This document shows positions 1 through 64,000 of a stretch of DNA of 64,000 bases, piece by piece. Under the pieces are notes generated by a model that saw nothing but the letters and a program-made list of their open reading frames with translations, made no database searches and was not told where the DNA came from. Source of the DNA: an uncultured Actinomycetota bacterium (GTDB lineage: Bacteria; Actinomycetota; UBA4738; HRBIN12). Made by a program: the position numbers and the translations under genes. How positions within the stretch are numbered: position 1 is the stretch's first letter; each line of letters begins with the position of its first letter. The stretch is from the NCBI GenBank assembly GCA_963746335.1, contig CAVVAK010000004.1, positions 530,825 to 594,824 on the forward strand, written 5' to 3'.

Positions 1-588
1 GTATGTGCCGAAGACCGGGAGGTGGAGCACGCGCCCCAGGAGTACACACTCGTCGAATCGGGGACTCTCGTACTCGTGGCACAGGATGGCGTCGCAGCCG
101 TGTCGGCGCAGCTCTCGAGCCACGGCAACGAGAGGCGTGGCCACGTAGGAGCTCACCGAGGAGACAACCGGCGATGTCAGCTCGAATCGATGTTGTGCAG
201 CACGGACCTTCCGATGTGCCCATGGGCTGGGGAAGAGGCAGACCGGGGCGCCCGTGGGTTCGTGGACGAACCGCTCGATCTCATCCGCTCTCGCCGAGGC
301 GAAGCACATGACGACACGAACGCCGGCGAGCTGCAGAGCCTGCACGTAGTTGAAGAGCCAACCGCCGGACAGCTCCGAACGGAACGTGTCGAGCGAGACA
401 CCGACCTTGTCCAACCAGTCCTCGATCCTGTCCCCCCCGCCGAAGAACGCGAGGGTGGGAGGAGTCGACGTCAGATCGGTCGACCTGACCGGCTCAGGAG
501 AGATGTCGGTCTGCACACGGGACAGCGTAGTGAGCCGGTTCGATGCACGGCTCCTCCACCCCCCAGATCCGACGGGAACAGCCTGCAC
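1..588 (-). CDS. glycosyltransferase (GT-B/GT4-like), N-terminal part; the 3' end runs off the window
   Basis: Absent from the ORF track because there is no stop inside the window. My minus-strand translation from GTG 588 (or GTG 516) reads ...TLAFFGGGDRIEDWLDKVGVSLDTFRSELSGGWLFNYVQALQLAGVRVVMCFAS...YVATPLVAVARELRRHGCDAILCHEYESPRFDECVLLGRVLHLPVFGTY. This looks like the N-terminal Rossmann half of a GT4-type enzyme. The + ORF 22..594 is its antisense shadow. Confidence 0.45.
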   Translation of the reverse strand, partial: MQAVPVGSGGWRSRASNRLTTLSRVQTDISPEPVRSTDLTSTPPTLAFFGGGDRIEDWLDKVGVSLDTFRSELSGGWLFNYVQALQLAGVRVVMCFASARADEIERFVHEPTGAPVCLFPSPWAHRKVRAAQHRFELTSPVVSSVSSYVATPLVAVARELRRHGCDAILCHEYESPRFDECVLLGRVLHLPVFGTY

Positions 589-626
589 CGGTGAGACGTC
601 TCGGTCGCTGACGGGAAGGGGCTCGG

Positions 627-2744
627 CTACTTGGCCTGGGCACTGATCACGTTGGACGGCTGGCTGTGGTTGCCTGCGTGGTCGAACGCGGAGACTCGAT
701 ACCAGTACTGGACCCTGCTCGCGGCGGTGAGGTCACTGTAGGACGTAGATGTGATCGTCGCGATGGACGTGAAGGGTCCAGAAGCGCCGGCGGTGCCCCG
801 CCAGACGATGTAGCCGGCGAGGCCACTTCCGCCAGCATCCGTTGACCCAGACCAGGAGAGGTTCACCTTGCCCTTGGCGGACGCTGCCTTGAGTCCGGAC
901 GGCGCGGTGGGGGACGTCGTATCCGGCGGTGCGGCGGTCGTCGCGGACGCGACCGGCGACGGCGCCGAGTCCCCACCGTCGCCCGTGGCCACCACTCGGT
1001 AGGAGTAGGTCGTACTCGCGGCGAGCCCCGTGTCGCTGTAGGAGGTGACCCCGGCGGCCGTGGTCGCCACCGGGCTCCACGTCGTCGTGTTGGTGGATCG
1101 CTCCACGCGGTACCCCGTCGCCTCTGTCACCGCGCTCCACGAGAGATCCACCCGGCTCGCCGAGACGGCCGTGGCCGTGAGCGAGGCCGGGGCCGGAGGC
1201 GGGGTCGGGGGCGGCGTGTTGGTCGTCGCGGAGGCGACCGGGGAGGGTGGTGAATCTCCCTCACCGTTCGTTGCCACCACCCGGTAGGAGTAGGGCGTAC
1301 TCGCGGCGAGGCCCGTGTCGCTGTAGGAGGTGACCCCCGCGGCCGGGCTCGCGATCGGGTTCCACGTTGCCGTATCGGTCGATCGCTCAACGCGGTACCC
1401 GGTCGCCTCTGTCACCGCGCTCCACGACAGATCCACCTGGCTCGTCGAGACGGCGGTGGCCGAGAGTGTGGCCGGGGCCGGAGGCGGACTCGGGGGCGGC
1501 GTGTTCGGGGTGAACACGACGTCGACCCAATAGTTCGTGTCGTGCTGCGGGGAGGGATCGCCGGGGATCGGGAACCCGTGGCCGGCACGGATCGCCCCGT
1601 TCCCGTTGATCGCGCCCTGGGATGGAAGTCGCAGGGGCGAGTTCACGACTTCGCGATCGCGGAAGTAGCCGACGTCCGCTGCGTAGCGACCCACCGGCGC
1701 GTAGTAAGACGCGATGTAGACCGTGTGTGCCTGCACCGGCACCGGCTGTGCGAACCTGACCTCTTGCCATCCACTCGAGGTTTCGTTGGTGAACGTCGCT
1801 TCACCCAACAACGATCCGGTCGCCGTCCAGAGACTCCCGATGTGAGTGCCGGTGTTGGCCGTGCCCTTGTAGAAGCGGACGCCGTCGATGAAACCGTCCT
1901 TCTCGGACCTGAACTTCACGCCGACCTCGACGGCCGCGGTGGAGGCGACCTGTGGCTGCGCGGGCGTGTCGCCCGGCCCCCAGACGCTGCAGGGACAGCT
2001 TCGGCTCGAGATCGGCGGAGGGACTTCCCGCATGCCGGCGAGCGTCGAGCTCCAGGCGGCCGCCATCTTGTCGTAGCCCCCCTGGTTCGGGTGGATGCCA
2101 TCGATCAGATCGGCTGTCGTGATCACCGGATACATGTCCAGGAACGAAACCTGTCTTCCCGCTGCCGCTTTGGCGGCCACGATCCCAGGGATCTCGGCGT
2201 TGTAGGCACGGGCGTCGGCGTCCAGCGCGGGATCCGCCAGCGGGGTGATCGACGCGACGACGAGTCGAGCGCTGGGTCTCGCATCCGTGATCAGGTCGAT
2301 GAGGGAGCTCAAGCGAGCCGGCGCAGCGGCGAGATCGAACTGCTGCAACACATCATTGGTTCCGATCTGGAGCAGAACGAACTCCGGCCGGAAATTCGTG
2401 ACGGAGGTCGGGGCCAGGGCAGCGAGTTGATCGATGCGGTAGCCCCGGTAACCCTCGTGATCCCGGTCGTAGAGGATCGGAGGCCCTGAGCGCTGAGAGC
2501 CGACCATGTCGGAGCTGTAGCGACCCACGACGAGGTTCTGCACGAGCGGAGGGCGATAGCCACCCCCACCGTTTCCTCCCGTGCCCCACGTGATGCTGTC
2601 CCCGAGTGGCATGATCCGGGTTGGGACCACGAACGAAGCAGCTTGAGCTGGCGAGGCAGCAAGCACGGCGAAAGAGGTCGCGAGCAGGAATACCAGCGTG
2701 GAGCGCGCCAACGCCCGTTGTCCGACCATCTTGATCGACGACAT
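627..2744 (-). CDS. secreted SGNH/GDSL hydrolase - DUF4082-like - 3x fibronectin type III protein
   Basis: Signal-like N-terminus (LVFLLATSFAVLAASPAQA). SGNH blocks are present: MPLGDSITWG, GTNDV, DGIHPN. The central region (GVKFRS..GVRFYKG..IASYYAP..NYWVDVVF) resembles DUF4082. Three C-terminal FN3 modules (LSWSAVTEATGYRVERS twice, LSWSGSTDAGGSGLAGYIVWR). Confidence 0.85.
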   Translation of the reverse strand: MSSIKMVGQRALARSTLVFLLATSFAVLAASPAQAASFVVPTRIMPLGDSITWGTGGNGGGGYRPPLVQNLVVGRYSSDMVGSQRSGPPILYDRDHEGYRGYRIDQLAALAPTSVTNFRPEFVLLQIGTNDVLQQFDLAAAPARLSSLIDLITDARPSARLVVASITPLADPALDADARAYNAEIPGIVAAKAAAGRQVSFLDMYPVITTADLIDGIHPNQGGYDKMAAAWSSTLAGMREVPPPISSRSCPCSVWGPGDTPAQPQVASTAAVEVGVKFRSEKDGFIDGVRFYKGTANTGTHIGSLWTATGSLLGEATFTNETSSGWQEVRFAQPVPVQAHTVYIASYYAPVGRYAADVGYFRDREVVNSPLRLPSQGAINGNGAIRAGHGFPIPGDPSPQHDTNYWVDVVFTPNTPPPSPPPAPATLSATAVSTSQVDLSWSAVTEATGYRVERSTDTATWNPIASPAAGVTSYSDTGLAASTPYSYRVVATNGEGDSPPSPVASATTNTPPPTPPPAPASLTATAVSASRVDLSWSAVTEATGYRVERSTNTTTWSPVATTAAGVTSYSDTGLAASTTYSYRVVATGDGGDSAPSPVASATTAAPPDTTSPTAPSGLKAASAKGKVNLSWSGSTDAGGSGLAGYIVWRGTAGASGPFTSIATITSTSYSDLTAASRVQYWYRVSAFDHAGNHSQPSNVISAQAK
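930..1499 (-). repeat. tandem duplication of a ~285-bp FN3-encoding unit (2 copies) inside the SGNH gene
   Basis: Amino acids 416-510 and 511-605 of the 705-aa protein align residue for residue (PPP(S/T)PPPAPA(T/S)L(S/T)ATAVS..VDLSWSAVTEATGYRVERST..GVTSYSDTGLAAST.YSYRVVAT). The DNA landmark GCGGCGTGTT recurs at 1211 and 1496, a period of 285. Confidence 0.85.
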
Positions 2745-2828
2745 CCCCGCTCCCCGCGAATCCGCGCCCTTCCGGGTGTTACCTTACCGGACATCGGGCA
2801 GATGGCCTACCCCCGATCGGGGGTAAGG

Positions 2829-3725
2829 TCAGGCGCGCGACCTCCTGGGAGCCCGATCTCTCATCCCGGCCAGGATGCCGGGCAGGAGTCCCCGAACCTC
2901 CCCCCGGCCCATCGCCACGAGCTGGGCATTCCCCGTCAGGAACCCTCGCAGCAGGAGCCACGGCGCTCGGACGAAGTCGCGAGCGGCGCGTCGAGCGATG
3001 AAGAGGTCGGCGCGGCGCAAATGCTTGCCGTAGAAGGCCCCCTGTCCGCGAGCGTAGCGCTCGTACAAGGCGGGAAGCATGTCGGTCGCTTGCCATGCGA
3101 GATGGGAGACGATGATGTCGGGGTCGTACACGATGGGCACGCCTGCCCGAAGGGCCCGATACGCCCAATCGTTGTCTTCCCCCGCGAGCCGGAGTGATGG
3201 GTGCTCGTCGAGATGGCCGATGCGCTCCAGCAAGGGGAGCGCGAAGGCCATGTTCGCCGGGAAGAGGACGTCTCGGTCGATCATCGGCCTTCGATAGACG
3301 GCGTGATCGAGCGAGGTCACGATCGTGAGGACGATGCCATCACCCTCAGGTTCGACCCTCCCGGTCAAGATCGAGCCGCTCACCTCCGGCAGACGGGAGG
3401 AGATCCTCTCCAACCAGCCCGTACCGACCCTGCAATCGTCATGGGTCGTCGCGACGAACGGCGTTCGGACACGTTCGAACCCACGGTTGGTGCCGGCGGC
3501 GATACCGGTCTCGCCGGATCGGAGGTGCGTGATCGGGAGGCCTCGGCCCTTCAGCTCATCAACCCACGTTGCCACGTCCGCGTTGGAGCCCTGATCCACG
3601 ATGATCAGTTCCGCCGGCCACATCGTTCCGCTCGCGATCGATCCGAGGCAGCCACGCAAGAGCGGTCGCCCGAGGGTCGGGATGACGACGCTGATGTCCT
3701 CGGCGACCGGCGGGATGTCACCCAT
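2829..3725 (-). CDS. glycosyltransferase family 2
   Basis: ISVVIPTLGRPLLRGCLGSI...IIVDQGS and a later GEDNDW block are typical GT-A/GT2. I chose ATG 3725 (MGDIPPVAEDISVV), which overlaps the upstream stop (3718) by 8 nt. The longer ORF-track N-terminus (to 4001) is Arg/Ser-rich overlap sequence. Confidence 0.8.
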   Translation of the reverse strand: MGDIPPVAEDISVVIPTLGRPLLRGCLGSIASGTMWPAELIIVDQGSNADVATWVDELKGRGLPITHLRSGETGIAAGTNRGFERVRTPFVATTHDDCRVGTGWLERISSRLPEVSGSILTGRVEPEGDGIVLTIVTSLDHAVYRRPMIDRDVLFPANMAFALPLLERIGHLDEHPSLRLAGEDNDWAYRALRAGVPIVYDPDIIVSHLAWQATDMLPALYERYARGQGAFYGKHLRRADLFIARRAARDFVRAPWLLLRGFLTGNAQLVAMGRGEVRGLLPGILAGMRDRAPRRSRA

Positions 3726-5169
3726 CGTTCTCCCATCCGGAGAGGAGATCGGAGAAGGAGAACACGCGATCGACATCCTGGGGATCGGGACACGAGCGAT
3801 CGTCCCAGGGTTCCCCGGCCAGCTTGAAACTGGCCCTTCTCCCGGAGTAGTAGTCGAGGGCATCTCGAGCCGCCCAGTCGTACACGAACTCGTGGAGCGC
3901 GAAGGCACCCCGTGGCGCCGGCTCGACCACCGTGCGTCGGACCCCACACACAGCGACCACCGCGTCGTCGGCGACCTCCTCGGCGATCCGCCTCGACGCA
4001 TAGGCCGTGAAGCTCGCGCTCTCGAGGCGGACCCAGACGCTCAAGCTCAGCGACAAGAGCGCTCCCGCCGCGAAGACTCCCACGACAGCACCCCACGATC
4101 GATAGCTCCGCCGAACCATGAGAGGACCGATCGTCGCGATCATCCCCGAGAGCACGAGCCAGGTGGGGGCGAAGAGCCTCGGGGACCCTTGATGCGGAAC
4201 GTTCAGGAACACCGGGATGTTGATCAGCGCGATGAGCCCGAGACCGGCGAGAAGGGTCCTCCATGCGCGGGTTCGGTCGCTCTCCGACGCCCCCGGCGTT
4301 GACAGGAGCATCGGACCGAGCCAGGAGCCCAGCAGGGCGCCGAGCGCGACGATGATCACGCTGGGAGGGAATGCCCACCGGACAGCCAGCGGGATCGAGT
4401 GGAACCCGAGACCGACAGCCGGGAACTCCACCAGGAATGCGGGGTCGCCGACCGCTCCCGCCACGCGTTCACCGAGCGTCAAGCGGAGCCGCGGATCACC
4501 CCCCGGCCACACGACGAAGGCGACCAGCAGCGCGGCGACCACGGCGATCGTGATGCCGAACGCTCGACGGCGATGTTCGGGCGGGGACGTCAACCACACG
4601 GCCAACGGCAGGGCGAGCAGGACCTGCTCGACCGACAGACCCGCTCCGGCCACGGCGAGAGCTGCCCAGACGTGCCGGCCGTTCCGGTGGAGCCGCAAGG
4701 CGGCGAGCGCCATGAGCAAGCCCAATGGCACGTGCATCGCCGCAGGCCACGATGCAGCCTCGGTACCGAGGGGCTGGAGGAGCCACAGCGCTGCCCCCAG
4801 CGAAGGCCACGCCCCCGGGACTCCGAGGTCCCGCAGCAGCCCTCGGAGGAGCACCGCGATCCCCAACGTCAGCAACAAGGGGATCGCGATCGCCACGCCG
4901 AACGGCAGATGCTGGCAGACCTCCGTCGTGATGACGATCTCCACGAGGTGCGCTCGACGCAGCGCACCGAGTCGTTCGAACGAATCGGCGAGGGTCGCCC
5001 CCAAGCCGGCCCGCTGCGGTTGGAGACAGTTGACGAAGTCGTCCGCGAGCGGCGCCCCGCGAAGGACGACCGGCAGGGAGATGGTCACGAATAGGATGGC
5101 GACGCCGATCAGCACGACCGTCCCGATCCGGATCGATCGTGCTTCCCCTGCCGGCTCGGGCGAGCTCAA
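3718..5169 (-). CDS. polytopic integral membrane protein, function unknown (polymerase or GT-C-like candidate)
   Basis: There are more than 10 hydrophobic segments after IRIGTVVLIGVAILFVTISLPVV. The ORF-track N-terminal 138 aa overlap the upstream GT2 and look non-coding. The proposed TTG start at 5169 forms a TTGA overlap with the stop at 5166. The start is uncertain. Confidence 0.6.
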   Translation of the reverse strand: MSSPEPAGEARSIRIGTVVLIGVAILFVTISLPVVLRGAPLADDFVNCLQPQRAGLGATLADSFERLGALRRAHLVEIVITTEVCQHLPFGVAIAIPLLLTLGIAVLLRGLLRDLGVPGAWPSLGAALWLLQPLGTEAASWPAAMHVPLGLLMALAALRLHRNGRHVWAALAVAGAGLSVEQVLLALPLAVWLTSPPEHRRRAFGITIAVVAALLVAFVVWPGGDPRLRLTLGERVAGAVGDPAFLVEFPAVGLGFHSIPLAVRWAFPPSVIIVALGALLGSWLGPMLLSTPGASESDRTRAWRTLLAGLGLIALINIPVFLNVPHQGSPRLFAPTWLVLSGMIATIGPLMVRRSYRSWGAVVGVFAAGALLSLSLSVWVRLESASFTAYASRRIAEEVADDAVVAVCGVRRTVVEPAPRGAFALHEFVYDWAARDALDYYSGRRASFKLAGEPWDDRSCPDPQDVDRVFSFSDLLSGWENDG

Positions 5170-6128
5170 CTCTCGTCGCACGGGCTCCCCTCGGCTCCCA
5201 CAAGGGCGTCGAGCCAGGCGCGGGCTTCGAGGATCCAGGGGTCGTGCTCGTTCGCCGGGTCGCCGAGCCGGGTCCGTCGGTTGGCGTAACCGGGCATCGA
5301 TGCGGCGACCACCACGCGCCCGATCGAACCGATGTCCCCGGCTCTGATGGCCCGCCCGTAGAGGCGAACCGCATCGGCTCGGCGGTCCTCCTGCAGGGCA
5401 CGCCATGCCGCCCACCGAAGATGCCTGACCCGATCCACGGTGATCCCGTGTCGCTCCGCCACGACATCCAACTGCCGGAGCATCGCGGCCGTGTCTCCGG
5501 CCGCGTTCTGTCGATGGTAGGAGACGGCCACGAGCGGGCTGGAGACCCAGTCTGGTGGCCCCGCGCGCGCCAAGCGGATCCACATGTCCCAGTCTTCGCT
5601 GCTCGTGAGCCCTGGATCGAAGGAGCCCGCTTCCGACAACGTGTCGACATGAACGACGACGCTCGAAGCGCTCCCCGGAACGGAGTTGTGGCGCTCGAGC
5701 TGCCGCACGACCTCGTCCGGAGGCGGTGGGGGACCGCCCGCGAAGATCCTCAGGTTGCCGTCGACCATCACGTCACCGGTGTAGGACCACATCCGTCCGC
5801 CCTTCGCCATGACGTCGAGCTGACGGGTGAGCTTGGTCGGCGCCCAGACATCGTCATCGTCCAGGAACGCGATCCAGCGGCCCTTCGCATCCGCGATGCC
5901 GACGTTGCGGGCTGCGCTCACTCCCCCCGACACAGCTCGCTTCAGGGATCGGATCCGTGGGTCCGAGATGCTCGTCACCATGCGCTCCGTCGCATCCGTC
6001 GATGCGTCGTCGACGATCAGGACCTCGAGATCGACGTCTCGCTGCGCCAACACGCTCCGCACCGCGATCTCGAGCCGCCGGCAACGGTTGCGGGTGGGGA
6101 TCACCACGCTCACGTTCGGTTCGCTCAA
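5166..6128 (-). CDS. glycosyltransferase family 2 (paralogue A of a four-member set)
   Basis: VSVVIPTRNRCRRLEIAVRSVLAQRDVDLEVLIVDDASTDAT, DDDD, SSEDWDMWIRLARAGPPDWV. The TTG start at 6128 gives a TTGA overlap with the stop of the deacetylase gene at 6125. Confidence 0.8.
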   Translation of the reverse strand: MSEPNVSVVIPTRNRCRRLEIAVRSVLAQRDVDLEVLIVDDASTDATERMVTSISDPRIRSLKRAVSGGVSAARNVGIADAKGRWIAFLDDDDVWAPTKLTRQLDVMAKGGRMWSYTGDVMVDGNLRIFAGGPPPPPDEVVRQLERHNSVPGSASSVVVHVDTLSEAGSFDPGLTSSEDWDMWIRLARAGPPDWVSSPLVAVSYHRQNAAGDTAAMLRQLDVVAERHGITVDRVRHLRWAAWRALQEDRRADAVRLYGRAIRAGDIGSIGRVVVAASMPGYANRRTRLGDPANEHDPWILEARAWLDALVGAEGSPCDES

Positions 6129-7069
6129 CCCTGGGGCCCGCGGTTCAGTCTGATGGCGGCGCCCACCAAGAGATCGTCCACCGCGAGGCGACCTGGCTCC
6201 CACCGTCCCAACAGGTAGGGGTCGTCGCGGGGATGCATCGGACGGGGCTGGCCCGTCCACGCGGCCTCATACCCAGCGTCCCGGATCCTGTTCGCGGTTC
6301 GCCGGTCCGCTTTACCGTGGGGATAGGCGAAATGGAGGAGCGGATGACCGACGAGGGTCTCCAGCTCCTTCCGTCCCTGCGCCAACGCCGCATCGAGCGC
6401 CCCATCATCCAGTCGAGTGAGGATCTCGTGGCGCAGGGTGTGGAAGCCGATGGCCATGTCCGCCGCGACCAGCGCCTCGATCCCGGAGCGATCGAGGTTG
6501 GGCGATGGGTCGTGGCTCTCCTCTTCGATGGATCTCTGCAGCGCGGGGTCGTTCTCGCATGCGGTCACGAGCGACTGCGCCCCTTCGCCTCGTCTGCCGA
6601 CGAGACGGCTGACTTCGTCCATCCCGCGAGTATCGATCAGCCGCTCGAGGATCTCGAACCAGTACGGACCGAGACCGACCAACGACCGCCCCGAGAGGAA
6701 GAACGTCGCTGGCGCACCGCGGTCGCGCAGGATCGGCAGGGCGTGATCGACATGGGTGACGAAGTCGTCGTCGAACGTCACGGCGAACCTCGGCCTCGCG
6801 CTCCGGCGCGCCTCCTGAAGGAGTGCTCGCAGCGGAACGATCTCGCCGACCTCTCCGAGCGCATCGAGTTGGCGACCCAAGACGTTCGCGGAGACGGACG
6901 GCACGATCTGGCCCGCGGGGCGTCCGTCCTGGTCGACCCGGTGGTAGACGAGCACCAGGCTCCGACCACGGAGCGCGCCGATCCTTCGAACCACCTCCCC
7001 GACGGGGGATGCTCGGAGGACGCGCTTGACCAAGGCATGGAACCCACCGCCGGCCGGCGGCGGGTTCAT
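6125..7069 (-). CDS. polysaccharide deacetylase (CE4/NodB-like)
   Basis: LVLVYHRV...FAVTFDDDFVTHVDHALPILRDRGAPATFFLSG...HTLRH...AYPHG are NodB-homology motifs. ATGA overlap with the upstream gene at 7066-7069. Confidence 0.85.
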   Translation of the reverse strand: MNPPPAGGGFHALVKRVLRASPVGEVVRRIGALRGRSLVLVYHRVDQDGRPAGQIVPSVSANVLGRQLDALGEVGEIVPLRALLQEARRSARPRFAVTFDDDFVTHVDHALPILRDRGAPATFFLSGRSLVGLGPYWFEILERLIDTRGMDEVSRLVGRRGEGAQSLVTACENDPALQRSIEEESHDPSPNLDRSGIEALVAADMAIGFHTLRHEILTRLDDGALDAALAQGRKELETLVGHPLLHFAYPHGKADRRTANRIRDAGYEAAWTGQPRPMHPRDDPYLLGRWEPGRLAVDDLLVGAAIRLNRGPQG

Positions 7070-8046
7070 GACGCCGGGGAGAGGCCGGCCGTCATCTCGG
7101 AGAGCTCATCGAGCCACACCTGCGCCTCGGCGGCCCATCCCTCGTCCCGCTCCCCGCGGATGAGGCGGAACACCCGGTCGGATCCGACGGCGGGATGCAC
7201 GAGCGCCACGGCCGCCCTGCCTACCGATCGGAGGTCGCCGATCGCGACCGCTCGAGCGTAGTGACGCACGGCGCGGCCACGGTCACCGGCGCGAAGACAG
7301 GTCCAGGCCGCTCGGCGGTGCATCGCAGCGCGGTCCACGGGGATACCGTACCTGGCGGCCAAGAGCTCGGGTTCGTGGATGATGGCGTTCGTCTCGACCG
7401 GGATGTTGCTGTGGTGGAACCGATACGCCACGAGCGGGTGAGGAACGTACGCGGGCGGGCCACTCCGCGCCAGTCTGATCCACATATCCCAGTCCTCCGT
7501 GCGCCGCAGCTCCGGATCGAATGGACCCGCCTCCGCGAGAACGTCGGCGCGCACCATCACGTTGGACGCACCGGTCGGCACAGGGTTGTAGCGGGGTAGG
7601 GCTTCCATGACCTCCTCGGGGCCGGGGGGACGGGAGGCGCTGAGGACCCGCAACGCTCGGTCGACGTCGACGTCGCCCGCGTAGACCCACGTCCGGTCGG
7701 CCGCCGTGACCGCCTCGAGCTGCTGGATCAACTTGTCCGGTGCCCAGAGATCGTCGTCGTCGAGGAACGCGATCCACTCCCCCTTCGCTTCAGCGATCCC
7801 GCGGTTCCTCGAAGCGCTCACGCCGCTCTGTGAAGGCTGCCGAAGCAGTCGTACCTCGCCGACGTCGGAGACGGCCTGAGCCGTGTCATCCGTCGACGCG
7901 TCGTCCACGACGATGACCTCGACGTCCACGCGGCGCTGCTGGAGCGCGGTGAACACGGCGAGCCTCAGCAGCTGTCGCCGGTTCCGGGTCGGAACGACGA
8001 TCGAGACGTCAGTCATCGGCACCAAGGTACTGGGAGGCATTACCAC
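7066..8046 (-). CDS. glycosyltransferase family 2 (paralogue B)
   Basis: VSIVVPTRNRRQLLRLAVFTALQQRRVDVEVIVVDDASTDDT, FLDDDD, RTEDWDMWIRLARSGPPAYVPHPLVAYRFH. The start could instead be ATG 8016 (MTDVSIVV). Confidence 0.85.
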   Translation of the reverse strand: MVMPPSTLVPMTDVSIVVPTRNRRQLLRLAVFTALQQRRVDVEVIVVDDASTDDTAQAVSDVGEVRLLRQPSQSGVSASRNRGIAEAKGEWIAFLDDDDLWAPDKLIQQLEAVTAADRTWVYAGDVDVDRALRVLSASRPPGPEEVMEALPRYNPVPTGASNVMVRADVLAEAGPFDPELRRTEDWDMWIRLARSGPPAYVPHPLVAYRFHHSNIPVETNAIIHEPELLAARYGIPVDRAAMHRRAAWTCLRAGDRGRAVRHYARAVAIGDLRSVGRAAVALVHPAVGSDRVFRLIRGERDEGWAAEAQVWLDELSEMTAGLSPAS

Positions 8047-8063
8047 CTGGGTATCCTCCGGCC

Positions 8064-8987
8064 GTGCGTCAGCTGCTGAAGATCTCGGCGGAGATGAGAG
8101 CGAGCCGACCGGTCTTCATCGTGGGAGAGGCGCGAAGCGGCACGAGCATCCTGTATCGGACGCTGCAGAAGCACCCGTCCTTCCGGCCCCTGCAGCCGGA
8201 CCTGACGGAAACGGAGATCTTCTCGCATCTCCGACGGACCTTCCTGTTCGGGAAGTCGTACCCGAAGTCCTTGTCGAAGTTCATGCTTCACGACGAGGTG
8301 CGGCATGAGCAGTTCCTCCGATCGATCCGCGTGATCCGCCTCGTGAGCCTGCTGTCCGTCCCGCTCAATCTGGTCGTTCGTGATCGGTCGGACCTCGTCT
8401 GGTACGGCGAACTCAACCACCTGCTCCTGCGGAGCTACTTCTTCCACGCGTGGCGGGCGAGGGGGTGCCGCAGACTCGTCGAGAAGACCCCGACGAACAC
8501 CGCGAACCTGCCTCGTCTCGAGAAGGCCTTCCCCGACGCTCGATTCCTATATGTCCACCGACACCCGATCGACGTCTTCACCTCGTACCGACGCCGTGCG
8601 AGGGACGATCCCCAAGCGGCCTGGGCCGCACGGCTCTCGCCCGAAGACTTCTGCACGACGTACGCAGCATCGACCTATCGGGTGCTCGGATGGGTCGCGG
8701 AACGCGCGAACCTCATGATGGTGCGGTATGAGGCGTTCACCTCGGATCCGGAGAGGGAGCTGAGAAGCATCTGCGGATCCCTCGGGGAGCCGTTCGACCC
8801 TGAGATGGTCCGGGAGCCCAACCCCGATCGCGGCCGGTGGCGGGGCGACCCCCACCTGTGGGGCGAGATCGTCCCGGTCACCAAGGACTGGCGCGAGCTG
8901 ATCGAGCCGGCCGAGGTCGACGTCATCCAGACCGCTCTTGCCGACGTGATGCGTCGGCTCGGCTACGAGCGTTATGCGTCTCCATGA
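8064..8987 (+). CDS. sulfotransferase family protein
   Basis: PVFIVGEARSGTSILYRTL resembles the 5'-PSB (PAPS phosphate-binding) loop. RLVEKTPTN...LYVHRHPIDVFTSY resembles the 3'-PB region of cytosolic-type sulfotransferases. Confidence 0.8.
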   Translation: MRQLLKISAEMRASRPVFIVGEARSGTSILYRTLQKHPSFRPLQPDLTETEIFSHLRRTFLFGKSYPKSLSKFMLHDEVRHEQFLRSIRVIRLVSLLSVPLNLVVRDRSDLVWYGELNHLLLRSYFFHAWRARGCRRLVEKTPTNTANLPRLEKAFPDARFLYVHRHPIDVFTSYRRRARDDPQAAWAARLSPEDFCTTYAASTYRVLGWVAERANLMMVRYEAFTSDPERELRSICGSLGEPFDPEMVREPNPDRGRWRGDPHLWGEIVPVTKDWRELIEPAEVDVIQTALADVMRRLGYERYASP

Positions 8988-9970
8988 TGGGCGAAGCCCA
9001 TCATGGAGAGCTCCGAAAGCCATGAGGACGCTTGCTGCCGCCACGCGATCTGCGCGAGAGGTGGCCGAGCGGGGATCGCGGGGAAGCGCCGCCGTGCCCG
9101 CCCTCTCGCCAGTGACCACCCGGCGCGCAGGACCTGCCTCGCCTCCCCCTGCAGGGCTGCCCGGACGAGATGTGACAGCGCCTCCCGTCGTCTCCCGGAG
9201 AGGAGACACTTGTGCGCCAGGTAGTGATGCAGGGCCCCTCGGTCGATCGTCATCCGATGCTTCTCCTCGAGGATGGCCGCCTCACGAAGGATGAGTCCGA
9301 TGTCGAGCGACGACTGTCCGGAGTGGATCCGATAGCCGACGAGGGGCTCGTCCGCGAACGCGGGGGGGCCGATGCGTGCCAGTCGGATCCACAGGTCCCA
9401 GTCCGCGAGGTTCACCAGACCGAGATCGAACACACCCGCTCGGGCGAGCGTCGCTCGCTCCACCAGCACCCCAGAACAGCCTCCTGGGATCACGCTCCAG
9501 CCCGGGAGTCGCGCCATGACCTCCCTCGGCACGGGGGGTGGAGTGCCGCCGGTGATCCGGCCGGCCTCGTCGATCTTGACGGCGCCCGCATAGACCCACG
9601 CCGAACGAGCATCTTCGGCTGCCTGGAGCTGGCGAGCCAGCTTCGTCGGCGCCCAGAGATCGTCGTCGTCCAAGAAGGCGATCCATCCACCGCGTGCTTC
9701 CTCGATACCTGTGTTGCGGGCCGCGCTGACTCCCTGGGCCTGGTCGTGGCGAAGGAGACGGACGCGAGGATCGCCCACCGAACGCACGGTCGCGGCCGTG
9801 TCGTCGGTCGATCCGTCGTCCACGACGACGATCTCCAGGTCGATGTCTCGCTGCCAGAGCGCACTTCGCAACGTCCTCATCAGCAGCTGGCTCCGATCGT
9901 GCGTCGGGATGACCACCGAGACGAGGGCGCTCGAGTCGGTCACCTCACACCCCGTCCGACCGCTCGGCAT
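8972..9970 (-). CDS. glycosyltransferase family 2 (paralogue C)
   Basis: VSVVIPTHDRSQLLMRTLRSALWQRDIDLEIVVVDDGSTDDT, FLDDDD, NLADWDLWIRLARIGPPAF. I chose ATG 9970; GTG 9943, just after the upstream stop, is an alternative. The ORF-track N-terminus (to 10279) overlaps the sulfotransferase gene. Confidence 0.8.
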   Translation of the reverse strand: MPSGRTGCEVTDSSALVSVVIPTHDRSQLLMRTLRSALWQRDIDLEIVVVDDGSTDDTAATVRSVGDPRVRLLRHDQAQGVSAARNTGIEEARGGWIAFLDDDDLWAPTKLARQLQAAEDARSAWVYAGAVKIDEAGRITGGTPPPVPREVMARLPGWSVIPGGCSGVLVERATLARAGVFDLGLVNLADWDLWIRLARIGPPAFADEPLVGYRIHSGQSSLDIGLILREAAILEEKHRMTIDRGALHHYLAHKCLLSGRRREALSHLVRAALQGEARQVLRAGWSLARGRARRRFPAIPARPPLAQIAWRQQASSWLSELSMMGFAHHGDA

Positions 9971-10943
9971 CACGATCGGTCCGCGCGAGACCCAGACGTT
10001 CCCGGAACGGCCGGGTGGTCGTTCCGATCGTCGTTCGCGCCCGATATCGCAACCTTCTGATGGCCGTGCGAGACGTCCAGGTCCCGTCTCGAGCGCGGTG
10101 GATCGCGATGTCATACGCGGTTCGGATGGGCTCGGCGATGCTGTCGTACCCGAGACGTCGAAGCTGCCGGCCGGCGATCCACTCGAATCGTTCATGCTGT
10201 GCTCGATCCCATGATCGCCACCGCTCGATGGGGTCGAAGTCCTCGCCCCGGGGAACGGGGTCCCAGTGGACGGAGTCATGATCGGGTCCGAAGTAGGTGG
10301 ATGAACCGCGAACAGGAAGTCGTTCGGCCGCCGCGAAGTCGAAATCCTTCTCGTCCAGGTCCAGGAAGCGGAGGAGGGGCGTGATTGAGCCGTGCAGATC
10401 CCGGATCAGATCCTCGTATCGAACGAGCAGGTACCGTCCCTCGTGCTCCCCGTGGTCGGTCGAGGTGAACCGGAGGATCTCGTCGGCGGCCGTGGCCCAA
10501 CTGCGAGCTGCCCGTTCGAACTCCCATCCGAACGTCGCCATGCATGACTGGGTGACCGACCGCCCGTCGCGGACGAGTATCACCAGTCGTGCGCGAGGGA
10601 AGAACGTGAAGAAGCGGTCGATGTGGCGAACGCTCGGGCTCTTCGTGAGCAGACGACGGTCCCGCTCATCCCAGAGGAACGAGAGAAGTCCATCGCCGAT
10701 CGAAGAGGAGAGCTCGTCGGCGAGATCATCCGGGAACTCGCCCCACCGGGGGTCCCATGAGGCCTCGACGGCTCCGACGAACTTCGCGAGATGGTCCGAA
10801 TGTTCCAGGAACAGGTCCTCGCGCACCGGGGGTCTCGCGGGAACGCATGCAGGATGGAGACGAAGGAGATCCCATAGATGATTCGTCCCGCTCCGCGGCA
10901 AGATACCGAGGATGAAGATGGGATCGGGAACCTTGGCGTCCAC
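9945..10943 (-). CDS. sulfotransferase family protein
   Basis: IFILGILPRSGTNHLWDLL (PSB loop) and LLTKSPS...LVILVRDGRSVTQS (3'-PB-like). The size and layout match sulfotransferase domain proteins. Confidence 0.8.
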   Translation of the reverse strand: MDAKVPDPIFILGILPRSGTNHLWDLLRLHPACVPARPPVREDLFLEHSDHLAKFVGAVEASWDPRWGEFPDDLADELSSSIGDGLLSFLWDERDRRLLTKSPSVRHIDRFFTFFPRARLVILVRDGRSVTQSCMATFGWEFERAARSWATAADEILRFTSTDHGEHEGRYLLVRYEDLIRDLHGSITPLLRFLDLDEKDFDFAAAERLPVRGSSTYFGPDHDSVHWDPVPRGEDFDPIERWRSWDRAQHERFEWIAGRQLRRLGYDSIAEPIRTAYDIAIHRARDGTWTSRTAIRRLRYRARTTIGTTTRPFRERLGLARTDRDAERSDGV

Positions 10944-11008
10944 GAGGACCGAGTTGTCTCCTCGCCCGGAGGGGTACGGATGGCTCCGCGCATGCTAACG
11001 GGTCGGCG

Positions 11009-12019
11009 TTGTGGCGGAACCTCCGACGACCGCGACGGGCCGCTCCACGATCGCCCTGGGGACTCTTCGTGACCGCGGTATCCGTGGTGCTTCCCACCCA
11101 CGACCGGAAAGAGTGGTTGCGACTCGCGCTGGCAACCGTTCTCTGGCAGCAGGGGGTGACCGTCGACGCGATCGTCGTCGACGACGGGTCGACCGACGGA
11201 ACCGCGGACATGGTGAGGAGCCTGGACGACCCGAGGGTCAGGGTCCTGCGGCACGATCGCGCGCTGGGAGTCAGCGTGTCACGCAATCACGGCGCCGACG
11301 AAGCGCTCCATGGATGGGTCGCGTTCCTGGACGACGACGATCTGTGGGCTCCGGATAAGTTGCAACGGCAGATCGACGCGGCCGAGCTCGGAGGCCTGGC
11401 TTGGGCGTACACGGGGTCGGTGAACGTGGGCGCGGACCTGGAGCTCGTCGGAGGAGCCCCTCCCCCCTCCCCTGAGAGGGTTGCTCGGAACATCTTCCAC
11501 TTCAACGCCGTCCCCGGTGGCGGGTCCAACGTCGTCGTTCGTCGAGACACGCTCCGGCGGGTCGGTCATTTCGACCACAGGCTCCGGAACACGGAGGACT
11601 GGGAGATGTGGATCCGTCTCACCGAGATCGGCCCGCCGGCATGGGTACCCGATCCTCTCCTCGCCTATCGGGTTCACCGGTTGAACGCATCCCTCGACAT
11701 CGCCGAGATCCTCGCGGGCGTGGAACTGATCGAACGGAACCATGGAACCGATGTCGACCGCGGGGTCCTTCACCGCTGGATCGCGGAGTCCTGTCTCCGG
11801 GCAGGTCGGCGCGGCGCGGCACTCAAGCATCTCGCGATCGCCGCCGGGCGAGGAGAGATCGTCGGTGTCGCGCGTGACCTCGGCGAGATCGTCCGTCGGC
11901 GGCTCGCACGCCGAGGCCTCCTCCCGCACCGACGTGGGCCGAGGCATCCGGATTGGGTCCTCCGCGCCGAACCGTGGCTCTCCAGGGTGCGCGCGATGGA
12001 TACCGAGCAGGAGACGTAG
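11009..12019 (+). CDS. glycosyltransferase family 2 (paralogue D)
   Basis: VSVVLPTHDRKEWLRLALATVLWQQGVTVDAIVVDDGSTDGT, FLDDDD, NTEDWEMWIRLTEIGPPAWVPDPLLAYRVH. Confidence 0.8.
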   Translation: MWRNLRRPRRAAPRSPWGLFVTAVSVVLPTHDRKEWLRLALATVLWQQGVTVDAIVVDDGSTDGTADMVRSLDDPRVRVLRHDRALGVSVSRNHGADEALHGWVAFLDDDDLWAPDKLQRQIDAAELGGLAWAYTGSVNVGADLELVGGAPPPSPERVARNIFHFNAVPGGGSNVVVRRDTLRRVGHFDHRLRNTEDWEMWIRLTEIGPPAWVPDPLLAYRVHRLNASLDIAEILAGVELIERNHGTDVDRGVLHRWIAESCLRAGRRGAALKHLAIAAGRGEIVGVARDLGEIVRRRLARRGLLPHRRGPRHPDWVLRAEPWLSRVRAMDTEQET

Positions 12020-12030
12020 CCGGAGGCGTC

Positions 12031-13311
12031 CTATCCCGATCCTGTAGCGACCGCCCCGGCCGCCGCGTTCGTCTCGGTCGCTCCTGCTCCCCGGGATTTC
12101 CGCTCCAAGGCGGGCCGTTCCACGTAGCGGTACGTCAAGGCCGCGAGCGCCACACCGATGACTCCGAGGATGAAGAGGTTCGCCCAGAATCCCGATTCCC
12201 CGGCGAACGTCATGCCGTGTTGATCCGCCCACCTCTGGAGGGGCTCGTGCCAGAGGAACAGGCTGTAGGAGACCAGACCGATCGCGACCAACACCCGCGT
12301 GCGCAGGATCCGTGTGACGATCGACGTCGAGAGATCCGCCGACGGGAGAACGACGACCGCGAGAAGCAACATCGCGGCGACGCCCGTCAGGGAGTCATAG
12401 AGGACGGCGCCCTGGTACGACGGGATGGCTCCCCGATCGACGAGAAGCACCGTCACGCACACGAGTGCCGCGAGGAACGTGTAGACCGGCACCCGCCACC
12501 ACCTCGGCAGCTCGAGGACACCGTCCTCGATGCCCACCATCACGATGGCAATGATCATCCCGTAGGCGAACAGATCGCAGTAGTTCAGGAAGCTTCTGAC
12601 CAGGATCGAGTGGGCCGTTCCGCTGTCGGGAGGCAGGAGGGTGGACGTCACCCCTGCCGTGACGAGGCTCACCCCGACGAGGAGCAGGGGCGGAGCCAGA
12701 ACCGCGAGGGTCCTGCCTTTCCTCGTCGCGGTTCGGGCCGAGGCGAAGGCGGCCAGCATCCCCAGGAACGGAAGCACGAGATAGAAGACGACCTCGACGG
12801 CAAGGGACCACACGGGGGCGATACCCGTATCGCGGGAATCGGCGAAATAGTTGTGGATCAGCGCCGCGTTCCGGAGCAGGACGGTGGGTTGGTCGACCAG
12901 TCTCCCGAGCTGGAGCTCCGTCGGAGAGACACGGACCAGTGCTGCGGGGAGGATGACCGCGGTCACGATCAGGATCACCCAATAGGCGGGGAGGATCCGC
13001 AGGGCTCGGTTCCGCAGATAGGTCCGGAGGTCCTGGAGCGGGCGTTCGTTGAGCACCCGGGACACGATCGGGCGGTAGAGAAGGAATCCCGACAACACGA
13101 AGAACAGCGTCACGCCGACGCGGAGATGGGGAAGGACGAAGCGACTCAGGTAGCCCAGGTTCGCGGCACTGCCGCCTGCCGCCGTGTAGAGCCAGTTGTG
13201 ATAGACGAGCACGGCGAGCACGGCGATCGCACGGAACCCCTCCACCCCGGCGAGACGCGTGGTCGTGCCGTCCGCCCTCGTGGGCACACGCGCGGGTGAC
13301 GCGAGGCTCAT
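12031..13311 (-). CDS. acyltransferase family 3 (membrane O-acyl/acetyltransferase)
   Basis: GVEGFRAIAVLAVLVYH at the N-terminus, followed by about 10 TM segments, is typical of Acyl_transf_3. ATGA overlap with the upstream gene at 13308-13311. Confidence 0.85.
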   Translation of the reverse strand: MSLASPARVPTRADGTTTRLAGVEGFRAIAVLAVLVYHNWLYTAAGGSAANLGYLSRFVLPHLRVGVTLFFVLSGFLLYRPIVSRVLNERPLQDLRTYLRNRALRILPAYWVILIVTAVILPAALVRVSPTELQLGRLVDQPTVLLRNAALIHNYFADSRDTGIAPVWSLAVEVVFYLVLPFLGMLAAFASARTATRKGRTLAVLAPPLLLVGVSLVTAGVTSTLLPPDSGTAHSILVRSFLNYCDLFAYGMIIAIVMVGIEDGVLELPRWWRVPVYTFLAALVCVTVLLVDRGAIPSYQGAVLYDSLTGVAAMLLLAVVVLPSADLSTSIVTRILRTRVLVAIGLVSYSLFLWHEPLQRWADQHGMTFAGESGFWANLFILGVIGVALAALTYRYVERPALERKSRGAGATETNAAAGAVATGSG

Positions 13312-14414
13312 GGCGCGTCGACGTTGGACGGGTCGGCGAGCCGAGGCGAAGCCACTCCGGGCTGCCGGTCGAAGAAGTCGCCGCTCTCGTCAGGCTCCGT
13401 TCGCGGGAACGACGGCCAGCCTTCGTCATCGGTGGATGGCGCGTCGCCCGCGGCAGCGCTCACCGGAGGCAGCGCGAGATACGCGAGGCGCCTGACCTCC
13501 CGCCGATTGCGGCACACGGAGTCGAGGATCAAGCCTGCCGTGAGACAGATGAACGCGACGATCTGGATCGAGGCGCTCAGCACCGCGGTCGGCAATCGAA
13601 GCACCAACCCGGTCGCGAGGAACTCCTCCACCACGACCGCGCCGAGCGCCACCGCGATGGTCGTGAGCGCAAGGGCGATCGCCGTGAAGAAGCGCAGAGG
13701 CCGCATCTCCTTGAACAGCAGGACCGCGGCGAGAGTGATCCGGATCCCGTCGCGGAGCGTTCGGAGCTTGCGCGCGGAATCCACGTGGCGCGCTCGGTAC
13801 GAGGTGGTCACCTCCGCGTACGGCAACCCGATCTCCGCGGTGTGCGCCGTGAGCTCCGTCTCGATCTCGAACCCGGTGAATCGGACCGGGAAGGTCTTCA
13901 CGAATCTGCGCGACAGCACGCGATATCCGGAGAAGACGTCCGTGAACCGTGTGCCGAACAACATCTTGAGGATCCTGTTGAACAGCCGGTTGCCCACGAC
14001 GTGACCACGTGGGAACGCGCTCCCTTCGGGACGACGGCAGCCGACGACCATGTCCAGGTTCTGATCGACGAGCAATCGCACCATGGCCGGGGAGGCGTCG
14101 GGGTCATACGTGCCGTCACCATCGGCCATCACGTAGACGTCAGCCTCGATGTCGGCGAACATGCGGCAGACGACACTGCCCTTCCCTCGCCGTGGCTCGC
14201 TCCGAACGAGGGCGCCCGCAGCCCTGGCCCGTTCGGCCGTGGCATCGGTCGAGGCGTTGTCGTACACGAAGATCCGGGCGCTCGGAAGCGCCGAACGGAA
14301 CCCGGCGACGACCTCGGCGATGGTGCGTTCCTCGTCTTGACAGGGCAGGAGCACCGCGACGCGCAGCTCGCCGCTCGGGCGGCCGTTCGGACGAGGCGTG
14401 GGGGCGTCAGTCAC
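13308..14414 (-). CDS. polyprenyl-phosphate glycosyltransferase (GtrB/ArnC/DPM1-like GT2 with C-terminal TM helices)
   Basis: VAVLLPCQDEERTIAEVV...VYDNASTDATAE...RGKGSVV...MADGDGTYD, then two C-terminal TM helices (FFTAIALALTTIAVALGAVVV, AVLSASIQIVAFICLTAGLIL). GTG 14414 overlaps the upstream stop by 8 nt. Confidence 0.85.
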   Translation of the reverse strand: MTDAPTPRPNGRPSGELRVAVLLPCQDEERTIAEVVAGFRSALPSARIFVYDNASTDATAERARAAGALVRSEPRRGKGSVVCRMFADIEADVYVMADGDGTYDPDASPAMVRLLVDQNLDMVVGCRRPEGSAFPRGHVVGNRLFNRILKMLFGTRFTDVFSGYRVLSRRFVKTFPVRFTGFEIETELTAHTAEIGLPYAEVTTSYRARHVDSARKLRTLRDGIRITLAAVLLFKEMRPLRFFTAIALALTTIAVALGAVVVEEFLATGLVLRLPTAVLSASIQIVAFICLTAGLILDSVCRNRREVRRLAYLALPPVSAAAGDAPSTDDEGWPSFPRTEPDESGDFFDRQPGVASPRLADPSNVDAP

Positions 14415-16506
14415 GGCGTGCCTCCAAGAGCAGGTTCTTCCCGATCCACCGACCGGTGATGCGATCGAGCGCTCGGCTGGACGGGAAGAGCCATTTATCA
14501 TATCGCGCAACGGACTTCGGGTTGAGTTCACCGTCCCTGGCCAGGAGCCGATACGCGAGGGCAGCGAAGAATCCGACACTATCGACGTACCGGCAACTGA
14601 CGACCCGGAAGCCTGCGCCGCGAACACGATCGCGCAAGAGCCGCAACCGGTAGCGGCGATGATGACCGACCCGGCGGTCCATCGCCGAGAACAGGATCTC
14701 GAAGGCCGGCACGTACAGGATCAGTCGGCCACCCGCATCCGTCACGGCGAAGAGCTGCCGGAGCGCTTCCTCGTCGTCCTCGATGTGCTCGAGGACGTTC
14801 AACGAGTAGACCGAGGCGAACGACGCTCGTCCGAGATCCCGGACTCCGGCGTCGACCGTGAACCCTTCTCGCTCCAGAGACCGGCGGAGCCGCGGGTCCG
14901 GCTCGATGCAACGGACGTCGACGCCTCGCTCGCGCAACCGGCGGGCGTGTGTCCCTGTTCCGGCCCCGAAATCGAGCACGGGACGCGAGGCATCGACGCG
15001 CGTCAGGACGGCGGAGGTCAGGAACTCGTTGTACGAACGAGCGGCTTCCATCGCCTCGAGGTTGGGCACCCCCTGATACGCGGCGGCCGAAGCGTCGAGC
15101 CTTTGCTCGACGGGCCGCTCGGATCGGACGATCTCGCGGAACGAGAGGCGAACCCGACGCCCGGCCACGACCGCAGCCAGCAACAGCAGCGTGGTCCCGA
15201 CGGCGCCCGCGATCAAGCCCTGGCGTCCGAGCGCCCTCATGGCCCCGAGCTGCCACAGGCTGAGCGTCCGCAGACGGTTGAGACCGTCTCGACGATCCTC
15301 GTAGGGATGGGCGATCGAGTAGCGCACGGCACTCGGAAGCAGTGCGAACTGGCGTGTCACCGAGGGACTCGACAGAGGCTGGGTATCGAGGAAGTGCGTC
15401 TCGGGGGGAGGGGGCGACACCTCGAGCAGCTGAGATTCAGGGGAAAGGAAGAAGGCCGGCAGGGAGACCAGGGCTCCGGCCACCAGGATGAGGACGGTGA
15501 TCATCCGACGCGATCCCTTCGACGCCCACGGACCGATCGCCGCGAGCGCCGGGATGAGTCCGGGCAGGAGCAGACGGGGGCCCCAGCACCACCCGCCGTG
15601 CCAGGAGAACCACGTGGCCGCCACGACGAACGTGATCGCGAGGTTCGCGGTGAGGAGCACGGACGTCCAGCGATCCCGCTGCCACAGGAGACGGAGCGCG
15701 AACGGCAGCAGGACGATCACTGGAGCGAACAGCAAGACGCTCTTCGTCGGCTCGAACAACAGGCCACGGGCTCCGGTGAGGAACGGGGTGGTGAAGCCGA
15801 CGTCCTGATACCCGAACCGCAAGGGATCGCCGAAGCGAACGGCGTTGTAGGCGAACATGGCCAGCACACCTGGGACGAGCCCTGCGGTGACCCGCCACGA
15901 TGCCGGCACACCGTCGCGCCGCCACGCGACGAAGAGGAATACCGGTACGAGAAGCAGCGTCTGGGGCCGGGTCAGCACGGCGAGACCCATCGCGAGACCC
16001 GCGGTGGCCGGCTTCCGTGCGAGCCAACGCTCGACGGCGACCACGAGACAGAGCACGACGAGCGGTTCTGAGAAGAACTCCTTGCTGTACGGCAGCATGA
16101 ACGTCCCGACCACCGCCCCTATCCCGACCAGGAGAGCCGCCCAGACGTCCGCTCCCATCCTTCTCCCGAGCCCGAAGAGCGCCACCACCAACGCCGCCGC
16201 GACGATCGGCATGGTGGAAGAAACCACCCCGGAGGAGATGAAGCCTCCGTGGCCGATGAGGCTCGTGATCGGTTTCGACAGGAGGTACGGGATGACGCCG
16301 ACGAGGGACAATCCCAATCCGTATCTGCCGTACTCCAGCCCGTCCGGTCCGGTCAAGGTGTTCCACGCATCGGGGATCGCGAACGTGTGCTCGTCGACCA
16401 TCGACTGCGTCACCGCGTACATGGTCCCGCCGTCGTATCCCGTCACCGTGCCCTGCTGGAACAGCAAGAAGACCGACGCCACGAACAGGAACAGCCAGAG
16501 GGCCAT
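14407..16506 (-). CDS. fusion protein: N-terminal polytopic GT-C-like (PMT_2/ArnT-like) glycosyltransferase plus C-terminal class I SAM-dependent methyltransferase
   Basis: The N-terminal ~470 aa have many TM segments (MALWLFLFVASVFLLF..., GRYGLGLSLVGVIPYLL). The C-terminal ~220 aa carry methyltransferase motif I VLDFGAGTGTHARRL, then SLNVLEHIEDDEEAL and GGRLILYVP. The start was chosen at ATG 16506. Confidence 0.75.
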   Translation of the reverse strand: MALWLFLFVASVFLLFQQGTVTGYDGGTMYAVTQSMVDEHTFAIPDAWNTLTGPDGLEYGRYGLGLSLVGVIPYLLSKPITSLIGHGGFISSGVVSSTMPIVAAALVVALFGLGRRMGADVWAALLVGIGAVVGTFMLPYSKEFFSEPLVVLCLVVAVERWLARKPATAGLAMGLAVLTRPQTLLLVPVFLFVAWRRDGVPASWRVTAGLVPGVLAMFAYNAVRFGDPLRFGYQDVGFTTPFLTGARGLLFEPTKSVLLFAPVIVLLPFALRLLWQRDRWTSVLLTANLAITFVVAATWFSWHGGWCWGPRLLLPGLIPALAAIGPWASKGSRRMITVLILVAGALVSLPAFFLSPESQLLEVSPPPPETHFLDTQPLSSPSVTRQFALLPSAVRYSIAHPYEDRRDGLNRLRTLSLWQLGAMRALGRQGLIAGAVGTTLLLLAAVVAGRRVRLSFREIVRSERPVEQRLDASAAAYQGVPNLEAMEAARSYNEFLTSAVLTRVDASRPVLDFGAGTGTHARRLRERGVDVRCIEPDPRLRRSLEREGFTVDAGVRDLGRASFASVYSLNVLEHIEDDEEALRQLFAVTDAGGRLILYVPAFEILFSAMDRRVGHHRRYRLRLLRDRVRGAGFRVVSCRYVDSVGFFAALAYRLLARDGELNPKSVARYDKWLFPSSRALDRITGRWIGKNLLLEARRD

Positions 16507-16569
16507 GCGCCGCTCGGAACCCTCGGGCGGTGGGACGTCTCGCACGCCACGACGATAATCGAGCCCGCG

Positions 16570-18048
16570 ATGGCCCCGATAGCCCAACACTCGGATGAGC
16601 GTCGAAGGAAGGGTGGTCCGGTTCGGGGTCGATGGGTTCCGCTCATCGGCATCGGGAGCGGGATGCTGTATCTCGCTCTGGCGGTCGCACAAGATGCGCT
16701 TCATCGCCCGCCTGTGGATGCCGAGCCGACGCTGGCTCCCTTCGTCGTCTACACGGCGGTCACCATCGGCCTGTTCGCGCTCTTCATCACGCTGCTCGTT
16801 CTGTGCGCGAGGTACGGACCGTTCACCCGCCGCCAGCGCGTGCTCGCGATCTCGTTCCCGATCGTGTTCAACGTGGCGTTCCTGTTCACTCCCCCGACCC
16901 TGTCCATCGACCTCCTCTCCTACATCTCACACGGCTACATCGAGACGACGATGGGCGGGAACCCGCTCGTGGAGCCGAGCTCGTCGGTAGCCGGCACGCC
17001 CCTCGGGACCGAGCTCCTGCGCTACGGCTGGCGGCCGGTTCACCCGGCATCGCCGTACGGGCCCGCGTGGACACGTGTCGAAGCCTCCGCCGCTCGTTCG
17101 TTCGATGATGCGCGGAGCCAGATGGTCGTGCTGAAGCTCGTCGTCGTGGCGGCGAGCCTCGGGACGGCTCTGCTCATCTGGTCGATCCTCGGCCGTGTGA
17201 GACCCGAGCTTCGCCTCCTCGGGACACTCGCGTACCTCTGGAACCCGATGATCGTCATGGAGCTCGCGGGCGACGGTCACAACGACGCCGTGATGGTGTT
17301 CTTCGTGCTGCTGGGGCTCTTCCTGACGATCGAGCGACGAGTCGTCGGAGGGATCGTCGCCACGTCGCTCGGGGCCCTGACGAAGTACGTGCCGATCCTG
17401 TTCTTGCCACTGCAGATCGCATGGATGTGGCGCACACGCCCGAGCACGAGTCGCTTCGCGGGCCGGGTGCTGGCCGGAGCCGCCGTGGCGGCGCTGCTGA
17501 CCGTGGGTCTGTACGCCGGCTATTGGGAGGGGTCCGATACGTGGACGGGCGTGCGGCTCGCAGGACGACCGGGCAGTACGGGATCGACCCAAACGATGAT
17601 CATCGAGCTCCTGTCACGGATCGTGTCGCCGGCATCGGTCGAGTCGTTCGTTCCCATCCTCGCCGTCCTCGGGCTGATCGCGTACGTGGGCTACCAGGCC
17701 CGGACCATCGCGGACGGAAGGGACCTGCTCACCGGATGCGCGGCCCTCGCCCTCGTCTACCTGCTCTTCATCTCGCCCAGCTACTGGCCCTGGTATGCCG
17801 TTCTGCCGGTCGCGCTCCTTGCTCTCGTGCCGACCGGCCCTTCGTTGCTCGTTCTTCTCGCCGTCTCGCTCGGCTCCCGTCTGGCCGCCCCGTTGGACCT
17901 GCTGTTCGTCCACGAACTCCTGAGTCGACGGGTGTTCTTCGCTCTCACGTGGATCCTCGGCCTCGGCATCCCCATGCTGGCATGGGGAGTGTCGAGGGTT
18001 CGGCCTCGCGGCCTCTCCTTCACTCCGGGGTCGTCACCGCGTCCTTGA
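16570..18048 (+). CDS. polytopic membrane protein, GT-C/DUF2029-like (polyprenyl-phosphate-sugar-dependent glycosyltransferase candidate)
   Basis: About 12 TM segments. LAYLWNPMIVMELAGDGHNDAVMVFFVLLGL and LTKYVPILFLPL resemble the loop motifs of DUF2029/mannosyltransferase-type GT-C proteins. The start is uncertain (ATG 16570 or 16663). Confidence 0.6.
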   Translation: MAPIAQHSDERRRKGGPVRGRWVPLIGIGSGMLYLALAVAQDALHRPPVDAEPTLAPFVVYTAVTIGLFALFITLLVLCARYGPFTRRQRVLAISFPIVFNVAFLFTPPTLSIDLLSYISHGYIETTMGGNPLVEPSSSVAGTPLGTELLRYGWRPVHPASPYGPAWTRVEASAARSFDDARSQMVVLKLVVVAASLGTALLIWSILGRVRPELRLLGTLAYLWNPMIVMELAGDGHNDAVMVFFVLLGLFLTIERRVVGGIVATSLGALTKYVPILFLPLQIAWMWRTRPSTSRFAGRVLAGAAVAALLTVGLYAGYWEGSDTWTGVRLAGRPGSTGSTQTMIIELLSRIVSPASVESFVPILAVLGLIAYVGYQARTIADGRDLLTGCAALALVYLLFISPSYWPWYAVLPVALLALVPTGPSLLVLLAVSLGSRLAAPLDLLFVHELLSRRVFFALTWILGLGIPMLAWGVSRVRPRGLSFTPGSSPRP

Positions 18049-19528
18049 GCGCGACCAGGATGACGTTCTTGCCGGCGGGCGGCTCACGAAGGACCCGTTG
18101 GATCAGGCGACTCAGCGGCACGATCAGACGATCGTAGCCCCACATGGTCGATCCCGAGATCTGGGTGCTGTGCAGCCATCGGTAGACGACCAGGTACGGG
18201 AGAACCCCCAAGAGATCGAAGTAGCGCACCGTCACGACCCGCAGTCCGGCTCCCTCTGCGATCCGACGAAGATGGTGCAGGGAGTAGCGGCGGTAGTGGC
18301 CGGCCTTGTGGTCCAGCCCGCTGTAGAGGCTCTCCAGGCCGGGTCCGAACACGAGGAGGGCGCCGCCGGGCCGCAGCGCGTCGGCTGCCAGCTGGAGCTC
18401 CCGCTCATCGTCGGCGATGTGCTCGAGCACGTTCACATAGAGCACGGCGTCGAAGGCACCCGCGAACCGCGTGCCGGAATCGGCGAGCGTTCCCTTCTCC
18501 GCCGTCACTCGCTCGGTCATCGCGGCGTACGCATCGAGACTGGCGAACAGGTTCTCGGCGGGCTCGAGCGAGACGATGGATGCGTCGGGGTGACGATCGA
18601 CGAGCTTGCGCGTGATCGTTCCCGTGCCGGCTCCGACCTCCAGGATGCGGCCGCGCACGTATGGCTCGAACTCCTCCAAGACCCAGTCGAAGAAGTACTT
18701 GCTCGCGGCGAGGCATTCGAGGTCGTCCTCGGCTTCGAAGTGGCCCACATCGAAGACTCGCCCGGAGGGCGCGAGCCGGCGCTCCCGTACGCGCTGCATC
18801 TCCTTCCGGAGTGCCAAGAGGTGAGAAGCGAACTCGCCCACGTCTCGGAGCGTGAGTCCGCCACCGCCGGCCCGTGGTTCGCGGTAGATGATCGGCGCCT
18901 CGGAGACCCGGTAGCCTTCCGCGATCGCCTTCGCGACGAACGTCGTGTGGACGCTGTACGGGTTGAGGGGCGTCCCGCTCAACTCGAGTTCGCGGATGAG
19001 CTCGGTCCTCGTGACGCGGAAGCTCGTGGTGGCGTCTCCGATCCTGGGGCTGCCCGTCACCCACCGGAACAACAGGTTGGCCGTACGCCCGAGGAACCAC
19101 CGGGAGAAACTCAGGCCCGGCGTGCCGCTTCCGCTGGTCCACCTCGAACCGATGACGACGTGGGCCTTGCGTGCGATCAGATGATCGATCAGGCCGGGGA
19201 TCTGCGTGGGATCGTGCCGCCCGTTCGCGTCCATCGTCACGACCAGGTCGGCTCTGCCGGCCTCCGATGTTCGGCGAAGCCCGTCGAGGAAGGCCTCGCC
19301 AGAGCCGGAGACCGGCGCCGGAACGGATGTGAGCGGGAGGCCCAGCTCTGCCGCGATCTTGCCGGCCGGCACCGCGTGCTCCCCACCGTCCAGGAGGAGG
19401 ACGTCCAGATCGATGTCGCGTGCACGCAACGCGTATGCGGCCACCGCCAGATCTCGGACGAGGGCTTCGATCGCGTCCTCCACACCGTAGGCGGGCAAGA
19501 CAACGGTGACGGCCTGAGGTGTCTTCAT
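18020..19528 (-). CDS. fusion protein: N-terminal GT2 (DPM1/polyprenyl-phosphate glycosyltransferase-like) plus C-terminal class I SAM-dependent methyltransferase
   Basis: VTVVLPAYGVEDAIEALV...LLLDGGE...TMDANGRHDP in the N-terminal half. ILEVGAGTGTITRKLV, VNVLEHIADDEREL and GGALLVFGP in the C-terminal half. The start was chosen at ATG 19528 (MKTPQAVTVV). Its 3' end overlaps the convergent gene by 29 nt. Confidence 0.8.
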   Translation of the reverse strand: MKTPQAVTVVLPAYGVEDAIEALVRDLAVAAYALRARDIDLDVLLLDGGEHAVPAGKIAAELGLPLTSVPAPVSGSGEAFLDGLRRTSEAGRADLVVTMDANGRHDPTQIPGLIDHLIARKAHVVIGSRWTSGSGTPGLSFSRWFLGRTANLLFRWVTGSPRIGDATTSFRVTRTELIRELELSGTPLNPYSVHTTFVAKAIAEGYRVSEAPIIYREPRAGGGGLTLRDVGEFASHLLALRKEMQRVRERRLAPSGRVFDVGHFEAEDDLECLAASKYFFDWVLEEFEPYVRGRILEVGAGTGTITRKLVDRHPDASIVSLEPAENLFASLDAYAAMTERVTAEKGTLADSGTRFAGAFDAVLYVNVLEHIADDERELQLAADALRPGGALLVFGPGLESLYSGLDHKAGHYRRYSLHHLRRIAEGAGLRVVTVRYFDLLGVLPYLVVYRWLHSTQISGSTMWGYDRLIVPLSRLIQRVLREPPAGKNVILVALKDAVTTPE

Positions 19529-19649
19529 CTCGTACGAGCTCCTGGGCGCGAGGGGACTCGGCGCGGGGTTGAGACGGTATCTGAGCGGCGTCGGCTTGCC
19601 CAGACCGGATCGGCGCGGATGCATCGCCGGCCGTTGCTACGGTATCCGC

Positions 19650-20772
19650 GTGCGCATCGCCCAGGTGGTACCCCGCGGCGAGCAGCCATGGTCGGGTGTG
19701 CTGACGGTCATCGTGCACCTCGCGTCGGCACTCGCCCGACGAGGCCATCAGGTGGATGTCTGGCAGTTGCATCGATGGTCGCCCGACGTGTACCGGGAGC
19801 AGCAGCGGCGGCTGGAGGCGGCCGGGGTCGCCCAGGTTCCACTGCTGCCGACGAGGCGGCTCGGCCCCGCAGCGGCGTCGTTGGCGAAGGAGCGCCAGAT
19901 CGACGTGGTCCACCTCCACGGCGCCTTCAATCGGTCCAACACCGCGGTTTCGCGGGCGCTTCGAGGCCCGTACGTGTTCTCCCCGCACAGCGGGTACGAC
20001 CCCGTGTCACTGACCCGCGGACGCGGCAGGAAGCTCGTCTACCGCGTGCTGTTCGAGCGAACGATGCTGATGCGCGCGGCGCTCCGGGTCGCCCTGACGA
20101 ACCAGGAGCTCGGACAGCTGCGCGCCGTGGGCGTGACCGGACCCATCGAGGTGATCCCCAACGGCGTCGAGGCGGCCCCCGACGATCTCGACCGCGACGA
20201 CGTTCCGTCACGAGCTCGGACTGTCGGCAGATCCCTTGCTGGCGGTGTTCGTCGGTCGTCTCGACGTCCACCGCAAGGGACTCGACGTGCTCGTCCGTGC
20301 GATCGCCGCGGCCCCGCCCTGGCATCTGGCCCTCATCGGTCCCCGGTTCCGAGATGTGGATCGCCTCGAGAGGATGATCGCGGACCTGGACACCGGCGAT
20401 CGGGTCCACCTCGTGGGAGAACGCCATGGTCGAAGCTTGCAGGAGAGCGTGGCCGCGGGGGACGTATTCATGTTGTTGTCGCGCTGGGAAGGGCTCCCCA
20501 TGGCACTGCTGGAGGCCCTCAGCCTCGGGAAGCCGGCGATCGTCAGTACGGTCGTCGAGCCATCGGTCGGCGTCGAAGCGGCCGGTGCGGGCTGGGCCGC
20601 GGACGAAGGTGAGGTTGCGCCGCTGCTGCGCGATCTCCAGGATCGAGGGAGAGGCGAACTGGTCCGCCGCGGCGCGGCAGCGCTCGGGCTGTCGAAGAGA
20701 TACGACTGGGATCTCGTTGCGGAACGGTACGAATCCGCGTATGAACGAGCACTCGGATCGGATAGCGGGTGA
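19650..20772 (+). pseudogene. GT4 glycosyltransferase interrupted by one +1 frame break near 20202-20206 (true pseudogene or sequence error)
   Basis: N-terminal half, from GTG 19650: VRIAQVVPRGEQPWSGVLTVIVHLASALARRGHQVDVW. At ...LDRDDV the sense continues one base downstream as FRHELGLSADPLLAVFVGRLDVHRKGLDVL...LLSRWEGLPMALLEALSLGKPAIVS, the classic GT4 C-terminal half. Confidence 0.75.
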
Positions 20773-22348
20773 CGTGGTGAACGAACCGGTGCTCGGCGAG
20801 ACGCCAGACGCCGGTCACGACCCGAGGCAGGAACACGCTTCCGCCGTTGTGTCCCGCTACCACCCGTGTCCGAGATGGCTGGCACTCACGTTGATCGTCA
20901 CCGCCGCTCTCGTCTTCGTCGCCTGGCTCTTCCTGGCCGCAGCGCACATCGACGACCGGTACCAGCTCGATCATGTGTCCGGTGCCCGGATGGCCCTGGC
21001 GCAGTCCTTCGATCGCGGCACGCTCTATCCCGAGCTGTACGACGGTCGGACCTACGGGGGCACCAGGTTCATGCCGCTCCCGATCGTGCTCCACGGTCTG
21101 ACGGCCCGAATGACGGGCGAATACCTCGTCGCAGGCAAACTCCTCGGTTACGCGGCGACGCTCGGTCTCCTTGCGACCATGATGATCCTCCTGCGGCGCG
21201 GCCGGTGCCCGCTCCCCTATGCCCTGATCCTCGCCGCCCTCGTCCTGACGACGTCGACGGGATCCGACGGCTCGATGAACATGCGCGCCGACGTCCTGCC
21301 GCTCGTCCTCCAGGTACTGGCTGTCTGGATCGTCGCGAGCACGCCCCGTCCCGCCGCCACGATGGGCGCGGCCGCTCTGGCTGCCCTTGCCCTCGTTTCG
21401 AAGTTGAGTGCCGTGTGGGCGCCGGTCGCGATCGTCATCTGGCTGCTTCGGCGCGATCGGAAGCGACTGGCGGTGTTCTCGTCCGCGTACGTCGCGATCT
21501 CTGGAGCGCTCCTGCTCCTGTTCATCGGCCTCAGTGACGGACGGTTGGTCGAGAACGTCTTCGGTCTGTCCACATCGGGCATCACGGGCCTCCGATCGAT
21601 CCTGCTAGCGCCGTACCGATCGATGCACCTGCTGGTCGGGGAGGCGACGGCCGCCTGGGCCCTGATCCCGCTCGCCGGTCTCGCCGCGTGGGTCGCGATC
21701 AAGGACCGGCGGGGGTCCATCTATCAGGTGAGCTTGCTCTGTGCGACGGCGGTCCTTCTGATCGTGCTCACCGACGTCGGGACCGGTGGGAACCAGCTGA
21801 TCGACATCGTGGTACTGATCGCGCTCGTGGTCGGGGAGTTCGCGGCTCGGGTGCGGGCCGGCGTGCCGCGGATCGGACCGGCGGCGCCGGTGCTGGGGAC
21901 GGCCATCGGGCTCGTGTTGCTGTGGGCGACCTTCAGCGGGTTCATCGTCACGCTCGCCCCGGAGTTGGAGGCGATGGTCAGCGCCGAGGCGTCGTTCACG
22001 AAGACACCCTTGTCGGGCCTCGCCACGTCCCACACGTCGGTGCTCTCCGAGGATCCCTACGTGCCGATCTCACTCGGTCAGGTGCCCGTCGTGCGCGATC
22101 CGTTCATGCTGCCCAGGTTGGCCCAGCGGCAGCCCGACGCCGTCCCCGACCTCATCGATCGGATCGAGGACCAGGAGTTCGACCTCGTCATCCTGGTCGA
22201 ACCTCTCGAGCCCCTCGATCGCACCTGGTGGAGCGAGCTCGATCTCGGCACTCCGGTCGTGCAGGCGATCTCGCGCGCGTACTCGTACTCGGGGAGGGTC
22301 CAGGGCTATCACGTGTACGAGCCGCGTGAGGAGGGTTCCCTGCCGTGA
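20741..22348 (+). CDS. polytopic membrane protein (GT-C-like candidate)
   Basis: More than 10 TM segments after WLALTLIVTAALVFVAWLFLAAA. An early loop, GARMALAQSFDRGTLYPELYDGRTYGGTRFMPLP, is reminiscent of ArnT/PMT-type first periplasmic loops. Start at ATG 20741, or GTG 20774 just after the GT4 stop. Confidence 0.6.
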   Translation: MNEHSDRIAGDVVNEPVLGETPDAGHDPRQEHASAVVSRYHPCPRWLALTLIVTAALVFVAWLFLAAAHIDDRYQLDHVSGARMALAQSFDRGTLYPELYDGRTYGGTRFMPLPIVLHGLTARMTGEYLVAGKLLGYAATLGLLATMMILLRRGRCPLPYALILAALVLTTSTGSDGSMNMRADVLPLVLQVLAVWIVASTPRPAATMGAAALAALALVSKLSAVWAPVAIVIWLLRRDRKRLAVFSSAYVAISGALLLLFIGLSDGRLVENVFGLSTSGITGLRSILLAPYRSMHLLVGEATAAWALIPLAGLAAWVAIKDRRGSIYQVSLLCATAVLLIVLTDVGTGGNQLIDIVVLIALVVGEFAARVRAGVPRIGPAAPVLGTAIGLVLLWATFSGFIVTLAPELEAMVSAEASFTKTPLSGLATSHTSVLSEDPYVPISLGQVPVVRDPFMLPRLAQRQPDAVPDLIDRIEDQEFDLVILVEPLEPLDRTWWSELDLGTPVVQAISRAYSYSGRVQGYHVYEPREEGSLP

Positions 22349-23631
22349 CGACACGGAACGTCGAGCGTGCCGGGAGTGTTCGGAGCACGCTCGAGCGGAG
22401 GCTCCTCACCATCCTGACGTACCGCCCGGACATCGACGGGCGACTCCTCGTCGTCGCCGTGCTCGGGGTGTACTTCCTCGTGGTTGCCGTTCCGCGGTTC
22501 CTGTGGAACGTCGACGTCTGGCCCCGGCTGGGTGTCCCTTCCGGGCCTTCGCTGTTCTTCGACACGAGGAACCTCACGGCCGCCCTGGAATGTCGGCGAC
22601 TCGGCTTCGATCCATTGGTCCAGAACCCCTGCGACCCCTGGGGGAGGCCGCTCAACTACCCTCGCGTGTGGCTCGCTCTCCGCTGGTTGGGACTGAACCA
22701 GTCCCACACCGTCGCCCTCGCCCTCCTGTTCATCATCGTGTTCCTCGGGTCGATCCTCCTCCTGACGGGACGGGTCAGCCTCGGCAGAGGGAGTCTGGTG
22801 GCTCTGGCCGTCTGTTCCCCGTCCGTCATGTTCGCGATCGAGCGGGCGAACGTGGACATCGTCGTGTTCACCCTGATGGTTCTCGCGGTCCTCGCCTGGC
22901 GGGTCCGCAGCCGCTGGGCGGAGGTCGCAAGTCCGTTCGTCGTCCTCGTCGCCGCGACCGCGAAGATCTACCCGGTCTTCGCGCTCCCCGCCTACCTCTT
23001 CCTGCGCCGGCGCAGCGCCGCGATCGTCGCCGTCGTGTGTGCTGCTCTGTTCGCCCTCTACGCGTTGGTGACGATCGGAGACATCCAGGCGGTGGCGGCG
23101 GTCGCACCACAGGGCGAGCTCCACGCGTTCGGGGCCAGGATCCTTCCGGCTGCCATCTACCACCGGTTCATCCCCGACCGGTGGCAGGGTGGAGCGATCA
23201 CGAAGCAGCTCCTCGTCATCGTCCCCCTGCTCGCGGCCGCCCCACTCGTGTGGTTCCCGGGACGTCGGCGACGCCCTGCGGCCGACCGGGGAGCCGACAC
23301 CCCCACCCGCCTCGCGTTCTTCGCGGGATCGATGATCTTCTTGGGGACCTTCGCGATCGGCAACAACTTCGACTACCGGCTCGTGTTCCTGCTTCTCACA
23401 CTTCCTCAGCTCTTCGATTGGGTCACCGCGGAGCCACGCGATCCTCGTGCGTGGCTGGCCGGCATCGCGACGATCATCGTCGTGTCCCTTCTGTGGATCG
23501 GAGCCCTCTCGGAGCCACTCCTGCTGATGGACGAGTTGGTGACGTGGGCGGCGGTCGGCGTGTTGGTGGCACTCCTCGCAGCGTCCGTACCCTCGGTCCG
23601 CACGATCCTGGCCACGATGCGGCCAGACTGA
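22345..23631 (+). CDS. polytopic membrane protein (DUF2029/GT-C-like candidate)
   Basis: The GTG start forms a GTGA overlap with the upstream stop. About 10 TM segments; AATAKIYPVFALPAYLF resembles the K-(Y/P)-P loop of DUF2029 proteins. Confidence 0.6.
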   Translation: MTTRNVERAGSVRSTLERRLLTILTYRPDIDGRLLVVAVLGVYFLVVAVPRFLWNVDVWPRLGVPSGPSLFFDTRNLTAALECRRLGFDPLVQNPCDPWGRPLNYPRVWLALRWLGLNQSHTVALALLFIIVFLGSILLLTGRVSLGRGSLVALAVCSPSVMFAIERANVDIVVFTLMVLAVLAWRVRSRWAEVASPFVVLVAATAKIYPVFALPAYLFLRRRSAAIVAVVCAALFALYALVTIGDIQAVAAVAPQGELHAFGARILPAAIYHRFIPDRWQGGAITKQLLVIVPLLAAAPLVWFPGRRRRPAADRGADTPTRLAFFAGSMIFLGTFAIGNNFDYRLVFLLLTLPQLFDWVTAEPRDPRAWLAGIATIIVVSLLWIGALSEPLLLMDELVTWAAVGVLVALLAASVPSVRTILATMRPD

Positions 23632-23702
23632 TCCGGCTCGGGGGATCGCCGGGACGCGTATCCTGACCTCCTCGCACGATCGCGGAATCGGGAGCATCGG
23701 AC

Positions 23703-24635
23703 GTGTCCTTCGAGAAGGTGGATCTTCCTCGGAACATCGACGAGCCTGCTCGCGAGGCGTTGCCGGCAAGGGCGTCGGCCGGCGCGATCGTCTCGACGGC
23801 GCGCCCGCGACAGTGGGCGAAGAACGTCCTGGTGTTCGGGGCGCCTGCCACGGGCGGCGTCCTCACCGACCCCGCCGCGCTCGCCTCCACCATCGCCGCC
23901 TTCATCGCCTTCTGCCTCGTCGCGAGCGGCGTGTATTTCTTCAACGACATCGCCGATGCGTCCACGGACCGCCTGCATCCGACGAAGCGGTTCCGCCCGG
24001 TCGCGGCGGGCCAGATGTCCCGCTCGCTGGCGGCCTCGCTCGGTGCCCTGCTGATCGCCGTCGGCTTGGCGGTCGGGGCGTGGGGTGGCGGCGCGGCCCT
24101 GCTCGGCGTCCTGGCGGGCTACGTCGGACTCTCCGTCGCCTACATGCTCGTGCTCCGCGACATCGCCCTGATCGATCTCGCGGCGATCTCTGGTGGATTC
24201 CTGCTCCGCGCGGTCGCGGGCGGTGTCGCCACCGACGTGCCGCTCTCGATGTGGTTCTTGATGGTCGCCGGCTTCGGCTCACTCTTCCTCGCCGCTGGCA
24301 AGCGCCACGCGGAGTACGTGCAGCTCGGCGACGCGCGCGCCGACCATCGCAAGAGCTTGCGGGAGTACTCGGAGCCGTACCTCCGCTACGTCCAGTACGC
24401 CTCCTCGACGGTGGTCATGGCCGCGTACGCGCTGTGGGCATTCGAAGGCGTCGCCGGCGGGAGCCTCTGGTCGGAGCTCTCGATCATCCCGTTCGTGCTC
24501 GGCATCTTCCGCTACGCACTCCTCCTCGAGCACGGCCGAGGGGCTGCTCCGGAAGAGGTCGTCCTCAGCGACGTCCCGCTGTTGGCGCTCGGGGCGGCGT
24601 GGATCGTGCTGGTCGCCACCGGGGTCTACGCGTGA
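23703..24635 (+). CDS. decaprenyl-phosphate 5-phosphoribosyltransferase (UbiA prenyltransferase superfamily, Rv3806c-type)
   Basis: [15 protein letters not shown] and [26 protein letters not shown] match the NDxxDxxxD / HPTKRxRP signature of DPPR synthases. About 8 TM segments. Confidence 0.8.
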
Positions 24636-24681
24636 ACGAGCGTCACGGTCCCTCGTCGGCCGTCACCGCAGGGTAGTCACG

Positions 24682-25617
24682 ATGTCACGGGCGCTCGTCA
24701 CGGGCGGAGCGGGTTTCCTCGGATCCCACCTCTGCGATCGCTTGATCGCCGAGGGCTGGGACGTGGTGTGCGTCGACTCCTTGCTCACGGGACGCGAAGA
24801 CAACATGGGACAGCTTCTCGGACACGAACGGTTCGAGTACATGGCCTACGACGTGACGGAACCGTTCGCGTTCGACGGCGAGCTCGACCGCGTGCTCCAT
24901 CTGGCCTCACCGGCGTCTCCCGTGGACTATCTGCGGTGGCCGATCGAGACCCTGCGGGTGGGCGCCCTCGGAACGCTCCATGCACTGGAGCTCGCCCGGG
25001 CGAAGGAGGCGACCTTCTTCCTCGCCTCGACATCCGAGACGTACGGCGATCCGCTGGTCCACCCGCAACCCGAGACCTACTGGGGCAACGTCAACCCGGT
25101 CGGTCCGCGCAGCGTGTACGACGAGGCCAAGCGATACGCCGAGGCCGCGACCATGGCCTACCACCGCGCACATGGGCTTCCCGTGAGCATCGCGAGGATC
25201 TTCAATACCTACGGCCCGCGGATGCGACGCAAGGATGGTCGGGCCGTGCCCACGTTCATCCAGCAGGCGATGGCCGGGGAGCCGTTGACGGTCCACGGCG
25301 ACGGGACACAGACGCGCTCGCTCTGTTTCGTCGACGACCTCATCGAAGGGCTCTATCGCCTCATCGAGTCCGAGCAGGTCGGTCCCGTGAACGTCGGCAA
25401 CCCCAACGAGATCACCGTCATGCAACTCGCTGAAGCGATCCGGGACGCCGCAGGCAGCTCGTCGCCGATCGTGAACGTGGAGCGGCCCGTCGACGATCCC
25501 GAGATGAGGCGCCCCGACATCTCGTTGGCTCGAGAACTGCTGGGATGGGAACCGGCCGTTCCGCTCGCCGACGGCCTCGCCCGCACGATCGGCTGGGCGA
25601 AGACGGCATGGGCCTGA
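24682..25617 (+). CDS. uxs: UDP-glucuronate decarboxylase (UDP-xylose synthase), SDR family
   Basis: [18 protein letters not shown] (GxxGxxG), [11 protein letters not shown] (YxxxK), NTYGPRM and [14 protein letters not shown] are the UXS-type pattern. 311 aa. Confidence 0.85.
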
Positions 25618-26258
25618 CGTCCAGGCGTGCACCGATGAACGCAGGCAAGGCAGCTCGGAAGGGTGCGTTCGTGCTGATCGTCGGGCCCGACGGCACGGGC
25701 AAATCGACGCTCGCCCAGGGACTGGTGGATGCGACGAGACACGAGTTCCCGCATGTGATCCACATGCATTGGCGCCCCGGCTTGCTGCCTCGACCCGGCG
25801 GTCTCGTCGGGATCGAAGCCGGCGATCCGACCGATCCGCACGCGCGAGAGCCACACGGATCGTTCCTCTCTCTGCTGTTGCTCGCGTACCACTGGCTCGA
25901 CTTCTTCCTCGGGACGTGGCTGCGGATCGTGCCGGCCAGATCACGGGGAGGCTTGGTCGTGATGGAGCGCGGGTGGTTGGACATCGCGGTCGACCCGCGG
26001 AGATATCACCTCGCGCTCCCTCGGAAGCTCGTGGAGCGGCTCGGACGCCTCCTCCCCGCACCGGACCTCGTGGTCGTTCTCTACGCGGAGCCCGAAGCTC
26101 TAACCCGACGGAAGGCAGAGCTTCCCACCCAGGAGCTCTCCAGGCAGATGGCGCGCTGGCGTCAGATCACGTTCCCAGCCCGCACGACCAGGTTGTTCCT
26201 GGATGCCTCCGAGAGTGCGGATCGACTCCTCGAGCAGGTGAGTCGCGCGGTGCTGTAG
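25608..26258 (+). CDS. P-loop NTPase, thymidylate-kinase-like fold; function unknown
   Basis: Walker [20 protein letters not shown]. No other motif recognised. Start at ATG 25608 (10-nt overlap with uxs) or ATG 25635. Confidence 0.55.
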
Positions 26259-26320
26259 TCTCCAACCTTCCTCGGCTACCGCCTTGAGCCACTCCCCCCG
26301 ACGTCGATACGTGGAGGCGT

Positions 26321-27860
26321 ATGGCATATCCGAGACCCGGTCTGGTTCGGATCTTCACGCTCACCACGTTGGTCATCGTGCTCACACTGGGTCTGAGCGC
26401 CATGCCGGCGCCCGCCCTCTCAGCACCCCAGGGCGCCACGACGCGTGCCGTGCAGTCGGCGATCAGGGCTCAGATCCTCGCGAGGTGCGGGCCGACGAAC
26501 TGTCTCCCGGCCGTGGGACCCCGGAGGGGCATCGGGTGTCCTTCGGGATCCGTCAGACTTCGACCCGGACGGCGTCTTCAGGCCGCGATCGATGCGAAGC
26601 CCGGGGGGACAGCCTTCTGCTTCAGGGCGGGGACCTACCGCCTGAGGCGCCCGCTCCTCCCGAAGAGCCACGACGTGTTCGTTGGGCAGTACGGCGCGGT
26701 CCTCAAGGGATCGAAGAGGGTCACGGACTGGACGAAGCGGGGGGCCTATTGGGTAGCGACCGGCCAATGGCAACAGAACGAGGTGGTGAGCGGCGTGCCG
26801 TGTCAAGCGGGCATCGAGTGCAACCGTCCGGAGGGCGTCTTCCTCGGGAACAGGGCACTCGTCCAGGTGCCGACCCTTTCCGCGGTCCGGACGGGACGGT
26901 TCTTCTTCGACTATCCGCGTGACAGGATCTACATCGCGGATGACCCCCGTGGCAGGCGCGTCGAGGCCTCTATCGCCGAGGGCGCATTCCGGGCGACCCA
27001 TCATCCTGCACGGGGCGTGGTCATCAAGAACCTGATCATCGAGAGGTTCGCGAACCCCAGCCGAACCGGCGTGATCTTCAACACGAACGACCCGGGGTGG
27101 GTGGTCGCCAACAACGAGATCGCCATGAACCACGGCATCGGGATCCTGCACAACGACGGAGCGACGATCAGGAACAACCACATCCATCACAACGGCCAGC
27201 TCGGCGTGAGCGGATACCGGTCGGCCGGAGTCCTCGTTCTCAACAACGAGATCGCGTGGAACGCGATCGGCGGCTTCGCGGGCTGGGAAGCGGGCGGTGC
27301 CAAGTACGTGGCAACCACCGGACTCACCATCAGTGGCAACTACGTCCACGACAACCGGCATCACGGCTTGTGGACCGACACGGACAACGTGAACACCCGA
27401 TACGTGCGCAACACCGTCGTGCGCAACAGGGGAAGTGGCATCTTCCACGAGAACGCCTACGGTTGCGTCATCAGAGGCAACTACATCGCCCGCAATGGCG
27501 GCGGACGGCATCCTCCTCAGCTCCTCATCGAACGTGGAGGTGTTCGAGAACTCCGTGGCACTCAATCGTGACGGGGGGATCCACCTCTTCATCGACGGCG
27601 CATCGGGTCATGACCTATCCGACAACTCCATCCACGACAACGTGATCAGGATGCGTGACGGAACCTCCAACGGCATCACGACGATGAACGTGACCGATCC
27701 GCTCAGCTACTCCATCTCGAAGAACAACAGATTCAGAGGGAACTCCTACGTCGTGCCGCGGCTTCTGCAGCCGTACTGGTACTGGGAGGACACCCCGAAG
27801 ACATGGCACCAGTGGCAAGTCGCGGGTCAGGACCTCACCGGCACGATCCGCCTGCCCTGA
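26321..27860 (+). pseudogene. secreted right-handed beta-helix (PbH1 repeat) protein with one +1 frame break near 27497-27507
   Basis: Signal/TM segment IFTLTTLVIVLTLGLSAMPAPALSA. Repeated coils: NNEIAMNHGIGIL, IRNNHIHHNGQLGVSG, VLNNEIAWN, ISGNYVHDNRHHGLW, VRNTVVRNRGSGIF, IRGNYIARNG. The sense then continues in the next frame as DGILLSSSSNVEVFENSVALNRDGGIHLF...NRFRGNSY. Confidence 0.7.
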
Positions 27861-28010
27861 CGCGGCCTGTCCTCGTGTACTCCGCTGGGCTTCCCCGGAT
27901 GGGCCGCTGCGTAGTCGAGTCCAGGCCCGCCTATCGGGATAGTTACGCATCAAGAATCAACTCTCCTCGGCCGATGAAAGGGGGACAGCCAGAAGGGGAG
28001 AGAAGCGGTC

Positions 28011-29796
28011 ATGAGGGACTTTTCGCCGAGTGTTCCAGAGTGGATCTTGCTCTCCGAGGCCGCCTTCCTCACCGGCGAAAGCGAAGCATCGATCTTGGAG
28101 CTCGTTCGCTCGGGACGGATCGAAGCCCGGCAGGTCGAGAAGCACGACGCGGATCCGAGGCTCCTCCTCCTTCGAGCGAGTGATGTCCAAGACCTCGAGC
28201 GGCTGCGTTCTCTCGACGGAGAAGTCTTCAGCTTCAGCCCCGAACAGCAGAGCCCGGCCCTCGAAACGCGAGCAGCCGTCCACACCCCGTATCGGATCTC
28301 CGTAGGTCGCTTCGCGGCGGCTGCCGCGGTCATCGTCGTCTTGATCGCCAGCAGCGTCGGACTTCCCACCGGCATCTCCCAAGCGGTCGATGTCCTGTTC
28401 GTCCGCGGCACCAAGGTGCAGAAGCCTCGACCGACATGCAAGGGAACCAGCGCCAGGTGCGCGCCCCTGCCCAACCCGATCCCGTCGCCAAGTCCGACTC
28501 CGTCTCTCAGTCCGTCGCCGAGCCCGAGCCCATCACCCAGCCCCTCATCGAGCCCGAGCCCTTCGCTCAGTCCGAGTCCGAGTCCGAGTCCGAGTCCGTC
28601 GCTGAGCCCGAGCCCGTCGCCGAGACCGAGCCCGTTGCCAAGCCCGTTGCCGAGTCCCCCGCCAACCGGGAGCCTCGGTCGGGGACCGGAGGCGGCGATC
28701 ACCTGTCCCGCCGGGGCCGTTGCACATCGCTCCCGGCGCGAGCATCCAGAACGCGGTGAACGCGAATCCTGCGGGAACAGCCTTCTGTCTGGGCGACGGC
28801 GTTCACCAGGTTCCTTCACCGATCACGCCCAAGACCGGCGACAGCTTCACGGGCGAGTTCGGCGCGGTGCTCGATGGGACCGGCACGGCCTTCAGAGCCA
28901 CCCACAACTTCGAAGGTCTCATCAACGCGCACAACCAGAACATCGACGACGTGACCATCCGCAACTTGGTCATCCGTGACTCGGCCAGAACGCGGCGTAT
29001 CCACGCCTACCAGGACTATTCGGATGGATGGGTCGTCGAGAACAACGAGTTCGTGAACAACGGCATCGGCCATCTCCCATGGCAATACCTTCCAGATCCG
29101 CCGCAACCTCGTCCATGACAACTGGCAGTACGGCATCGCTTGCTACACAGTGCCATGGCTCCGTGATCGAGGACAACGACTTCTCATTCAACGCTTCCCG
29201 TCGTTCCGAGTTCCCCGGCGACGCCGGCGCGTCGAAGTGGATGGCCGCGCCGAACACCGTCGTCCGCGACAACAACTTTCATGACAACTATGGCTCGGGC
29301 ATCTGGTTCGACTTCGATAACTGCGGCCATCCTGATCGAGGGCAACCGCATCACCGACAACCAGGGCAGCGGCATCTTCTACGAGATGAGCGGCCAGGGC
29401 ATCATCCGCAACAACGTGCTTGCGCGGAACAGTCGCGAAGACATCTATCTGTCGGAAGCCTCGGGCGTGGAGGTCTACGGGAACACCGTCGAGACCCTGA
29501 AGAAGGGCATCTCCCTCTTCATCGACATGTCTCGCGGCTACGCTCTCCAGAACAACTTCATCCACGACAACAGCGTGACCGTCTTGCCGGTTTCGGGAAC
29601 ATGGGCGGTCGGGATGACGTGTCTGAACATGACATCGTCCAACTGCTTCAACTACCACACGAGCCACAACAACCGATTCGAGCGGGGCGCCTACGACGTT
29701 CCTAACCCCGCGGCAGACTATTGGTTCGTCGGCAACGCTCGGCAATTCCCGGGATGGCAGTCGCTCGGATTCGATCCCACCGGGTCGGTTCGCTAG
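28011..29796 (+). pseudogene. HTH (excisionase/MerR-like) - TM - Ser/Pro linker - beta-helix protein; paralogue of 26321..27860, with four +1 frame breaks
   Basis: ATG 28011 is preceded by GGGGAGAGAAGCGGTC (SD-like). HTH-like WILLSEAAFLTGESEASILELVRSGRIEARQV; TM VGRFAAAAAVIVVLIASSVGL; (SP)n linker. ITCPAGAV|HIAPGASIQNAVNANPAGTAFCL aligns with the paralogue IGCPSGSVRLRPGRRLQAAIDAKPGGTAFCF. Frame breaks by my reading are at about 28722, 29071, 29144-29157 and 29328. Confidence 0.65.
28464..28664 (+). repeat. low-complexity Ser-Pro coding repeat, including 5x AGTCCG at 28569..28598
   Basis: Encodes LPNPIPSPSPTPSLSPSPSPSPSPSPSSSPSPSLSPSPSPSPSPSLSPSPSPRPSPLPSPLPSPPP. The perfect hexamer run AGTCCG x5 is visible in the DNA. 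Confidence 0.9.
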
Positions 29797-29996
29797 CCGA
29801 GTAGGTCGCTTCGAGAGATCACGTCGCCCTCGACCGTGACGGCTCAGCCTTAGCCAGCCGCCCCGGCCAGGATAGGGGAACCCCCAGAGCCGCCTCGTCG
29901 ATCCGCCACCCATCAAGACAGCCTGCTCTTGCGTAGCGTGGTCGGCTTGCGGCACTATCGGTTCTCTATGCGAATGGTATCGGCGGGCGGAGGCGC

Positions 29997-30854
29997 GTGG
30001 TGTTCCTGGCAACGAGGATCAAGAGAAGGTGGTCAAACACCACGGCTATCGCGCGCTTCATCTGGACCCACCCGGCGAATCAAGGCCGACGCCTTCGCCA
30101 ACTTGTTCGATCCGCTGCGTTCGAGATCGATGGCCGCTACTTCCGTCGGCGGCGGCGCCTGATCCGCGTTGGTAGATCGCGGATGTGGGCGGATCACGCC
30201 TTCGACAGCTCAGTCTTCGCCTTCCATGGATGGCCCGTCAATTGGAACGACATGCACGCGTGGCGCCGGCATCTCCAGCCAGGAGATCTGTTCGTTGACG
30301 TTGGCGCCAACATCGGCGCGTACACGCTGTGGGCTGCGGAGGAAGGAGCCGAAGTCATCGCCGTTGAGCCGAACGGTCCAGCATGCGATCGACTTCGGGA
30401 GCACATCGAGCTCAATGATTACGTCGACAAGGTAACCGTCATCTGCGCCGCTGCCGGGGCGGCTCCAGGAGTTGCGCGGATGACAGACTCATTCGATTCG
30501 GCGAACCACCTGATCTTCGACGACGGGGAAGGGGACGTCCGTGTCGAGACCATCGATGAGATCGTGGGAAGTCGACCGATCGCTGGGATGAAGGTCGACG
30601 TGGAGGGCGCAGAACGCCTCGTCCTGCAGGGTGCAGAGCGAGCGTTGAAGGAACAACGGGTCGGCTTGCTCCAATTGGAATGGAACGCGCTGTCCCGGGA
30701 TCTTCTCGGGGAAGATCGGACTCCGGTGGCAGACCTCCTGCGAGAGAGTGGATACGGGTTCTTCTATCCAGACGAGAGCGGGTCATTGCACCCGGTGTCG
30801 GAGCCCGCTTCCCATCCGGGAGCACGCGACGTATTTGCGGCTCCCATCGCCTGA
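29997..30854 (+). CDS. FkbM-family SAM-dependent methyltransferase
   Basis: LFVDVGANIGAYTLWAAEEGAEVIAVEPNGPACDRLREHIELN and MKVDVEGAERLVLQGA are the Methyltransf_21/FkbM signature. Confidence 0.85.
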   Translation: MVFLATRIKRRWSNTTAIARFIWTHPANQGRRLRQLVRSAAFEIDGRYFRRRRRLIRVGRSRMWADHAFDSSVFAFHGWPVNWNDMHAWRRHLQPGDLFVDVGANIGAYTLWAAEEGAEVIAVEPNGPACDRLREHIELNDYVDKVTVICAAAGAAPGVARMTDSFDSANHLIFDDGEGDVRVETIDEIVGSRPIAGMKVDVEGAERLVLQGAERALKEQRVGLLQLEWNALSRDLLGEDRTPVADLLRESGYGFFYPDESGSLHPVSEPASHPGARDVFAAPIA

Positions 30855-31135
30855 CTCGGAAGCTGGCGCCAGGGCTCGGCGATCTTGGACGAGGTCATGC
30901 CCTCAGATCTGCCAGTTCGTCCATGTGCGACTGACTGAGAGATCTCTAGGCGGCTGCTGACGAAACGCGACGAGCTCAAGGAGCGAGAAGTTCCTCGAGG
31001 AGTGTCATACGCCTCGTTCTCGGTCACCCCTCTCGATCTGAAGGCGAGTGGTAGGTTTGTTTCATTGATGCTCGCCCCAGTTTCCGATTGCTCCACGTGT
31101 GCTCCCGCGACGACACATGAGAAGCCGCGTGCAGC

Positions 31136-32254
31136 GTGGAGCGACCCATCACATGGGAATCAGCCTTGAGGATCGTTCACTACTACCCGCGCGCATCTGT
31201 GGGAGATGGAGGATGTTCATATGCAGTACGCGGGTGGGCAGCTGCCGTCGCCGGTACGGGAGCGCAGGTTGTCGTCGCGTTCGATCGGCTTGGAGAGCAT
31301 CCAGAGGCCCCGGGAGTTCAGTGGGAACAGGTGCCACATCGACGACGCGGCGGACTTCGCTCCGTTGATGCCCTCAACGATGTGGTGATCGGCGCGGACT
31401 TCCTGGTGCTTCACTCAGGGTGGGTCTATCACAACGTGCAAGCCGCCAAGATCGCTCGCGGATCCGGGGTCCCCTACGTCCTCACGCCTCATGGCGCCTA
31501 CGACCCGAACCTGATGCGGAGACGGAGGGTGCTGAAGCGCCTCTGGTGGACGCTCCTGGAAGAGGAGCTCGTGTCTCATGCGGCGGCCATCCATGTCTTC
31601 TACGAAGAGGAACGCGCCCTCCTTGCGGGTCTCGGTTACGCCGGCAAGGTGATCGTCGCCCCCAACGGCGTGACCATCCCGGATCTCGCCGCGGATGGGG
31701 GAGCGACGAAAGACTACGTCCTGTGGATGGGTAGATTCGACATCGAGGTCAAGGGGATCGATCTCCTCCTCCGCGCACTGGCGTCCCTGCCGGCAGATAC
31801 CCGGCCCCCGGCACGGTTGCATGGCCCGGATTGGCGCGGTGGCAAGCGACAGGCGATCGAACTCGTGCGCACCCTCGGGCTCGAGGGATCAGTCACGATC
31901 GGTCCTCCTGTTTACGGGGCGGACAAGTGGGATACCCTGAGCAATGCTCGTCTCTTCGTCTTTCCATCCAGGTGGGAGGCGCAAGGTATCGCCGCTCTAG
32001 AGGCAGCTGGCATCGGAGTGCCGGTGGTTGCGACCGGCAGTACGTTCCTCGGGCGCCAGCTCGCCAGGGAGGGCGCTGCCCTACCCGCTGACGACAACGC
32101 TGAAAGTATCGGCTCTGCCTTGATGCGGGGTTGGTCTTCGGACACGACATCGATAGGACTGAACGGTTCTCGGCTCGTGAGAGAAGTGTTCTCATGGAGT
32201 GCGGTTGCCGATAGCTATCTTCGACAACTCGAGCCCATCCGTGATGAGATCTGA
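31136..32254 (+). CDS. GT4 glycosyltransferase
   Basis: LRIVHYYPRA...GG, MGRFDIEVKGIDLLLRAL, LFVFPSRWEAQGIAALEAAGIGVPVVAT. The real start is probably TTG 31166 (L-RIVHYYP). Confidence 0.8.
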   Translation: MERPITWESALRIVHYYPRASVGDGGCSYAVRGWAAAVAGTGAQVVVAFDRLGEHPEAPGVQWEQVPHRRRGGLRSVDALNDVVIGADFLVLHSGWVYHNVQAAKIARGSGVPYVLTPHGAYDPNLMRRRRVLKRLWWTLLEEELVSHAAAIHVFYEEERALLAGLGYAGKVIVAPNGVTIPDLAADGGATKDYVLWMGRFDIEVKGIDLLLRALASLPADTRPPARLHGPDWRGGKRQAIELVRTLGLEGSVTIGPPVYGADKWDTLSNARLFVFPSRWEAQGIAALEAAGIGVPVVATGSTFLGRQLAREGAALPADDNAESIGSALMRGWSSDTTSIGLNGSRLVREVFSWSAVADSYLRQLEPIRDEI

Positions 32255-33044
32255 TGACTCATCGAGCCTCTGGCTTCCCCTGCTCCGTACGTTGACGGAG
32301 ACGAGTACCCACTGGGGCGTATTGAAGAACGCCGATAGGGCGCTCGAGGGGATGGGCGACATCGACTCCGTCGCACCGAGAGAGGACTGGGCGCAACTCG
32401 AGCGCTGTCACCGGGATTGGGCGTCATCGAACGGAGCCATCGCGACGATCGCATGCACTCACACTCCCGGTCTACTCATCCTCCTCGCCGTCTTGCCTGG
32501 ACAAGAATCTCTCCTTCAGCTCGATCTCTTCTCAGATTGCTACTGGAGGGGAAGCACACTGTTTTCGGCGCGGCAACTTGGTCCGCTGATGACGAAGGAT
32601 CCGCGAGGATTCAGGCGAGTGAGACCCGGGGCGGAAGGGGTGGTCCTTCTTCTCCTCAACGGCACTCGGTGGGGAGCACGGCCCGACACGGCGACCCTGT
32701 TGAAACGACGAGTACCCGACTTGCTGAGAGAAGATCCAGAAGGCGTTGCGGCGACGGCTCGCGTCCTCGGGGCACCTAGGGTCTTGAGCGTGGCCTCGGC
32801 TGTCCAGAACGACGAGTGGGCGACGACATCGATCCTTTCACTCGAAGTGCGCGCCCTCGCTCGGTCGCTGTTGTGGCCCCGAGAACTTGTCGGAAGGATC
32901 CTCTGGCGCAGCAGGGCGCACGCGCGGGTGTGTCCTGTGGACCGAGCCCTTGACGATGATCGACGCATCCCGGCTGATCTCGATACCTGGTTCCGCTCGA
33001 TCGAGGCCCAAGGAACCTCCCAGCACCAGGTGGTCCGCTTCTAG
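32244..33044 (+). CDS. hypothetical protein (possible nucleotidyltransferase-like fold)
   Basis: ATG 32244 overlaps the GT4 stop by 11 nt. The only motif-like string is EGMGDIDSVAP. Coding is inferred mainly from operon position and length. Confidence 0.4.
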   Translation: MRSDDSSSLWLPLLRTLTETSTHWGVLKNADRALEGMGDIDSVAPREDWAQLERCHRDWASSNGAIATIACTHTPGLLILLAVLPGQESLLQLDLFSDCYWRGSTLFSARQLGPLMTKDPRGFRRVRPGAEGVVLLLLNGTRWGARPDTATLLKRRVPDLLREDPEGVAATARVLGAPRVLSVASAVQNDEWATTSILSLEVRALARSLLWPRELVGRILWRSRAHARVCPVDRALDDDRRIPADLDTWFRSIEAQGTSQHQVVRF

Positions 33045-33084
33045 TTCTTGAGGGGTCACCCGAAGCGCAATGCGACTCGGAACC

Positions 33085-34418
33085 TCATGCAAGCTCTGAG
33101 CGAGGTGGAGCATTCGCCCGATGAGAGGTTTCTCCATGCTCACGAAGCGCTCGAGAGAACTGCCACCAGGCGATCGGTATCCGGAGGCAACCCGCGGCTG
33201 CCAATCCCCAGGCGGCGCCTTCGGCATCCGCAATAGAAGCCCCTATGAGGGCGCACGTGATGATCGCAAGAGCGTCGATGCACCTCGCTCGGAGACTTCT
33301 CTTCGCTGCTGCGAGCGAACGGAGGCCCGCCATCGCCCCGTAGGCCAGTCCGATCGCCACCATGGCGATCGAGAGGGGAAGCAGAACGCTCCGCGCGCCA
33401 TCCCAGTTCCTACCCAGGAGGGCACTCCCGATGCCTTCGGGAAGAACCAGAAGCACCACCCCCCAAACCAGCGCACCGGATGCCAGTCCGAGCGGAGATC
33501 CAGCGGCTGGCTTTCAGGAGACGATGAGGAGACTCCTGGAGCAATCGCACGCCTTCCGGAACCGTCACCAAACCCGCCCCTCCGAACAAGATGTTGAGAG
33601 GCCCGAGAGCGGTCTGCCCGGCTCGCAAACGCCCTAGCTGAGCCAATCCGGTCAGGCCGCCGACCCCGAACAACGTGAGGCTCTGGGTGCCAGTGGTCAC
33701 GGCGAACTCCGCGAGGAATCGCGGGACGAGGTCACGTTGGTGCCTGACCCATTCGATTGACCCAGTGGGACTGTTCGGCAACAACTTCAGCTGTGCGAGC
33801 CCTACGAGGGATGCGAGGGATCCGGCGGTCGCCCACGAAAGTGTGAACCACGCCACGGTCGGATGGCTCGTGAGAGTCACGAGCCAGAAGCCAACGAGCA
33901 TCGTGACGGCCCATGTGACATCGTTGAGAAGAGCAGCGCCTCCTCGTCCACGAGCGAAGAACGCGAAGCGACACGTGTCCTGCACGAGCAAGAGTGGAAG
34001 CGCGACGCCGAGGATCACCAAGGATGACCCCGAGCGAGCCCCCCACGACGCCGCCTGCGATCAGGCTACCGAGCCCCACCAGAGCACCAGCCGCGAAGGC
34101 CATGCCAGACGCCAGCTTCACACCTTCGCGCCATCGGAGCTCTGAGACGGAGCTGTATCGAACGACGAGTGGCTCCCCTGCCAGCGCACGGACGGCGCCG
34201 AGCGAGAGAGTGAAGGTCGCGTAGGCCAAGCTGAAAGCGCCGAAATCCGCGGGACTCACGGCCCTTGCCACAAGTGCTACGAGGAGGAAGTTCGTGACGC
34301 TGGAGAGCAACTGGTCACCCAGACCCCAACCGAACCGCCGCAGTGTCCCGAGGAGGCCCGGTTTCGGGCCATCGATCGTGGAGAAGGCTCCGGTCTCTTC
34401 AGGTCTGGATATCGTCAA
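33085..34418 (-). pseudogene. wzx: Wzx-type polysaccharide flippase (MOP/PST family) with two +1 frame breaks
   Basis: Three consecutive minus-strand ORFs (33732..34511, 33410..34021, 33085..33459) join into one multi-TM protein: LRRFGWGLGDQLLSSVTNFLLVALVARAVSPADFGAFSLAYA ... GVILG|ILGVALPLLLVQDTCRFAFFARG ... RLLKAS|AGSPLGLASGALVWGVVLLVLPEGIGSALLG. Breaks are near 34010 and 33503-33510. Proposed start is TTG 34418. Confidence 0.7.
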
Positions 34419-35552
34419 CTCAGAGCCGCTCCGGTACGCACTCTCGATGTTGAGGAGTCCTTGCTCTGGCGAATACAGGTTCGACCAGGTCTGCCACCCC
34501 GCTTCGCCCATCCGCTCTGACTCAGCGTCGTCGAGAAGCCTATCGGCGCCCCGGATCCACGCTCCGGGATCGATCGGGTGGGAGCACCAAACCGGTCACT
34601 CCATCCTGAACGATCTCGGGGAGCCCACCCGCGCGACTCGCCAGGACAGGAACGCCTGCGGCATAAGCTTCCTGGACTACCCTCCCCGCTCCCTCGTGCC
34701 AGAGGGATGGCAAAGGACAGCGCGAGCCCCTCTGAGAAGCGCGGGCACCTGGTCAGGCTGAACGGTCCCCCGAAACTCGACGTTCTGTGGTGCGGCGCCT
34801 CGCAAACGAGATGCTTCGGGTCCGTCACCGATAATCAGCAATCTGGCCTTCATCAGCCTCCATGTATCTACGAGTTGCGTCAGGCCCTTCTCTGGCGTCA
34901 ACCGGCCGAGATACATGAAGTAATCACCCGCCCCTTCTCGCGGCTCAGCCGGCCACGTGAAGTGCGGCTTCACGACCATCTGATCGGTCGAGAAACCGCC
35001 TTCAACGTGCTTCTGTCGCACGAAATCGCTGATAGCGATGTACAGGCGGATACGCTCGAATGTGCGGATCGCCTTGTGAACGACAAGTGATGAGGCGAGT
35101 GCGGCGCTGGCCGCAGTTGAGTCTTGATAGCAGCTGTGAAGGACCCCAGGCCATGGAACACGGCCGATGCAGTCCTCGCAGATCTTCCCGTCGCGGAACA
35201 GTGTCGCGGGAAGACAGAGGAATCGGTAGTTGTGGAGTGTGACGACGACGGGTGCCCCCCCGACAGCCCTGATCACGGCGGGCGAAAGAGCAGGGAAGAG
35301 GTTGTGACAATGCACGATGTCCGGTTGCCGCTCCTTGATGCGGCGCTTCACTTCAGCGGCAGCCTCGTTGGACCAGATGGTGCCAAGGCCTGCACGGATC
35401 AGATCCAGCCCAGATGGCTGACCGAGTGCGGGAGTAAAGAGGTCGACTTGGTGGCCAGCTTCAGAGAGAAGGCGCGCCTCATCCTCGACGACACGATTTT
35501 CTCCGGAAGCCGGTCCAGAGCGGTACCGCGAGTGGAGGATCAAGATCCTCAC
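34419..35552 (-). pseudogene. GT4 glycosyltransferase with one -1 and one +1 frame break and no in-frame stop before the flippase
   Basis: MRILILHSRYRSGPASGENRVVEDEARLLSEAGHQVDLF...YLGRLTPEKGL... then ...AVLC|PSLWHEGAGRVVQEAYAAGVPVLASRAGGLPEIVQDGVTGLVLPPD|DPGAWIRGADRLLDDAESERMGEAGWQTW. Breaks are near 34705-34716 and 34566-34576. The 3' end is undefined. Confidence 0.7.
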
Positions 35553-35666
35553 TACCGGTTTCCTGCCCAGCCAGTTCCCAAGCAGACTGAATCACCAGGA
35601 CCCACCTCAGCCTCACGCTCGTCACGAGACATCCCTGAGCGACCTATCCCTTCTGATGGAGCGTCT

Positions 35667-37139
35667 CTAGAGACGTCTAGCGACGGGGGCCGGAGCGACC
35701 GAGTTCGAGGCGTCAGCATACTGGGCGAGCTCAAACCTCTCATCGCCGTCCGAACCCAGGAAGTTTCGCTGCGCCAGGATGGGAGCGTGTAGCAACACGA
35801 GTGTCACGAACCCCACTCCCGGGAACGCCAGCGTCTCAGACGCGACTGATGCGACAACCAGGAACGCAAGAGGGGCGACCACCAGGGCTGGATTCACGAT
35901 GGAACGCCGGGAACGGATGTGGATCAGCAGATAGAGGATGTCTGCGATCGCGAGCACCGGTCCGAGGATCCCGATGGCGAGGAGCAACTCGAGCCAGGAG
36001 CTGTGGGCAGTGCCTGCCCATTCCACCTGAGTGGGAAGGATCACCCTCGCAGCGCCATATCCGAAGCCCGTGAACCACCTTCCGGCGTCGCTGATCAGAT
36101 CGATCGAGAGCACCCAGAGGGGGATACGCCCGTTGAGGGAAGTAAGACCTTGGCTCGTCTCACCTCGCGACAGGTACTCCACGATCTCGGGCGCTGCGAC
36201 GACGACGAGCGAGACGAGTGCCACCGCGTAGTAGACAAGACCGAGGATCTTCGTCAGCGGCCTGGTTCGGCCCATCCACCAGAACATCACCGCAAGTGCA
36301 ACGAGCAAAGCCGCCATCACCGTCCGCGTTTGTCCCAGGTAGAGACCTACGGCGAGCAAGAAGATACGGAACCAATAGCCGGAGGCACGGAGACGGAGAA
36401 AGGACCTGCCGCAGGCGCCGAGCACGAGAAGAGCCAGACCCATGTACAGCGAAGCGACGATGGGGTGCATCCCCGGCCATGAGAATCGTGGCTCCTTCCA
36501 GAAGCCTGTCGCGAACCCGACCAGGACGAGGACGGTCACGACTCGAACGAACAGTGCGAACGTTTCCCTCCAGATGGCCGCCGCCCGTTCCGGAGATGAA
36601 AGCCATATCCGAACCATCAGCAGAGCGAGACCGATGGGAACGAGAAGTTGACACGCTCGTACGAAGGTGAACAACGGCACGAGGGACCACGCGGTCGACG
36701 CCAACGCGATCAACGGCCAGATCACCACAGGCCCCATCCGTAAGCGCCTGGGGTCCCGGGCTATCAATACATTCCTGGATTGCAGGACGAGTCCCGCCAC
36801 GAGCATGTAGGTGAGCACTTGGATGAAACTCTCGATAGACGTCGACGAGATGCTCGTGTCGAGAGGATCGCGGCTTCCGAACTTGAAGTCAGGTGTGAGG
36901 GATAGCGCTATCCATGCGTACGGGATCCAGCCGTAGTTGGAGAGGAATTTCCAACGGTGCCCATCGAGGAAGACGATCGACGTGATGAGCACTGCCGCCG
37001 CGAGCGCGACGGCCACCCGCCCAGACTTGAGAGCGTAGATCCCTGCCAGAGCGGCGACCACGAGGACGGCGATCCACACACCAACCGCGCTCAGGTCTCT
37101 TCCTCCGCCATTCGGGCCTGGGACCTTGGACTTGATCAT
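35667..37139 (-). CDS. O-antigen polymerase/ligase family membrane protein (Wzy-like)
   Basis: About 12 TM segments and a Wzy_C-like loop: SLNGRIPLWVLSIDLISDAGRWFTGFGYGAARVILPTQVEWAGTAHSSWLELLLAIGILG. Confidence 0.75.
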   Translation of the reverse strand: MIKSKVPGPNGGGRDLSAVGVWIAVLVVAALAGIYALKSGRVAVALAAAVLITSIVFLDGHRWKFLSNYGWIPYAWIALSLTPDFKFGSRDPLDTSISSTSIESFIQVLTYMLVAGLVLQSRNVLIARDPRRLRMGPVVIWPLIALASTAWSLVPLFTFVRACQLLVPIGLALLMVRIWLSSPERAAAIWRETFALFVRVVTVLVLVGFATGFWKEPRFSWPGMHPIVASLYMGLALLVLGACGRSFLRLRASGYWFRIFLLAVGLYLGQTRTVMAALLVALAVMFWWMGRTRPLTKILGLVYYAVALVSLVVVAAPEIVEYLSRGETSQGLTSLNGRIPLWVLSIDLISDAGRWFTGFGYGAARVILPTQVEWAGTAHSSWLELLLAIGILGPVLAIADILYLLIHIRSRRSIVNPALVVAPLAFLVVASVASETLAFPGVGFVTLVLLHAPILAQRNFLGSDGDERFELAQYADASNSVAPAPVARRL

Positions 37140-37153
37140 TCGTGCTCTCGCCT

Positions 37154-38408
37154 TCAGCCCACGATGCCGTCGATGGTTGATGCTGGCGCCTCGGGACCTG
37201 CTTGAAACGTCTTGGACGAGACCCGCTCCTCATGTACCTCGAAGAGATGAGGCAGGCGCGTCTCGAGAAGCTTACGTATGCGCGCGGCGCTGCTGTCGAT
37301 GTCGGGGTGTGCGTGGATCGGAGCATGGGCAGCATCCCTCACGGTCTGTGCGAGATCGGCAACGGTTCTCGACACATCGGTCGGGATGACTCCCGTTCCC
37401 CCGATCTCGGGTGGTCCTCCGCGATGCAGGCACACGACGGGCAAACCCGCAGCCAGGGCTTCCGCTACGACGAATCCGCCCTCGTCGTGGATGCTGGGGA
37501 AGAGAAGCACATCCTGCTTCGCCACGCATCAGCTCCTCAACCCGAGAGTCAGAGATCCATCCGAGGAACCGCACGCGATGCTCCACGCCCAGTTTCCTGG
37601 CGAGGCGCTTCAGGCGTGGCCGGTCCGAGCCGCTTCCGCAGATGATCAGGGCCCATCCATCGAGTTTCACCAGAGCGCGGAGCGCCAGAGCCACTCCCTT
37701 CCAGGGGAGCAGGCGTCCCACGAACAAGGCTGTTGGTTGTGGCCGACGCGGCGCGGCGCGTGCGATCGGTCGCGGCCGATCAAGGACCACGTGCGGGAAG
37801 ACGACCGTCTTTTCCTGATGCCGGGCAGGGAGCCACGTACGGGTCTCGGGATTCTGCACCAAGATCAGATCGGCGCGCCACCAGGGCAGTCTGGCCAGCG
37901 GATTGGCATACCGAGCGACGGCTCGCGCGGAAGCCCGCGCCGCCTCGAAGATCGCACCGCGGATGCCGAGCACGCTGACGAGGTTCCAATCCATCCCCAC
38001 GCCCCCACCGACGGGTCCATAGATGAATGGACGACGGAGGAGAGGTGCGAGCGCCCCCAGCCATGCGTTCGCCCATGTCAGATGCCAGACCACATCGAAG
38101 GAGACACCTCGGGAGAGAGCACGTGCTCGCCGGAGGGCGGCCACCTGCCAAAGGAGGTAGTAGAGCCTCGCGCCCTTGGCCCCACGCTTCCAGGAGCGCG
38201 CCCGCTCCGGCAGGTCGACGTATTCGAAGTGCAGTCTCCCCTTCTCAGGGACTTGCGGAAGAGCCGCCTCGATCACACTTCTGTTGCTCTCTCGAGTGAT
38301 CACCCACACCTCAGCGAAGCGGGCAAGCATGCGCGACCAGATCCATCCGGCTCCGGGCTCCGACCCCTTGTCGGGTTCACACGCATACGCGAATACGAGC
38401 ACACGCAT
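37154..38408 (-). pseudogene. GT4 glycosyltransferase with one +1 frame break near 37520-37526
   Basis: MRVLVFAYACEPDKGSEPGAGW...ALFVGRLLPWKGVALALRAL...RVEELMR| then the next frame reads AKQDVLLFPSIHDEGGFVVAEALAAGLPVVCLHRGGPPEI. Confidence 0.75.
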
Positions 38409-38491
38409 CTGCTGAGCCTCTCACACGGCGTTGAGCAGGGATACGGACCTTTGGTCGTCCTTCAGGGCGAGGCTGGAGACCCGCTGGAGAG

Positions 38492-39433
38492 CTAGGGTCC
38501 CAACCGGCCCAACATCTTGGTGCGGACGCGTGCGCCACGCTTCGGGCCCTCCGGATCCGACGTGGCCATGCTGATCCGAAGGTATTCACGCAGGAAGTGC
38601 GAGCTCTCACGCGCGTCGACCTTCGAGCCGGCGGCATAAGCCCCGATGGCCGCTCCCACCCATCCCTTCCCCTTCAGCCCGTCCAAGATCGTCTGAGTAA
38701 GAGGCCTTCGCAATTCGGAGTTCGACTGGACCAGGTAGTGGAAGAGGTCGTAATAGGGTGGGGCACCCGTATGGGAACTCTCCCAATCCACCAACCCCCA
38801 TTCGCGCTCCGTCGGGATGAGGTTCCACGGCGCGAAGTCCCCATGCGCGACGCCGCTCGTCCCGCCATCGACAGAGGTTCGATCGAAGAAGGTCCCAAGC
38901 GCGAACGCCACGTCCTCCGGAAGTCGCCATGGGGATGCCCGGGGCCGCCAATCGATGGCCTTGAAGACCAGCACACCTTCGGAGTGATCCAGCAACGTCG
39001 GCGGGAGCAACGGTGGTGGGAGCAGCGATCCGGACACTTCTATGGAGTCTTTCTCCTTCGAGAGGGCTCCGGCGCCTACGGTGTCTCTTGCCACCTTCAC
39101 GAACGCCACCGGTGTCCCATCCTGCTCGAAGACGAGCGCTAGGAACCGGCCGGGATGATTCGCTCTCGCCACCGCAAGTCCACCGCCCCGGGGAACGAGG
39201 GGACCCGCCGCCTCCCACACTTCCCTGGGTATGAGGCCGAAGCCTCGGAGGAAGCGGAATGCCCCTTGACCGGCGAGGGCACGGGCCATCTCCCAGCCGA
39301 TGCGGCTTCGAAACGTCACCGGGAAGTAGACGGAGAGGCCTGCCCCCGCGTGCGTCGGCGGCTGCCTCGGAAGGAACCACCGCGGCGAACGCCACCATGG
39401 CAGCGCCACCCAATCGGGGCCGGGGTCAGGCAC
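38492..39433 (-). CDS. aminoglycoside-phosphotransferase/choline-kinase-like (APH family) kinase
   Basis: GVAHGDFAPWNLIPTEREWGLVDWESS matches the HGDxxxxN...D catalytic/Mg loop of APH-fold kinases. GTG start. Confidence 0.7.
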   Translation of the reverse strand: MPDPGPDWVALPWWRSPRWFLPRQPPTHAGAGLSVYFPVTFRSRIGWEMARALAGQGAFRFLRGFGLIPREVWEAAGPLVPRGGGLAVARANHPGRFLALVFEQDGTPVAFVKVARDTVGAGALSKEKDSIEVSGSLLPPPLLPPTLLDHSEGVLVFKAIDWRPRASPWRLPEDVAFALGTFFDRTSVDGGTSGVAHGDFAPWNLIPTEREWGLVDWESSHTGAPPYYDLFHYLVQSNSELRRPLTQTILDGLKGKGWVGAAIGAYAAGSKVDARESSHFLREYLRISMATSDPEGPKRGARVRTKMLGRLGP

Positions 39434-39841
39434 CGTGTTCGGGACCCACCCAGTTGCATGAAGGCCCGACGAGTCGCCCGTAGAAGACGTGATCCTTCAC
39501 AGCCACCCTAGCGACTCGGCGAGCGCACCGGAGACGCCGCGATCCGCAACCTGACATGGGGAACTTGTGGCTCCCTCGCCGGGGAATGTTCTCAGGGCTC
39601 ACGATCACATGGTAGACGCCTCGCTGACGCTGAACGTCATACGCGTGCCACGTGAGGACTCTTATGGTGCGAAGGAGATCGTCAGGGCGACTGAGTTTCG
39701 GATACGCCGCGGTCTCTCTCGAGAGAGCCCTCTGGTCCTCATGTAGCATTGCATCCGCGGCGAGCGGCACCACCGACACGGATCATGTAGTTCGGAGGCG
39801 AACCAGGATGGTTCTGAGGGGCAGGCTAGCCGTACCCAGGA

Positions 39842-40990
39842 TTGGCCGATCTCTGTTGGGGACAAGATGTGGCACCGTGGGATCCCGTGCTCAAGCCCCA
39901 TAGACTCGGCATCTGGCCGACGCTTCCACCAACCAGATGGAGGCGGAAGTCATCCCCGTTGCCGTTCCCGTTAGAGGAACCGGGCTTCCGCTTGTATTCG
40001 CGCGCGCGCCACGGCCTCTGGCAGGGAGTGGGAGCACTCGGCCTCGGCCAGGGCGACTCGGTGCTCGCGCCCGCCTACCATCATGGATCCGAGATCGAGG
40101 CCCTCCAAAGAGCCGGGATCCATTGCCGCTTCTACGAGGTGGATGAGGATCTGCAACCCGATGAAGGCCGTCTTGAGGAGTTGCTGAGCCCGGATGTCCG
40201 AGCCCTCTACTTGATCCACTACTTCGGCGTCCCTCAAGCCGCAGACAGGTGGCGGCAGTGGTGTGATCGACACGACCTTCTGCTCATCGAGGACGCAGCG
40301 ATGGCCTTCCTCGCAAGCTGGGATGGTCGTCCTGTGGGGTCGTTCGGCGATCTCGCGATCTTCTGCTTGTACAAGTCCTTCGCTCTCCCCGATGGCGGAG
40401 CGGTGATCTGTTCGGCCCGATCGATGTCGGGGCCAAGGAGAGCTCCAAGGGCTTCGGGTCTACGCAGCTCGATGAGGCGAACAGGTTCGTGGCTCGAGCA
40501 ACGATCGAGCTTCGTGTCGACCCTTCATGGGATGGTCGACGGAGATCTCGAGCGGGAATGGGACCCGGACTTGAAGCTTGGAGATCCTTCTACTCCCGCG
40601 GCGCGGATGACGAGCGTACTCATCCCTCGACTCGTGGACCCGGCGGCAGCGGAGCGTCGTCGATCCAACTACCGCTTCCTCGAGGGAGAGCTTGGTGATC
40701 GATTGCATCCCTTGTTCTCATCCATCCCGGACGGCGCCTCCCCGGCCGCTCTCGTATTCCGAATGGACGGCGATGAACAACGCAGGGCTCGTAGCGAGCT
40801 CCGCCAGCGCGGAGTACGGCTCGACAACTTCTGGTTGACACCTCATCCGTCTGTACCAGATGAGGGATCCGAACGTTCGCGATCCTTTCGATCCTCCGTT
40901 GTTGGCTTGCCCGTGCATCAGGAGCTGAGGGACGTGGATCTGGAACAGATCGTGACGTCCGTGAAGGCTTCGCTCCGAACGTCGGTCTAG
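39842..40990 (+). CDS. DegT/DnrJ/EryC1/StrS-like PLP-dependent aminotransferase
   Basis: VLAPAYHHGSEIEAL, LLLIEDAAMAFLASWDGRPVGSFGDLAIFCLYKSFALPDGGAVI (candidate PLP lysine in YKSF). The true start may be downstream of 39842. Confidence 0.65.
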   Translation: MADLCWGQDVAPWDPVLKPHRLGIWPTLPPTRWRRKSSPLPFPLEEPGFRLYSRARHGLWQGVGALGLGQGDSVLAPAYHHGSEIEALQRAGIHCRFYEVDEDLQPDEGRLEELLSPDVRALYLIHYFGVPQAADRWRQWCDRHDLLLIEDAAMAFLASWDGRPVGSFGDLAIFCLYKSFALPDGGAVICSARSMSGPRRAPRASGLRSSMRRTGSWLEQRSSFVSTLHGMVDGDLEREWDPDLKLGDPSTPAARMTSVLIPRLVDPAAAERRRSNYRFLEGELGDRLHPLFSSIPDGASPAALVFRMDGDEQRRARSELRQRGVRLDNFWLTPHPSVPDEGSERSRSFRSSVVGLPVHQELRDVDLEQIVTSVKASLRTSV

Positions 40991-41021
40991 GCACCCGAAT
41001 CCTGTCCCGGCATGTCCGTGT

Positions 41022-42185
41022 TCATCGGCGGGCTCGAAGGCGTCCCCGGATGGCCTTCAGGCGCCGCAGGGCGCGTGGAGATAGTCGTCGGGATGCCATC
41101 TGCCGGATGACACGCGCTTTCGTTGATGTGTGAAGAGCGACCACGGTGAACTGCGTGCGGAGAAGACGTCGCGACCGTGGGGCAAGGTCGACGTTTTCTA
41201 CCGCGTCCTCTCCGTCGGCGAACGTGTACTTGTAGTTCTGTCCGCCAGGACCGAGGTCCACCACTCGATCACCGACTGTCCACGCGTGCTGGATGGCAGC
41301 CCGGACAGTTTCGATGGCGGGGCCATAGGGAGCCCAGCGAGGATCGAAGCCGCCGAGCCAATACGAGAGCGTGCCGCCCGCTCCTACGAACAAGTGCGAA
41401 CTGACCGGATCTCCTCCCGCCTCGATCGACCAAAGACGGAGTCGACCCAACGGAGCCAGTTGATGTGCAGCGTCGGCCAACATCGCTTCGATGCGAGGGG
41501 TGAGAACGCCGGAGCCTCCTTTCCTCTCCCAGCGCTCGTGATGGAGCATGGCAAAGTCACGAAGTCCCGCCACGACCTCCTCCTCTGATTCCGCCAATCG
41601 AGCCACGGCGCCACGCTCCTCCAGACGTCTCCTGCGTCGTCGGAACTCCGCGCGACGATGTCGGCTGAGGTCCGCGAACCAGTCGTCGTAGGTTCCGTGC
41701 TCTAGCGTGAGGCGAGGAGCCCGCATCCGAGAACCCCTCCAGACCCGAGCGCCTCGCGGTGAGACGTCGCCGACCCCCAGCAAGGCCGGCCATGGCGAAC
41801 CGACGGGCAGCCCGTGGAAGGAGATCACGTCAGCGGTGGGGCTCCCGGCAGCCAGTGCCTCTGAAGCGAGGGAAGCGACCTGAGGCTCGGATCCAGCTTT
41901 GGCGAGGGGTTCTGTGTTAGCCGCGATAGTCGACGCGAGCAGTCGATACCTAACGATCCCAACGCGGGTTCGCTCCGCGAAGAACGGCAGGACGCCCGCG
42001 AGCTCATCGTCCTCCCACACCGCGACGATCCTCAGCGTGGCCCTGCGCGGCCGAGCCTGCCGCCACCATGCCAACATCCAGCCCGGCGACGAGAAGGGGC
42101 GAGCTCGCGCGACGGCAAGAGCATCCCACCCGCCCTGGAGGGACTCCGCCGTACTGAGCTCGTCGATCACCTGGGTACGCCACAT
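41022..42185 (-). CDS. GNAT-fold acyltransferase, CelD/BcsL (FemAB-like) family
   Basis: N-terminal LQGGWDALAVARARPFSSPGWMLAWW and C-terminal SYWLGGFDPRWAPYGPAIETV...VDLGPGGQNYKYTF follow the Acetyltransf_6/CelD pattern. Confidence 0.7.
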   Translation of the reverse strand: MWRTQVIDELSTAESLQGGWDALAVARARPFSSPGWMLAWWRQARPRRATLRIVAVWEDDELAGVLPFFAERTRVGIVRYRLLASTIAANTEPLAKAGSEPQVASLASEALAAGSPTADVISFHGLPVGSPWPALLGVGDVSPRGARVWRGSRMRAPRLTLEHGTYDDWFADLSRHRRAEFRRRRRRLEERGAVARLAESEEEVVAGLRDFAMLHHERWERKGGSGVLTPRIEAMLADAAHQLAPLGRLRLWSIEAGGDPVSSHLFVGAGGTLSYWLGGFDPRWAPYGPAIETVRAAIQHAWTVGDRVVDLGPGGQNYKYTFADGEDAVENVDLAPRSRRLLRTQFTVVALHTSTKARVIRQMASRRLSPRALRRLKAIRGRLRARR

Positions 42186-42318
42186 GGCTCCGCAGCGGGC
42201 AGGGTAGCGTGGATCCGAAAATCCTTGGCGCCGAGGTCGTCCGGCCCGATGCCATCGCTGGACCAGCCCCGGGGATGGTCCTGGCTTCGGTCAGCGACGA
42301 CGGCTAAGCTCCGAACGC

Positions 42319-44352
42319 ATGTTCGAGGACCTGAATCCGGAGCAGCAAGCCGCCGTTCGGCACGGCGAGGGACCGCTGCTCATCGTTGCGGGCGCCGGGA
42401 GCGGCAAGACGATGACCCTTGCCGCTCGGGTGGCTTCGTTGATCGAACGAGGCGTTCGCCCCGAGCGGATCCTGCTCCTCACGTTCAGCAGACGCGCCTC
42501 GCGCGAGATGGTCTCGCGAGCGGCTCGCCTGGGCACGAGCGACACGGGCCGCGTCTGGGGCGGAACGTTCCACGCGATCGGGAACCGCCTGCTGCGTCTC
42601 CACGGTCGCGCGCTCGGTCTCACCCCCGACTTCACGGTCCTCGACCAAGCCGACGGGGCCGACGTGATGAACCTGCTCCGTGACGAGCTCGGATACTCGG
42701 CCCGCGAGCGGCGCTTCCCCCGCAAGGACACGCTCGCGGCGATCTACTCGCGAACGGTGAATGCGGGCGAGCAGCTGACCAGCGTGTTGAAACGCCATTA
42801 CCCCTGGTGTCTCGACGAGGCCGAGGGGATCCGCGAGATCTTCCGGGCGTACACCGAGCGCAAACGGCAGCAGCATGTCCTGGACTACGACGACCTCCTG
42901 CTGTTCTGGAAAGCCCTCGCCACATCACCCGCGACGAGGTCGCAGCTCGCCGCGATGTTCGAGCACATCCTGGTCGACGAGTACCAGGACACGAACGCGC
43001 TGCAGGCCGACATCCTCGAAGGGATGCGGCCTGCTGCGGGCCCGCGGAACCTCACCGTCGTGGGCGACGACGCGCAGGCGATCTACGGCTTCCGCGCGGC
43101 GACCGTGAAGAACATCCTCCGGTTCCCCGAGCGCTTCCCGGACGCAACGATGGTCAAGCTCGAACGCAACTATCGTTCGACGCCGCCGATCCTCGCGGCG
43201 TCGAACGCGGTGATCGCGCTCAGTCCGCAACGGCACGAGAAGACCCTTCGGCCCACACGGCCCGGCGAGGGACGGCCGGTCCTTCGGGCGTGTCTCGATG
43301 AGGCCGAGCAGAGCGATGCCGTGTGCCGCGCGGTCCTGGAACACCGTGAGCAAGGCGTTCCCTTGAAGGCGCAGGCGGTCCTCTTCCGCGCCGCGTACCA
43401 CTCGGATCACCTCGAGGTGGAGCTCGCCCGGAGGAACATCCCGTTCATCAAGTACGGGGGACTGAAGTTCATGGAGGCGGCGCACGTGAAGGACGCGCTC
43501 GCGTGCCTCCGCATCCTGGAGAACCCGCTGGACGAGGTGAGCTGGTTCCGGGTGCTGCAGCTCCTGGACGGCATGGGCCCGGCCTCGGCGCGGCGGCTCA
43601 TGGAGGAGCTCGAGGTGCGGCGCGGTGAGGACGCGGACGCGGCGTCGCCGCTCACCCGGTTCCTCGACGAACCCGTCGCGGTGCCGAAAGGCGCCGCGCA
43701 GGGGATCCGGGAGCTGCGCCTCGCCCTCGGCGACTGCCTCGACGGCGACGCGCTCCCGCCGGCAGGACAGCTCGCGAGGCTCAGGACCTTCCTCGAGCCC
43801 GTGATCGCTCAGAAGTACGACGCCGCCGCATCGCGCGTCCGCGACCTTGAGCAGCTCGAGCTCCTCGCCTCGGAATCGAGCTCACGCGGGCAGTTCCTCG
43901 CCGACCTCACGCTCGACCCGCCGTCGTCCACCGGGGACCTCGCGGGTCCGCCGCACCTGGACGAGGACTACCTGATCCTCTCGACGATCCACTCCGCCAA
44001 GGGCCTCGAGTGGGACGTCGTCCATGTGATCCACGCGGCCGACGGCATGATCCCCTCGGACATGTCCACCGGCGACGACGACGAGATCGAGGAGGAGCGC
44101 CGTCTCCTGTACGTGGCGCTCACCCGCGCGCGAGACGCGCTTCACGTGACCTACCCGCAGCGCTACTACCGCAGACCCAAGGGCCTCGAGGATCCTCACT
44201 CGTACTCGCAGCGGTCCCGGTTCCTGCCCGAGGACGTGCTGGAGCACTTCGACGTGATCGGGCCGCAGGTCATCACCGTTCCCGACGACGGCGCACCCGT
44301 GACCGCAGCGGCGGACGTCGACGCGTTCCTCGCCGGCCTCTGGGCCGACTGA
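42319..44352 (+). CDS. UvrD/Rep/PcrA-family ATP-dependent DNA helicase
   Basis: LNPEQQAAVRHGEGPLLIVAGAGSGKTMTL (motifs Q/I), ILVDEYQDTN (II), VVGDDAQAIYGFRAA (III), LERNYRS (IV), LSTIHSAKGLEWDVV (V), LLYVALTRAR (VI). Confidence 0.9.
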   Translation: MFEDLNPEQQAAVRHGEGPLLIVAGAGSGKTMTLAARVASLIERGVRPERILLLTFSRRASREMVSRAARLGTSDTGRVWGGTFHAIGNRLLRLHGRALGLTPDFTVLDQADGADVMNLLRDELGYSARERRFPRKDTLAAIYSRTVNAGEQLTSVLKRHYPWCLDEAEGIREIFRAYTERKRQQHVLDYDDLLLFWKALATSPATRSQLAAMFEHILVDEYQDTNALQADILEGMRPAAGPRNLTVVGDDAQAIYGFRAATVKNILRFPERFPDATMVKLERNYRSTPPILAASNAVIALSPQRHEKTLRPTRPGEGRPVLRACLDEAEQSDAVCRAVLEHREQGVPLKAQAVLFRAAYHSDHLEVELARRNIPFIKYGGLKFMEAAHVKDALACLRILENPLDEVSWFRVLQLLDGMGPASARRLMEELEVRRGEDADAASPLTRFLDEPVAVPKGAAQGIRELRLALGDCLDGDALPPAGQLARLRTFLEPVIAQKYDAAASRVRDLEQLELLASESSSRGQFLADLTLDPPSSTGDLAGPPHLDEDYLILSTIHSAKGLEWDVVHVIHAADGMIPSDMSTGDDDEIEEERRLLYVALTRARDALHVTYPQRYYRRPKGLEDPHSYSQRSRFLPEDVLEHFDVIGPQVITVPDDGAPVTAAADVDAFLAGLWAD

Positions 44353-44405
44353 GCGAGCAGCGCTTCCGACCACGTCGCGCCGTCAGGAGGGATACGCTTC
44401 GCGCC

Positions 44406-46037
44406 ATGGCTCCTCCGGGTGAGCGTGAGCACGTCCTCGTCGCCGTCTTGTTCACCGACATCGTCGGGTCGACCGAGCTGGCGGCGGAGATGGGCGACGA
44501 GGCTTGGAAACGTCTCCTCCAGGAACACCACTCGATCGTGCGCCGCCTCGTGAAGAACGGCGGCGGTCGCGTCGTGGACACCGCGGGCGACGGCGTCTTC
44601 GCGGTGTTCGACCGTCCGGCGGCGGCGATCCGATGCGCCTTCCACGCGACCCGAGCCGTTCGAGAGATCGGTATCGAGGTCCGCGCCGGCGTTCATTTCG
44701 GGGAGAGCGAGTCGGCCGGCGGCAAGGTAAGCGGGATCGCCGTGCATACGGCGTCTCGTGTCATGTCCCTCGCCCAACCCGGGGAGGTCCTGGTCACGGG
44801 GACCGTGAAGGACCTCGTCGCCGGCAGACGGATCATCGTGTCCGACCGCGGCGCACACGAACTGAAGGGGATCCCCTCCACCTGGCAGGTGTTCAGCATC
44901 GAGGAGGTGGAGGGAAGTCGAACGGGGCCTCCGGTCGACCCGGCGGAGGCGGCGGAGCGTCGAGGCAGGTTCGCTCGAGGGAAGGCTTCACCCCGCAGGG
45001 TCCGAGTGATCGCCGGCCTCCTGGCTGTCGTGACGATCGTGGTTGCGTCCGTCGCCCTCATCCGCGACGGGGAGCGCCCCTCGTCGGGGCCACTGCCGCA
45101 ACGAAGCCTCGTGCGATTGGATCCGTCGACGGACGAGCGCATCCGCATCCCCGTCGGCGAGGCCCTCACGAGCGTCGCCACGGGGGAGGGATCGGTCTGG
45201 GTGGTCTCGAACGCCGACAGACGCCTCTACCGCATCGATCCTTCGACCTCGAAGGCGACCGCCCACGTGGACCTCGATGGACGGCCGAACGAGGTCAGCG
45301 TCGGAGAGGGAGCCGTGTGGGTGACGACGTCGACCGATCTGTTCCGTATCGATCCCGTGTCCAACGACGTGACGCTCCGGTCACGCCTCGGCGGTTGCCC
45401 GGAGCAGGAAGCGTGCACGACCGACGTCGTCGTTACCGACGGGTCCGTCTGGGCCATCCACTACGACAGCCGCCGACTCATGGAGTTCGATCCGGCCCGT
45501 GACAACGAGATCCGAAGGTTCCGACTGGAGGCCCCACCGGTCGCGCTCGCGGCCGGCGACGGTGCCGTCTGGATCCTCCTAGATGGCCTCGAGCCCACGG
45601 TCGTGCGGATCGACACCTCATCCGGGCTGATGTCATCGCACACATTGCCAGCCGGATCCGCTCAGACGCGATGTCTCGACCGCGACGTCGGACTGGCCTA
45701 CGCCGCGGAGCTGTGCGGGGCGATAGCGGTCGGAGAACGGTCCGTCTGGGTCGCAACGACGGGACTCTTCGCGTCGGAGCTCTGGCGACTCGATCCGGCC
45801 ACTGGACGGCTGGTCGGGACCCCGCGATCGTTGGACTGCTGTGTGATGGCGATGGTCGCTTCCGAGGAGGAGCTCATCGATCAGCTCTGGATCGGGCTCT
45901 CGGCCGGCGATCTGGCGATCGTCCCGGAGGCGATCGGGGAGCAGCGGGAGGCGCTCCCGGTGGGCGGCACGATCACCGACGTGGCCATCGGATACGACGC
46001 CGCCTGGGTCACGGTCCACGATCTGCCGGGCGCGTGA
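44406..46037 (+). CDS. class III adenylate/guanylate cyclase with a TM segment and a C-terminal repeat (beta-propeller-like) domain
   Basis: VLFTDIVGSTELAAEMGDEAWKRLLQEHH...VDTAGDGVFAVF...RAGVHFGE is the cyclase homology domain. TM VIAGLLAVVTIVVASVALI. This is followed by repeated ..G.VWV...RIDP.. units. ATG 44406 was chosen because the ORF-track start at 44010 lies inside the helicase gene. Confidence 0.8.
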   Translation: MAPPGEREHVLVAVLFTDIVGSTELAAEMGDEAWKRLLQEHHSIVRRLVKNGGGRVVDTAGDGVFAVFDRPAAAIRCAFHATRAVREIGIEVRAGVHFGESESAGGKVSGIAVHTASRVMSLAQPGEVLVTGTVKDLVAGRRIIVSDRGAHELKGIPSTWQVFSIEEVEGSRTGPPVDPAEAAERRGRFARGKASPRRVRVIAGLLAVVTIVVASVALIRDGERPSSGPLPQRSLVRLDPSTDERIRIPVGEALTSVATGEGSVWVVSNADRRLYRIDPSTSKATAHVDLDGRPNEVSVGEGAVWVTTSTDLFRIDPVSNDVTLRSRLGGCPEQEACTTDVVVTDGSVWAIHYDSRRLMEFDPARDNEIRRFRLEAPPVALAAGDGAVWILLDGLEPTVVRIDTSSGLMSSHTLPAGSAQTRCLDRDVGLAYAAELCGAIAVGERSVWVATTGLFASELWRLDPATGRLVGTPRSLDCCVMAMVASEEELIDQLWIGLSAGDLAIVPEAIGEQREALPVGGTITDVAIGYDAAWVTVHDLPGA

Positions 46038-46112
46038 ACCCACTCGGACCCGTGTCCGTACCCCTACCGTCGCGGAAGGACGCGCCTTCCGCATCGAGGG
46101 GAGGACGATCAC

Positions 46113-46568
46113 ATGCACCGAGCCCATCGCCGCATCGCCGCGGTGTTCCTGCTCCTCACGCTGGCGGCACTGGCCTTCGCCTTGCCGGCCTCCGCGGGCG
46201 GGCGTCCGTACACGACCTCGCTCACCGGGGCTGCCGAGCGGCCGGACCCCGGCGATGCCGACGCCACGGGATCCGCACGCGTCACCGTGAACCCCGGGAC
46301 CCGGATGGTCTGCTGGTCCGTCTCCGTAGAGGGCGTCGACCTGCCGCTCGTCGCCGCGCACATCCACACGGGGAACGCGAACGTCGCGGGACCGCCCACG
46401 ATCTTCCTGATCCCGGCGGGTGAGACGGATGCCGACGGGGTCCTCGAGGGGTGCGCGACCGTCGATCGGACGCTGGCGCTCGGACTGATCCTCCACCCCG
46501 AGGACTATTACGTGAACGTGCATACGACCCTGTTCCCGGCCGGAGCCGCCCGAGGACAGCTCGGCTGA
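46113..46568 (+). CDS. secreted CHRD domain protein
   Basis: Signal peptide AAVFLLLTLAALAFALPASA. AAHIHTGNANVAGP and YYVNVHTTLFPAGAARGQL are CHRD hallmarks. Confidence 0.8.
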   Translation: MHRAHRRIAAVFLLLTLAALAFALPASAGGRPYTTSLTGAAERPDPGDADATGSARVTVNPGTRMVCWSVSVEGVDLPLVAAHIHTGNANVAGPPTIFLIPAGETDADGVLEGCATVDRTLALGLILHPEDYYVNVHTTLFPAGAARGQLG

Positions 46569-46586
46569 GCATCCACGGTTCGTGGT

Positions 46587-46612
46587 GTCGGCGGCCCGAA
46601 CGGGCCGCCGAC
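46587..46612 (+). terminator. GC-rich hairpin just after the CHRD gene (putative intrinsic terminator)
   Basis: GTCGGCGGCCC-GAAC-GGGCCGCCGAC: a perfect 11-bp stem with a 4-nt loop, 19 nt after the stop at 46568. It is followed by CCACCCTTATCC, only a weak T tract. Confidence 0.5.
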
Positions 46613-46632
46613 CCACCCTTATCCTTGACCGT

Positions 46633-47283
46633 GTGGATGCCGTCCTGCTCGACCTCTACGACACGCTCGTCCGCACCCGCTGGGGACAGCTCTCCGAGCG
46701 CATCACGGCGGAGCTCGGCATCGAGAAAGCCGAGCTCTTCCGCGCCTACGACGTGACCAGGGCGGCCAGGGGAGTCGGCACCTACGGGAGCGTCGAGGGC
46801 GACATGACCGCGATCGTCGAGGCGGCGGGCCTCGACCCGGAACCTGCGTTGCTCCAGCGGCTGTTGGTCATGGAGCGTGAGTTCTCCGCCACGGGAGTCG
46901 AGCTCTGGGAGGACTCCCTACCGGTCCTGCGGGAGCTTCGCGGGCGCGGCGTCAGGTCGGCCCTGATCAGCAACTGCTCTCATTCGACGAGACCCATCGT
47001 CGACCGTCTCAAGATCGCCGAGGAGTTCGACGAGATCCTGCTGTCGTTCGAGGTCGGGTTGCATAAGCCGGATCCCGAGATCTACCGGGAAGCGCTCCGG
47101 CGCCTCGGCGACGTCGCACCCGGACGCACCGTGTTCGTGGACGACCAGCCGGCCTACTGCGACGGGGCAGCGGCCCTCGGGATCGAGACCTTCCTGATCG
47201 ACCGCTCGGGCGACGGCACGCCGGATCTCAACGGTCACCGGGTGATCCCGGACCTCCGCCCGTTGCTATCCGTAGGCGCCTGA
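46633..47283 (+). CDS. HAD-superfamily hydrolase
   Basis: VDAVLLDLYDTLV (DxDxT-type motif I), SNCS (II), VFVDDQ (IV). GTG 46633 is preferred over 46582 because the hairpin at 46587..46612 sits in the longer N-terminus. Confidence 0.8.
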   Translation: MDAVLLDLYDTLVRTRWGQLSERITAELGIEKAELFRAYDVTRAARGVGTYGSVEGDMTAIVEAAGLDPEPALLQRLLVMEREFSATGVELWEDSLPVLRELRGRGVRSALISNCSHSTRPIVDRLKIAEEFDEILLSFEVGLHKPDPEIYREALRRLGDVAPGRTVFVDDQPAYCDGAAALGIETFLIDRSGDGTPDLNGHRVIPDLRPLLSVGA

Positions 47284-48127
47284 GCCGGACCCAGCCCCGG
47301 CGTCGGCCAGCGCCTTCGTCATGTCCGTCACCTCGGAGGGGCGGGGGATCTCGATGTCGACCGGCTCGCCGAAGTTCGAATACTCCACGGTCATCTCCAT
47401 GAGGGCTTCCTCGGCCCCCGGGACGAGCTTCCCGAAGTCCATGCTGATCCGTTGCCGGCGCGGCAGTCCCTCTCCGTCGATCCAGATCTCGAACGGGATC
47501 TTCTCGCCGACCCCGAGCGACTCGAACTGTTCCACCACCATGCCGAGCTGCTCCTTGGTCGCGGCGTCGACGTCCTTGCTGACGGCGTCGGTGAAGCCCT
47601 CGAGCACCTTCTTCAGATCGAGCGTGCCCACGTAGTGCGTCGTAGAAACCCCCTGGAGCTGCTGCTCCCCGGAGTCCTTCACGTCGAACACGCCGGCGAA
47701 CAGGCCGATGTAGGCTAGAGGGATCCGTGGTGCCGGTCCCGAATCCGCCGAACTGCGCGGCGGCGGCCGGATCCATCTTCGACGGATCCATGCTGACCCA
47801 GTCCGTCCCGGCGTCTTCGAAGACCGGCGACCGCATGTACACCACGCCGTCGTCCATCAGCAGCTGCATCTCGCCGCCGAGCATCCCGAGGTCCATCGTC
47901 ATGTCGATCCGCTTGTGTGCGTTGTCCACGTCTGCCTCGCCCGAGAAGGAGAGTTCCTCTCCGGCCGCCGACACCGACATCTCGAGCTCCTGGTGGAGGG
48001 TCTCGACCTCGTAGACGGCCTTCATGGCGTTCAGCACGGCGTCTCTCGGGTTGACGGGAGAGGAGCCTTCGGCACAGGCCCCGAGGAGGACGCTCGAGAC
48101 GGCGAGGGCAGCCAGCAGTTTCTTCAT
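47266..48127 (-). pseudogene. lipoprotein (LolA/LppX-like fold suspected) with one +1 frame break near 47712-47720
   Basis: MKKLLAALAVSSVLLGAC is a lipobox. ...AQFGGFGTGTTDPSS| then the next frame reads YIGLFAGVFDVKDSGEQQLQGVSTTHYVGTLDLKKV... Confidence 0.65.
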
Positions 48128-48161
48128 GAGGCCATCATCGGCAGGAAACACCGGACTGCAG

Positions 48162-49113
48162 TCAGTGGCAAGAACCGCTTCCGCGGTCGGTGAACGTGGG
48201 CTGGCCCTCTGCGGAGATCCACTGATAGACCCATCCGTGGGGCGCAACAGAAAGATCGAGGAACCCGAACGCCTTCGACTGCCCTCGGGCGAAGATCTCG
48301 GGACGCGTGTGGAAGTTCCCGAAGTCGTTGAGATTCCGGCCTCCGGTGCCGACCACGAACTGGGTGAGCCCGCGGTCGGGATCGAAGCGGCCTTGCTGGT
48401 CGGCCGGCTGCCAGCGCGAGTAGTTGTGGTTGTGGCCCGTGAGCACGAGGTCGGCATCGTGTGCGTACAGCAGGTCCCAGAGGGGCTTCGACCTCAAGAG
48501 CTCGTAGTCGTTCGTCCAGTCGGCGTTCTGGTACTTGAGCCAATCCCACCGGGGGTGATGCCAGAACGCGAGCGTACAGAGGGCGTCGCTGTTCTCCAGG
48601 TCCTGGGCCAGCCACGAATGCTGAGGCGACCCGGCAAGGCATGCCAGGCCCCCCGCGCGGCAGATCGTCGAGTCGAGGGACACGATGTGCCATTCCCCCA
48701 GGTCGAAGGAGTAGGAGCTGGCCGGGGCGAGCGCGCCGAAGTAGCGGAAGTAGCCGGCGGCGCCGGGGTCGCCGTACTCATGGTTACCGGGCGCGGGTGC
48801 CGTGGTCGGGAGGAGGTCGCCGAAGTACACGTCGAAGTTCTCGACGAAGTCCTCGTAGATCCCGTACTCGTACTGGATGTCGCCCAGGAGCAGCACCTTG
48901 TCGTAGTTGCCGCGCCCCGATGCCGGCCGCCACGTCGTCGTACTGACACACGCTCCGGTTCATGGCCGGGGGGTTCTTGCACGCGATGTCGCCGACGGCC
49001 GCGATGCCGCGGGATCGTGGTCCCGGCCTGGGCGGACGCGGCTCGATCGAGCGCGCCCACGACACCGCGAGCGCCAGTACGGCCAGCATCGAGACGAGGG
49101 CGGTGCGTCGCAT
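48162..49113 (-). pseudogene. secreted metallophosphoesterase with one +1 frame break near 48908-48915
   Basis: MRRTALVSMLAVLALAVSWA...IAAVGDIACKNPP...QYDDVAAGIGA| then the next frame reads GNYDKVLLLGDIQYEYG...APGNHEYG...LTGHNHNY (calcineurin-like motifs GD, GDxxY, GNHE, GHxH). Confidence 0.7.
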
Positions 49114-49174
49114 CGTGCGGGGACGGTAGCCGGGGCGACCTCCGCCGGTCAATCCGCTCGGGAGGATCCATCGG

Positions 49175-49852
49175 TCAGCGGAGGTCGTCGAGGGCGTCGG
49201 CGATCGGCTTGCGGATCCCCGTGAAGAAGGGGGTCTCCACCTTGGTGAAGAGACGCGTCTTCGAGTCACGCAGCCTCCGGATGCAGTCCACGAGGGCATC
49301 CAGCTCGTCGGTCTCGAAGGCGAGGATCCATTCCCAGTCGCCCAGACCGAAGGCGCTGGTCGTGTTGGCGAGGACCCCCGGGAATTCCCGGCCCAGCACG
49401 CCGTGCTCGGCGAGCAGCTCGCCACGCTCCTGCGCCGGGAGGAGATACCACTCGGGCGTGCGGACGAACGGGTAGACGCAGAGGTACGTGCGAGGGGCCT
49501 CACCTCGTACGAACGCGGGTTGGTGGTCGGGCGTGAACTCGGCGGGCTTCACGAGGCCCATCAACGACGCGACCGGATCCAGGAAGTCGCCGGCGCGGGT
49601 CCGCCGGAACTCGACGACGAACCGCTGGAGATCCTCGGCCGAGCCGGCGGTCAGCCACAGCACGAGATCGGCGTCGGCTCGGAACCCGACCGTCGAATAC
49701 GAACCACGGACGTCCACCCGGCCGGCCCAATCCTTGAACAGGGTCTCGATCTCCTCCGCGGCGTTGCCGAGGGCGTCGTCCTCGAAGAGCTCGGCACGCA
49801 GCTCCGGGCTCGCGGCGAACACGGGGTACAGGGCGTAGATCGTCTCGGTCAT
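49175..49852 (-). CDS. hemQ: coproheme decarboxylase (chlorite-dismutase family, HemQ/ChdC)
   Basis: MTETIYALYPVF...YLCVYPFVRTPEWYLLPAQERGELLAEHG...FGLGDWEWILAFE is the HemQ pattern. ATGA overlap with hemY at 49849-49852. Confidence 0.85.
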   Translation of the reverse strand: MTETIYALYPVFAASPELRAELFEDDALGNAAEEIETLFKDWAGRVDVRGSYSTVGFRADADLVLWLTAGSAEDLQRFVVEFRRTRAGDFLDPVASLMGLVKPAEFTPDHQPAFVRGEAPRTYLCVYPFVRTPEWYLLPAQERGELLAEHGVLGREFPGVLANTTSAFGLGDWEWILAFETDELDALVDCIRRLRDSKTRLFTKVETPFFTGIRKPIADALDDLR

Positions 49853-51201
49853 GCCGGCTCCTTCCGAGGGGCGCCCGCATCTTCGAGCACCTTCGAGGCA
49901 GTCCCTTCGGCGGCGCGGGCGAGGTCCGACACGCCGACCCCGTCGAAGGAGCTCCCGACGAGGACGATACCCGGCGGCAGAGCTTCGCGGATCCGGCGGA
50001 CGCGATCGAGGTGTCCGAGCTCGTACTGAGGCATCGCACGCCACCATCGGTGGACGCGCGACGCCGAGGGCTCAGGGAGATCGAGGACTGCGCTCAGGTG
50101 CCGCGCGCAAGCCTCGACGATGTCCCGGTCCGGCGCGTCGAGCACATCCTCGTCGCCCGCGCCGCCCACGAAGCAGCGCACGATCGCACGGTCCCCGAAG
50201 CGCTCGTCCGGCCACTTCCGGGAGAGGAAGGTGGCGGCGGTCATCGGGGCCTTCCCGCGGGGGACGACGAACCCGGTCCCGTCCGGAAGCGCGTCGGCGG
50301 TCCCGGATGGGTAGGCGAGGAAGACGACGCCGGTCGAGACCGAGCGGATGGCAGAGAGATCCATCGGAGCCGCCTCACCGAGGAGCGCGGCCGCCGCGTC
50401 CGCGCCGCACGCGAGCACCACCGCGTCGACCTGCTCGGACCCGTCGATGAGCCGGACCTCGTGATCGCCGACGCTCGTGACCTCGGCGCCCGTGCGAACA
50501 CGGTCCCCCAGGGCATCGCTGAGGGCGTCGACCAGCTCCCGCATCCCGCCCGAGGGCCGAAGGAACAGTGGCCCGGGTTCGCCGCGTCGCGCAGACCGCT
50601 GCGCCGCCTGCGCGCCGCGGATCAGGCTCCCCTGGGTCTGCTCCCACGCGAGGAGCTCCGGGAAGGTCGCCGACGCCGACAGCCGGTCGACGTCGCCGGC
50701 GTGGAGACCCGCGAGCAGCGGCGCGATCGCCAGGTCGGTGGCTTCGTCGCCGAGCCGGCGACGAAGCAGCTCGCCGAGCGTCTCCTCGTCACCGTCGCGC
50801 CGCTTCCGCTTCACGAGATCCCCGAGAGCCCGAGCCCGTCCCCGCCGCGACAGCCCCGGCCATCGGAGCACGTCGCCCACGTCTCCCGGGATCCCGAAGG
50901 CGGTGCCGCTCAGGTACGGGACCAACCCCGTGTCCGTCCAGAGCGACGCGCCCGAGGCTCCCGGCGCGATCAGCTTCAGCCCGAGCCGGCGGCACAGGTC
51001 GGCGCCCCACGGCTTCCTCGCCGCCAGCGAGTCGGGACCGGGCTCCAGCCAGAGATCACCGACCTCGACCGGAGGAGCGACGATCCCTCCGGAGAAGGCG
51101 GCCCGTTCGAACACCACGGGATCCGCCCCCGCCCGCTCCAGATGGAAGGCGGTGGCGAGTCCGGCGACACCGCCGCCGACGACGGCGATCCGGTCGCTCA
51201 C
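49849..51201 (-). CDS. hemY: protoporphyrinogen/coproporphyrinogen III oxidase (HemY/CgoX)
   Basis: RIAVVGGGVAGLATAFHLERAG (FAD dinucleotide fold), size and operon context. GTG 51201 forms a GTGA overlap with the hemH stop. The longer ORF-track N-terminus overlaps hemH. Confidence 0.85.
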   Translation of the reverse strand: MSDRIAVVGGGVAGLATAFHLERAGADPVVFERAAFSGGIVAPPVEVGDLWLEPGPDSLAARKPWGADLCRRLGLKLIAPGASGASLWTDTGLVPYLSGTAFGIPGDVGDVLRWPGLSRRGRARALGDLVKRKRRDGDEETLGELLRRRLGDEATDLAIAPLLAGLHAGDVDRLSASATFPELLAWEQTQGSLIRGAQAAQRSARRGEPGPLFLRPSGGMRELVDALSDALGDRVRTGAEVTSVGDHEVRLIDGSEQVDAVVLACGADAAAALLGEAAPMDLSAIRSVSTGVVFLAYPSGTADALPDGTGFVVPRGKAPMTAATFLSRKWPDERFGDRAIVRCFVGGAGDEDVLDAPDRDIVEACARHLSAVLDLPEPSASRVHRWWRAMPQYELGHLDRVRRIREALPPGIVLVGSSFDGVGVSDLARAAEGTASKVLEDAGAPRKEPA

Positions 51202-52169
51202 GCCCCCGGCACCTCGGCGAGGTGGTCGCGCACCACCTCGGCGAGCACATCGAGGTACGAGGGTTCGGCGTTCGGCATCTCCGTGCGTGCGAACCGGATC
51301 CCGGCGCCCTCGGCCACGGTCTTCGCCTCGATGTCGAGGTCGTAGAGGATCTCGAGGTGATCGGCCACGAACCCGGCGGAGCACACGACCACGGCGGGGC
51401 GACCCATCGCCGCGGCCTCGAGGATCGCCTCCTCGACCGGCGGGCCCCACCAGGGATCGGGTGTGCGACCCGCGCTCTGCCACGCGATCCCGAAGCGCTC
51501 GAGGCCGAGGGTCGCGGCCACGAGGTCGGCCGTCTCCTGGAGGCCGTCGCGATAGCGGCAGGAGTCGGCACAGTCGCACGTCTTGCATCGGAGCGAACCG
51601 TCCCCCAGGACGCGCGTCGGGAGCGAGTGCGCGGTGAACAGGACCATCGCTTCGTCTCGCTCCTCAGGAGGAAGACCCGCGAGCACATCCGACACCCGTG
51701 TCGCCAAGAACTTCACGAACGACGGGTGCGCGTGGTAGCTGCGGACGAACGAGAACATAGGGCCGTCGCCCAACGCATCCAGCGCGCCGCGGACGCGTTC
51801 CACGTAGGTCTCCACGGACATCCCCGACCAGTGCGGCGCCATCACGATGCCGACCGCCTGCTCGACTCCATCGGCGCGCATCTGCCCCAGGGCGTCGGCG
51901 ATGGACGGGGGCGAGTGCTTCATCCCGAGGTACGCGCGATACACCGTCTCGTGGCCGTTCAGCCGATCGACGAGTCCTTCCGCCTGAGCCCTGGTCGTGT
52001 CCAGCAGCGGGAACACGTTGCCGATCGCCGCGTAGCGGTCCGTGAGCTCCGCGAGATGCTCCGGCGAGGGCGCGCGCCCGCCGCGGATGTCGGTGTAGTA
52101 GCGCTCGATGTCGTCCGGCCCGCTCGCGGTGCCGTACGCCATCACCAACACGCCCACCGGTGCGCTCAC
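51198..52169 (-). CDS. hemH: ferrochelatase (coproporphyrin ferrochelatase type)
   Basis: VGVLVMAYGTASGPDDIERYYTDIRGGR...MKHSPPSI...LFTAHSLP...GFVADHLEILYDLDIE. GTGA overlap with hemE. Confidence 0.9.
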   Translation of the reverse strand: MSAPVGVLVMAYGTASGPDDIERYYTDIRGGRAPSPEHLAELTDRYAAIGNVFPLLDTTRAQAEGLVDRLNGHETVYRAYLGMKHSPPSIADALGQMRADGVEQAVGIVMAPHWSGMSVETYVERVRGALDALGDGPMFSFVRSYHAHPSFVKFLATRVSDVLAGLPPEERDEAMVLFTAHSLPTRVLGDGSLRCKTCDCADSCRYRDGLQETADLVAATLGLERFGIAWQSAGRTPDPWWGPPVEEAILEAAAMGRPAVVVCSAGFVADHLEILYDLDIEAKTVAEGAGIRFARTEMPNAEPSYLDVLAEVVRDHLAEVPGA

Positions 52170-53212
52170 GAGCCCGCCCGTCCCGTCTCCGCGTGGACCA
52201 GGTCCACCAACCGCTGCAGGTTCTCGACCGGCGTGTCGGGGAGCACGCCGTGGCCCAGGTTGAAGACGTGTCCGGGTCCGCCTGCGGCGCGAGCGAGGAC
52301 GTCGCGTGCCTTCCGCTCGACGGCGTCCCAGGGGCCGAGCAGGACCGCGGGATCCAGGTTCCCCTGGATCGCGTGGTCGTGGCCGATCGACGCCCAGGCG
52401 TCATCGAGCGGGACGCGGTGGTCGACGCCGAAGGCGTCGCCCCCCGCGTCGCGCATCAGATCAAGGAGATGGCCGGTCCCCACCCCCGAGTGGATCGCCG
52501 GCACATCCGTGCCGGCGATCCCCTCGAACACCCTCGCCGTGTGAGGGAGCACGAAGCGGCGATAGTCGTCTCGGTCGAGCGTTCCCACCCACGAATCGAA
52601 GAGCTGGACCGCGTGCACGCCGGCGTCCACCTGTGCCCGGAGGTGTGCGACCACGACGTCAGCGAGGGTCCCCATGAGCTCATCGAAGAGGGCGGGGTCC
52701 GCGTACATCATCGCTTTGGTGCGGGCGAAGGTTCGACTGGGCTCCCCTTCGATCAGGTAGCTCGCGAGCGTGAACGGTGCCCCCGAGAACCCGATGAGCG
52801 GCACCTCGAGCTCCTTCACGAGCAACCTGATGGCCTCCGAGACGAACGGTTCGTCCACGTCCGGGTCGAGCCCGCGCAGACGTGCCACGCCGCCGGCATC
52901 GCGGATCGGCTCGTCCATCACGGGACCCCGCCCGGCCTCGATCCGCACTGGCACGCCGATCGCGGCGATCGGGACCATGATGTCGGAGAACAGGATGGCC
53001 GCATCGAGCTGCATGCGCCGGAGCGGCTGCAGCGTCAGCTCGAGCACGTGTTCCGGGCGGCGGCACGTCTCCAGGATGTCCGTGGAGCCGCGGAGCTCCC
53101 GGTACTCGGGCAGGTATCGGCCCGCCTGACGCATGAACCACACGGGGGTGCGGTCCACGGCCTCACGCCTGAGCGCGCGCAACAGAAGGTCGTTCGAAGG
53201 GGTTCCGGTCAC
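52166..53212 (-). CDS. hemE: uroporphyrinogen decarboxylase
   Basis: LLRALRREAVDRTPVWFMRQAGRYLPEYRELR...ILFSDIMVP...FNLGHGV are the URO-D signatures. Confidence 0.92.
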   Translation of the reverse strand: MTGTPSNDLLLRALRREAVDRTPVWFMRQAGRYLPEYRELRGSTDILETCRRPEHVLELTLQPLRRMQLDAAILFSDIMVPIAAIGVPVRIEAGRGPVMDEPIRDAGGVARLRGLDPDVDEPFVSEAIRLLVKELEVPLIGFSGAPFTLASYLIEGEPSRTFARTKAMMYADPALFDELMGTLADVVVAHLRAQVDAGVHAVQLFDSWVGTLDRDDYRRFVLPHTARVFEGIAGTDVPAIHSGVGTGHLLDLMRDAGGDAFGVDHRVPLDDAWASIGHDHAIQGNLDPAVLLGPWDAVERKARDVLARAAGGPGHVFNLGHGVLPDTPVENLQRLVDLVHAETGRAGS

Positions 53213-53216
53213 ACCC

Positions 53217-54803
53217 TCAGGATACGGAGCGTGACGTCGGCGCCGGAGCCTGGCTCTCGGAGCCGACCGCGTCGGCGAGGGCGACTCCGAAGATCGTGCG
53301 GGCCGGCCGCGGGAACCGGATGCGGAACGCGGCGCCGCCTCCCGGTGCCTCCTCGGCTCGGATCGTGCCGCCCATCGCCTCGACGAGCCCCTCGACGACC
53401 GAGAGCCCCAGGCCGAGACCGTGTCCGTTCATCGCGTCGAGGCGCTGGAATCGGTCGAAGACCTTCTCCCGATCCGCCTCCGCGACCCCACGGCCGTCGT
53501 CGAGGACGGAGAGCCAGACGTGCTCGGCCTCGCCGGCGACCTCGATCCTGACCGGAGGACGACCGTACTTGAATGCGTTGTCCACGAGGTTGTCGAGGAT
53601 GCGGCGGAGGTACGCGCGATCGCAGACCACCACAGCCGCGTGCGGCGACGTGACCTGGACCTCTCGATCGAGCAGCTCCTGGTCCGCCGCCGCCTCACGG
53701 ACCACCCTCGTCAGGTCGACCGGCTCCAGCCGACGCGCGGCTTCTCCGCGCTCCAGCTCGGCGGCGACCAACAGATCCTCCAGCATGGTCCCGAGTTGCA
53801 ACGCCGCCAGCTCGACCGTGTCTTCGAGCTCCCGGCGATGCTCCTCCATCTCGGGCTTCCGGGCGGAGGCGATCGCCCCGATGATCGAGGCGATCGGTGC
53901 ACGGAGCTCGTGACTGACCAGCGCGACGAACTGGCTCTTCATGCGGTCGAGATGCGTGAGCTCCTCGACCTGCGACCGCTCGACCTCGTAGAGGCGGGCG
54001 TTCGCGATCGCGGCGGCGGCCTGCTCTGCGAAGAGCGATACCGCGCGGAGGTCGAACTCCGTGAAGACCCGATCGCCGGAGGAGTTCACGTTCAGGACCC
54101 CGAGCAGCTCGTCCCGGTGGACGAGCGGCGCGCTGATGGCACTGTGCACGCCTCGATCGTTCGGCACGAGTCCGGGGAAGTCGCCCGAGTCGGCCTTGCC
54201 CTGCACGAGGAGCGCTTCTCTCGACTCGGCGACGTGGCCCGCGATCCCTTCGCCGAGCAGCACCCGGCGACCGACCGCGAGCTCGTTGCCGTGCGCGCAG
54301 GAGACGACGAGCTCGTCGTTCTCGCGCAACATGACCGAACCGCTGTCGCTGCCCAGCAACTCGATGGCGCTTCCGAGCATCGTGTCCAGGACGACGGAGA
54401 GCTCGAGGACGTCGTTCATGGCCTTCCCCGCTTCGAGCAGCAGCTGCACCTCGCGGAGGCGGTTGGACAGCGCCGTCGTCAACACCCGCTCGTCGATCAG
54501 GAGGCGGGAGAGCTTGCGGAGATGGCGTTCCTTCTCGATCGCGTAGACGCTGAACGCGACGCTCAAGAGGACGATCGCGATCCGCATGACCGGCGTGCCG
54601 GCGAAGACCCGCGTGACGCTCGTCTGCCACGTCGACACGAACACGACGCCGAGCGAGATCGAAACGAGCAGGATCGCGGTGAGGATCCACAGCTGCAGTC
54701 GGCGGCGCTCGACGGCTTCGAGGGAGGGCGTGCGGAAATCGCGCAGGCCGGCCACGCGGGCCTCCTGCCTGATCCGCTCTGCTACGCGCTCGTCATCCGT
54801 CAT
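53217..54803 (-). CDS. membrane sensor histidine kinase with a GAF domain
   Basis: Two N-terminal TM segments. GAF-like SGSVMLRENDELVV...GIAGHVAESREALLV...SAISAPLVHRDELLGVLNV. H-box FVALVSHELRAPI. N/G boxes DNLVDNAFKY, DDGRGV, GHGLGLGLS. Confidence 0.85.
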   Translation of the reverse strand: MTDDERVAERIRQEARVAGLRDFRTPSLEAVERRRLQLWILTAILLVSISLGVVFVSTWQTSVTRVFAGTPVMRIAIVLLSVAFSVYAIEKERHLRKLSRLLIDERVLTTALSNRLREVQLLLEAGKAMNDVLELSVVLDTMLGSAIELLGSDSGSVMLRENDELVVSCAHGNELAVGRRVLLGEGIAGHVAESREALLVQGKADSGDFPGLVPNDRGVHSAISAPLVHRDELLGVLNVNSSGDRVFTEFDLRAVSLFAEQAAAAIANARLYEVERSQVEELTHLDRMKSQFVALVSHELRAPIASIIGAIASARKPEMEEHRRELEDTVELAALQLGTMLEDLLVAAELERGEAARRLEPVDLTRVVREAAADQELLDREVQVTSPHAAVVVCDRAYLRRILDNLVDNAFKYGRPPVRIEVAGEAEHVWLSVLDDGRGVAEADREKVFDRFQRLDAMNGHGLGLGLSVVEGLVEAMGGTIRAEEAPGGGAAFRIRFPRPARTIFGVALADAVGSESQAPAPTSRSVS

Positions 54804-54927
54804 GCATCAGGCTCCCTCACAAGCATCGGAAGGTCCGGCATTGGGATTAAGCACGGAGAACTACCCATCCCGACCGTTTCGAAGGCGGCTGCCACGATCG
54901 GATCCATCATCGCTCGGAGGACGAGCG

Positions 54928-55014
54928 CGGGAGGAGTGGGATTCGAACCCACGAGCGAGTTGCCCCGCTAACGGTTTTCAAGACCGTCGCCTTCGTCCGC
55001 TCGGCCATCCTCCC
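54928..55014 (-). tRNA. tRNA-Ser (anticodon UGA), long variable arm, no encoded CCA
   Basis: The reverse complement reads GGGAGGATGGCCGAGCGGACGAAGGCGACGGTCTTGAAAACCGTTAGCGGGGCAACTCGCTCGTGGGTTCGAATCCCACTCCTCCCG. Acceptor GGGAGGA/TCCTCCC; anticodon stem ACGGT/ACCGT with loop CTTGAAA; T-arm GTGGGTTCGAATCCCAC. Confidence 0.9.
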
Positions 55015-55073
55015 GTAGGGAGGGTACGTCAGGTCTCTGGAGTCCGGACCGCAGGCCAGGGTACGCTTTCCCG

Positions 55074-57272
55074 ATGTCCGACACGCCCGACGATCGACCG
55101 GAGCTCGGGCCGCCGATGGATCCGTTCGCCTCGCGGTTGCGCACCCGCGAGCTCGTCGAACAGCTCCCCGTGGTCGTCTTCGTCGACACCGACGAACTCC
55201 GGTCGGCGACGGTGTACATCAGCCCCAACGCGGAGAAGGTCCTCGGTCATCCGCAGGAGAAGGTGATCGAGAACCCCGGGCTCTGGTACCGGTCGATCCA
55301 TCCTGATGATCGGGATGGATTCTGGCGGAGCTGGGAAGACGCATGGAGGAGAGGAACCCCGTTCCACGCGGAGTACCGGATGCGGCGCCCCGACGGGGAA
55401 GAGGTCTGGGTCCGGGAGTCCAGCGTCCTGGTGCTCAGCGAGTCGGGACACCGGCTGGCGTGGCAAGGGGTGATCGAGGACATCACGGCAGAGAAGCTTT
55501 CCGAGGAGGGCGTTCGCGCCTCGGAGGCCCGCTACCGCGCCCTCATCGAACGGGTGCCCGCGGTCGTCTACGAGATGGACCCCGATGACGAACGCCGAAC
55601 GCTCTACGTCAGTCCGCACGTGGAGCAGGTGCTCGGCTACACGCGAGCGGAATGGCTCGATCAGCCCGACATCTGGATCGAGCTCCTTCACCCCGACGAT
55701 CGAGAGGTCGTCCTTGCCCATCACGACCGGCACAGTCAGACGGGAGAGCCATGGGACGTTGAATACCGCTTGATCGCGAGCGACGGCAGGGTGGTCTGGG
55801 TGCACGATCGCGCGATCCTGATGGGCGGACGCGAGCGTGGGGGTGCCGCCTGGCACGGGGTCATGATCGACATCACGACCGAACACGACGCCAGGGAGAT
55901 GCTGGAGCTCCACAAGGAGGATCTCGAACGACGCGTCGCCGAGCGCACGAACGAGCTGCAAGACGCCAACGAGTTGATGGCCCTCGAGATCGGCGAGCGC
56001 CGACGGATGGAGGACGAAGTTCGGCAGGTGGAGGAGCGGTACCGCCGGCTCGTCGAGAACATGCCCGGCATCGCCTACATCTGGGAAGTGCGTCCGGGTG
56101 TGCCCCGCGCGTTCGGCTACGTGAGTCCTCGACTCCAGGATGTGCTCGGCTTCACGACCGAGGAATGGCAGGCCTCGAACCGCATCCACCCTCACGATCA
56201 AGAACGGGTGGAAGAGGCCCTCGCCCGGAGCTCTCGCTCTGGCGAGTCGTTCCTGATGGAGTACCGCTTCCTCGCGAAGGACGGCAGCGTCGTCTGGGTA
56301 CTCGACCACGCGTCCCTGATCTCGCGGGGCGAGGGTGGGGAGCCCTCGTCGTTCCAAGGGGTGATGCTCGACGTCACGGCGCAGAAGGATGCGGAGTCGA
56401 AAGCGGAAGAGGCAGAGATCCGCTTCCGCACCCTCACCGAACGCGGCCCGGCCGTCATCTACACCTTCCAGCTGGTCTACCGAGAGGGAGACGCGCAACC
56501 ATCCCTCGGTTCGACCTACATCAGCCCCCAGGCGGCCGAGCTCGTTCGCTACCCCGTCGACCACTGGCGCAACAAGGCCGAGATCTGGTTCGAGATGATG
56601 CACCCCGACGATCGCGAGCGCGTCGCGCGACTCACCACAGAACGCACCTGGCGGACCGGCGAGCCCTGGACGATCCGGTACCGGATGATCCGCTCGGACG
56701 GATCAGTGATCTGGCTCCTGGATACGGGCCGGATGCTGGAGCGTGACGAGCTTGGAAGACCATGGGCCTTCCAGGGCATCCTGCTCGACGTGACAGAGGA
56801 CGAGGAGGCGAAAGCACGCCTCGAGGCCTCCGAACGGGACCAGCGGGACGCGCTCGAGGGCGCGCTGGCGATCCCGTGGTCCGAAACCATCGATCCGGAT
56901 ACGGGGTTCGAGCGATACACGTACATCGGGTCGAAGGCGTTCGACATCTTCGGCTACACACCCGAGGAGCTGATGGTCGATCGCAAGCATTTCCCTCGGA
57001 TGGTCCATCCCGACGATCGGGCGCACGTGAGGAAGAACATGTCTCGCTCCAACGACACTGGGATCTGGGAAGACACCTACCGGATCCTCCGGCGTGACGG
57101 GGGGATCCGATGGATCCATTCCTTCGGTCGTCGGGTCACCCCGGCGGGTTTGACCCCGGAGGTATGGCACGGCGTCGCGGTCGACGTGACCGCCACCCAC
57201 GCGGAGCCGGAGACACGGCACGGGGCTCAGGAAAGGGATCGGCGCTCGTCCGTCGAGAACCCGGCGCGCTAG
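55074..57272 (+). CDS. multi-PAS protein (five tandem PAS/PAC modules plus a coiled coil); no recognisable output domain
   Basis: Five repeats of the pattern ..Y(V/I)SP....(V/L)LG(Y/H/F)..EE......W...(I/L)HPDDR......... ..EYR(M/L/F)...DG..(V/I)W(V/L).D. The segment RRVAERTNELQDANELMALEIGERRRMEDEVR is coiled-coil-like. Confidence 0.8.
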   Translation: MSDTPDDRPELGPPMDPFASRLRTRELVEQLPVVVFVDTDELRSATVYISPNAEKVLGHPQEKVIENPGLWYRSIHPDDRDGFWRSWEDAWRRGTPFHAEYRMRRPDGEEVWVRESSVLVLSESGHRLAWQGVIEDITAEKLSEEGVRASEARYRALIERVPAVVYEMDPDDERRTLYVSPHVEQVLGYTRAEWLDQPDIWIELLHPDDREVVLAHHDRHSQTGEPWDVEYRLIASDGRVVWVHDRAILMGGRERGGAAWHGVMIDITTEHDAREMLELHKEDLERRVAERTNELQDANELMALEIGERRRMEDEVRQVEERYRRLVENMPGIAYIWEVRPGVPRAFGYVSPRLQDVLGFTTEEWQASNRIHPHDQERVEEALARSSRSGESFLMEYRFLAKDGSVVWVLDHASLISRGEGGEPSSFQGVMLDVTAQKDAESKAEEAEIRFRTLTERGPAVIYTFQLVYREGDAQPSLGSTYISPQAAELVRYPVDHWRNKAEIWFEMMHPDDRERVARLTTERTWRTGEPWTIRYRMIRSDGSVIWLLDTGRMLERDELGRPWAFQGILLDVTEDEEAKARLEASERDQRDALEGALAIPWSETIDPDTGFERYTYIGSKAFDIFGYTPEELMVDRKHFPRMVHPDDRAHVRKNMSRSNDTGIWEDTYRILRRDGGIRWIHSFGRRVTPAGLTPEVWHGVAVDVTATHAEPETRHGAQERDRRSSVENPAR

Positions 57273-58549
57273 TCAGAGGATCTCGGCGTGAGCACCCGGG
57301 CACGCTCCGGGAGGTACGGGTGCAGTTTCTCCGGGATCTCGACGCTCCCGTCCGCCCGCTGGTGGTTCTCCATGATCGCGATCAGCGTTCGGCCGATCGC
57401 GGTCGCGGTGCCGTTCAGCGTGTGGGGGACCTCGACGTCGCCTGCGCCTCGACGCATGCGCGTCTGGGCTCTCCGCGCACCGTAGTCCGTGTAGTTCGAG
57501 CAGGAGGTGAGCTCGCGGTACCTGCCCTGGGGAGGGAGCCAGGCCTCGATGTCGTACTTCTTCGCCGCAGCACTCCCGAGGTCCCCGGCCGCGATGTTGA
57601 CCACGCGGTACGGGATCTCGAGATTCCCGATGATCCTCTCTTCGATCGCGAGGAGACGTTCGTGCTCGTCCCACGACGTCTCCGGCGTCGCGAAGGAGAA
57701 CATCTCGACCTTGTCGAACTGGTGCACCCGGAACATCCCGCCGAGGTCCTTGCCGTACGAACCGGCTTCACGGCGGAAGCAGGTGGAGTAGCCGGAGTAG
57801 CGGATCGGGAGCTCGGCCTCCTCCAGCATCTCGCCGGAGTGGAACGCGGCGAGAGGCACCTCGGACGTTCCGACGAGATACAGCTCATCGGGGGTCGTCA
57901 CGTAGATGTTCACCTCGTCGGTCGGGAGGAACCCGCTCGCATACATCGCTTCCTCGCGCACCAAGACCGGCGGGATCATCGGCACGAAGCCGTCCTCGAC
58001 GAGGATATCCATCGCGTGTCGCATGAGTGCGAACTGGATGAAGACGAGGTCGCCCATCAGGTAGACGAACCTCGATCCCGATGTCCGGGCGCCGCGCTCG
58101 GTGTCGAGGACCCCGAGCATCGCCCCGAGCTCCGCGTGATCGCGCGGCTCGAAGTCGAAGGTCGGCGGCTCGTCGTGGTTGCGCTTCACCTCGACGGCGT
58201 CTTCCTCCGTGAAGCCGTCCGGCGCGCTCTCGTGCGGAGCGTTCGGGGTCTCCGCGAGCAGACGGCGCAGGTCCTCCTCCGCCTCCGCCAGCTGCGGCTC
58301 GAGCTCCTTCAGCTCGGCGGAGACCTTCGCGACCTCGTCTATCAGCTTCTGCTTCTCATCGCCCTCCGCGGCGCCGATCGCTTTGGACGCGCGATTCTGC
58401 TCCGCTCGCAGCTCCTCGACCCGTGCGGTCAGCGATCGACGCCGCTCGTCGGCTTCCAGCAACCGGTCGACCGCGTCGGCGAGGTTCCGCCTCGCGAGGG
58501 CGGCACGGAACGGATCAGGGTCCTCCCGGATCCGCTTGATGTCGAGCAA
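57269..58549 (-). CDS. serS: seryl-tRNA synthetase
   Basis: (TTG)LDIKRIREDPD...class II motifs FRVHQFDKVEMF, GTSEVPLAAFH, TLNGTATAIGRTLIAIMENHQ. The start is a TTG codon. Confidence 0.95.
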   Translation of the reverse strand: MLDIKRIREDPDPFRAALARRNLADAVDRLLEADERRRSLTARVEELRAEQNRASKAIGAAEGDEKQKLIDEVAKVSAELKELEPQLAEAEEDLRRLLAETPNAPHESAPDGFTEEDAVEVKRNHDEPPTFDFEPRDHAELGAMLGVLDTERGARTSGSRFVYLMGDLVFIQFALMRHAMDILVEDGFVPMIPPVLVREEAMYASGFLPTDEVNIYVTTPDELYLVGTSEVPLAAFHSGEMLEEAELPIRYSGYSTCFRREAGSYGKDLGGMFRVHQFDKVEMFSFATPETSWDEHERLLAIEERIIGNLEIPYRVVNIAAGDLGSAAAKKYDIEAWLPPQGRYRELTSCSNYTDYGARRAQTRMRRGAGDVEVPHTLNGTATAIGRTLIAIMENHQRADGSVEIPEKLHPYLPERARVLTPRSSD

Positions 58550-58963
58550 CTACGGGACCTTGACTTCCGGCTCGTCCCGCTTCTCCTCGGTCTTCTGGGG
58601 GGGCGCGACCTGTGCGCGACCACCCTCCGGCGGGGACGAACCGTCCATGATGCTCTGCCCGTGGAACACGCCGCCCTCCTCCACCACGAGGGTCTTGGAC
58701 GTGATGTTGCCGTCGATCCGGCCGCCCCGGGCGAGGTGTGCCTTGCCCTTGACCTGGATCGAACCCTTGAAGCGACCGGCGATGCTGACGTTCTGCGCGC
58801 GGATGTCGGCCTCGACCTGGCTCTGGGGAGACAGCGCGACATCGCCCTCCGCGTTGATCTGCCCTTTCACCTGCCCATCGATCCGGAGGTTCCCGGCCGA
58901 GACGACGTTGCCCTCCAGCCTGGCTCCGGCGCCGACGATCGTGACCTCTCCCTCTTCTGCCAT
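58550..58963 (-). CDS. bactofilin family cytoskeletal protein
   Basis: TIVGAGARLEGNVVSAGNLRIDGQVKGQINAEGDVALSPQSQVEADIRAQNVSIAGRFKGSIQVKGKAHLARGGRIDGNITSKTLVVEEGGVFHGQ is the DUF583/bactofilin beta-helix repeat. ATG 58963 is preferred over 59035. Confidence 0.8.
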   Translation of the reverse strand: MAEEGEVTIVGAGARLEGNVVSAGNLRIDGQVKGQINAEGDVALSPQSQVEADIRAQNVSIAGRFKGSIQVKGKAHLARGGRIDGNITSKTLVVEEGGVFHGQSIMDGSSPPEGGRAQVAPPQKTEEKRDEPEVKVP

Positions 58964-59034
58964 GACTGCCTCCGTTCGTTCGTGGGCCGGACCGCCGTCG
59001 GCGCCCCGGCCTCCCACGTCTTCCCGCCGCCGCA

Positions 59035-59556
59035 TCAGCCGGCCTCCACGTCCGCCTGACCCTCACCCAGCGCCCGGCGGATCGCTTCCTCTTCTTCGAG
59101 GGAGAGGTTGTGCGAGCTCGTCCCCTGCGTCACCGGTTTCGCGTAGACCCTGGTCTCCTGACGCCCGTTGATCGAGGTGAGCACGACGCCGTTGCCATGA
59201 TCGTCGAGCAGCGCGCACGAGAACGAGAGCCGGCCACCGACGTCCTCGAACGCGTCGTAGCGGAGCAGGGCCACCTTCCGCACCGATCCCTCGATCTGCG
59301 TCTGCTGCTTCTTGCCGCCCGCGTGGAGGGCTCGGATCGCGCGCTCCAGGCGCTGGATCTGCTGGCTCTGGCCCTGGAGGATCCCTCGGAGCGTCTCGTC
59401 GAGGCGGACCCGCCCACCGACGGCCGCTCCGGCTCGCCCGGCGTTGGCGATCGCGTACAGCACGGCCACGACGGACAAGCCGATCGCCACCAGGGCGACC
59501 AGCGTGAGGGTGGAGCGCGACAGCTCCAACGCGGCGATGTGTGCGGATGTGGGCAT
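59035..59556 (-). CDS. DUF4446-like protein (N-terminal TM, coiled coil, C-terminal conserved domain)
   Basis: TM LTLVALVAIGLSVVAVLYAI. The C-terminal VALLRYDAFEDVGGRLSFSCALLDDHGNGVVLTSINGRQETRVYAKPV matches what I recall of DUF4446. Confidence 0.65.
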   Translation of the reverse strand: MPTSAHIAALELSRSTLTLVALVAIGLSVVAVLYAIANAGRAGAAVGGRVRLDETLRGILQGQSQQIQRLERAIRALHAGGKKQQTQIEGSVRKVALLRYDAFEDVGGRLSFSCALLDDHGNGVVLTSINGRQETRVYAKPVTQGTSSHNLSLEEEEAIRRALGEGQADVEAG

Positions 59557-59617
59557 CTACGTGGGGTTTCGCGGGAAGCCCGAGTATACGCCGCTCGCCC
59601 TCACCGCCTCGGTCGAT

Positions 59618-61099
59618 CTACGAACCGAACCCGAACCACATCTCGGTATCGATCCCATGCCATGGTGGCACCGAGACCGTTCGAGCTCCCGGCACCCCTC
59701 CGAGGATCACCTCGCGCAGCTCGGCGTCGTTGGACGGATCGGCATCGAACAGCGCGCCGGCCGGATTGGCCCGTACCTCGATCCAGTACGACCCGTTGGG
59801 GACGTTCGTGATGTTGAAGGACTGTCCGGGAACGAACTGGTAATAGGTGTCGCCCCAGCCCGCCGGCAGGACCTCGCGGATCCATATCGAGGTGGGGCCA
59901 CCACATCGGCTGAAGTCGAGGTGATCCGGCTGCCACACCGCGCCGTCGGCAGTGAGGTCGATCGGATCGGTGGGCGCGAGGCAGAACGCCTGCTTGCGGC
60001 TCCGGATCGCCACCTGGGCGGAGTCGAGGAGTCGATATCGAGCGAACTGGAGGAAGTGCCAGTGCTGATGACCGTCGCGGTGATCGAAGTGGAAGGAGCC
60101 GACCGGCGCCCGTCCGACCACGACGCCGTCTTCGAGGAAGTACTGATACGCGTCCATCCGATCCTCACCGACGGCGCGGAAACCCTCCACGACGAGTGAG
60201 GCGGGTCCTCGATCCCACACGTCGGCACCGAACTGGAGGTAGTCCCGGCCGCGTCGGTGCGACGTCACGATCGCGTACGCGGGCAGGGCAACCAGGTCGG
60301 GCAGCGTGGACGGATCGGGATCCGACGTGTCGACCGCGGGCGTCAACGCGCGGCGCTCCTGCGTCTCCGCCGGCGCAGCCGGCCGGCCGCAGAACTCGCA
60401 ATCCGATCCCGTCCGGATGCGGACCGCGACTCGGACCACGGCGTCCTCGAGCGCGATGTCGAACAGCTCCCGGTAGCGAGGAGCGATCGAGACCTTCGCC
60501 ACGTACCGGCCGTCGGGGACGCGAACCCCGGCGTTGGACAACAGCGGAGCGACGGCCCACCCTTGATCGACGCCCCAGACCGCTCCCAGGGTGAGCGGAT
60601 TCGAGCCACACCCCGACGGGTAGGTCGGGTCGAACGGCCCCGAGTCGTCGACGCGCTCCACCTCCCATCCGGCGGGGCACGCGTCCGACACCCTCCGCCT
60701 GAGCTGGACGCCGCCGCGGTCGAAGAGCTCGAAGACGAGGAAGCGATCCAGGCCGAACCACCCTTCGAGGATGTCGGCCGGGAGCTCTTCGAGGTGCACG
60801 GCACCCGGACCGTGGATCGCCTGGTAGACGCGGACGGGATCGTCGTACGTCTCGCGACGGACGCGGAGCTCGAACGGCGCGTCTCGCGCGAAGAGCGAGA
60901 CACCCAGGAGCTCCAGAGACACCGGCTCTCTGCCGTATCGGAACAGGTCCACGGACGCGGAGGCAGCTCTGAGTCCCAATCGAGGGATCCCCGGCGGGGC
61001 CGCCGTCGCCGGAGCGGAGACGAGCGGAAGGACGAGCGAGATCGCCACGAGGAGGAGCGGAGACCGTCGAAGCGTCGACACGGTGACCCCCTGTCGCAT
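59618..61099 (-). CDS. secreted lysyl-oxidase-like (LOX catalytic domain) protein
   Basis: Signal LLLVAISLVLPLVSAPATA. FHFDHRDGHQHWHF parallels the LOX Cu site (W)HSCHQHYH. RKQAFCLAPTD parallels HKASFCLEDT (the LTQ lysine). GQSFNITNVPNGSYWIEVRANP parallels [22 protein letters not shown]. Confidence 0.65.
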   Translation of the reverse strand: MRQGVTVSTLRRSPLLLVAISLVLPLVSAPATAAPPGIPRLGLRAASASVDLFRYGREPVSLELLGVSLFARDAPFELRVRRETYDDPVRVYQAIHGPGAVHLEELPADILEGWFGLDRFLVFELFDRGGVQLRRRVSDACPAGWEVERVDDSGPFDPTYPSGCGSNPLTLGAVWGVDQGWAVAPLLSNAGVRVPDGRYVAKVSIAPRYRELFDIALEDAVVRVAVRIRTGSDCEFCGRPAAPAETQERRALTPAVDTSDPDPSTLPDLVALPAYAIVTSHRRGRDYLQFGADVWDRGPASLVVEGFRAVGEDRMDAYQYFLEDGVVVGRAPVGSFHFDHRDGHQHWHFLQFARYRLLDSAQVAIRSRKQAFCLAPTDPIDLTADGAVWQPDHLDFSRCGGPTSIWIREVLPAGWGDTYYQFVPGQSFNITNVPNGSYWIEVRANPAGALFDADPSNDAELREVILGGVPGARTVSVPPWHGIDTEMWFGFGS

Positions 61100-61178
61100 G
61101 TCCCGCGGTCGTCCGCGAGAGGGGTCCGACGATAGCGGGCGTCGCCGGGGTTCCGCTAGGGGGCTACCCCTGACGCGC

Positions 61179-61265
61179 TGGTGGGCGAGGGGGGAGTTGA
61201 ACCCCCACCCGGGTTACCGGACACGGACCTGAACCGTGCGCGTCTGCCAATTCCGCCACTCGCCC
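61179..61265 (-). tRNA. tRNA-Leu (anticodon CAG), long variable arm, CCA encoded
   Basis: The reverse complement reads GGGCGAGTGGCGGAATTGGCAGACGCGCACGGTTCAGGTCCGTGTCCGGTAACCCGGGTGGGGGTTCAACTCCCCCCTCGCCCACCA. Anticodon stem CACGG/CCGTG with loop TTCAGGT. Confidence 0.9.
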
Positions 61266-61290
61266 GAGGGCCGATTCATCGTAGCAGCGG

Positions 61291-61329
61291 CCCTTCGGCC
61301 GGCCGACCGTAGGTCGGCCGGCCGAAGGG
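61291..61329. repeat. perfect 18-bp-stem inverted repeat (3-nt loop) between tRNA-Leu and the fhaA-side genes
   Basis: CCCTTCGGCCGGCCGACC-GTA-GGTCGGCCGGCCGAAGGG, checked base by base with no mismatch. Confidence 0.9.
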
Positions 61330-61368
61330 ACGAACGGTGAGGCGGACCGGACTACCGACGAGGGACCT

Positions 61369-61743
61369 ATGCAGTCTCCGGCACGTCTTGTCGATGTCGA
61401 AGGAAGGATGAGCGATCGAGCACGGGTCGACTTCGACGAACTCATGCGCCACCTGATGGTGCTGGGATTCGCGGCCCTCACGGCCTGGACGGTCGTATCG
61501 ACCACCGGCCTCGCGCTCGGCGTCGTGCGGATCTCGCCTCACGCCACGCTCCGATTCCTGTTGGCGATCCTGGTTCTGGTGTTCGCACGCCGCACGTACT
61601 GGGAGCTGCAGGAATGGCGCTGGCGGCGCCTCCCACCCGACGAGCGGTTCGGGTTCGCGAGCCCGATCTGGGAGCACGCCCGCGCGTCGGAGCTGGACTT
61701 CGCACGGATCGCCGGCGAGGGGATCGAGGAACCCCGGCGGTAG
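61369..61743 (+). CDS. hypothetical small membrane protein
   Basis: Two hydrophobic segments (LMVLGFAALTAWTVVSTTGLALGVV, LRFLLAILVLVFA), sitting upstream of fhaA. No motif recognised; a long antisense ORF (61276..62805) covers the same DNA. Confidence 0.35.
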   Translation: MQSPARLVDVEGRMSDRARVDFDELMRHLMVLGFAALTAWTVVSTTGLALGVVRISPHATLRFLLAILVLVFARRTYWELQEWRWRRLPPDERFGFASPIWEHARASELDFARIAGEGIEEPRR

Positions 61744-61788
61744 GATAGGTTCGAAGCGCGTTCCACCCCACGCGCTCATCGGAACGAC

Positions 61789-62469
61789 GTGCCGATCCTC
61801 CGCGATTTCGAACGACGCCTCGGTGGACTCGTCGAAGGCCTGTTCTCCAAGGCCTTCCGCAGCGGCGTGCAACCCGTCGAGATCGCGAAGCTCATCATGC
61901 GGGAGATGGAGGCGGGTCGCAGCGTCGGGGTCTCCGAGGTGTGGGCGCCCAACCGGTTCGAGCTTTCCCTGTCGCCCGAGGACGCCACTCGCTACGAGCA
62001 GGCCGAAGCGGCCATCGTCTCCGAGCTGAGGCGCGTGATCCGAGAATCCGCAGCCGAACACGGGTGGGGTCTCGTGGGTCCGCCCGAGGTCGAGTTCGTG
62101 GTCGACGAGAACCTGAAGAGGGGCGACCTGGCCTGTGTCGCGTCCCTCGTCGAAGGGGAAGACGACGAGCGCACGGGAGGTGGGCGTGGATCGGTCGTGG
62201 TGTACGAGGACGGCGACGAGCGCACCCTCGCACTCACCTCCGACACGGTGACGATCGGCCGGCTGGCCGACTGCGACGTCGTGCTCAAGGACAAGGGAGC
62301 ATCCCGCAAGCACGCGCAGCTCAAGCTGCGGGACGGAACGTGGACGCTCACCGACCTCGGATCCACCAACGGAACGCGGCTCAACGGACAGACGGTGCAG
62401 TCGAGGGACCTCGCCGACGGGGACAAGATCACGATCGGCACGACGGTGATCGAGTTCCGGAGGGCCTAG
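61789..62469 (+). CDS. fhaA: FhaA-like protein (DUF3662 N-terminal domain plus C-terminal FHA domain)
   Basis: (GTG)PILRDFERRLGGLVEGLFSKAFRSGVQPVEIAKLIMREME is the DUF3662 start. C-terminal FHA: TIGRLADCDVVLKDKGASRKHAQLKLRDGTWTLTDLGSTNGTRLNG. Confidence 0.85.
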   Translation: MPILRDFERRLGGLVEGLFSKAFRSGVQPVEIAKLIMREMEAGRSVGVSEVWAPNRFELSLSPEDATRYEQAEAAIVSELRRVIRESAAEHGWGLVGPPEVEFVVDENLKRGDLACVASLVEGEDDERTGGGRGSVVVYEDGDERTLALTSDTVTIGRLADCDVVLKDKGASRKHAQLKLRDGTWTLTDLGSTNGTRLNGQTVQSRDLADGDKITIGTTVIEFRRA

Positions 62470-62961
62470 ATGTCGCGGATCGTGGTGCTCGCCGACGCGA
62501 TCACACCGTTCGCCCTGTCGGCGCTCAAGTACGGATTGTTCGCCCTCCTGTTCCTCTTCATCTGGCGTTCGATGCGTTGGGTCGTCCGCGGGTTGTCGGT
62601 CGCGGAGGCGTCGGCCGCCGCTGAACGCGGCGGCCGACGCCCCCGCGACACCACCCCGACCCTCCCTCCCGGTCCCTCGACCCTGCTGGTGCAGGGACAC
62701 TCGGACGCGAAGCCGAGGACGGTGAAGCTCTCGGCGAGCATGACCGTGGGCCGGGCGCCCGAGTGCGAGCTCCGTCTGGAGGACACCTACACCTCGCAGC
62801 AGCACGCGCGTCTGTTCGCGAAGAACAACTCATGGTTCGTGGAGGACCTCGGCTCCACGAACGGCACCTTCGTGAACGAGCAGAAGCTGGCCGCCCCGGC
62901 GATGCTCCAGCCCGGCGACAAGGTTCGCGTGGGCCAGACGATCATGGAGCTGCGACGGTGA
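62470..62961 (+). CDS. fhaB: FhaB/FipA-like membrane-anchored FHA domain protein
   Basis: N-terminal TM ALSALKYGLFALLFLFIWRS. FHA: TVGRAPECELRLEDTYTSQQHARLFAKNNSWFVEDLGSTNGTFVNE. Confidence 0.85.
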   Translation: MSRIVVLADAITPFALSALKYGLFALLFLFIWRSMRWVVRGLSVAEASAAAERGGRRPRDTTPTLPPGPSTLLVQGHSDAKPRTVKLSASMTVGRAPECELRLEDTYTSQQHARLFAKNNSWFVEDLGSTNGTFVNEQKLAAPAMLQPGDKVRVGQTIMELRR

Positions 62962-64000
62962 AGGTCGAGGTCGGGTCCGCCACCGACATCGGCCGCGTCC
63001 GCGAACGCAACGAGGACTCGGTTCTGGTGGATCCGCCCCTGTACGTCGTCGCGGACGGGATGGGCGGCCATCGCGGCGGCCAGGTGGCCTCCCAGGTGGC
63101 CCTGGAGACCATGGAGACGCTCGCCGGCGAGGGCCGGGGTTCCCTCGCGGAACACGTTCGCAGGGCGAATCGCGCGGTGTGGGACCGTTCGGAGGAGGAC
63201 GCGCAACTGTCGGGGATGGGGACGACGCTGACGGCGGCGCGGATCGAAGGAGCCAGCGCCCTGCTCGCCCACGTCGGCGATTCACGGGCCTATCTGCTCC
63301 GCGACGGCGTGCTCCGCCAGCTCACGAACGATCACACGCTGGTGGCGCGGATGGTGAAGTCTGGCGAGATCACCGAGGCCGAGGCCGACGTCCACCCTCA
63401 CAAGAACGTCCTCACCCGCGCGCTCGGGACCGACGAGGAGGTCGAGGTCGACGAGGACTCGATCGCGTTGGCCGACGGCGACCGGCTGCTGCTCTGCAGC
63501 GACGGCCTCACCGGCATGGTCACCGAGGATCAGATCCAGGCCATCCTCGAGAACAGCGACCAGCCGCAACAGGCCGCCGACCGGCTGGTGAAGGCAGCGA
63601 ACCGGGCGGGCGGCATCGACAACATCTCGGTCGTGGTGATCGATGCGATCGGCGAGGAGGGCACGGCCGGCGCCGGCCGGCGGGTCGCCCCGCCGTCCGG
63701 GCGAACGCTCGGGCGCTGGGGGCTCCGCGCCGGCCTCGCGCTCCTGATCGTGGTCGGGCTGCTCTTCGCCGGTCGTTGGTGGTTGGACCGTCAGTGGTAC
63801 GTCGGCCCCTCCGATGGGAGCGTCGCCCTGTTCCAGGGCATCCCGCTCACGGTCCTCGGCTACGACCTCGGTCACCCCGTCGAGGTGCACGAGGACGTTC
63901 CCGCCGGTGAGGTCCGTGAGCTCGCCGACACCTACCCGGCGTTCGATGACGGCATCCCGGTGATCGACCGCGAGGACGGGACCGAGCTCATCGAGGACAT
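62958..64000 (+). CDS. pstP: PP2C-family Ser/Thr phosphatase (PstP-like), membrane-anchored; the 3' end is beyond the window
   Basis: Not in the ORF track (no stop in the window). My translation from GTG 62958 (GTGA overlap with fhaB) reads VKVEVGSATDIGRVRERNEDSVLVDPPLYVVADGMGGHRGGQVAS...GMGTTLTAA...HVGDSRAYLLRDG...LLLCSDGLTGMV...GGIDNISVVVID, then a TM segment LRAGLALLIVVGLLFAG. Confidence 0.9.
   Translation, partial: MKVEVGSATDIGRVRERNEDSVLVDPPLYVVADGMGGHRGGQVASQVALETMETLAGEGRGSLAEHVRRANRAVWDRSEEDAQLSGMGTTLTAARIEGASALLAHVGDSRAYLLRDGVLRQLTNDHTLVARMVKSGEITEAEADVHPHKNVLTRALGTDEEVEVDEDSIALADGDRLLLCSDGLTGMVTEDQIQAILENSDQPQQAADRLVKAANRAGGIDNISVVVIDAIGEEGTAGAGRRVAPPSGRTLGRWGLRAGLALLIVVGLLFAGRWWLDRQWYVGPSDGSVALFQGIPLTVLGYDLGHPVEVHEDVPAGEVRELADTYPAFDDGIPVIDREDGTELIED

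Follow-up and report, generated by a model that had tools for sequence, protein, structure and literature searches.

Single-base frame breaks in cell-envelope genes of an uncultured Actinomycetota assembly: probable residual consensus errors

Eight genes within a stretch of 64,000 nucleotides from an uncultured Actinomycetota bacterium (the whole stretch being referred to as the window) are interrupted by fourteen single-base reading-frame breaks, all located between positions 19,650 and 49,113. These breaks are very probably residual single-base consensus errors of a long-read metagenome assembly and not pseudogenes, and the sequence comparisons given below suggest that all eight genes are most probably intact in the organism.

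Placement of the frame breaks

A preliminary description of this DNA had listed thirteen breaks, and all 13 were found to be present in the sequence, at most 16 nt from the positions given there. The direction claimed for them was also upheld, with twelve being +1 breaks (one surplus base) and one a −1 break, a 12:1 split with a two-sided binomial P of 0.003. A fourteenth break, which had not been listed, was detected as a further +1 at the end of a glycosyltransferase gene (~34,420–34,432), bringing the local tally to 13:1. Shifts were placed using a frameshift-aware dynamic-programming aligner, together with DNA alignments and Pfam model continuity. Eleven of the breaks were checked against intact orthologues in the genomes G003 and G015 and on a JGI metagenome contig (L041). 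The break of GT4c is based on Pfam model coordinates and that of bh1 on Pfam and a distant homologue. Same-strand frame switches without a stop were also called genome-wide with a self-built codon-usage HMM. The features concerned are listed below, with the positions of the preliminary description in brackets.

19650–20772, plus strand: GT4 glycosyltransferase GT4a; one +1 break, at 20199 (20202)
26321–27860, plus strand: right-handed beta-helix protein 1 (bh1); one +1 break, at 27503 (27500)
28011–29796, plus strand: beta-helix protein 2 (bh2); four +1 breaks, at 28722–28725 (28722), 29071 (29071), 29147 (29150) and 29328 (29328)
33085–34419, minus strand: Wzx-type O-antigen/teichoic-acid flippase; two +1 breaks, at ~34022 (34010) and ~33490 (33506), placement ambiguous by ~12–16 nt
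34416–35552, minus strand: GT4 glycosyltransferase GT4b; one −1 break, at 34714 (34710), and two +1 breaks, at 34563 (34570) and ~34,420–34,432 (unlisted)
37154–38408, minus strand: GT4 glycosyltransferase GT4c; one +1 break, at ~37515–37528 (37523)
47266–48126, minus strand: LppX/LprAFG-like lipoprotein; one +1 break, at 47717 (47715)
48162–49113, minus strand: calcineurin-like metallophosphoesterase; one +1 break, at 48913 (48911)
25671–42185, no strand assigned: polysaccharide-biosynthesis island of lower GC (62–64%), with 11 of the 14 breaks
25671–26252, 29997–30854, 31151–32251 and 32244–33041, and wzy at 35670–37139: intact members of the island

Every break was found to consist of exactly one surplus base (in one case one missing base) between codons conserved with the intact orthologues. 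Removal or addition of this single base restores full-length proteins collinear with the intact orthologues, as judged from orthologue alignments and Pfam continuity. The comparison with the orthologous regions of relatives, which had been suggested earlier, showed the orthologues in G003, G015 and L041 to be unbroken at every comparable site. The context CGGCCATC, reported for two of the bh2 breaks, is indeed common to 29071 and 29328. The surplus bases had also been described as usually adjoining a short doublet of G or C; this applies to some sites, but most of the surplus bases are not homopolymer extensions.

For the three broken genes flanking the island, the surplus base was located at the DNA level. 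GT4a shows a Glyco_transf_4 N-domain in frame 0 and a Glycos_transf_1 C-domain in frame 1 and is present as two pieces in the assembly studied here (G000), its orthologue in G015 being intact (417 aa, 95% amino acid identity). Across the DNA alignment of GT4a with G015 (96% identity), the sole indel is the extra G at 20199 (GACCGCGAC[G]ACGTT). The phosphoesterase/lipoprotein pair was missing from the syntenic site of G015 and G003 was used as the DNA reference instead. The lipoprotein gene reads TC[T]AGCC in G000 versus TC-GGCC in G003, with the remaining indels in the gene being −6 and +6 (90% identity). The metallophosphoesterase, also in two pieces in G000, is found in a single open frame covering query residues 1–316 in G003 (88% identity), G021 (82%) and G008 (82%), and DNA alignment pinned the extra base as GGGGC[G]CGGC versus GGGGC-CGGC in G003.

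In bh1, Pfam NosD positions 91–154 are matched in frame 2 and positions 128–207 in frame 0. The +1 at 27503 (GGCGGC[G]GACGGC) was placed by frameshift-aware alignment to a 402-aa beta-helix protein of L041 which is only 36% identical. The protein bh2 carries a helix-turn-helix-like segment at its N-terminus as well as a linker rich in Pro and Ser, and the same four +1 shifts were obtained from alignment to its paralogue bh1 and to its L041 orthologue. This orthologue is intact (570 aa, with 70% identity over 566 aa and zero stops), and the segment identities past the first break are 85%, 92%, 80% and 79%. The four insertions lie within at most ~600 bp, and other damage is absent. A plain tblastn search of bh1 against bh2 read through short out-of-frame pieces and was replaced by the frameshift-aware aligner. 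A possible break at 26914 in bh1 was dismissed due to poor N-terminal alignment, and HMM switches at 28425 and 28704 lie in the low-complexity Pro/Ser linker, the net result being the single +1 at 28722–28725.

The joined Wzx has 495 matching proteins, those listed being mostly full-length (420–470 aa), and the best among the matches listed shows 73% identity over 96% of the query. Frameshift-aware alignment to the Wzx of L041 covers query residues 6–427 of 430 with 73% identity and zero stops, with segment identities of 72%, 76% and 71%. For GT4b, Pfam Glycos_transf_1 positions 16–103 are matched in one frame and 98–144 in the next. Alignment to an intact GT4 of L041 (378 aa, 75% identity, zero stops) recovered both the shift at 34714, where a codon is one base short, and that at 34563. 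The additional +1 at the end of GT4b causes its TGA stop to be missed. This TGA overlaps the TTG start of wzx (TTGA), and the boundary from TACCGGAG to TTGA is 10 nt long in the window versus 9 nt in L041. For GT4c, translation places the surplus base as ATGCGT[G]GCGAAG; in three-frame translation '…RVEELMR' resumes one frame over as 'AKQDVLLFPSIHDEGG…', and Pfam Glycos_transf_1 positions 13–93 are matched in frame A and 91–157 in frame B.

The island, which is syntenic with L041, has the order P-loop protein, bh1, bh2, FkbM-type methyltransferase, GT4, 266-aa-like gene, wzx, GT4b, wzy and GT4c, followed by APH-like, DegT-like and GNAT-family genes. The broken genes are variable across the genus: the 26–30 kb stretch was absent from the 40 relatives against which it was tested, and GT4a is present in one of the 26 other genus members. 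A candidate break at 35762 in wzy was dismissed, as homology carries on in the original frame. The DegT-like ORF (39842–40990) has a Pfam match to only model positions 51–202 of 360, but its family-typical C-terminus lies in the same frame and it gave no evidence of a break.

The scarcity of breaks to the left of this region had been pointed out previously, and the codon-usage HMM, which is of limited sensitivity, revealed none in 1–19.6 kb or in 49.2–64 kb. It made a single call outside 19.6–49.2 kb, at 10005, and this marks an ordinary junction between genes at which a separate Met start is present. The clustering is real, with 9 HMM switches in this stretch where the density of candidates over the genome would predict 2.5 (P = 0.001).

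Restored frames and genome-wide candidates

No in-frame stop was found in any restored frame. Purifying selection persists past the breaks, with pN/pS values of 0.20 upstream and 0.20 downstream for the lipoprotein and of 0.19 upstream and 0.09 downstream for the metallophosphoesterase. Per-segment identity to L041 is 64–92% for the broken genes and 66–76% for their intact neighbours. The signature of frameshift pseudogenes, namely relaxed selection together with mixed lesion types, was not found in the restored genes. The preliminary description had considered that, were the breaks real, the Wzx/Wzy locus would be decaying; the absence of a decay signal in these sequences contradicts such a putative decay.

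Across the genome, the HMM gave 221 candidate switches with an insertion excess of 139:82, and a strict set gave 39:12 (binomial P = 2e-4); these counts have uncalibrated error rates, as only nine of the candidates were compared with curated models and the HMM misses a large part of the low-GC island. Among housekeeping genes, frame-joined purB (442 bits, cutoff 326), aroC (423, cutoff 321), hemW (292, cutoff 205) and miaA (169, cutoff 149) matched continuously across the junction and above the NCBIfam equivalog cutoffs. Frame-joined PDH-E1α also gave a continuous NCBIfam match, with 340 bits being below the cutoff of 394. The density of candidates was five times higher at local GC <0.64 and 2.5 times higher within 10 kb of contig ends, and candidates were over-dispersed (variance/mean 2.6).

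No link to homopolymers was seen, the longest run averaging 3.34 near candidates versus 3.29 at random positions, and no k-mer was strongly enriched near candidates. GCGC was weakly over-represented around +1 candidates, with 111 occurrences versus 75 expected (Bonferroni 0.017). A CTAC(A) motif, considered as a sign of motif- or methylation-type systematic error, looked enriched when both strands served as background; with a coding-strand background the enrichment vanished and the motif was rejected, leaving only weak GCGC and CAGAC signals. The windows of −1 candidates showed an excess of GGGA/GGGGA resembling ribosome-binding sites, which was not significant after correction (Bonferroni 0.07). 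This excess suggests that many −1 candidates may be true gene boundaries, and the genome-wide insertion excess is therefore probably understated.

Origin of the breaks

The assembly consists of 10 contigs with an estimated completeness of 78.9%, and its nearest relatives are MFD long-read MAGs. The MFD MAGs are Nanopore-only and were assembled using Flye --meta --nano-hq with one round of Medaka (PMC12313526), and, judging from these relatives, the assembly studied here is most likely also Nanopore-only, from Flye and one Medaka polish. The MFD authors acknowledge Nanopore-associated errors at lower coverage (PMC12313526), and bins of <40-fold coverage require short-read polishing (PMC9262707). 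In three sister assemblies with few contigs and 70–77% completeness (G024, G008 and G004), conserved genes were likewise found broken into frame-shifted pieces, the positions being different.

The preliminary description had favoured systematic insertion errors, a reading with which the lack of decay, the presence of the same lesions in housekeeping genes, the enrichment in low-GC DNA and at contig ends and the variable nature of the genes all agree. Natural bacterial indel spectra reportedly favour deletions (Mira, Ochman & Moran 2001), and the 13:1 insertion excess is thus not predicted by mutation. It is proposed that the breaks are clustered because this DNA is strain-variable. The 19.6–49.1 kb stretch would represent strain-variable cell-envelope/polysaccharide DNA, for which each variant would have a lower effective read depth and a heterogeneous pile-up. 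The polisher may err more often there, and errors would cluster in the 30-kb stretch through low coverage or strain mixture. Classic Nanopore errors remove bases from long homopolymers. Here the sites are mostly outside homopolymers and insertions predominate over deletions, and the error mechanism is thus only partly explained; the missing homopolymer association weakens the case for a classic homopolymer error and leaves that for an artefact untouched.

As to how such an artefact could arise, a strain-mixture chimera in which the consensus wrote both SNP alleles side by side is a tentative possibility, somewhat doubtful against plain low-coverage noise. Where the surplus base could be pinned, its neighbour is often an unlike base occupying a synonymous position (GC[G]C vs GCC, TC[T]A vs TCG and GCA[C] vs GCC; further sites of this kind read CGG[A] and GCT[C], or ATC[C]TTG vs CTT). 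A strain mixture would account for why insertions predominate, why they fall outside homopolymers and why they cluster in variable DNA, and is in line with the weak GCGC excess and with the reported use of MAG polymorphism as a proxy for microdiversity (PMC12313526). At no fewer than two sites, however, the surplus base forms a same-base doublet (GGC[C]ATC, seen twice), and those at 27503 (GGC[G]GAC) and 37523 (CGT[G]GCG) also adjoin an identical base. It should also be noted that the aligner forces shifts onto codon boundaries, and the third-position pattern is therefore partly built in.

Genuine pseudogenisation, with real frameshifts and the Wzx/Wzy locus, both beta-helix genes and the three flanking genes being lost, is very unlikely. 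The breaks do gather in genes that are accessory, vary between strains and could be lost without great cost, and broken and intact genes interleave as in a young pseudogene field. However, relaxed selection, nonsense codons, larger deletions and IS insertions are all absent, and the broken genes are as diverged as their intact neighbours. Under neutral decay, a single gene would be very unlikely to gather four independent insertions and no other lesion; purB, aroC, hemW and miaA carry the same type of lesion elsewhere in the genome, and the insertion bias opposes the bacterial deletion bias. That the surplus bases are real, through insertion-biased mutation or through a burst of very recent inactivation in variable envelope and some housekeeping genes, is extremely unlikely. 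Such a reading would place the inactivation in an uncultured soil Actinomycetota lineage and make it too recent for other signs of decay.

Programmed recoding, with in vivo read-through by +1 ribosomal frameshifting, four-base codon decoding or transcriptional slippage, could draw on the nearly uniform +1 direction and the full-length restored proteins but is effectively refuted and has next to no probability, as the four-base words differ (GACG, GGCG, GCAC, GGCC, TACA, ATCC, GCTC, CGGA, CGTG, TCTA and GCGC) with neither CGGN nor any other four-base codon common to the sites, homopolymer runs for slippage are absent, the 49 tRNAs (ARAGORN) all have ordinary anticodon loops, and the unbroken orthologues and the lack of a strongly enriched k-mer also stand against it.

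Consequences and comparison with known systems

From automated annotation, ~22 gene fragments are expected in place of the eight genes, in keeping with the earlier warning that annotation of this region would be badly fragmented. GT4b and Wzx would also seem to be fused, and the Wzx/Wzy locus would wrongly look as though it were dying. In the MAG as a whole, ~100 or more genes are probably split. Such splitting would depress the completeness estimate and would distort pangenome analyses, pseudogene counts and metabolic reconstructions, the last of which would appear to lack purB and aroC. From their sequences, the broken state of the eight genes is almost certainly no real biological feature and not a biological discovery. 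As assembly errors, the breaks would matter for annotation and quality control and not for biology, and their profile of non-homopolymer insertions in strain-variable DNA may be of use to polishers of long-read soil metagenomes.

The need for a +1 change of frame to give a full-length protein is shared with prfB-type programmed frameshifting, from which the breaks differ in having no conserved shift site, in being absent from orthologues and in affecting many unrelated genes. As in the frameshift pseudogenes of host-restricted or recently niche-shifted lineages, small indels interrupt ORFs whose homology is still recognisable; unlike in these, there is no relaxed selection, nonsense or large lesion, the insertion bias is opposite, and housekeeping genes are hit. 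The IDEEL test measures gene-call fragmentation caused by residual long-read indels (PMC9262707). The breaks differ from such consensus indels in being mostly non-homopolymer insertions that show strong clustering in variable DNA of lower GC. They resemble them in being single-base indels that split full-length genes, genome-wide and also in sister MAGs, with an apparent dependence on coverage and a lowered marker-gene completeness despite high contiguity.

Location and direction of the frame breaks

The preliminary description of this region reported thirteen single-base frame breaks in eight genes, twelve of them +1 (one surplus base) and one −1 (one missing base). In three-frame translation the protein sense carries on one frame over at each claimed coordinate, and Pfam objectively supports the joins in four genes. 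The N-terminal and C-terminal domains of the glycosyltransferase GT4a lie in different frames, the Glycos_transf_1 model is matched in successive frames at positions 16–103 and 98–144 in GT4b and at 13–93 and then 91–157 in GT4c, and the right-handed beta-helix gene bh1 matches NosD positions 91–154 and then 128–207. The breaks were also placed using a custom-written protein-to-DNA aligner with penalised frame moves, which forces shifts onto codon boundaries, with proteins of intact relatives as guides. The metagenome contig L041 (JGI 3300085380, Ga0679418_0006896) carries an unbroken, syntenic copy of the polysaccharide locus (window 25.6–37.2 kb) with 66–76% amino-acid identity.

Single-base breaks by gene (window positions)
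GT4a, 20199: one extra G (DNA alignment with a close relative)
bh1, 27503: +1 (aligner, L041 protein)
bh2, second beta-helix gene, 28725, 29071, 29147 and 29328: +1 each (aligner, L041 protein, 70% identity, 566 residues)
wzx, flippase gene, 34022 and 33490, minus strand: +1 each (aligner, L041 protein, 73% identity)
GT4b, 34714 (−1) and 34563 (+1), minus strand (aligner, L041 protein, 75% identity)
GT4b, last codons, 34416–34432, minus strand: +1
GT4c, about 37515–37528, minus strand: +1 (translation and Pfam)
LppX/LprAFG-like lipoprotein, 47717: one extra base (DNA alignment with the related genome G003)
Calcineurin-like phosphoesterase, 48913: one extra base (DNA alignment with G003)

The four shifts in bh2 were reproduced with the paralogue bh1 as guide. 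Across translation, Pfam, aligner and DNA alignments, all thirteen breaks were present within 16 nt of the positions first described and their direction was correct. The list was incomplete, however, as it lacked the one at the 3′ end of GT4b, and the tally is now fourteen, of which thirteen are +1. At the GT4b/wzx boundary, the distance from TACCGGAG to the TTGA stop/start overlap is 10 nt in the window and 9 nt in L041; due to the surplus base the TGA of this overlap is missed and GT4b runs into wzx, resembling one fused ORF.

Further candidate breaks at 35762 (in wzy), 26914 and 10005 were spurious. The Pro/Ser-rich low-complexity linker of bh2 (SPSPSP…, 28400–28720) misleads codon-usage frame prediction, and the switches called within it comprised two false −1 calls netting to one real +1. 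It should also be noted that the Pfam match of a DegT/DnrJ/EryC1-like ORF (39842–40990, plus strand) is limited to model positions 51–202 of 360; no break was demonstrated in this ORF, which has an odd, Arg/Ser-rich middle yet a family-like C-terminus in the same frame.

Conservation and gene content

The comparison with orthologous regions proposed in the preliminary description yielded intact orthologues in G003, G015, G021, G008 and L041. The GT4a orthologue of G015 is a single 417-aa frame with 95% amino-acid identity, and the phosphoesterase is unbroken in G003, G021 and G008. In the DNA alignments of GT4a, the lipoprotein and the phosphoesterase, all other indels in the coding regions are multiples of three. 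No in-frame stops occur in frame-restored bh1, bh2, wzx and GT4b aligned to the L041 proteins, and joined Wzx gave 495 protein matches, those listed being mostly full-length flippases of 420–470 aa. Segment identities to orthologues are 71–76% for wzx and 64–77% for GT4b, with 66–76% for intact neighbouring genes, and 79–92% for the bh2 segments after the first break. Against G003, pN/pS is 0.09 downstream and 0.19 upstream of the break in the phosphoesterase, and 0.20 on both sides in the lipoprotein.

The window has a GC content of 62–64% across 26–42 kb, below that of its flanks, and its 26–30 kb stretch has no counterpart among 40 related genomes. GT4a was found in one of 26 other genus members (G015), and the lipoprotein/phosphoesterase pair (47266–49113) is present in G003 at 90% DNA identity and absent from the syntenic site of G015; thus, even the high-GC flanks of this island represent variable gene content. 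In L041, the FkbM-type methyltransferase of the window (29997–30854) is replaced by a polysaccharide deacetylase, and the bh1-like gene is placed differently.

Frame breaks across the assembly

The assembly (G000) comprises 2.58 Mb at 68% GC in only 10 contigs, with an estimated completeness of just 78.9%; the window corresponds to C4:530,825–594,824. High contiguity with low completeness is the typical look of an indel-rich long-read metagenome assembly, and because G000 fits this, breaks were tested both locally and genome-wide. A 13-state codon-usage HMM (six frames in typical and atypical models, plus non-coding), in which a candidate was a same-strand frame switch with the old frame still open beyond it, gave 221 candidates, 139 of them +1 and 82 −1 (39 and 12 in a strict set). 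A GGGA/GGGGA excess at −1 candidates, ribosome-binding-site-like and not significant after correction (Bonferroni 0.07), hints that true gene boundaries inflate this class. Nine of the candidates were joined across the frames and compared with curated NCBIfam models; joined purB, aroC, hemW and miaA scored above equivalog cutoffs in one continuous stretch spanning the junction, and joined PDH-E1α gave a continuous match just below its cutoff.

Broken genes elsewhere in G000 (contig:position)
purB, C1:145273, single-base +1 break
aroC, C5:48127, single-base +1 break
hemW, C9:56026, single-base +1 break
miaA, C2:191362, single-base +1 break
PDH-E1α, C7:55918, single-base −1 break

It is implausible that a free-living actinobacterium would carry these five genes broken by a single base and otherwise perfectly conserved. 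A further candidate lies at C9:296374. Candidates are over-dispersed along the assembly, and their density rises about 5-fold at local GC below 0.64 and about 2.5-fold in the terminal 10 kb of contigs, a distribution which looks technical. Other hotspots are C1:1–30 kb, C10:330–381 kb and C4:450–480 kb, where candidates are mostly +1, and C2:240–265 kb; several of these hotspots lie at contig ends.

The closest relatives of G000 are "MFD…bin" MAGs, a series derived from Nanopore-only soil and sediment metagenomes by Flye assembly and one round of Medaka polishing, for which the authors acknowledged Nanopore-associated errors at lower coverage (PMC12313526); the same group found short-read polishing necessary for bins under about 40-fold coverage (PMC9262707). 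In other assemblies of the genus, G024, G008 and G004 (few contigs, 70–77% complete), conserved genes, namely those for a 677-aa protein and the phosphoesterase, occur in frame-shifted pieces at different positions, and the problem is therefore common to a class of MAGs.

Origin of the breaks

The breaks are very probably assembly or consensus errors. The suspicion raised in the preliminary description, of systematic insertion errors where coverage is low or the DNA variable, is supported by the lack of decay, the genome-wide lesions, their technical-looking distribution and the provenance. Real pseudogenes are improbable given this lack of decay and the same lesions elsewhere, including purB, aroC, hemW and miaA; moreover, four independent insertions within 600 bp of bh2, unaccompanied by nonsense codons or any further lesion, are not how a dead gene evolves. 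Recoding is scarcely credible and, to the extent that sequence can tell, is ruled out: the four-base words differ at all sites, none of which has a homopolymer or slippery run, orthologues are unbroken wherever a comparison was possible, the 49 tRNAs are all ordinary and no k-mer is strongly enriched.

As to how such consensus errors arose, most surplus bases do not extend a G or C doublet, and their earlier description as usually adjoining one was overstated. At pinned sites the surplus base often adjoins a synonymous position occupied by another base (GC[G]C for GCC, TC[T]A for TCG, GCA[C] for GCC, and CGG[A]), which suggests that the consensus of a strain-mixed pile-up may have written both alleles of a SNP. 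This would account for the surplus of insertions and for the concentration of breaks in strain-variable DNA, and the broken genes are variable within the genus; it is put forward as a hypothesis, since the aligner's codon-boundary placement bears on these contexts. The biological interest of the breaks is low, their practical use being an annotation and quality-control warning for G000 and its sister MAGs. Within 25 nt of genome-wide +1 candidates there are weak excesses of GCGC (111 against 75 expected, Bonferroni 0.017) and CAGAC (13 against 3.4 expected, Bonferroni 0.048), and no homopolymer excess. The insertions lie in non-homopolymer context, which differs from the textbook signature of Nanopore errors.

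Follow-up and report, generated by a model that had tools for sequence, protein, structure and literature searches.

The gene at 28011-29796 of the window (the whole 64,000-nucleotide stretch of DNA that was analysed) encodes a bitopic membrane protein of a small, conserved family found in uncultured bacteria. Its N-terminal domain (N-domain), predicted to fold as an excisionase/MerR-type winged helix, is genuinely fused to a single transmembrane (TM) segment, a Ser-Pro stalk and a right-handed beta-helix. This architecture is apparently undescribed; as the preliminary description had supposed, the literature searches found no described protein joining an HTH_17/MerR-type domain to a TM segment and a beta-helix. 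The protein could plausibly serve as a membrane-integrated regulator of envelope-glycan genes, a reading that we put at a probability of about 40%.

Even without DNA binding, the N-domain is an unannotated module that characterises a group of type-II envelope proteins and escapes Pfam at its curated thresholds. In practice, the findings are limited by the rarity of the family, which is known from metagenomes only, and by the window copy being broken or mis-assembled. All the sources of the N-domain are uncultured bacteria, the named one being an Actinomycetota MAG.

Gene layout and the in-frame fusion

The gene, its parts and its paralogue lie as follows.

26321..27860, + strand: paralogous secreted beta-helix protein with signal peptide (BLASTP, 34% identity, E 2e-45)
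27993..28002, + strand: Shine-Dalgarno-like AAGGGGAGAG, 8-10 nt 5' of ATG 28011, read from the sequence
28011..29796, + strand: whole gene, with winged helix (wHTH), linker, TM segment, (SP)n stalk and beta-helix (sequence reading, intact orthologues)
28035..28217, + strand: N-domain, residues 9-69, predicted excisionase/MerR-type winged helix-turn-helix (AF2, Foldseek)
28218..28310, + strand: cytoplasmic linker, residues 70-100 (~30 aa), of low conservation and predicted disordered
28311..28364, + strand: single hydrophobic TM segment FAAAAAVIVVLIASSVGL, residues 101-118, read from the sequence
28461..28667, + strand: (Ser-Pro)n stalk, residues ~151-219, about 65-70 aa, read from the sequence
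28674..29793, + strand: extracytoplasmic right-handed parallel beta-helix, residues ~222-592 (Pfam, P0005 model, Foldseek)

The start codon is the ATG at 28011, the stop codon lies at 29794-29796, and the repaired product has 592 aa once four 1-nt insertions are removed. In this repaired protein the HTH-like domain, TM segment, Ser-Pro stalk and beta-helix stand at the coordinates and in the order first proposed, including the one TM helix (residues 101-118) and the stalk of about 65 aa (residues ~151-219). The linker is not conserved in alignment A1, and the equivalent linker in the model of the relative P0005 has low pLDDT; the same model has a helix at the equivalent TM position and a stalk that is predicted disordered. 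A stalk of like kind is present in L002, L005, P0005 and P0125, with a Ser/Pro-rich version in P0004. We infer an N-in/C-out orientation, since most other beta-helix family members examined have signal-peptide-like N-termini and the C-terminal part is accordingly exported.

The fusion is seen directly in the relatives. Intact single ORFs with identical domain order were collected from L002 (3225-4967), P0004 and P0005, each with the N-domain fused in frame to the TM segment, stalk and beta-helix, and they rule out that the HTH is a separate upstream gene. The order of N-domain, TM segment and ectodomain recurs in frame also in P0124, P0125 and P0133, where the N-domain carries other beta-helix types.

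One might still take the N-terminal ~100 codons for a chance extension of the ORF, or for the result of a mis-called start, upstream of an ordinary secreted beta-helix protein, as the empty word-index search with the N-terminus and the sub-threshold HTH_17 score could suggest. This is effectively refuted: exhaustive phmmer gives 12 true homologues, at least six independent fusions conserve the domain in frame, the GC3 profile supports frame 0 for these codons and the AF2 fold is confident. An extra hidden frameshift in 28101-28220, where GC1 exceeds GC3, was rejected because P0121 aligns continuously to residues 2-109 and the alternative frame is low-complexity Ser/Arg.

The word-index search with the N-terminus had no matches, so the exhaustive phmmer was needed, and the word-index search with the N-domain profile returned two short fragments only. 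Degenerate DNA motif scans yielded one GTDB genome match and seven metagenome matches, and a metagenome scan with a single protein gave 600 pattern matches with 0 confirmed. P0131, a CheA-like protein, was discarded as a phmmer false positive. The JGI gene call of P0001 was simply cut short after the SP repeat.

Within the family, the N-domain also stands alone in ~68-aa homologues, and is joined via membrane segments to other beta-helices, to an S26 signal peptidase and to a PpoB2 membrane domain. Its partners comprise three beta-helix families, the S26 signal peptidase and PpoB2; the S26 fusion is located among housekeeping genes and adjoins a SpoIID gene. P0122 carries the N-domain as a tandem pair, and the standalone homologues have a coiled-coil neighbour. 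The N-domain evolves faster than the ectodomain (32-48% versus 50-80% identity), with a consensus of P-E-W-[IV]-T-x-x-E-A-A-F-L-T-G-x-S-E.

Frame breaks in the window copy

The frame breaks, each located by GC3 and DNA alignment, are the following.

28722 (approximate), + strand: frame break 1 (frame 0 to 1), one extra base versus L002
29070 (approximate), + strand: frame break 2 (frame 1 to 2), one extra base versus L002
29147 (approximate), + strand: frame break 3 (frame 2 to 0), one extra base versus L002
29322 (approximate), + strand: frame break 4 (frame 0 to 1), one extra base versus L002

The four breaks reported in the preliminary description are exactly four and all +1, by the GC3 profile and by the DNA alignment to the intact L002. 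The paralogue at 26321..27860 also has one +1 break, near 27480-27510. The window copy may reflect either an assembly error or recent pseudogenisation. Exact-protein look-ups of 29997-30854 and 29281-29796 gave no record, so no second assembly of the gene was found to settle the breaks.

It is quite possible, at somewhat under even odds, that the gene and its paralogue are true recent pseudogenes in the source genome and that the window copy is functionless. The five breaks are concentrated in the two beta-helix genes, at sites that are not homopolymer runs, and the flanking FkbM, GT4, Wzy, GT4, DegT, GNAT and 20-26 kb genes are long ORFs with full-length Pfam matches. However, all five are single-base +1 insertions, which is odd for natural decay, and the beta-helix has a dN/dS of 0.16 versus L002 with every family-invariant residue retained, K, D, E, R, H and N among them. 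Moreover, 11 single-base indels are scattered between the window and the 99.4%-identical L001 assembly, so errors of this type do arise in these data. L001 stops within the paralogue, on the border of an island that is lower in GC, more divergent and evidently hard to assemble, which also speaks against pseudogenes. Separately, a break suspected in the DegT gene at 39842-40990 was dismissed upon finding its ORF full length.

Folds of the two domains and their genomic context

The N-terminus had been described as an HTH_17/MerR-type domain, and the predicted fold (AF2, Foldseek) agrees, but the sequence match falls below the Pfam cut-off. On the window copy, Pfam HTH_17 (PF12728) scores 12.5 bits (E 0.19) and 14.4 bits (E 0.046) against a gathering threshold of 27 bits. 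Sub-threshold matches occur in 7 of the 15 family members, the best with an E of 0.0076 and none at the cut-off, and the N-domain profile found nothing significant among the PDB sequences. The N-domain appears HTH-like mainly by its predicted fold.

Structurally, the AF2 model of the N-domain has a mean pLDDT of 77, with about 90 in the core, and consists of b1 (11-13), a1 (14-21), a2 (25-34), b2 (39-41), b3 (52-55) and a3 (56-69). This predicted beta-alpha-alpha-beta-beta-alpha winged helix matches the HTH_17/excisionase-MerR fold definition, and the full-length P0005 model has the same N-domain fold. The best Foldseek match in the PDB is the mycobacteriophage Pukovnik Xis (4j2n; TM 0.76-0.78, rmsd 2.0-2.3), and further ones are RdfS, RacA-DNA, GlnR-DNA, CarH and BldC-DNA. 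CbpM (3ucs), crystallised in complex with the CbpA J-domain, is also among the top fold matches. The named top viral matches are nearly all excisionase/HTH DNA-binding proteins, many from actinophages, and the weak PHROG matches fall mostly into excisionase or MerR-like families, as do all those that recur.

Regarding DNA contacts, the wing loop is Arg/Lys-rich in most family members. The mean net charge of the N-domain is about 0, and that of the window copy is -5. In alignment A1 the recognition helix shows no conserved basic residue that is surface-exposed, and the upstream regions of four loci have only short non-shared repeats, with no conserved operator-like repeat.

The ectodomain is readily recognized by Pfam, with Beta_helix (PF13229) at 3.3e-23 (82.5 bits versus a threshold of 25.9) and NosD (PF05048) at 4.2e-16 (59.5 bits versus 23.6), and in the P0005 model the equivalent domain has a pLDDT of about 98. 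The L002 beta-helix is 80% identical to the window copy. Foldseek with the ectodomain gave 86 PDB matches at E<=1e-3, of which all the 50 listed are beta-helix proteins; those named include phage tailspike depolymerases, the alginate C5-epimerases AlgE4/AlgE6/AlgG, RbmB and PL6 chondroitinase B. Identity to the solved enzymes is just 10-15%, and no catalytic motif of a CAZy family is assignable.

By fold, the ectodomain looks like polysaccharide lyases, C5-epimerases and depolymerases. These matches and the location in a glycan-biosynthesis cluster uphold the earlier suggestion of a polysaccharide-active type of beta-helix. The paralogy claimed with the upstream signal-peptide-bearing protein is real at 34% identity, but distant.

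The gene is located inside a Wzy-type surface-glycan biosynthesis cluster. Its neighbours in the window are GT87, UbiA, an NDP-sugar epimerase, FkbM, GT4 and Wzy, and the related loci carry either GT4, WecG, GT2 and Wzy, or GT4 with Wzz/BY-kinase. In both the window and L002 a conserved P-loop gene lies immediately upstream. The neighbouring genes that were scanned matched no sigma-factor family.

Possible functions and known systems

In the regulator reading, the Ser-Pro stalk would carry the beta-helix through the cell wall, where it would bind, and probably cleave or modify, the cluster's own polymer. The cytoplasmic winged helix would bind DNA near the membrane. The protein would then act as a membrane-integrated one-component regulator, with ToxR/CadC-like logic and a different DNA-binding fold, and the state of the extracellular polymer would be coupled to the transcription of the envelope-glycan genes.

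This reading is favoured by the architecture conserved in frame across the relatives, by the predicted N-domain fold with its Xis/MerR-type PDB and actinophage matches, and by the weak sequence matches (HTH_17, PHROG) that mostly point in the same direction. The basic wing, the standalone homologues resembling small Xis/BldC-type proteins and the N-terminal joining to several unrelated membrane or extracytoplasmic modules, as with the HTH domains of one-component systems, add to it. So do the Pfam and Foldseek matches of the ectodomain, its kept invariant polar residues, its low dN/dS and the glycan context. It is disfavoured by the sub-threshold HTH_17 score, the empty PDB profile search, the near-neutral or acidic charge, the recognition helix lacking a conserved exposed basic residue, the faster N-domain evolution and the lack of a conserved repeat upstream. 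Several partners being enzymes and not classical sensors, as is the S26 signal peptidase in its housekeeping neighbourhood, and CbpM being among the fold matches also weigh against it.

A serious rival, itself less likely than not, is that the winged helix serves for protein binding or localisation, as a cytoplasmic handle that tethers a surface polysaccharide-processing enzyme to a partner, much as the HTH of RodZ binds MreB and the MerR-like CbpM binds the CbpA J-domain; in the relatives, a signal peptidase or other envelope proteins would, equally tentatively, be tethered likewise. The unrelated enzymatic partners (three beta-helix families, S26 signal peptidase, PpoB2), the S26 fusion beside the SpoIID gene, the neutral charge turning acidic in the window copy, the fast evolution, the missing operator-like repeat and the CbpM match would all fit such a handle. 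Its candidate partners might be the glycan-assembly machinery, the BY-kinase or the P-loop protein encoded by the conserved upstream gene, the conservation of which also favours a handle. On the other hand, nearly all characterised members of the fold class bind DNA, most family members have the basic wing, and small standalone homologues exist.

Improbable, in turn, is a reading of the hydrophobic segment as a cleavable signal peptide preceded by a very long N-terminal extension. Signal peptidase would then release the beta-helix and leave behind a wHTH-TM stub, perhaps freed by intramembrane proteolysis. The window copy has an AXA-like site, PTGISQA|VD, after the hydrophobic core, and the signal-peptide-like N-termini in the family would agree with cleavage, yet L002, P0004, P0005 and L005 do not conserve the AXA-like motif. 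Sec signal peptides do not typically have an n-region of ~100 folded residues. The long Ser-Pro stalk, moreover, would make most sense with the protein anchored.

Should the winged helix bind DNA, as the regulator reading has it, one protein would provide the path from an extracellular polysaccharide-processing enzyme to transcription, through an excisionase/MerR fold not known from membrane-tethered regulators. This would suggest how uncultured Actinomycetota monitor their surface glycans. It is conceivable, if on balance doubtful, that the family makes an unrecognised regulator class, in which a membrane-tethered excisionase/MerR-type winged helix is controlled by an enzymatically active extracellular domain. 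The controlling domain would, no less speculatively, be a beta-helix lyase/epimerase here, and a signal peptidase or the PpoB2 copper-associated membrane domain in the relatives. If true, the cell would read its own surface polymer via the enzyme that processes it.

Among the known systems, RodZ likewise has a cytoplasmic HTH, one TM segment and an extracytoplasmic domain. The RodZ HTH binds MreB rather than DNA. Unlike the window protein, RodZ carries an Xre-type HTH_25 and a DUF4115 ectodomain, neither of which has a Pfam match in the window protein. CbpM, a MerR-like protein binding the CbpA J-domain, resembles the N-domain by fold match; no sequence relation to RodZ or CbpM was found in Pfam and NCBIfam.

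The ToxR/CadC/TcpP-type regulators combine input and output in one polypeptide (PMC5430869, PMC6320335, PMC7888679). The likeness is in an N-terminal cytoplasmic winged helix, a flexible linker, a single TM segment and an extracytoplasmic C-terminal domain; the sequence anatomy and the P0005 model agree with this topology, for which the N-in orientation is presumed. The ToxR family, however, has an OmpR/PhoB-type wHTH whereas the window protein has a predicted excisionase/MerR-type one, with no Pfam match to Trans_reg_C even at E<=10. Also, the ToxR-family periplasmic domains are sensors, while the window protein carries an enzyme-like beta-helix borne on a Ser-Pro stalk, and its N-domain is a putative DNA binder.

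The RsgI anti-sigma-I factors of Clostridia and Bacilli report the extracellular polysaccharide or cell-wall state to transcription (PMC10328401, PMC6852018, PMC9732909). They are similarly single-pass, pairing a regulatory domain in the cytoplasm with a disordered extracytoplasmic region and with outside modules that are carbohydrate-active or carbohydrate-binding. However, RsgI acts via sigma-I sequestration and regulated proteolysis and not through its own HTH; RsgI_N has no Pfam or NCBIfam match in the window protein, and no sigma gene is among the neighbours scanned.

The small winged helices of the excisionase/HTH_17/MerR type (Pukovnik Xis 4j2n, RdfS 8dgl, BldC 6amk, RacA 5i44) have the topology predicted for the N-domain, with target-normalised TM-scores of 0.5-0.78, and the 'EAA..L.G.S' helix-1/turn pattern is common to the excisionase/HTH_17 proteins and the N-domain. 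The known ones are soluble and DNA-bound, while the N-domain is membrane-tethered, below the Pfam threshold and distinguished by a longer wing and by a P-x-W motif conserved ahead of strand 1. The ectodomain shares the right-handed beta-helix fold with RbmB (Vibrio VPS lyase, 9ozl), the AlgG/AlgE4/AlgE6 C5-epimerases, PL6 chondroitinase B and the phage tailspike depolymerases. Unlike the window protein, the known exopolysaccharide beta-helix enzymes are secreted or periplasmic and have no cytoplasmic domain.

The target gene, its frame breaks and the assembly

The gene at 28011..29796 (+) starts at an ATG at 28011 with AAGGGGAGAG just 5' of it in both the ORF listing and the three-frame translation, and its ORF in the latter begins MRDFSPSVPEWILLSEAAFLTGESEASILELVRSGRIEARQV. 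C-terminal to the hydrophobic stretch FAAAAAVIVVLIASSVGL (residues 101-118) come ~65 residues of Ser-Pro repeats (residues ~151-219) and a PbH1-type beta-helix that ends at the stop at 29796, four frame changes being needed to follow it. These four breaks, already counted in the preliminary description, are borne out in three ways. In translation every one is +1 (0 to 1 to 2 to 0 to 1), the codon-position GC profile changes frame in the same way, and DNA alignment to an intact orthologue gives single extra bases near 28722, 29070, 29147 and 29322, none of the four at a homopolymer run.

The repaired protein has 592 aa and matches Beta_helix (3.3e-23) and NosD (4.2e-16) in Pfam, and in NCBIfam only para_beta_helix repeats and, weakly, a MamR-like family over the N-terminal stretch. 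The signal-peptide-bearing protein encoded at 26321..27860 (+), earlier called a clear paralogue, is a real but distant one (34% identity, E 2e-45). It has one +1 break near 27480-27510; all five +1 breaks fall only in these two beta-helix genes, and the neighbouring genes look intact. A minus-strand ORF at 27950-28819 (289 aa), antisense to the target and full of Gly-Leu-Gly repeats, was rejected as a gene and arises from the DNA that encodes the Ser-Pro repeats.

A contig from another assembly, L001 (ENA ERZ25039588 contig_31991), is 99.4% identical to the window with 11 scattered single-base indels over 14687-26875. At 21183, 21341 and 21759 a long high-GC3 ORF of the window is broken up in L001, so the uncorrected indel errors at these sites are those of L001; the other eight are uninformative. 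Single-base errors thus do occur in these data. The evidence on the frame breaks is mixed between a local assembly artefact and a very recent inactivation: all five are +1, the dN/dS of the beta-helix is 0.16, and the repaired copy keeps all the Asn, Lys, Asp, Glu and Trp residues invariant in the beta-helix family. Whichever their origin, the family joining the N-terminal domain to a beta-helix is intact elsewhere.

L001 ends at window position 26875, inside the paralogue, and across its last 800 bases the mismatch density against the window climbs about 8-fold. The GC content drops from ~68% to ~63% near 26 kb, where a low-GC stretch begins (~26000-42000). The end point appears to be the border of a glycan island that varies between strains.

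The fusion and its N-terminal domain

The fusion of the ~70-aa N-terminal domain (N-domain), TM helix, (Ser-Pro)n stalk and beta-helix is genuine, because intact orthologues carry the whole order in one reading frame. The beta-helix part as query found 553 homologues. The closest, P0001 (80% identical), had been annotated as a 344-aa gene. Its contig, L002, has one unbroken frame between an ATG at 3225 and a stop at 4967, with the domain order of the target. P0004 (598 aa) and P0005 (585 aa) are full-length intact examples. The single ORFs of these three agree with the one-protein order described before, keep the N-terminal domain and rule out the HTH as a separate upstream gene. Among the 120 beta-helix homologues listed, only P0004 and P0005 have the N-domain; the sequences examined begin in most cases with a segment resembling a signal peptide. 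The JGI gene calls for L002 include an antisense ORF like the one at 27950-28819 in the window and cut the true gene short.

A word-indexed search with the target N-terminus gave no matches, and exhaustive phmmer over 1.84 billion representatives gave 13, of which 12 are true. In the alignment of 15-16 domains (consensus PEWVTLxEAAFLTGxSE), P9, W11, E16 and A17 are invariant and G35, L53 and D58 nearly so. The N-domain is not recognised by Pfam: HTH_17 (PF12728) gives 12.5 bits (E 0.19; threshold 27) for the repaired target and below-threshold matches in 7 of 15 members (best E 0.0076). Recurrent weak PHROGs matches are to MerR-like regulator, excisionase, recombination directionality factor and Cox-like families. 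This sequence evidence for HTH_17 is weak, though pointing one way, and a profile search of PDB sequences found nothing.

The AlphaFold2 model from the 16-sequence alignment (mean pLDDT 77; core blocks 90) has a strand at 11-13, helices at 14-21 and 25-34, strands at 39-41 and 52-55 and a helix at 56-69, the same elements as in the full-length P0005 model. In a Foldseek search of the PDB the mycobacteriophage Pukovnik Xis comes first (target-normalised TM-score 0.76-0.78, rmsd 2.0-2.3 A, 55-56 columns, E 0.01), then RacA-DNA, CbpM, RdfS excisionase, GlnR-DNA, CarH and BldC-DNA. The named top matches among predicted viral structures are almost all HTH/excisionase proteins, many from actinophages. 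By its predicted fold we accept the N-domain as a winged helix of the excisionase/MerR type; the excisionase/HTH_17-type N-terminus proposed earlier stands by predicted structure (AlphaFold2, Foldseek) and falls below the HTH_17 threshold by sequence.

The N-domain family is rare, its strict motif occurring in 1 of 185,579 GTDB species genomes. It is fused also to paralogue-type beta-helices (P0124, P0133), to a CEMIP-like beta-helix on an SP stalk (P0125) and, doubled, to a signal peptidase (P0122, P0129):
L006:8001-9095, also L007 and L008: two tandem N-domains, TM and S26 signal peptidase
The S26 gene has housekeeping neighbours (recG, coaD-like, rpmF, rnc, fpg, rpmB), and a SpoIID-domain gene follows it immediately downstream. 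The L012 gene (1834-2841) joins the N-domain to a polytopic PpoB2 membrane domain (PF09948, 'copper chaperone'); finding a MerR-like fold on a copper-associated membrane protein is suggestive. L011 (3590-3796), L015 and L016 encode standalone N-domain proteins of ~68 aa, flanked by a coiled-coil gene on one side and a UbiA gene on the other. UbiA is common to these loci and the window cluster.

Ectodomain, orientation and glycan setting

The P0005 model places the TM helix at residues 102-115 and has a disordered stalk (124-211) and a beta-helix with a pLDDT of about 98. The beta-helix fold matches, at 10-15% identity, the tailspike depolymerases Det7 and CBA120, the alginate C5-epimerases AlgE4, AlgE6 and AlgG, the Vibrio VPS lyase RbmB, PL6 chondroitinase B and other lyases and hydrolases. 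For the target, the positive-inside rule gives no clear orientation. The N-domain is probably inside and the beta-helix outside, because the family members examined mostly have signal-peptide-like N-termini, a folded N-terminus of ~95 residues here has no preceding signal peptide, and Ser-Pro stalks are extracellular in character. The repeat is length-polymorphic, L014 differing from the otherwise identical P0005 (L003/L004) by one extra EPSPSPSP unit, and short-read contigs tend to stop within it (L005, P0121).

The window cluster around the target holds:
23703-24635: UbiA, with GT87 and NDP-sugar epimerase/dehydratase genes also in the cluster
25545-26258: P-loop protein (GPDGxGKST) without a confident Pfam family
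26321..27860 (+): secreted beta-helix paralogue
28011..29796 (+): target
after the target: FkbM methyltransferase and GT4
also in the cluster: Wzy_C polymerase/ligase and a second GT4
also in the cluster: APH-like kinase, DegT aminotransferase and GNAT/FemAB-like protein

P0005 adjoins GT4, WecG, epimerase, GT2 and Wzy_C genes, and L005, from an Actinomycetota MAG with a 62% identical N-domain, adjoins GT4 and a Wzz/BY-kinase gene. The link to surface-glycan loci recurs in each of these cases.

Possible regulator or protein-binding handle

Winged-helix regulators tethered to the membrane are already known, as are beta-helix enzymes whose genes lie in EPS loci. The literature searched held no example of an excisionase/MerR-type winged helix with one TM, a Ser-Pro stalk and a beta-helix, in line with the preliminary description. 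Architecture, predicted folds and genomic setting are what the analysis establishes; beyond them, the ectodomain would act on the locus's own polymer at the cell surface and the winged helix would bind DNA, making the protein a membrane-integrated one-component regulator, to which we give a probability of roughly 0.4. DNA binding is favoured by the fold class, whose members to our knowledge bind DNA almost without exception, by a wing rich in Arg and Lys, by the small standalone homologues and by the promiscuous fusion of the N-domain.

Against DNA binding stand a net charge of about 0 (-5 in the window copy), no conserved basic residue in the recognition helix of the N-domain alignment, no shared repeat in the upstream regions compared, and fusion partners that are enzymes. 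The N-domain also diverges faster than the ectodomain (32-48% vs 50-80% identity), with a rough dN/dS of 0.7 against 0.16 for the beta-helix. The winged helix may instead be a RodZ- or CbpM-like protein-binding handle, a rival reading that we rate only somewhat less probable.

The proposed regulator would resemble CadC and ToxR in being a membrane-integrated one-component regulator (PMC5430869, PMC6320335) but differ in its DNA-binding fold. It would be conceptually close to the RsgI polysaccharide-sensing anti-sigma factors (PMC10328401, PMC6852018), in whose sensing extracytoplasmic disordered regions matter too (PMC9732909). The upstream P-loop protein is a candidate partner for the cytoplasmic domain. 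Its gene is also upstream of the orthologue in L002 (2508-3101), and in the window the paralogue lies in between.
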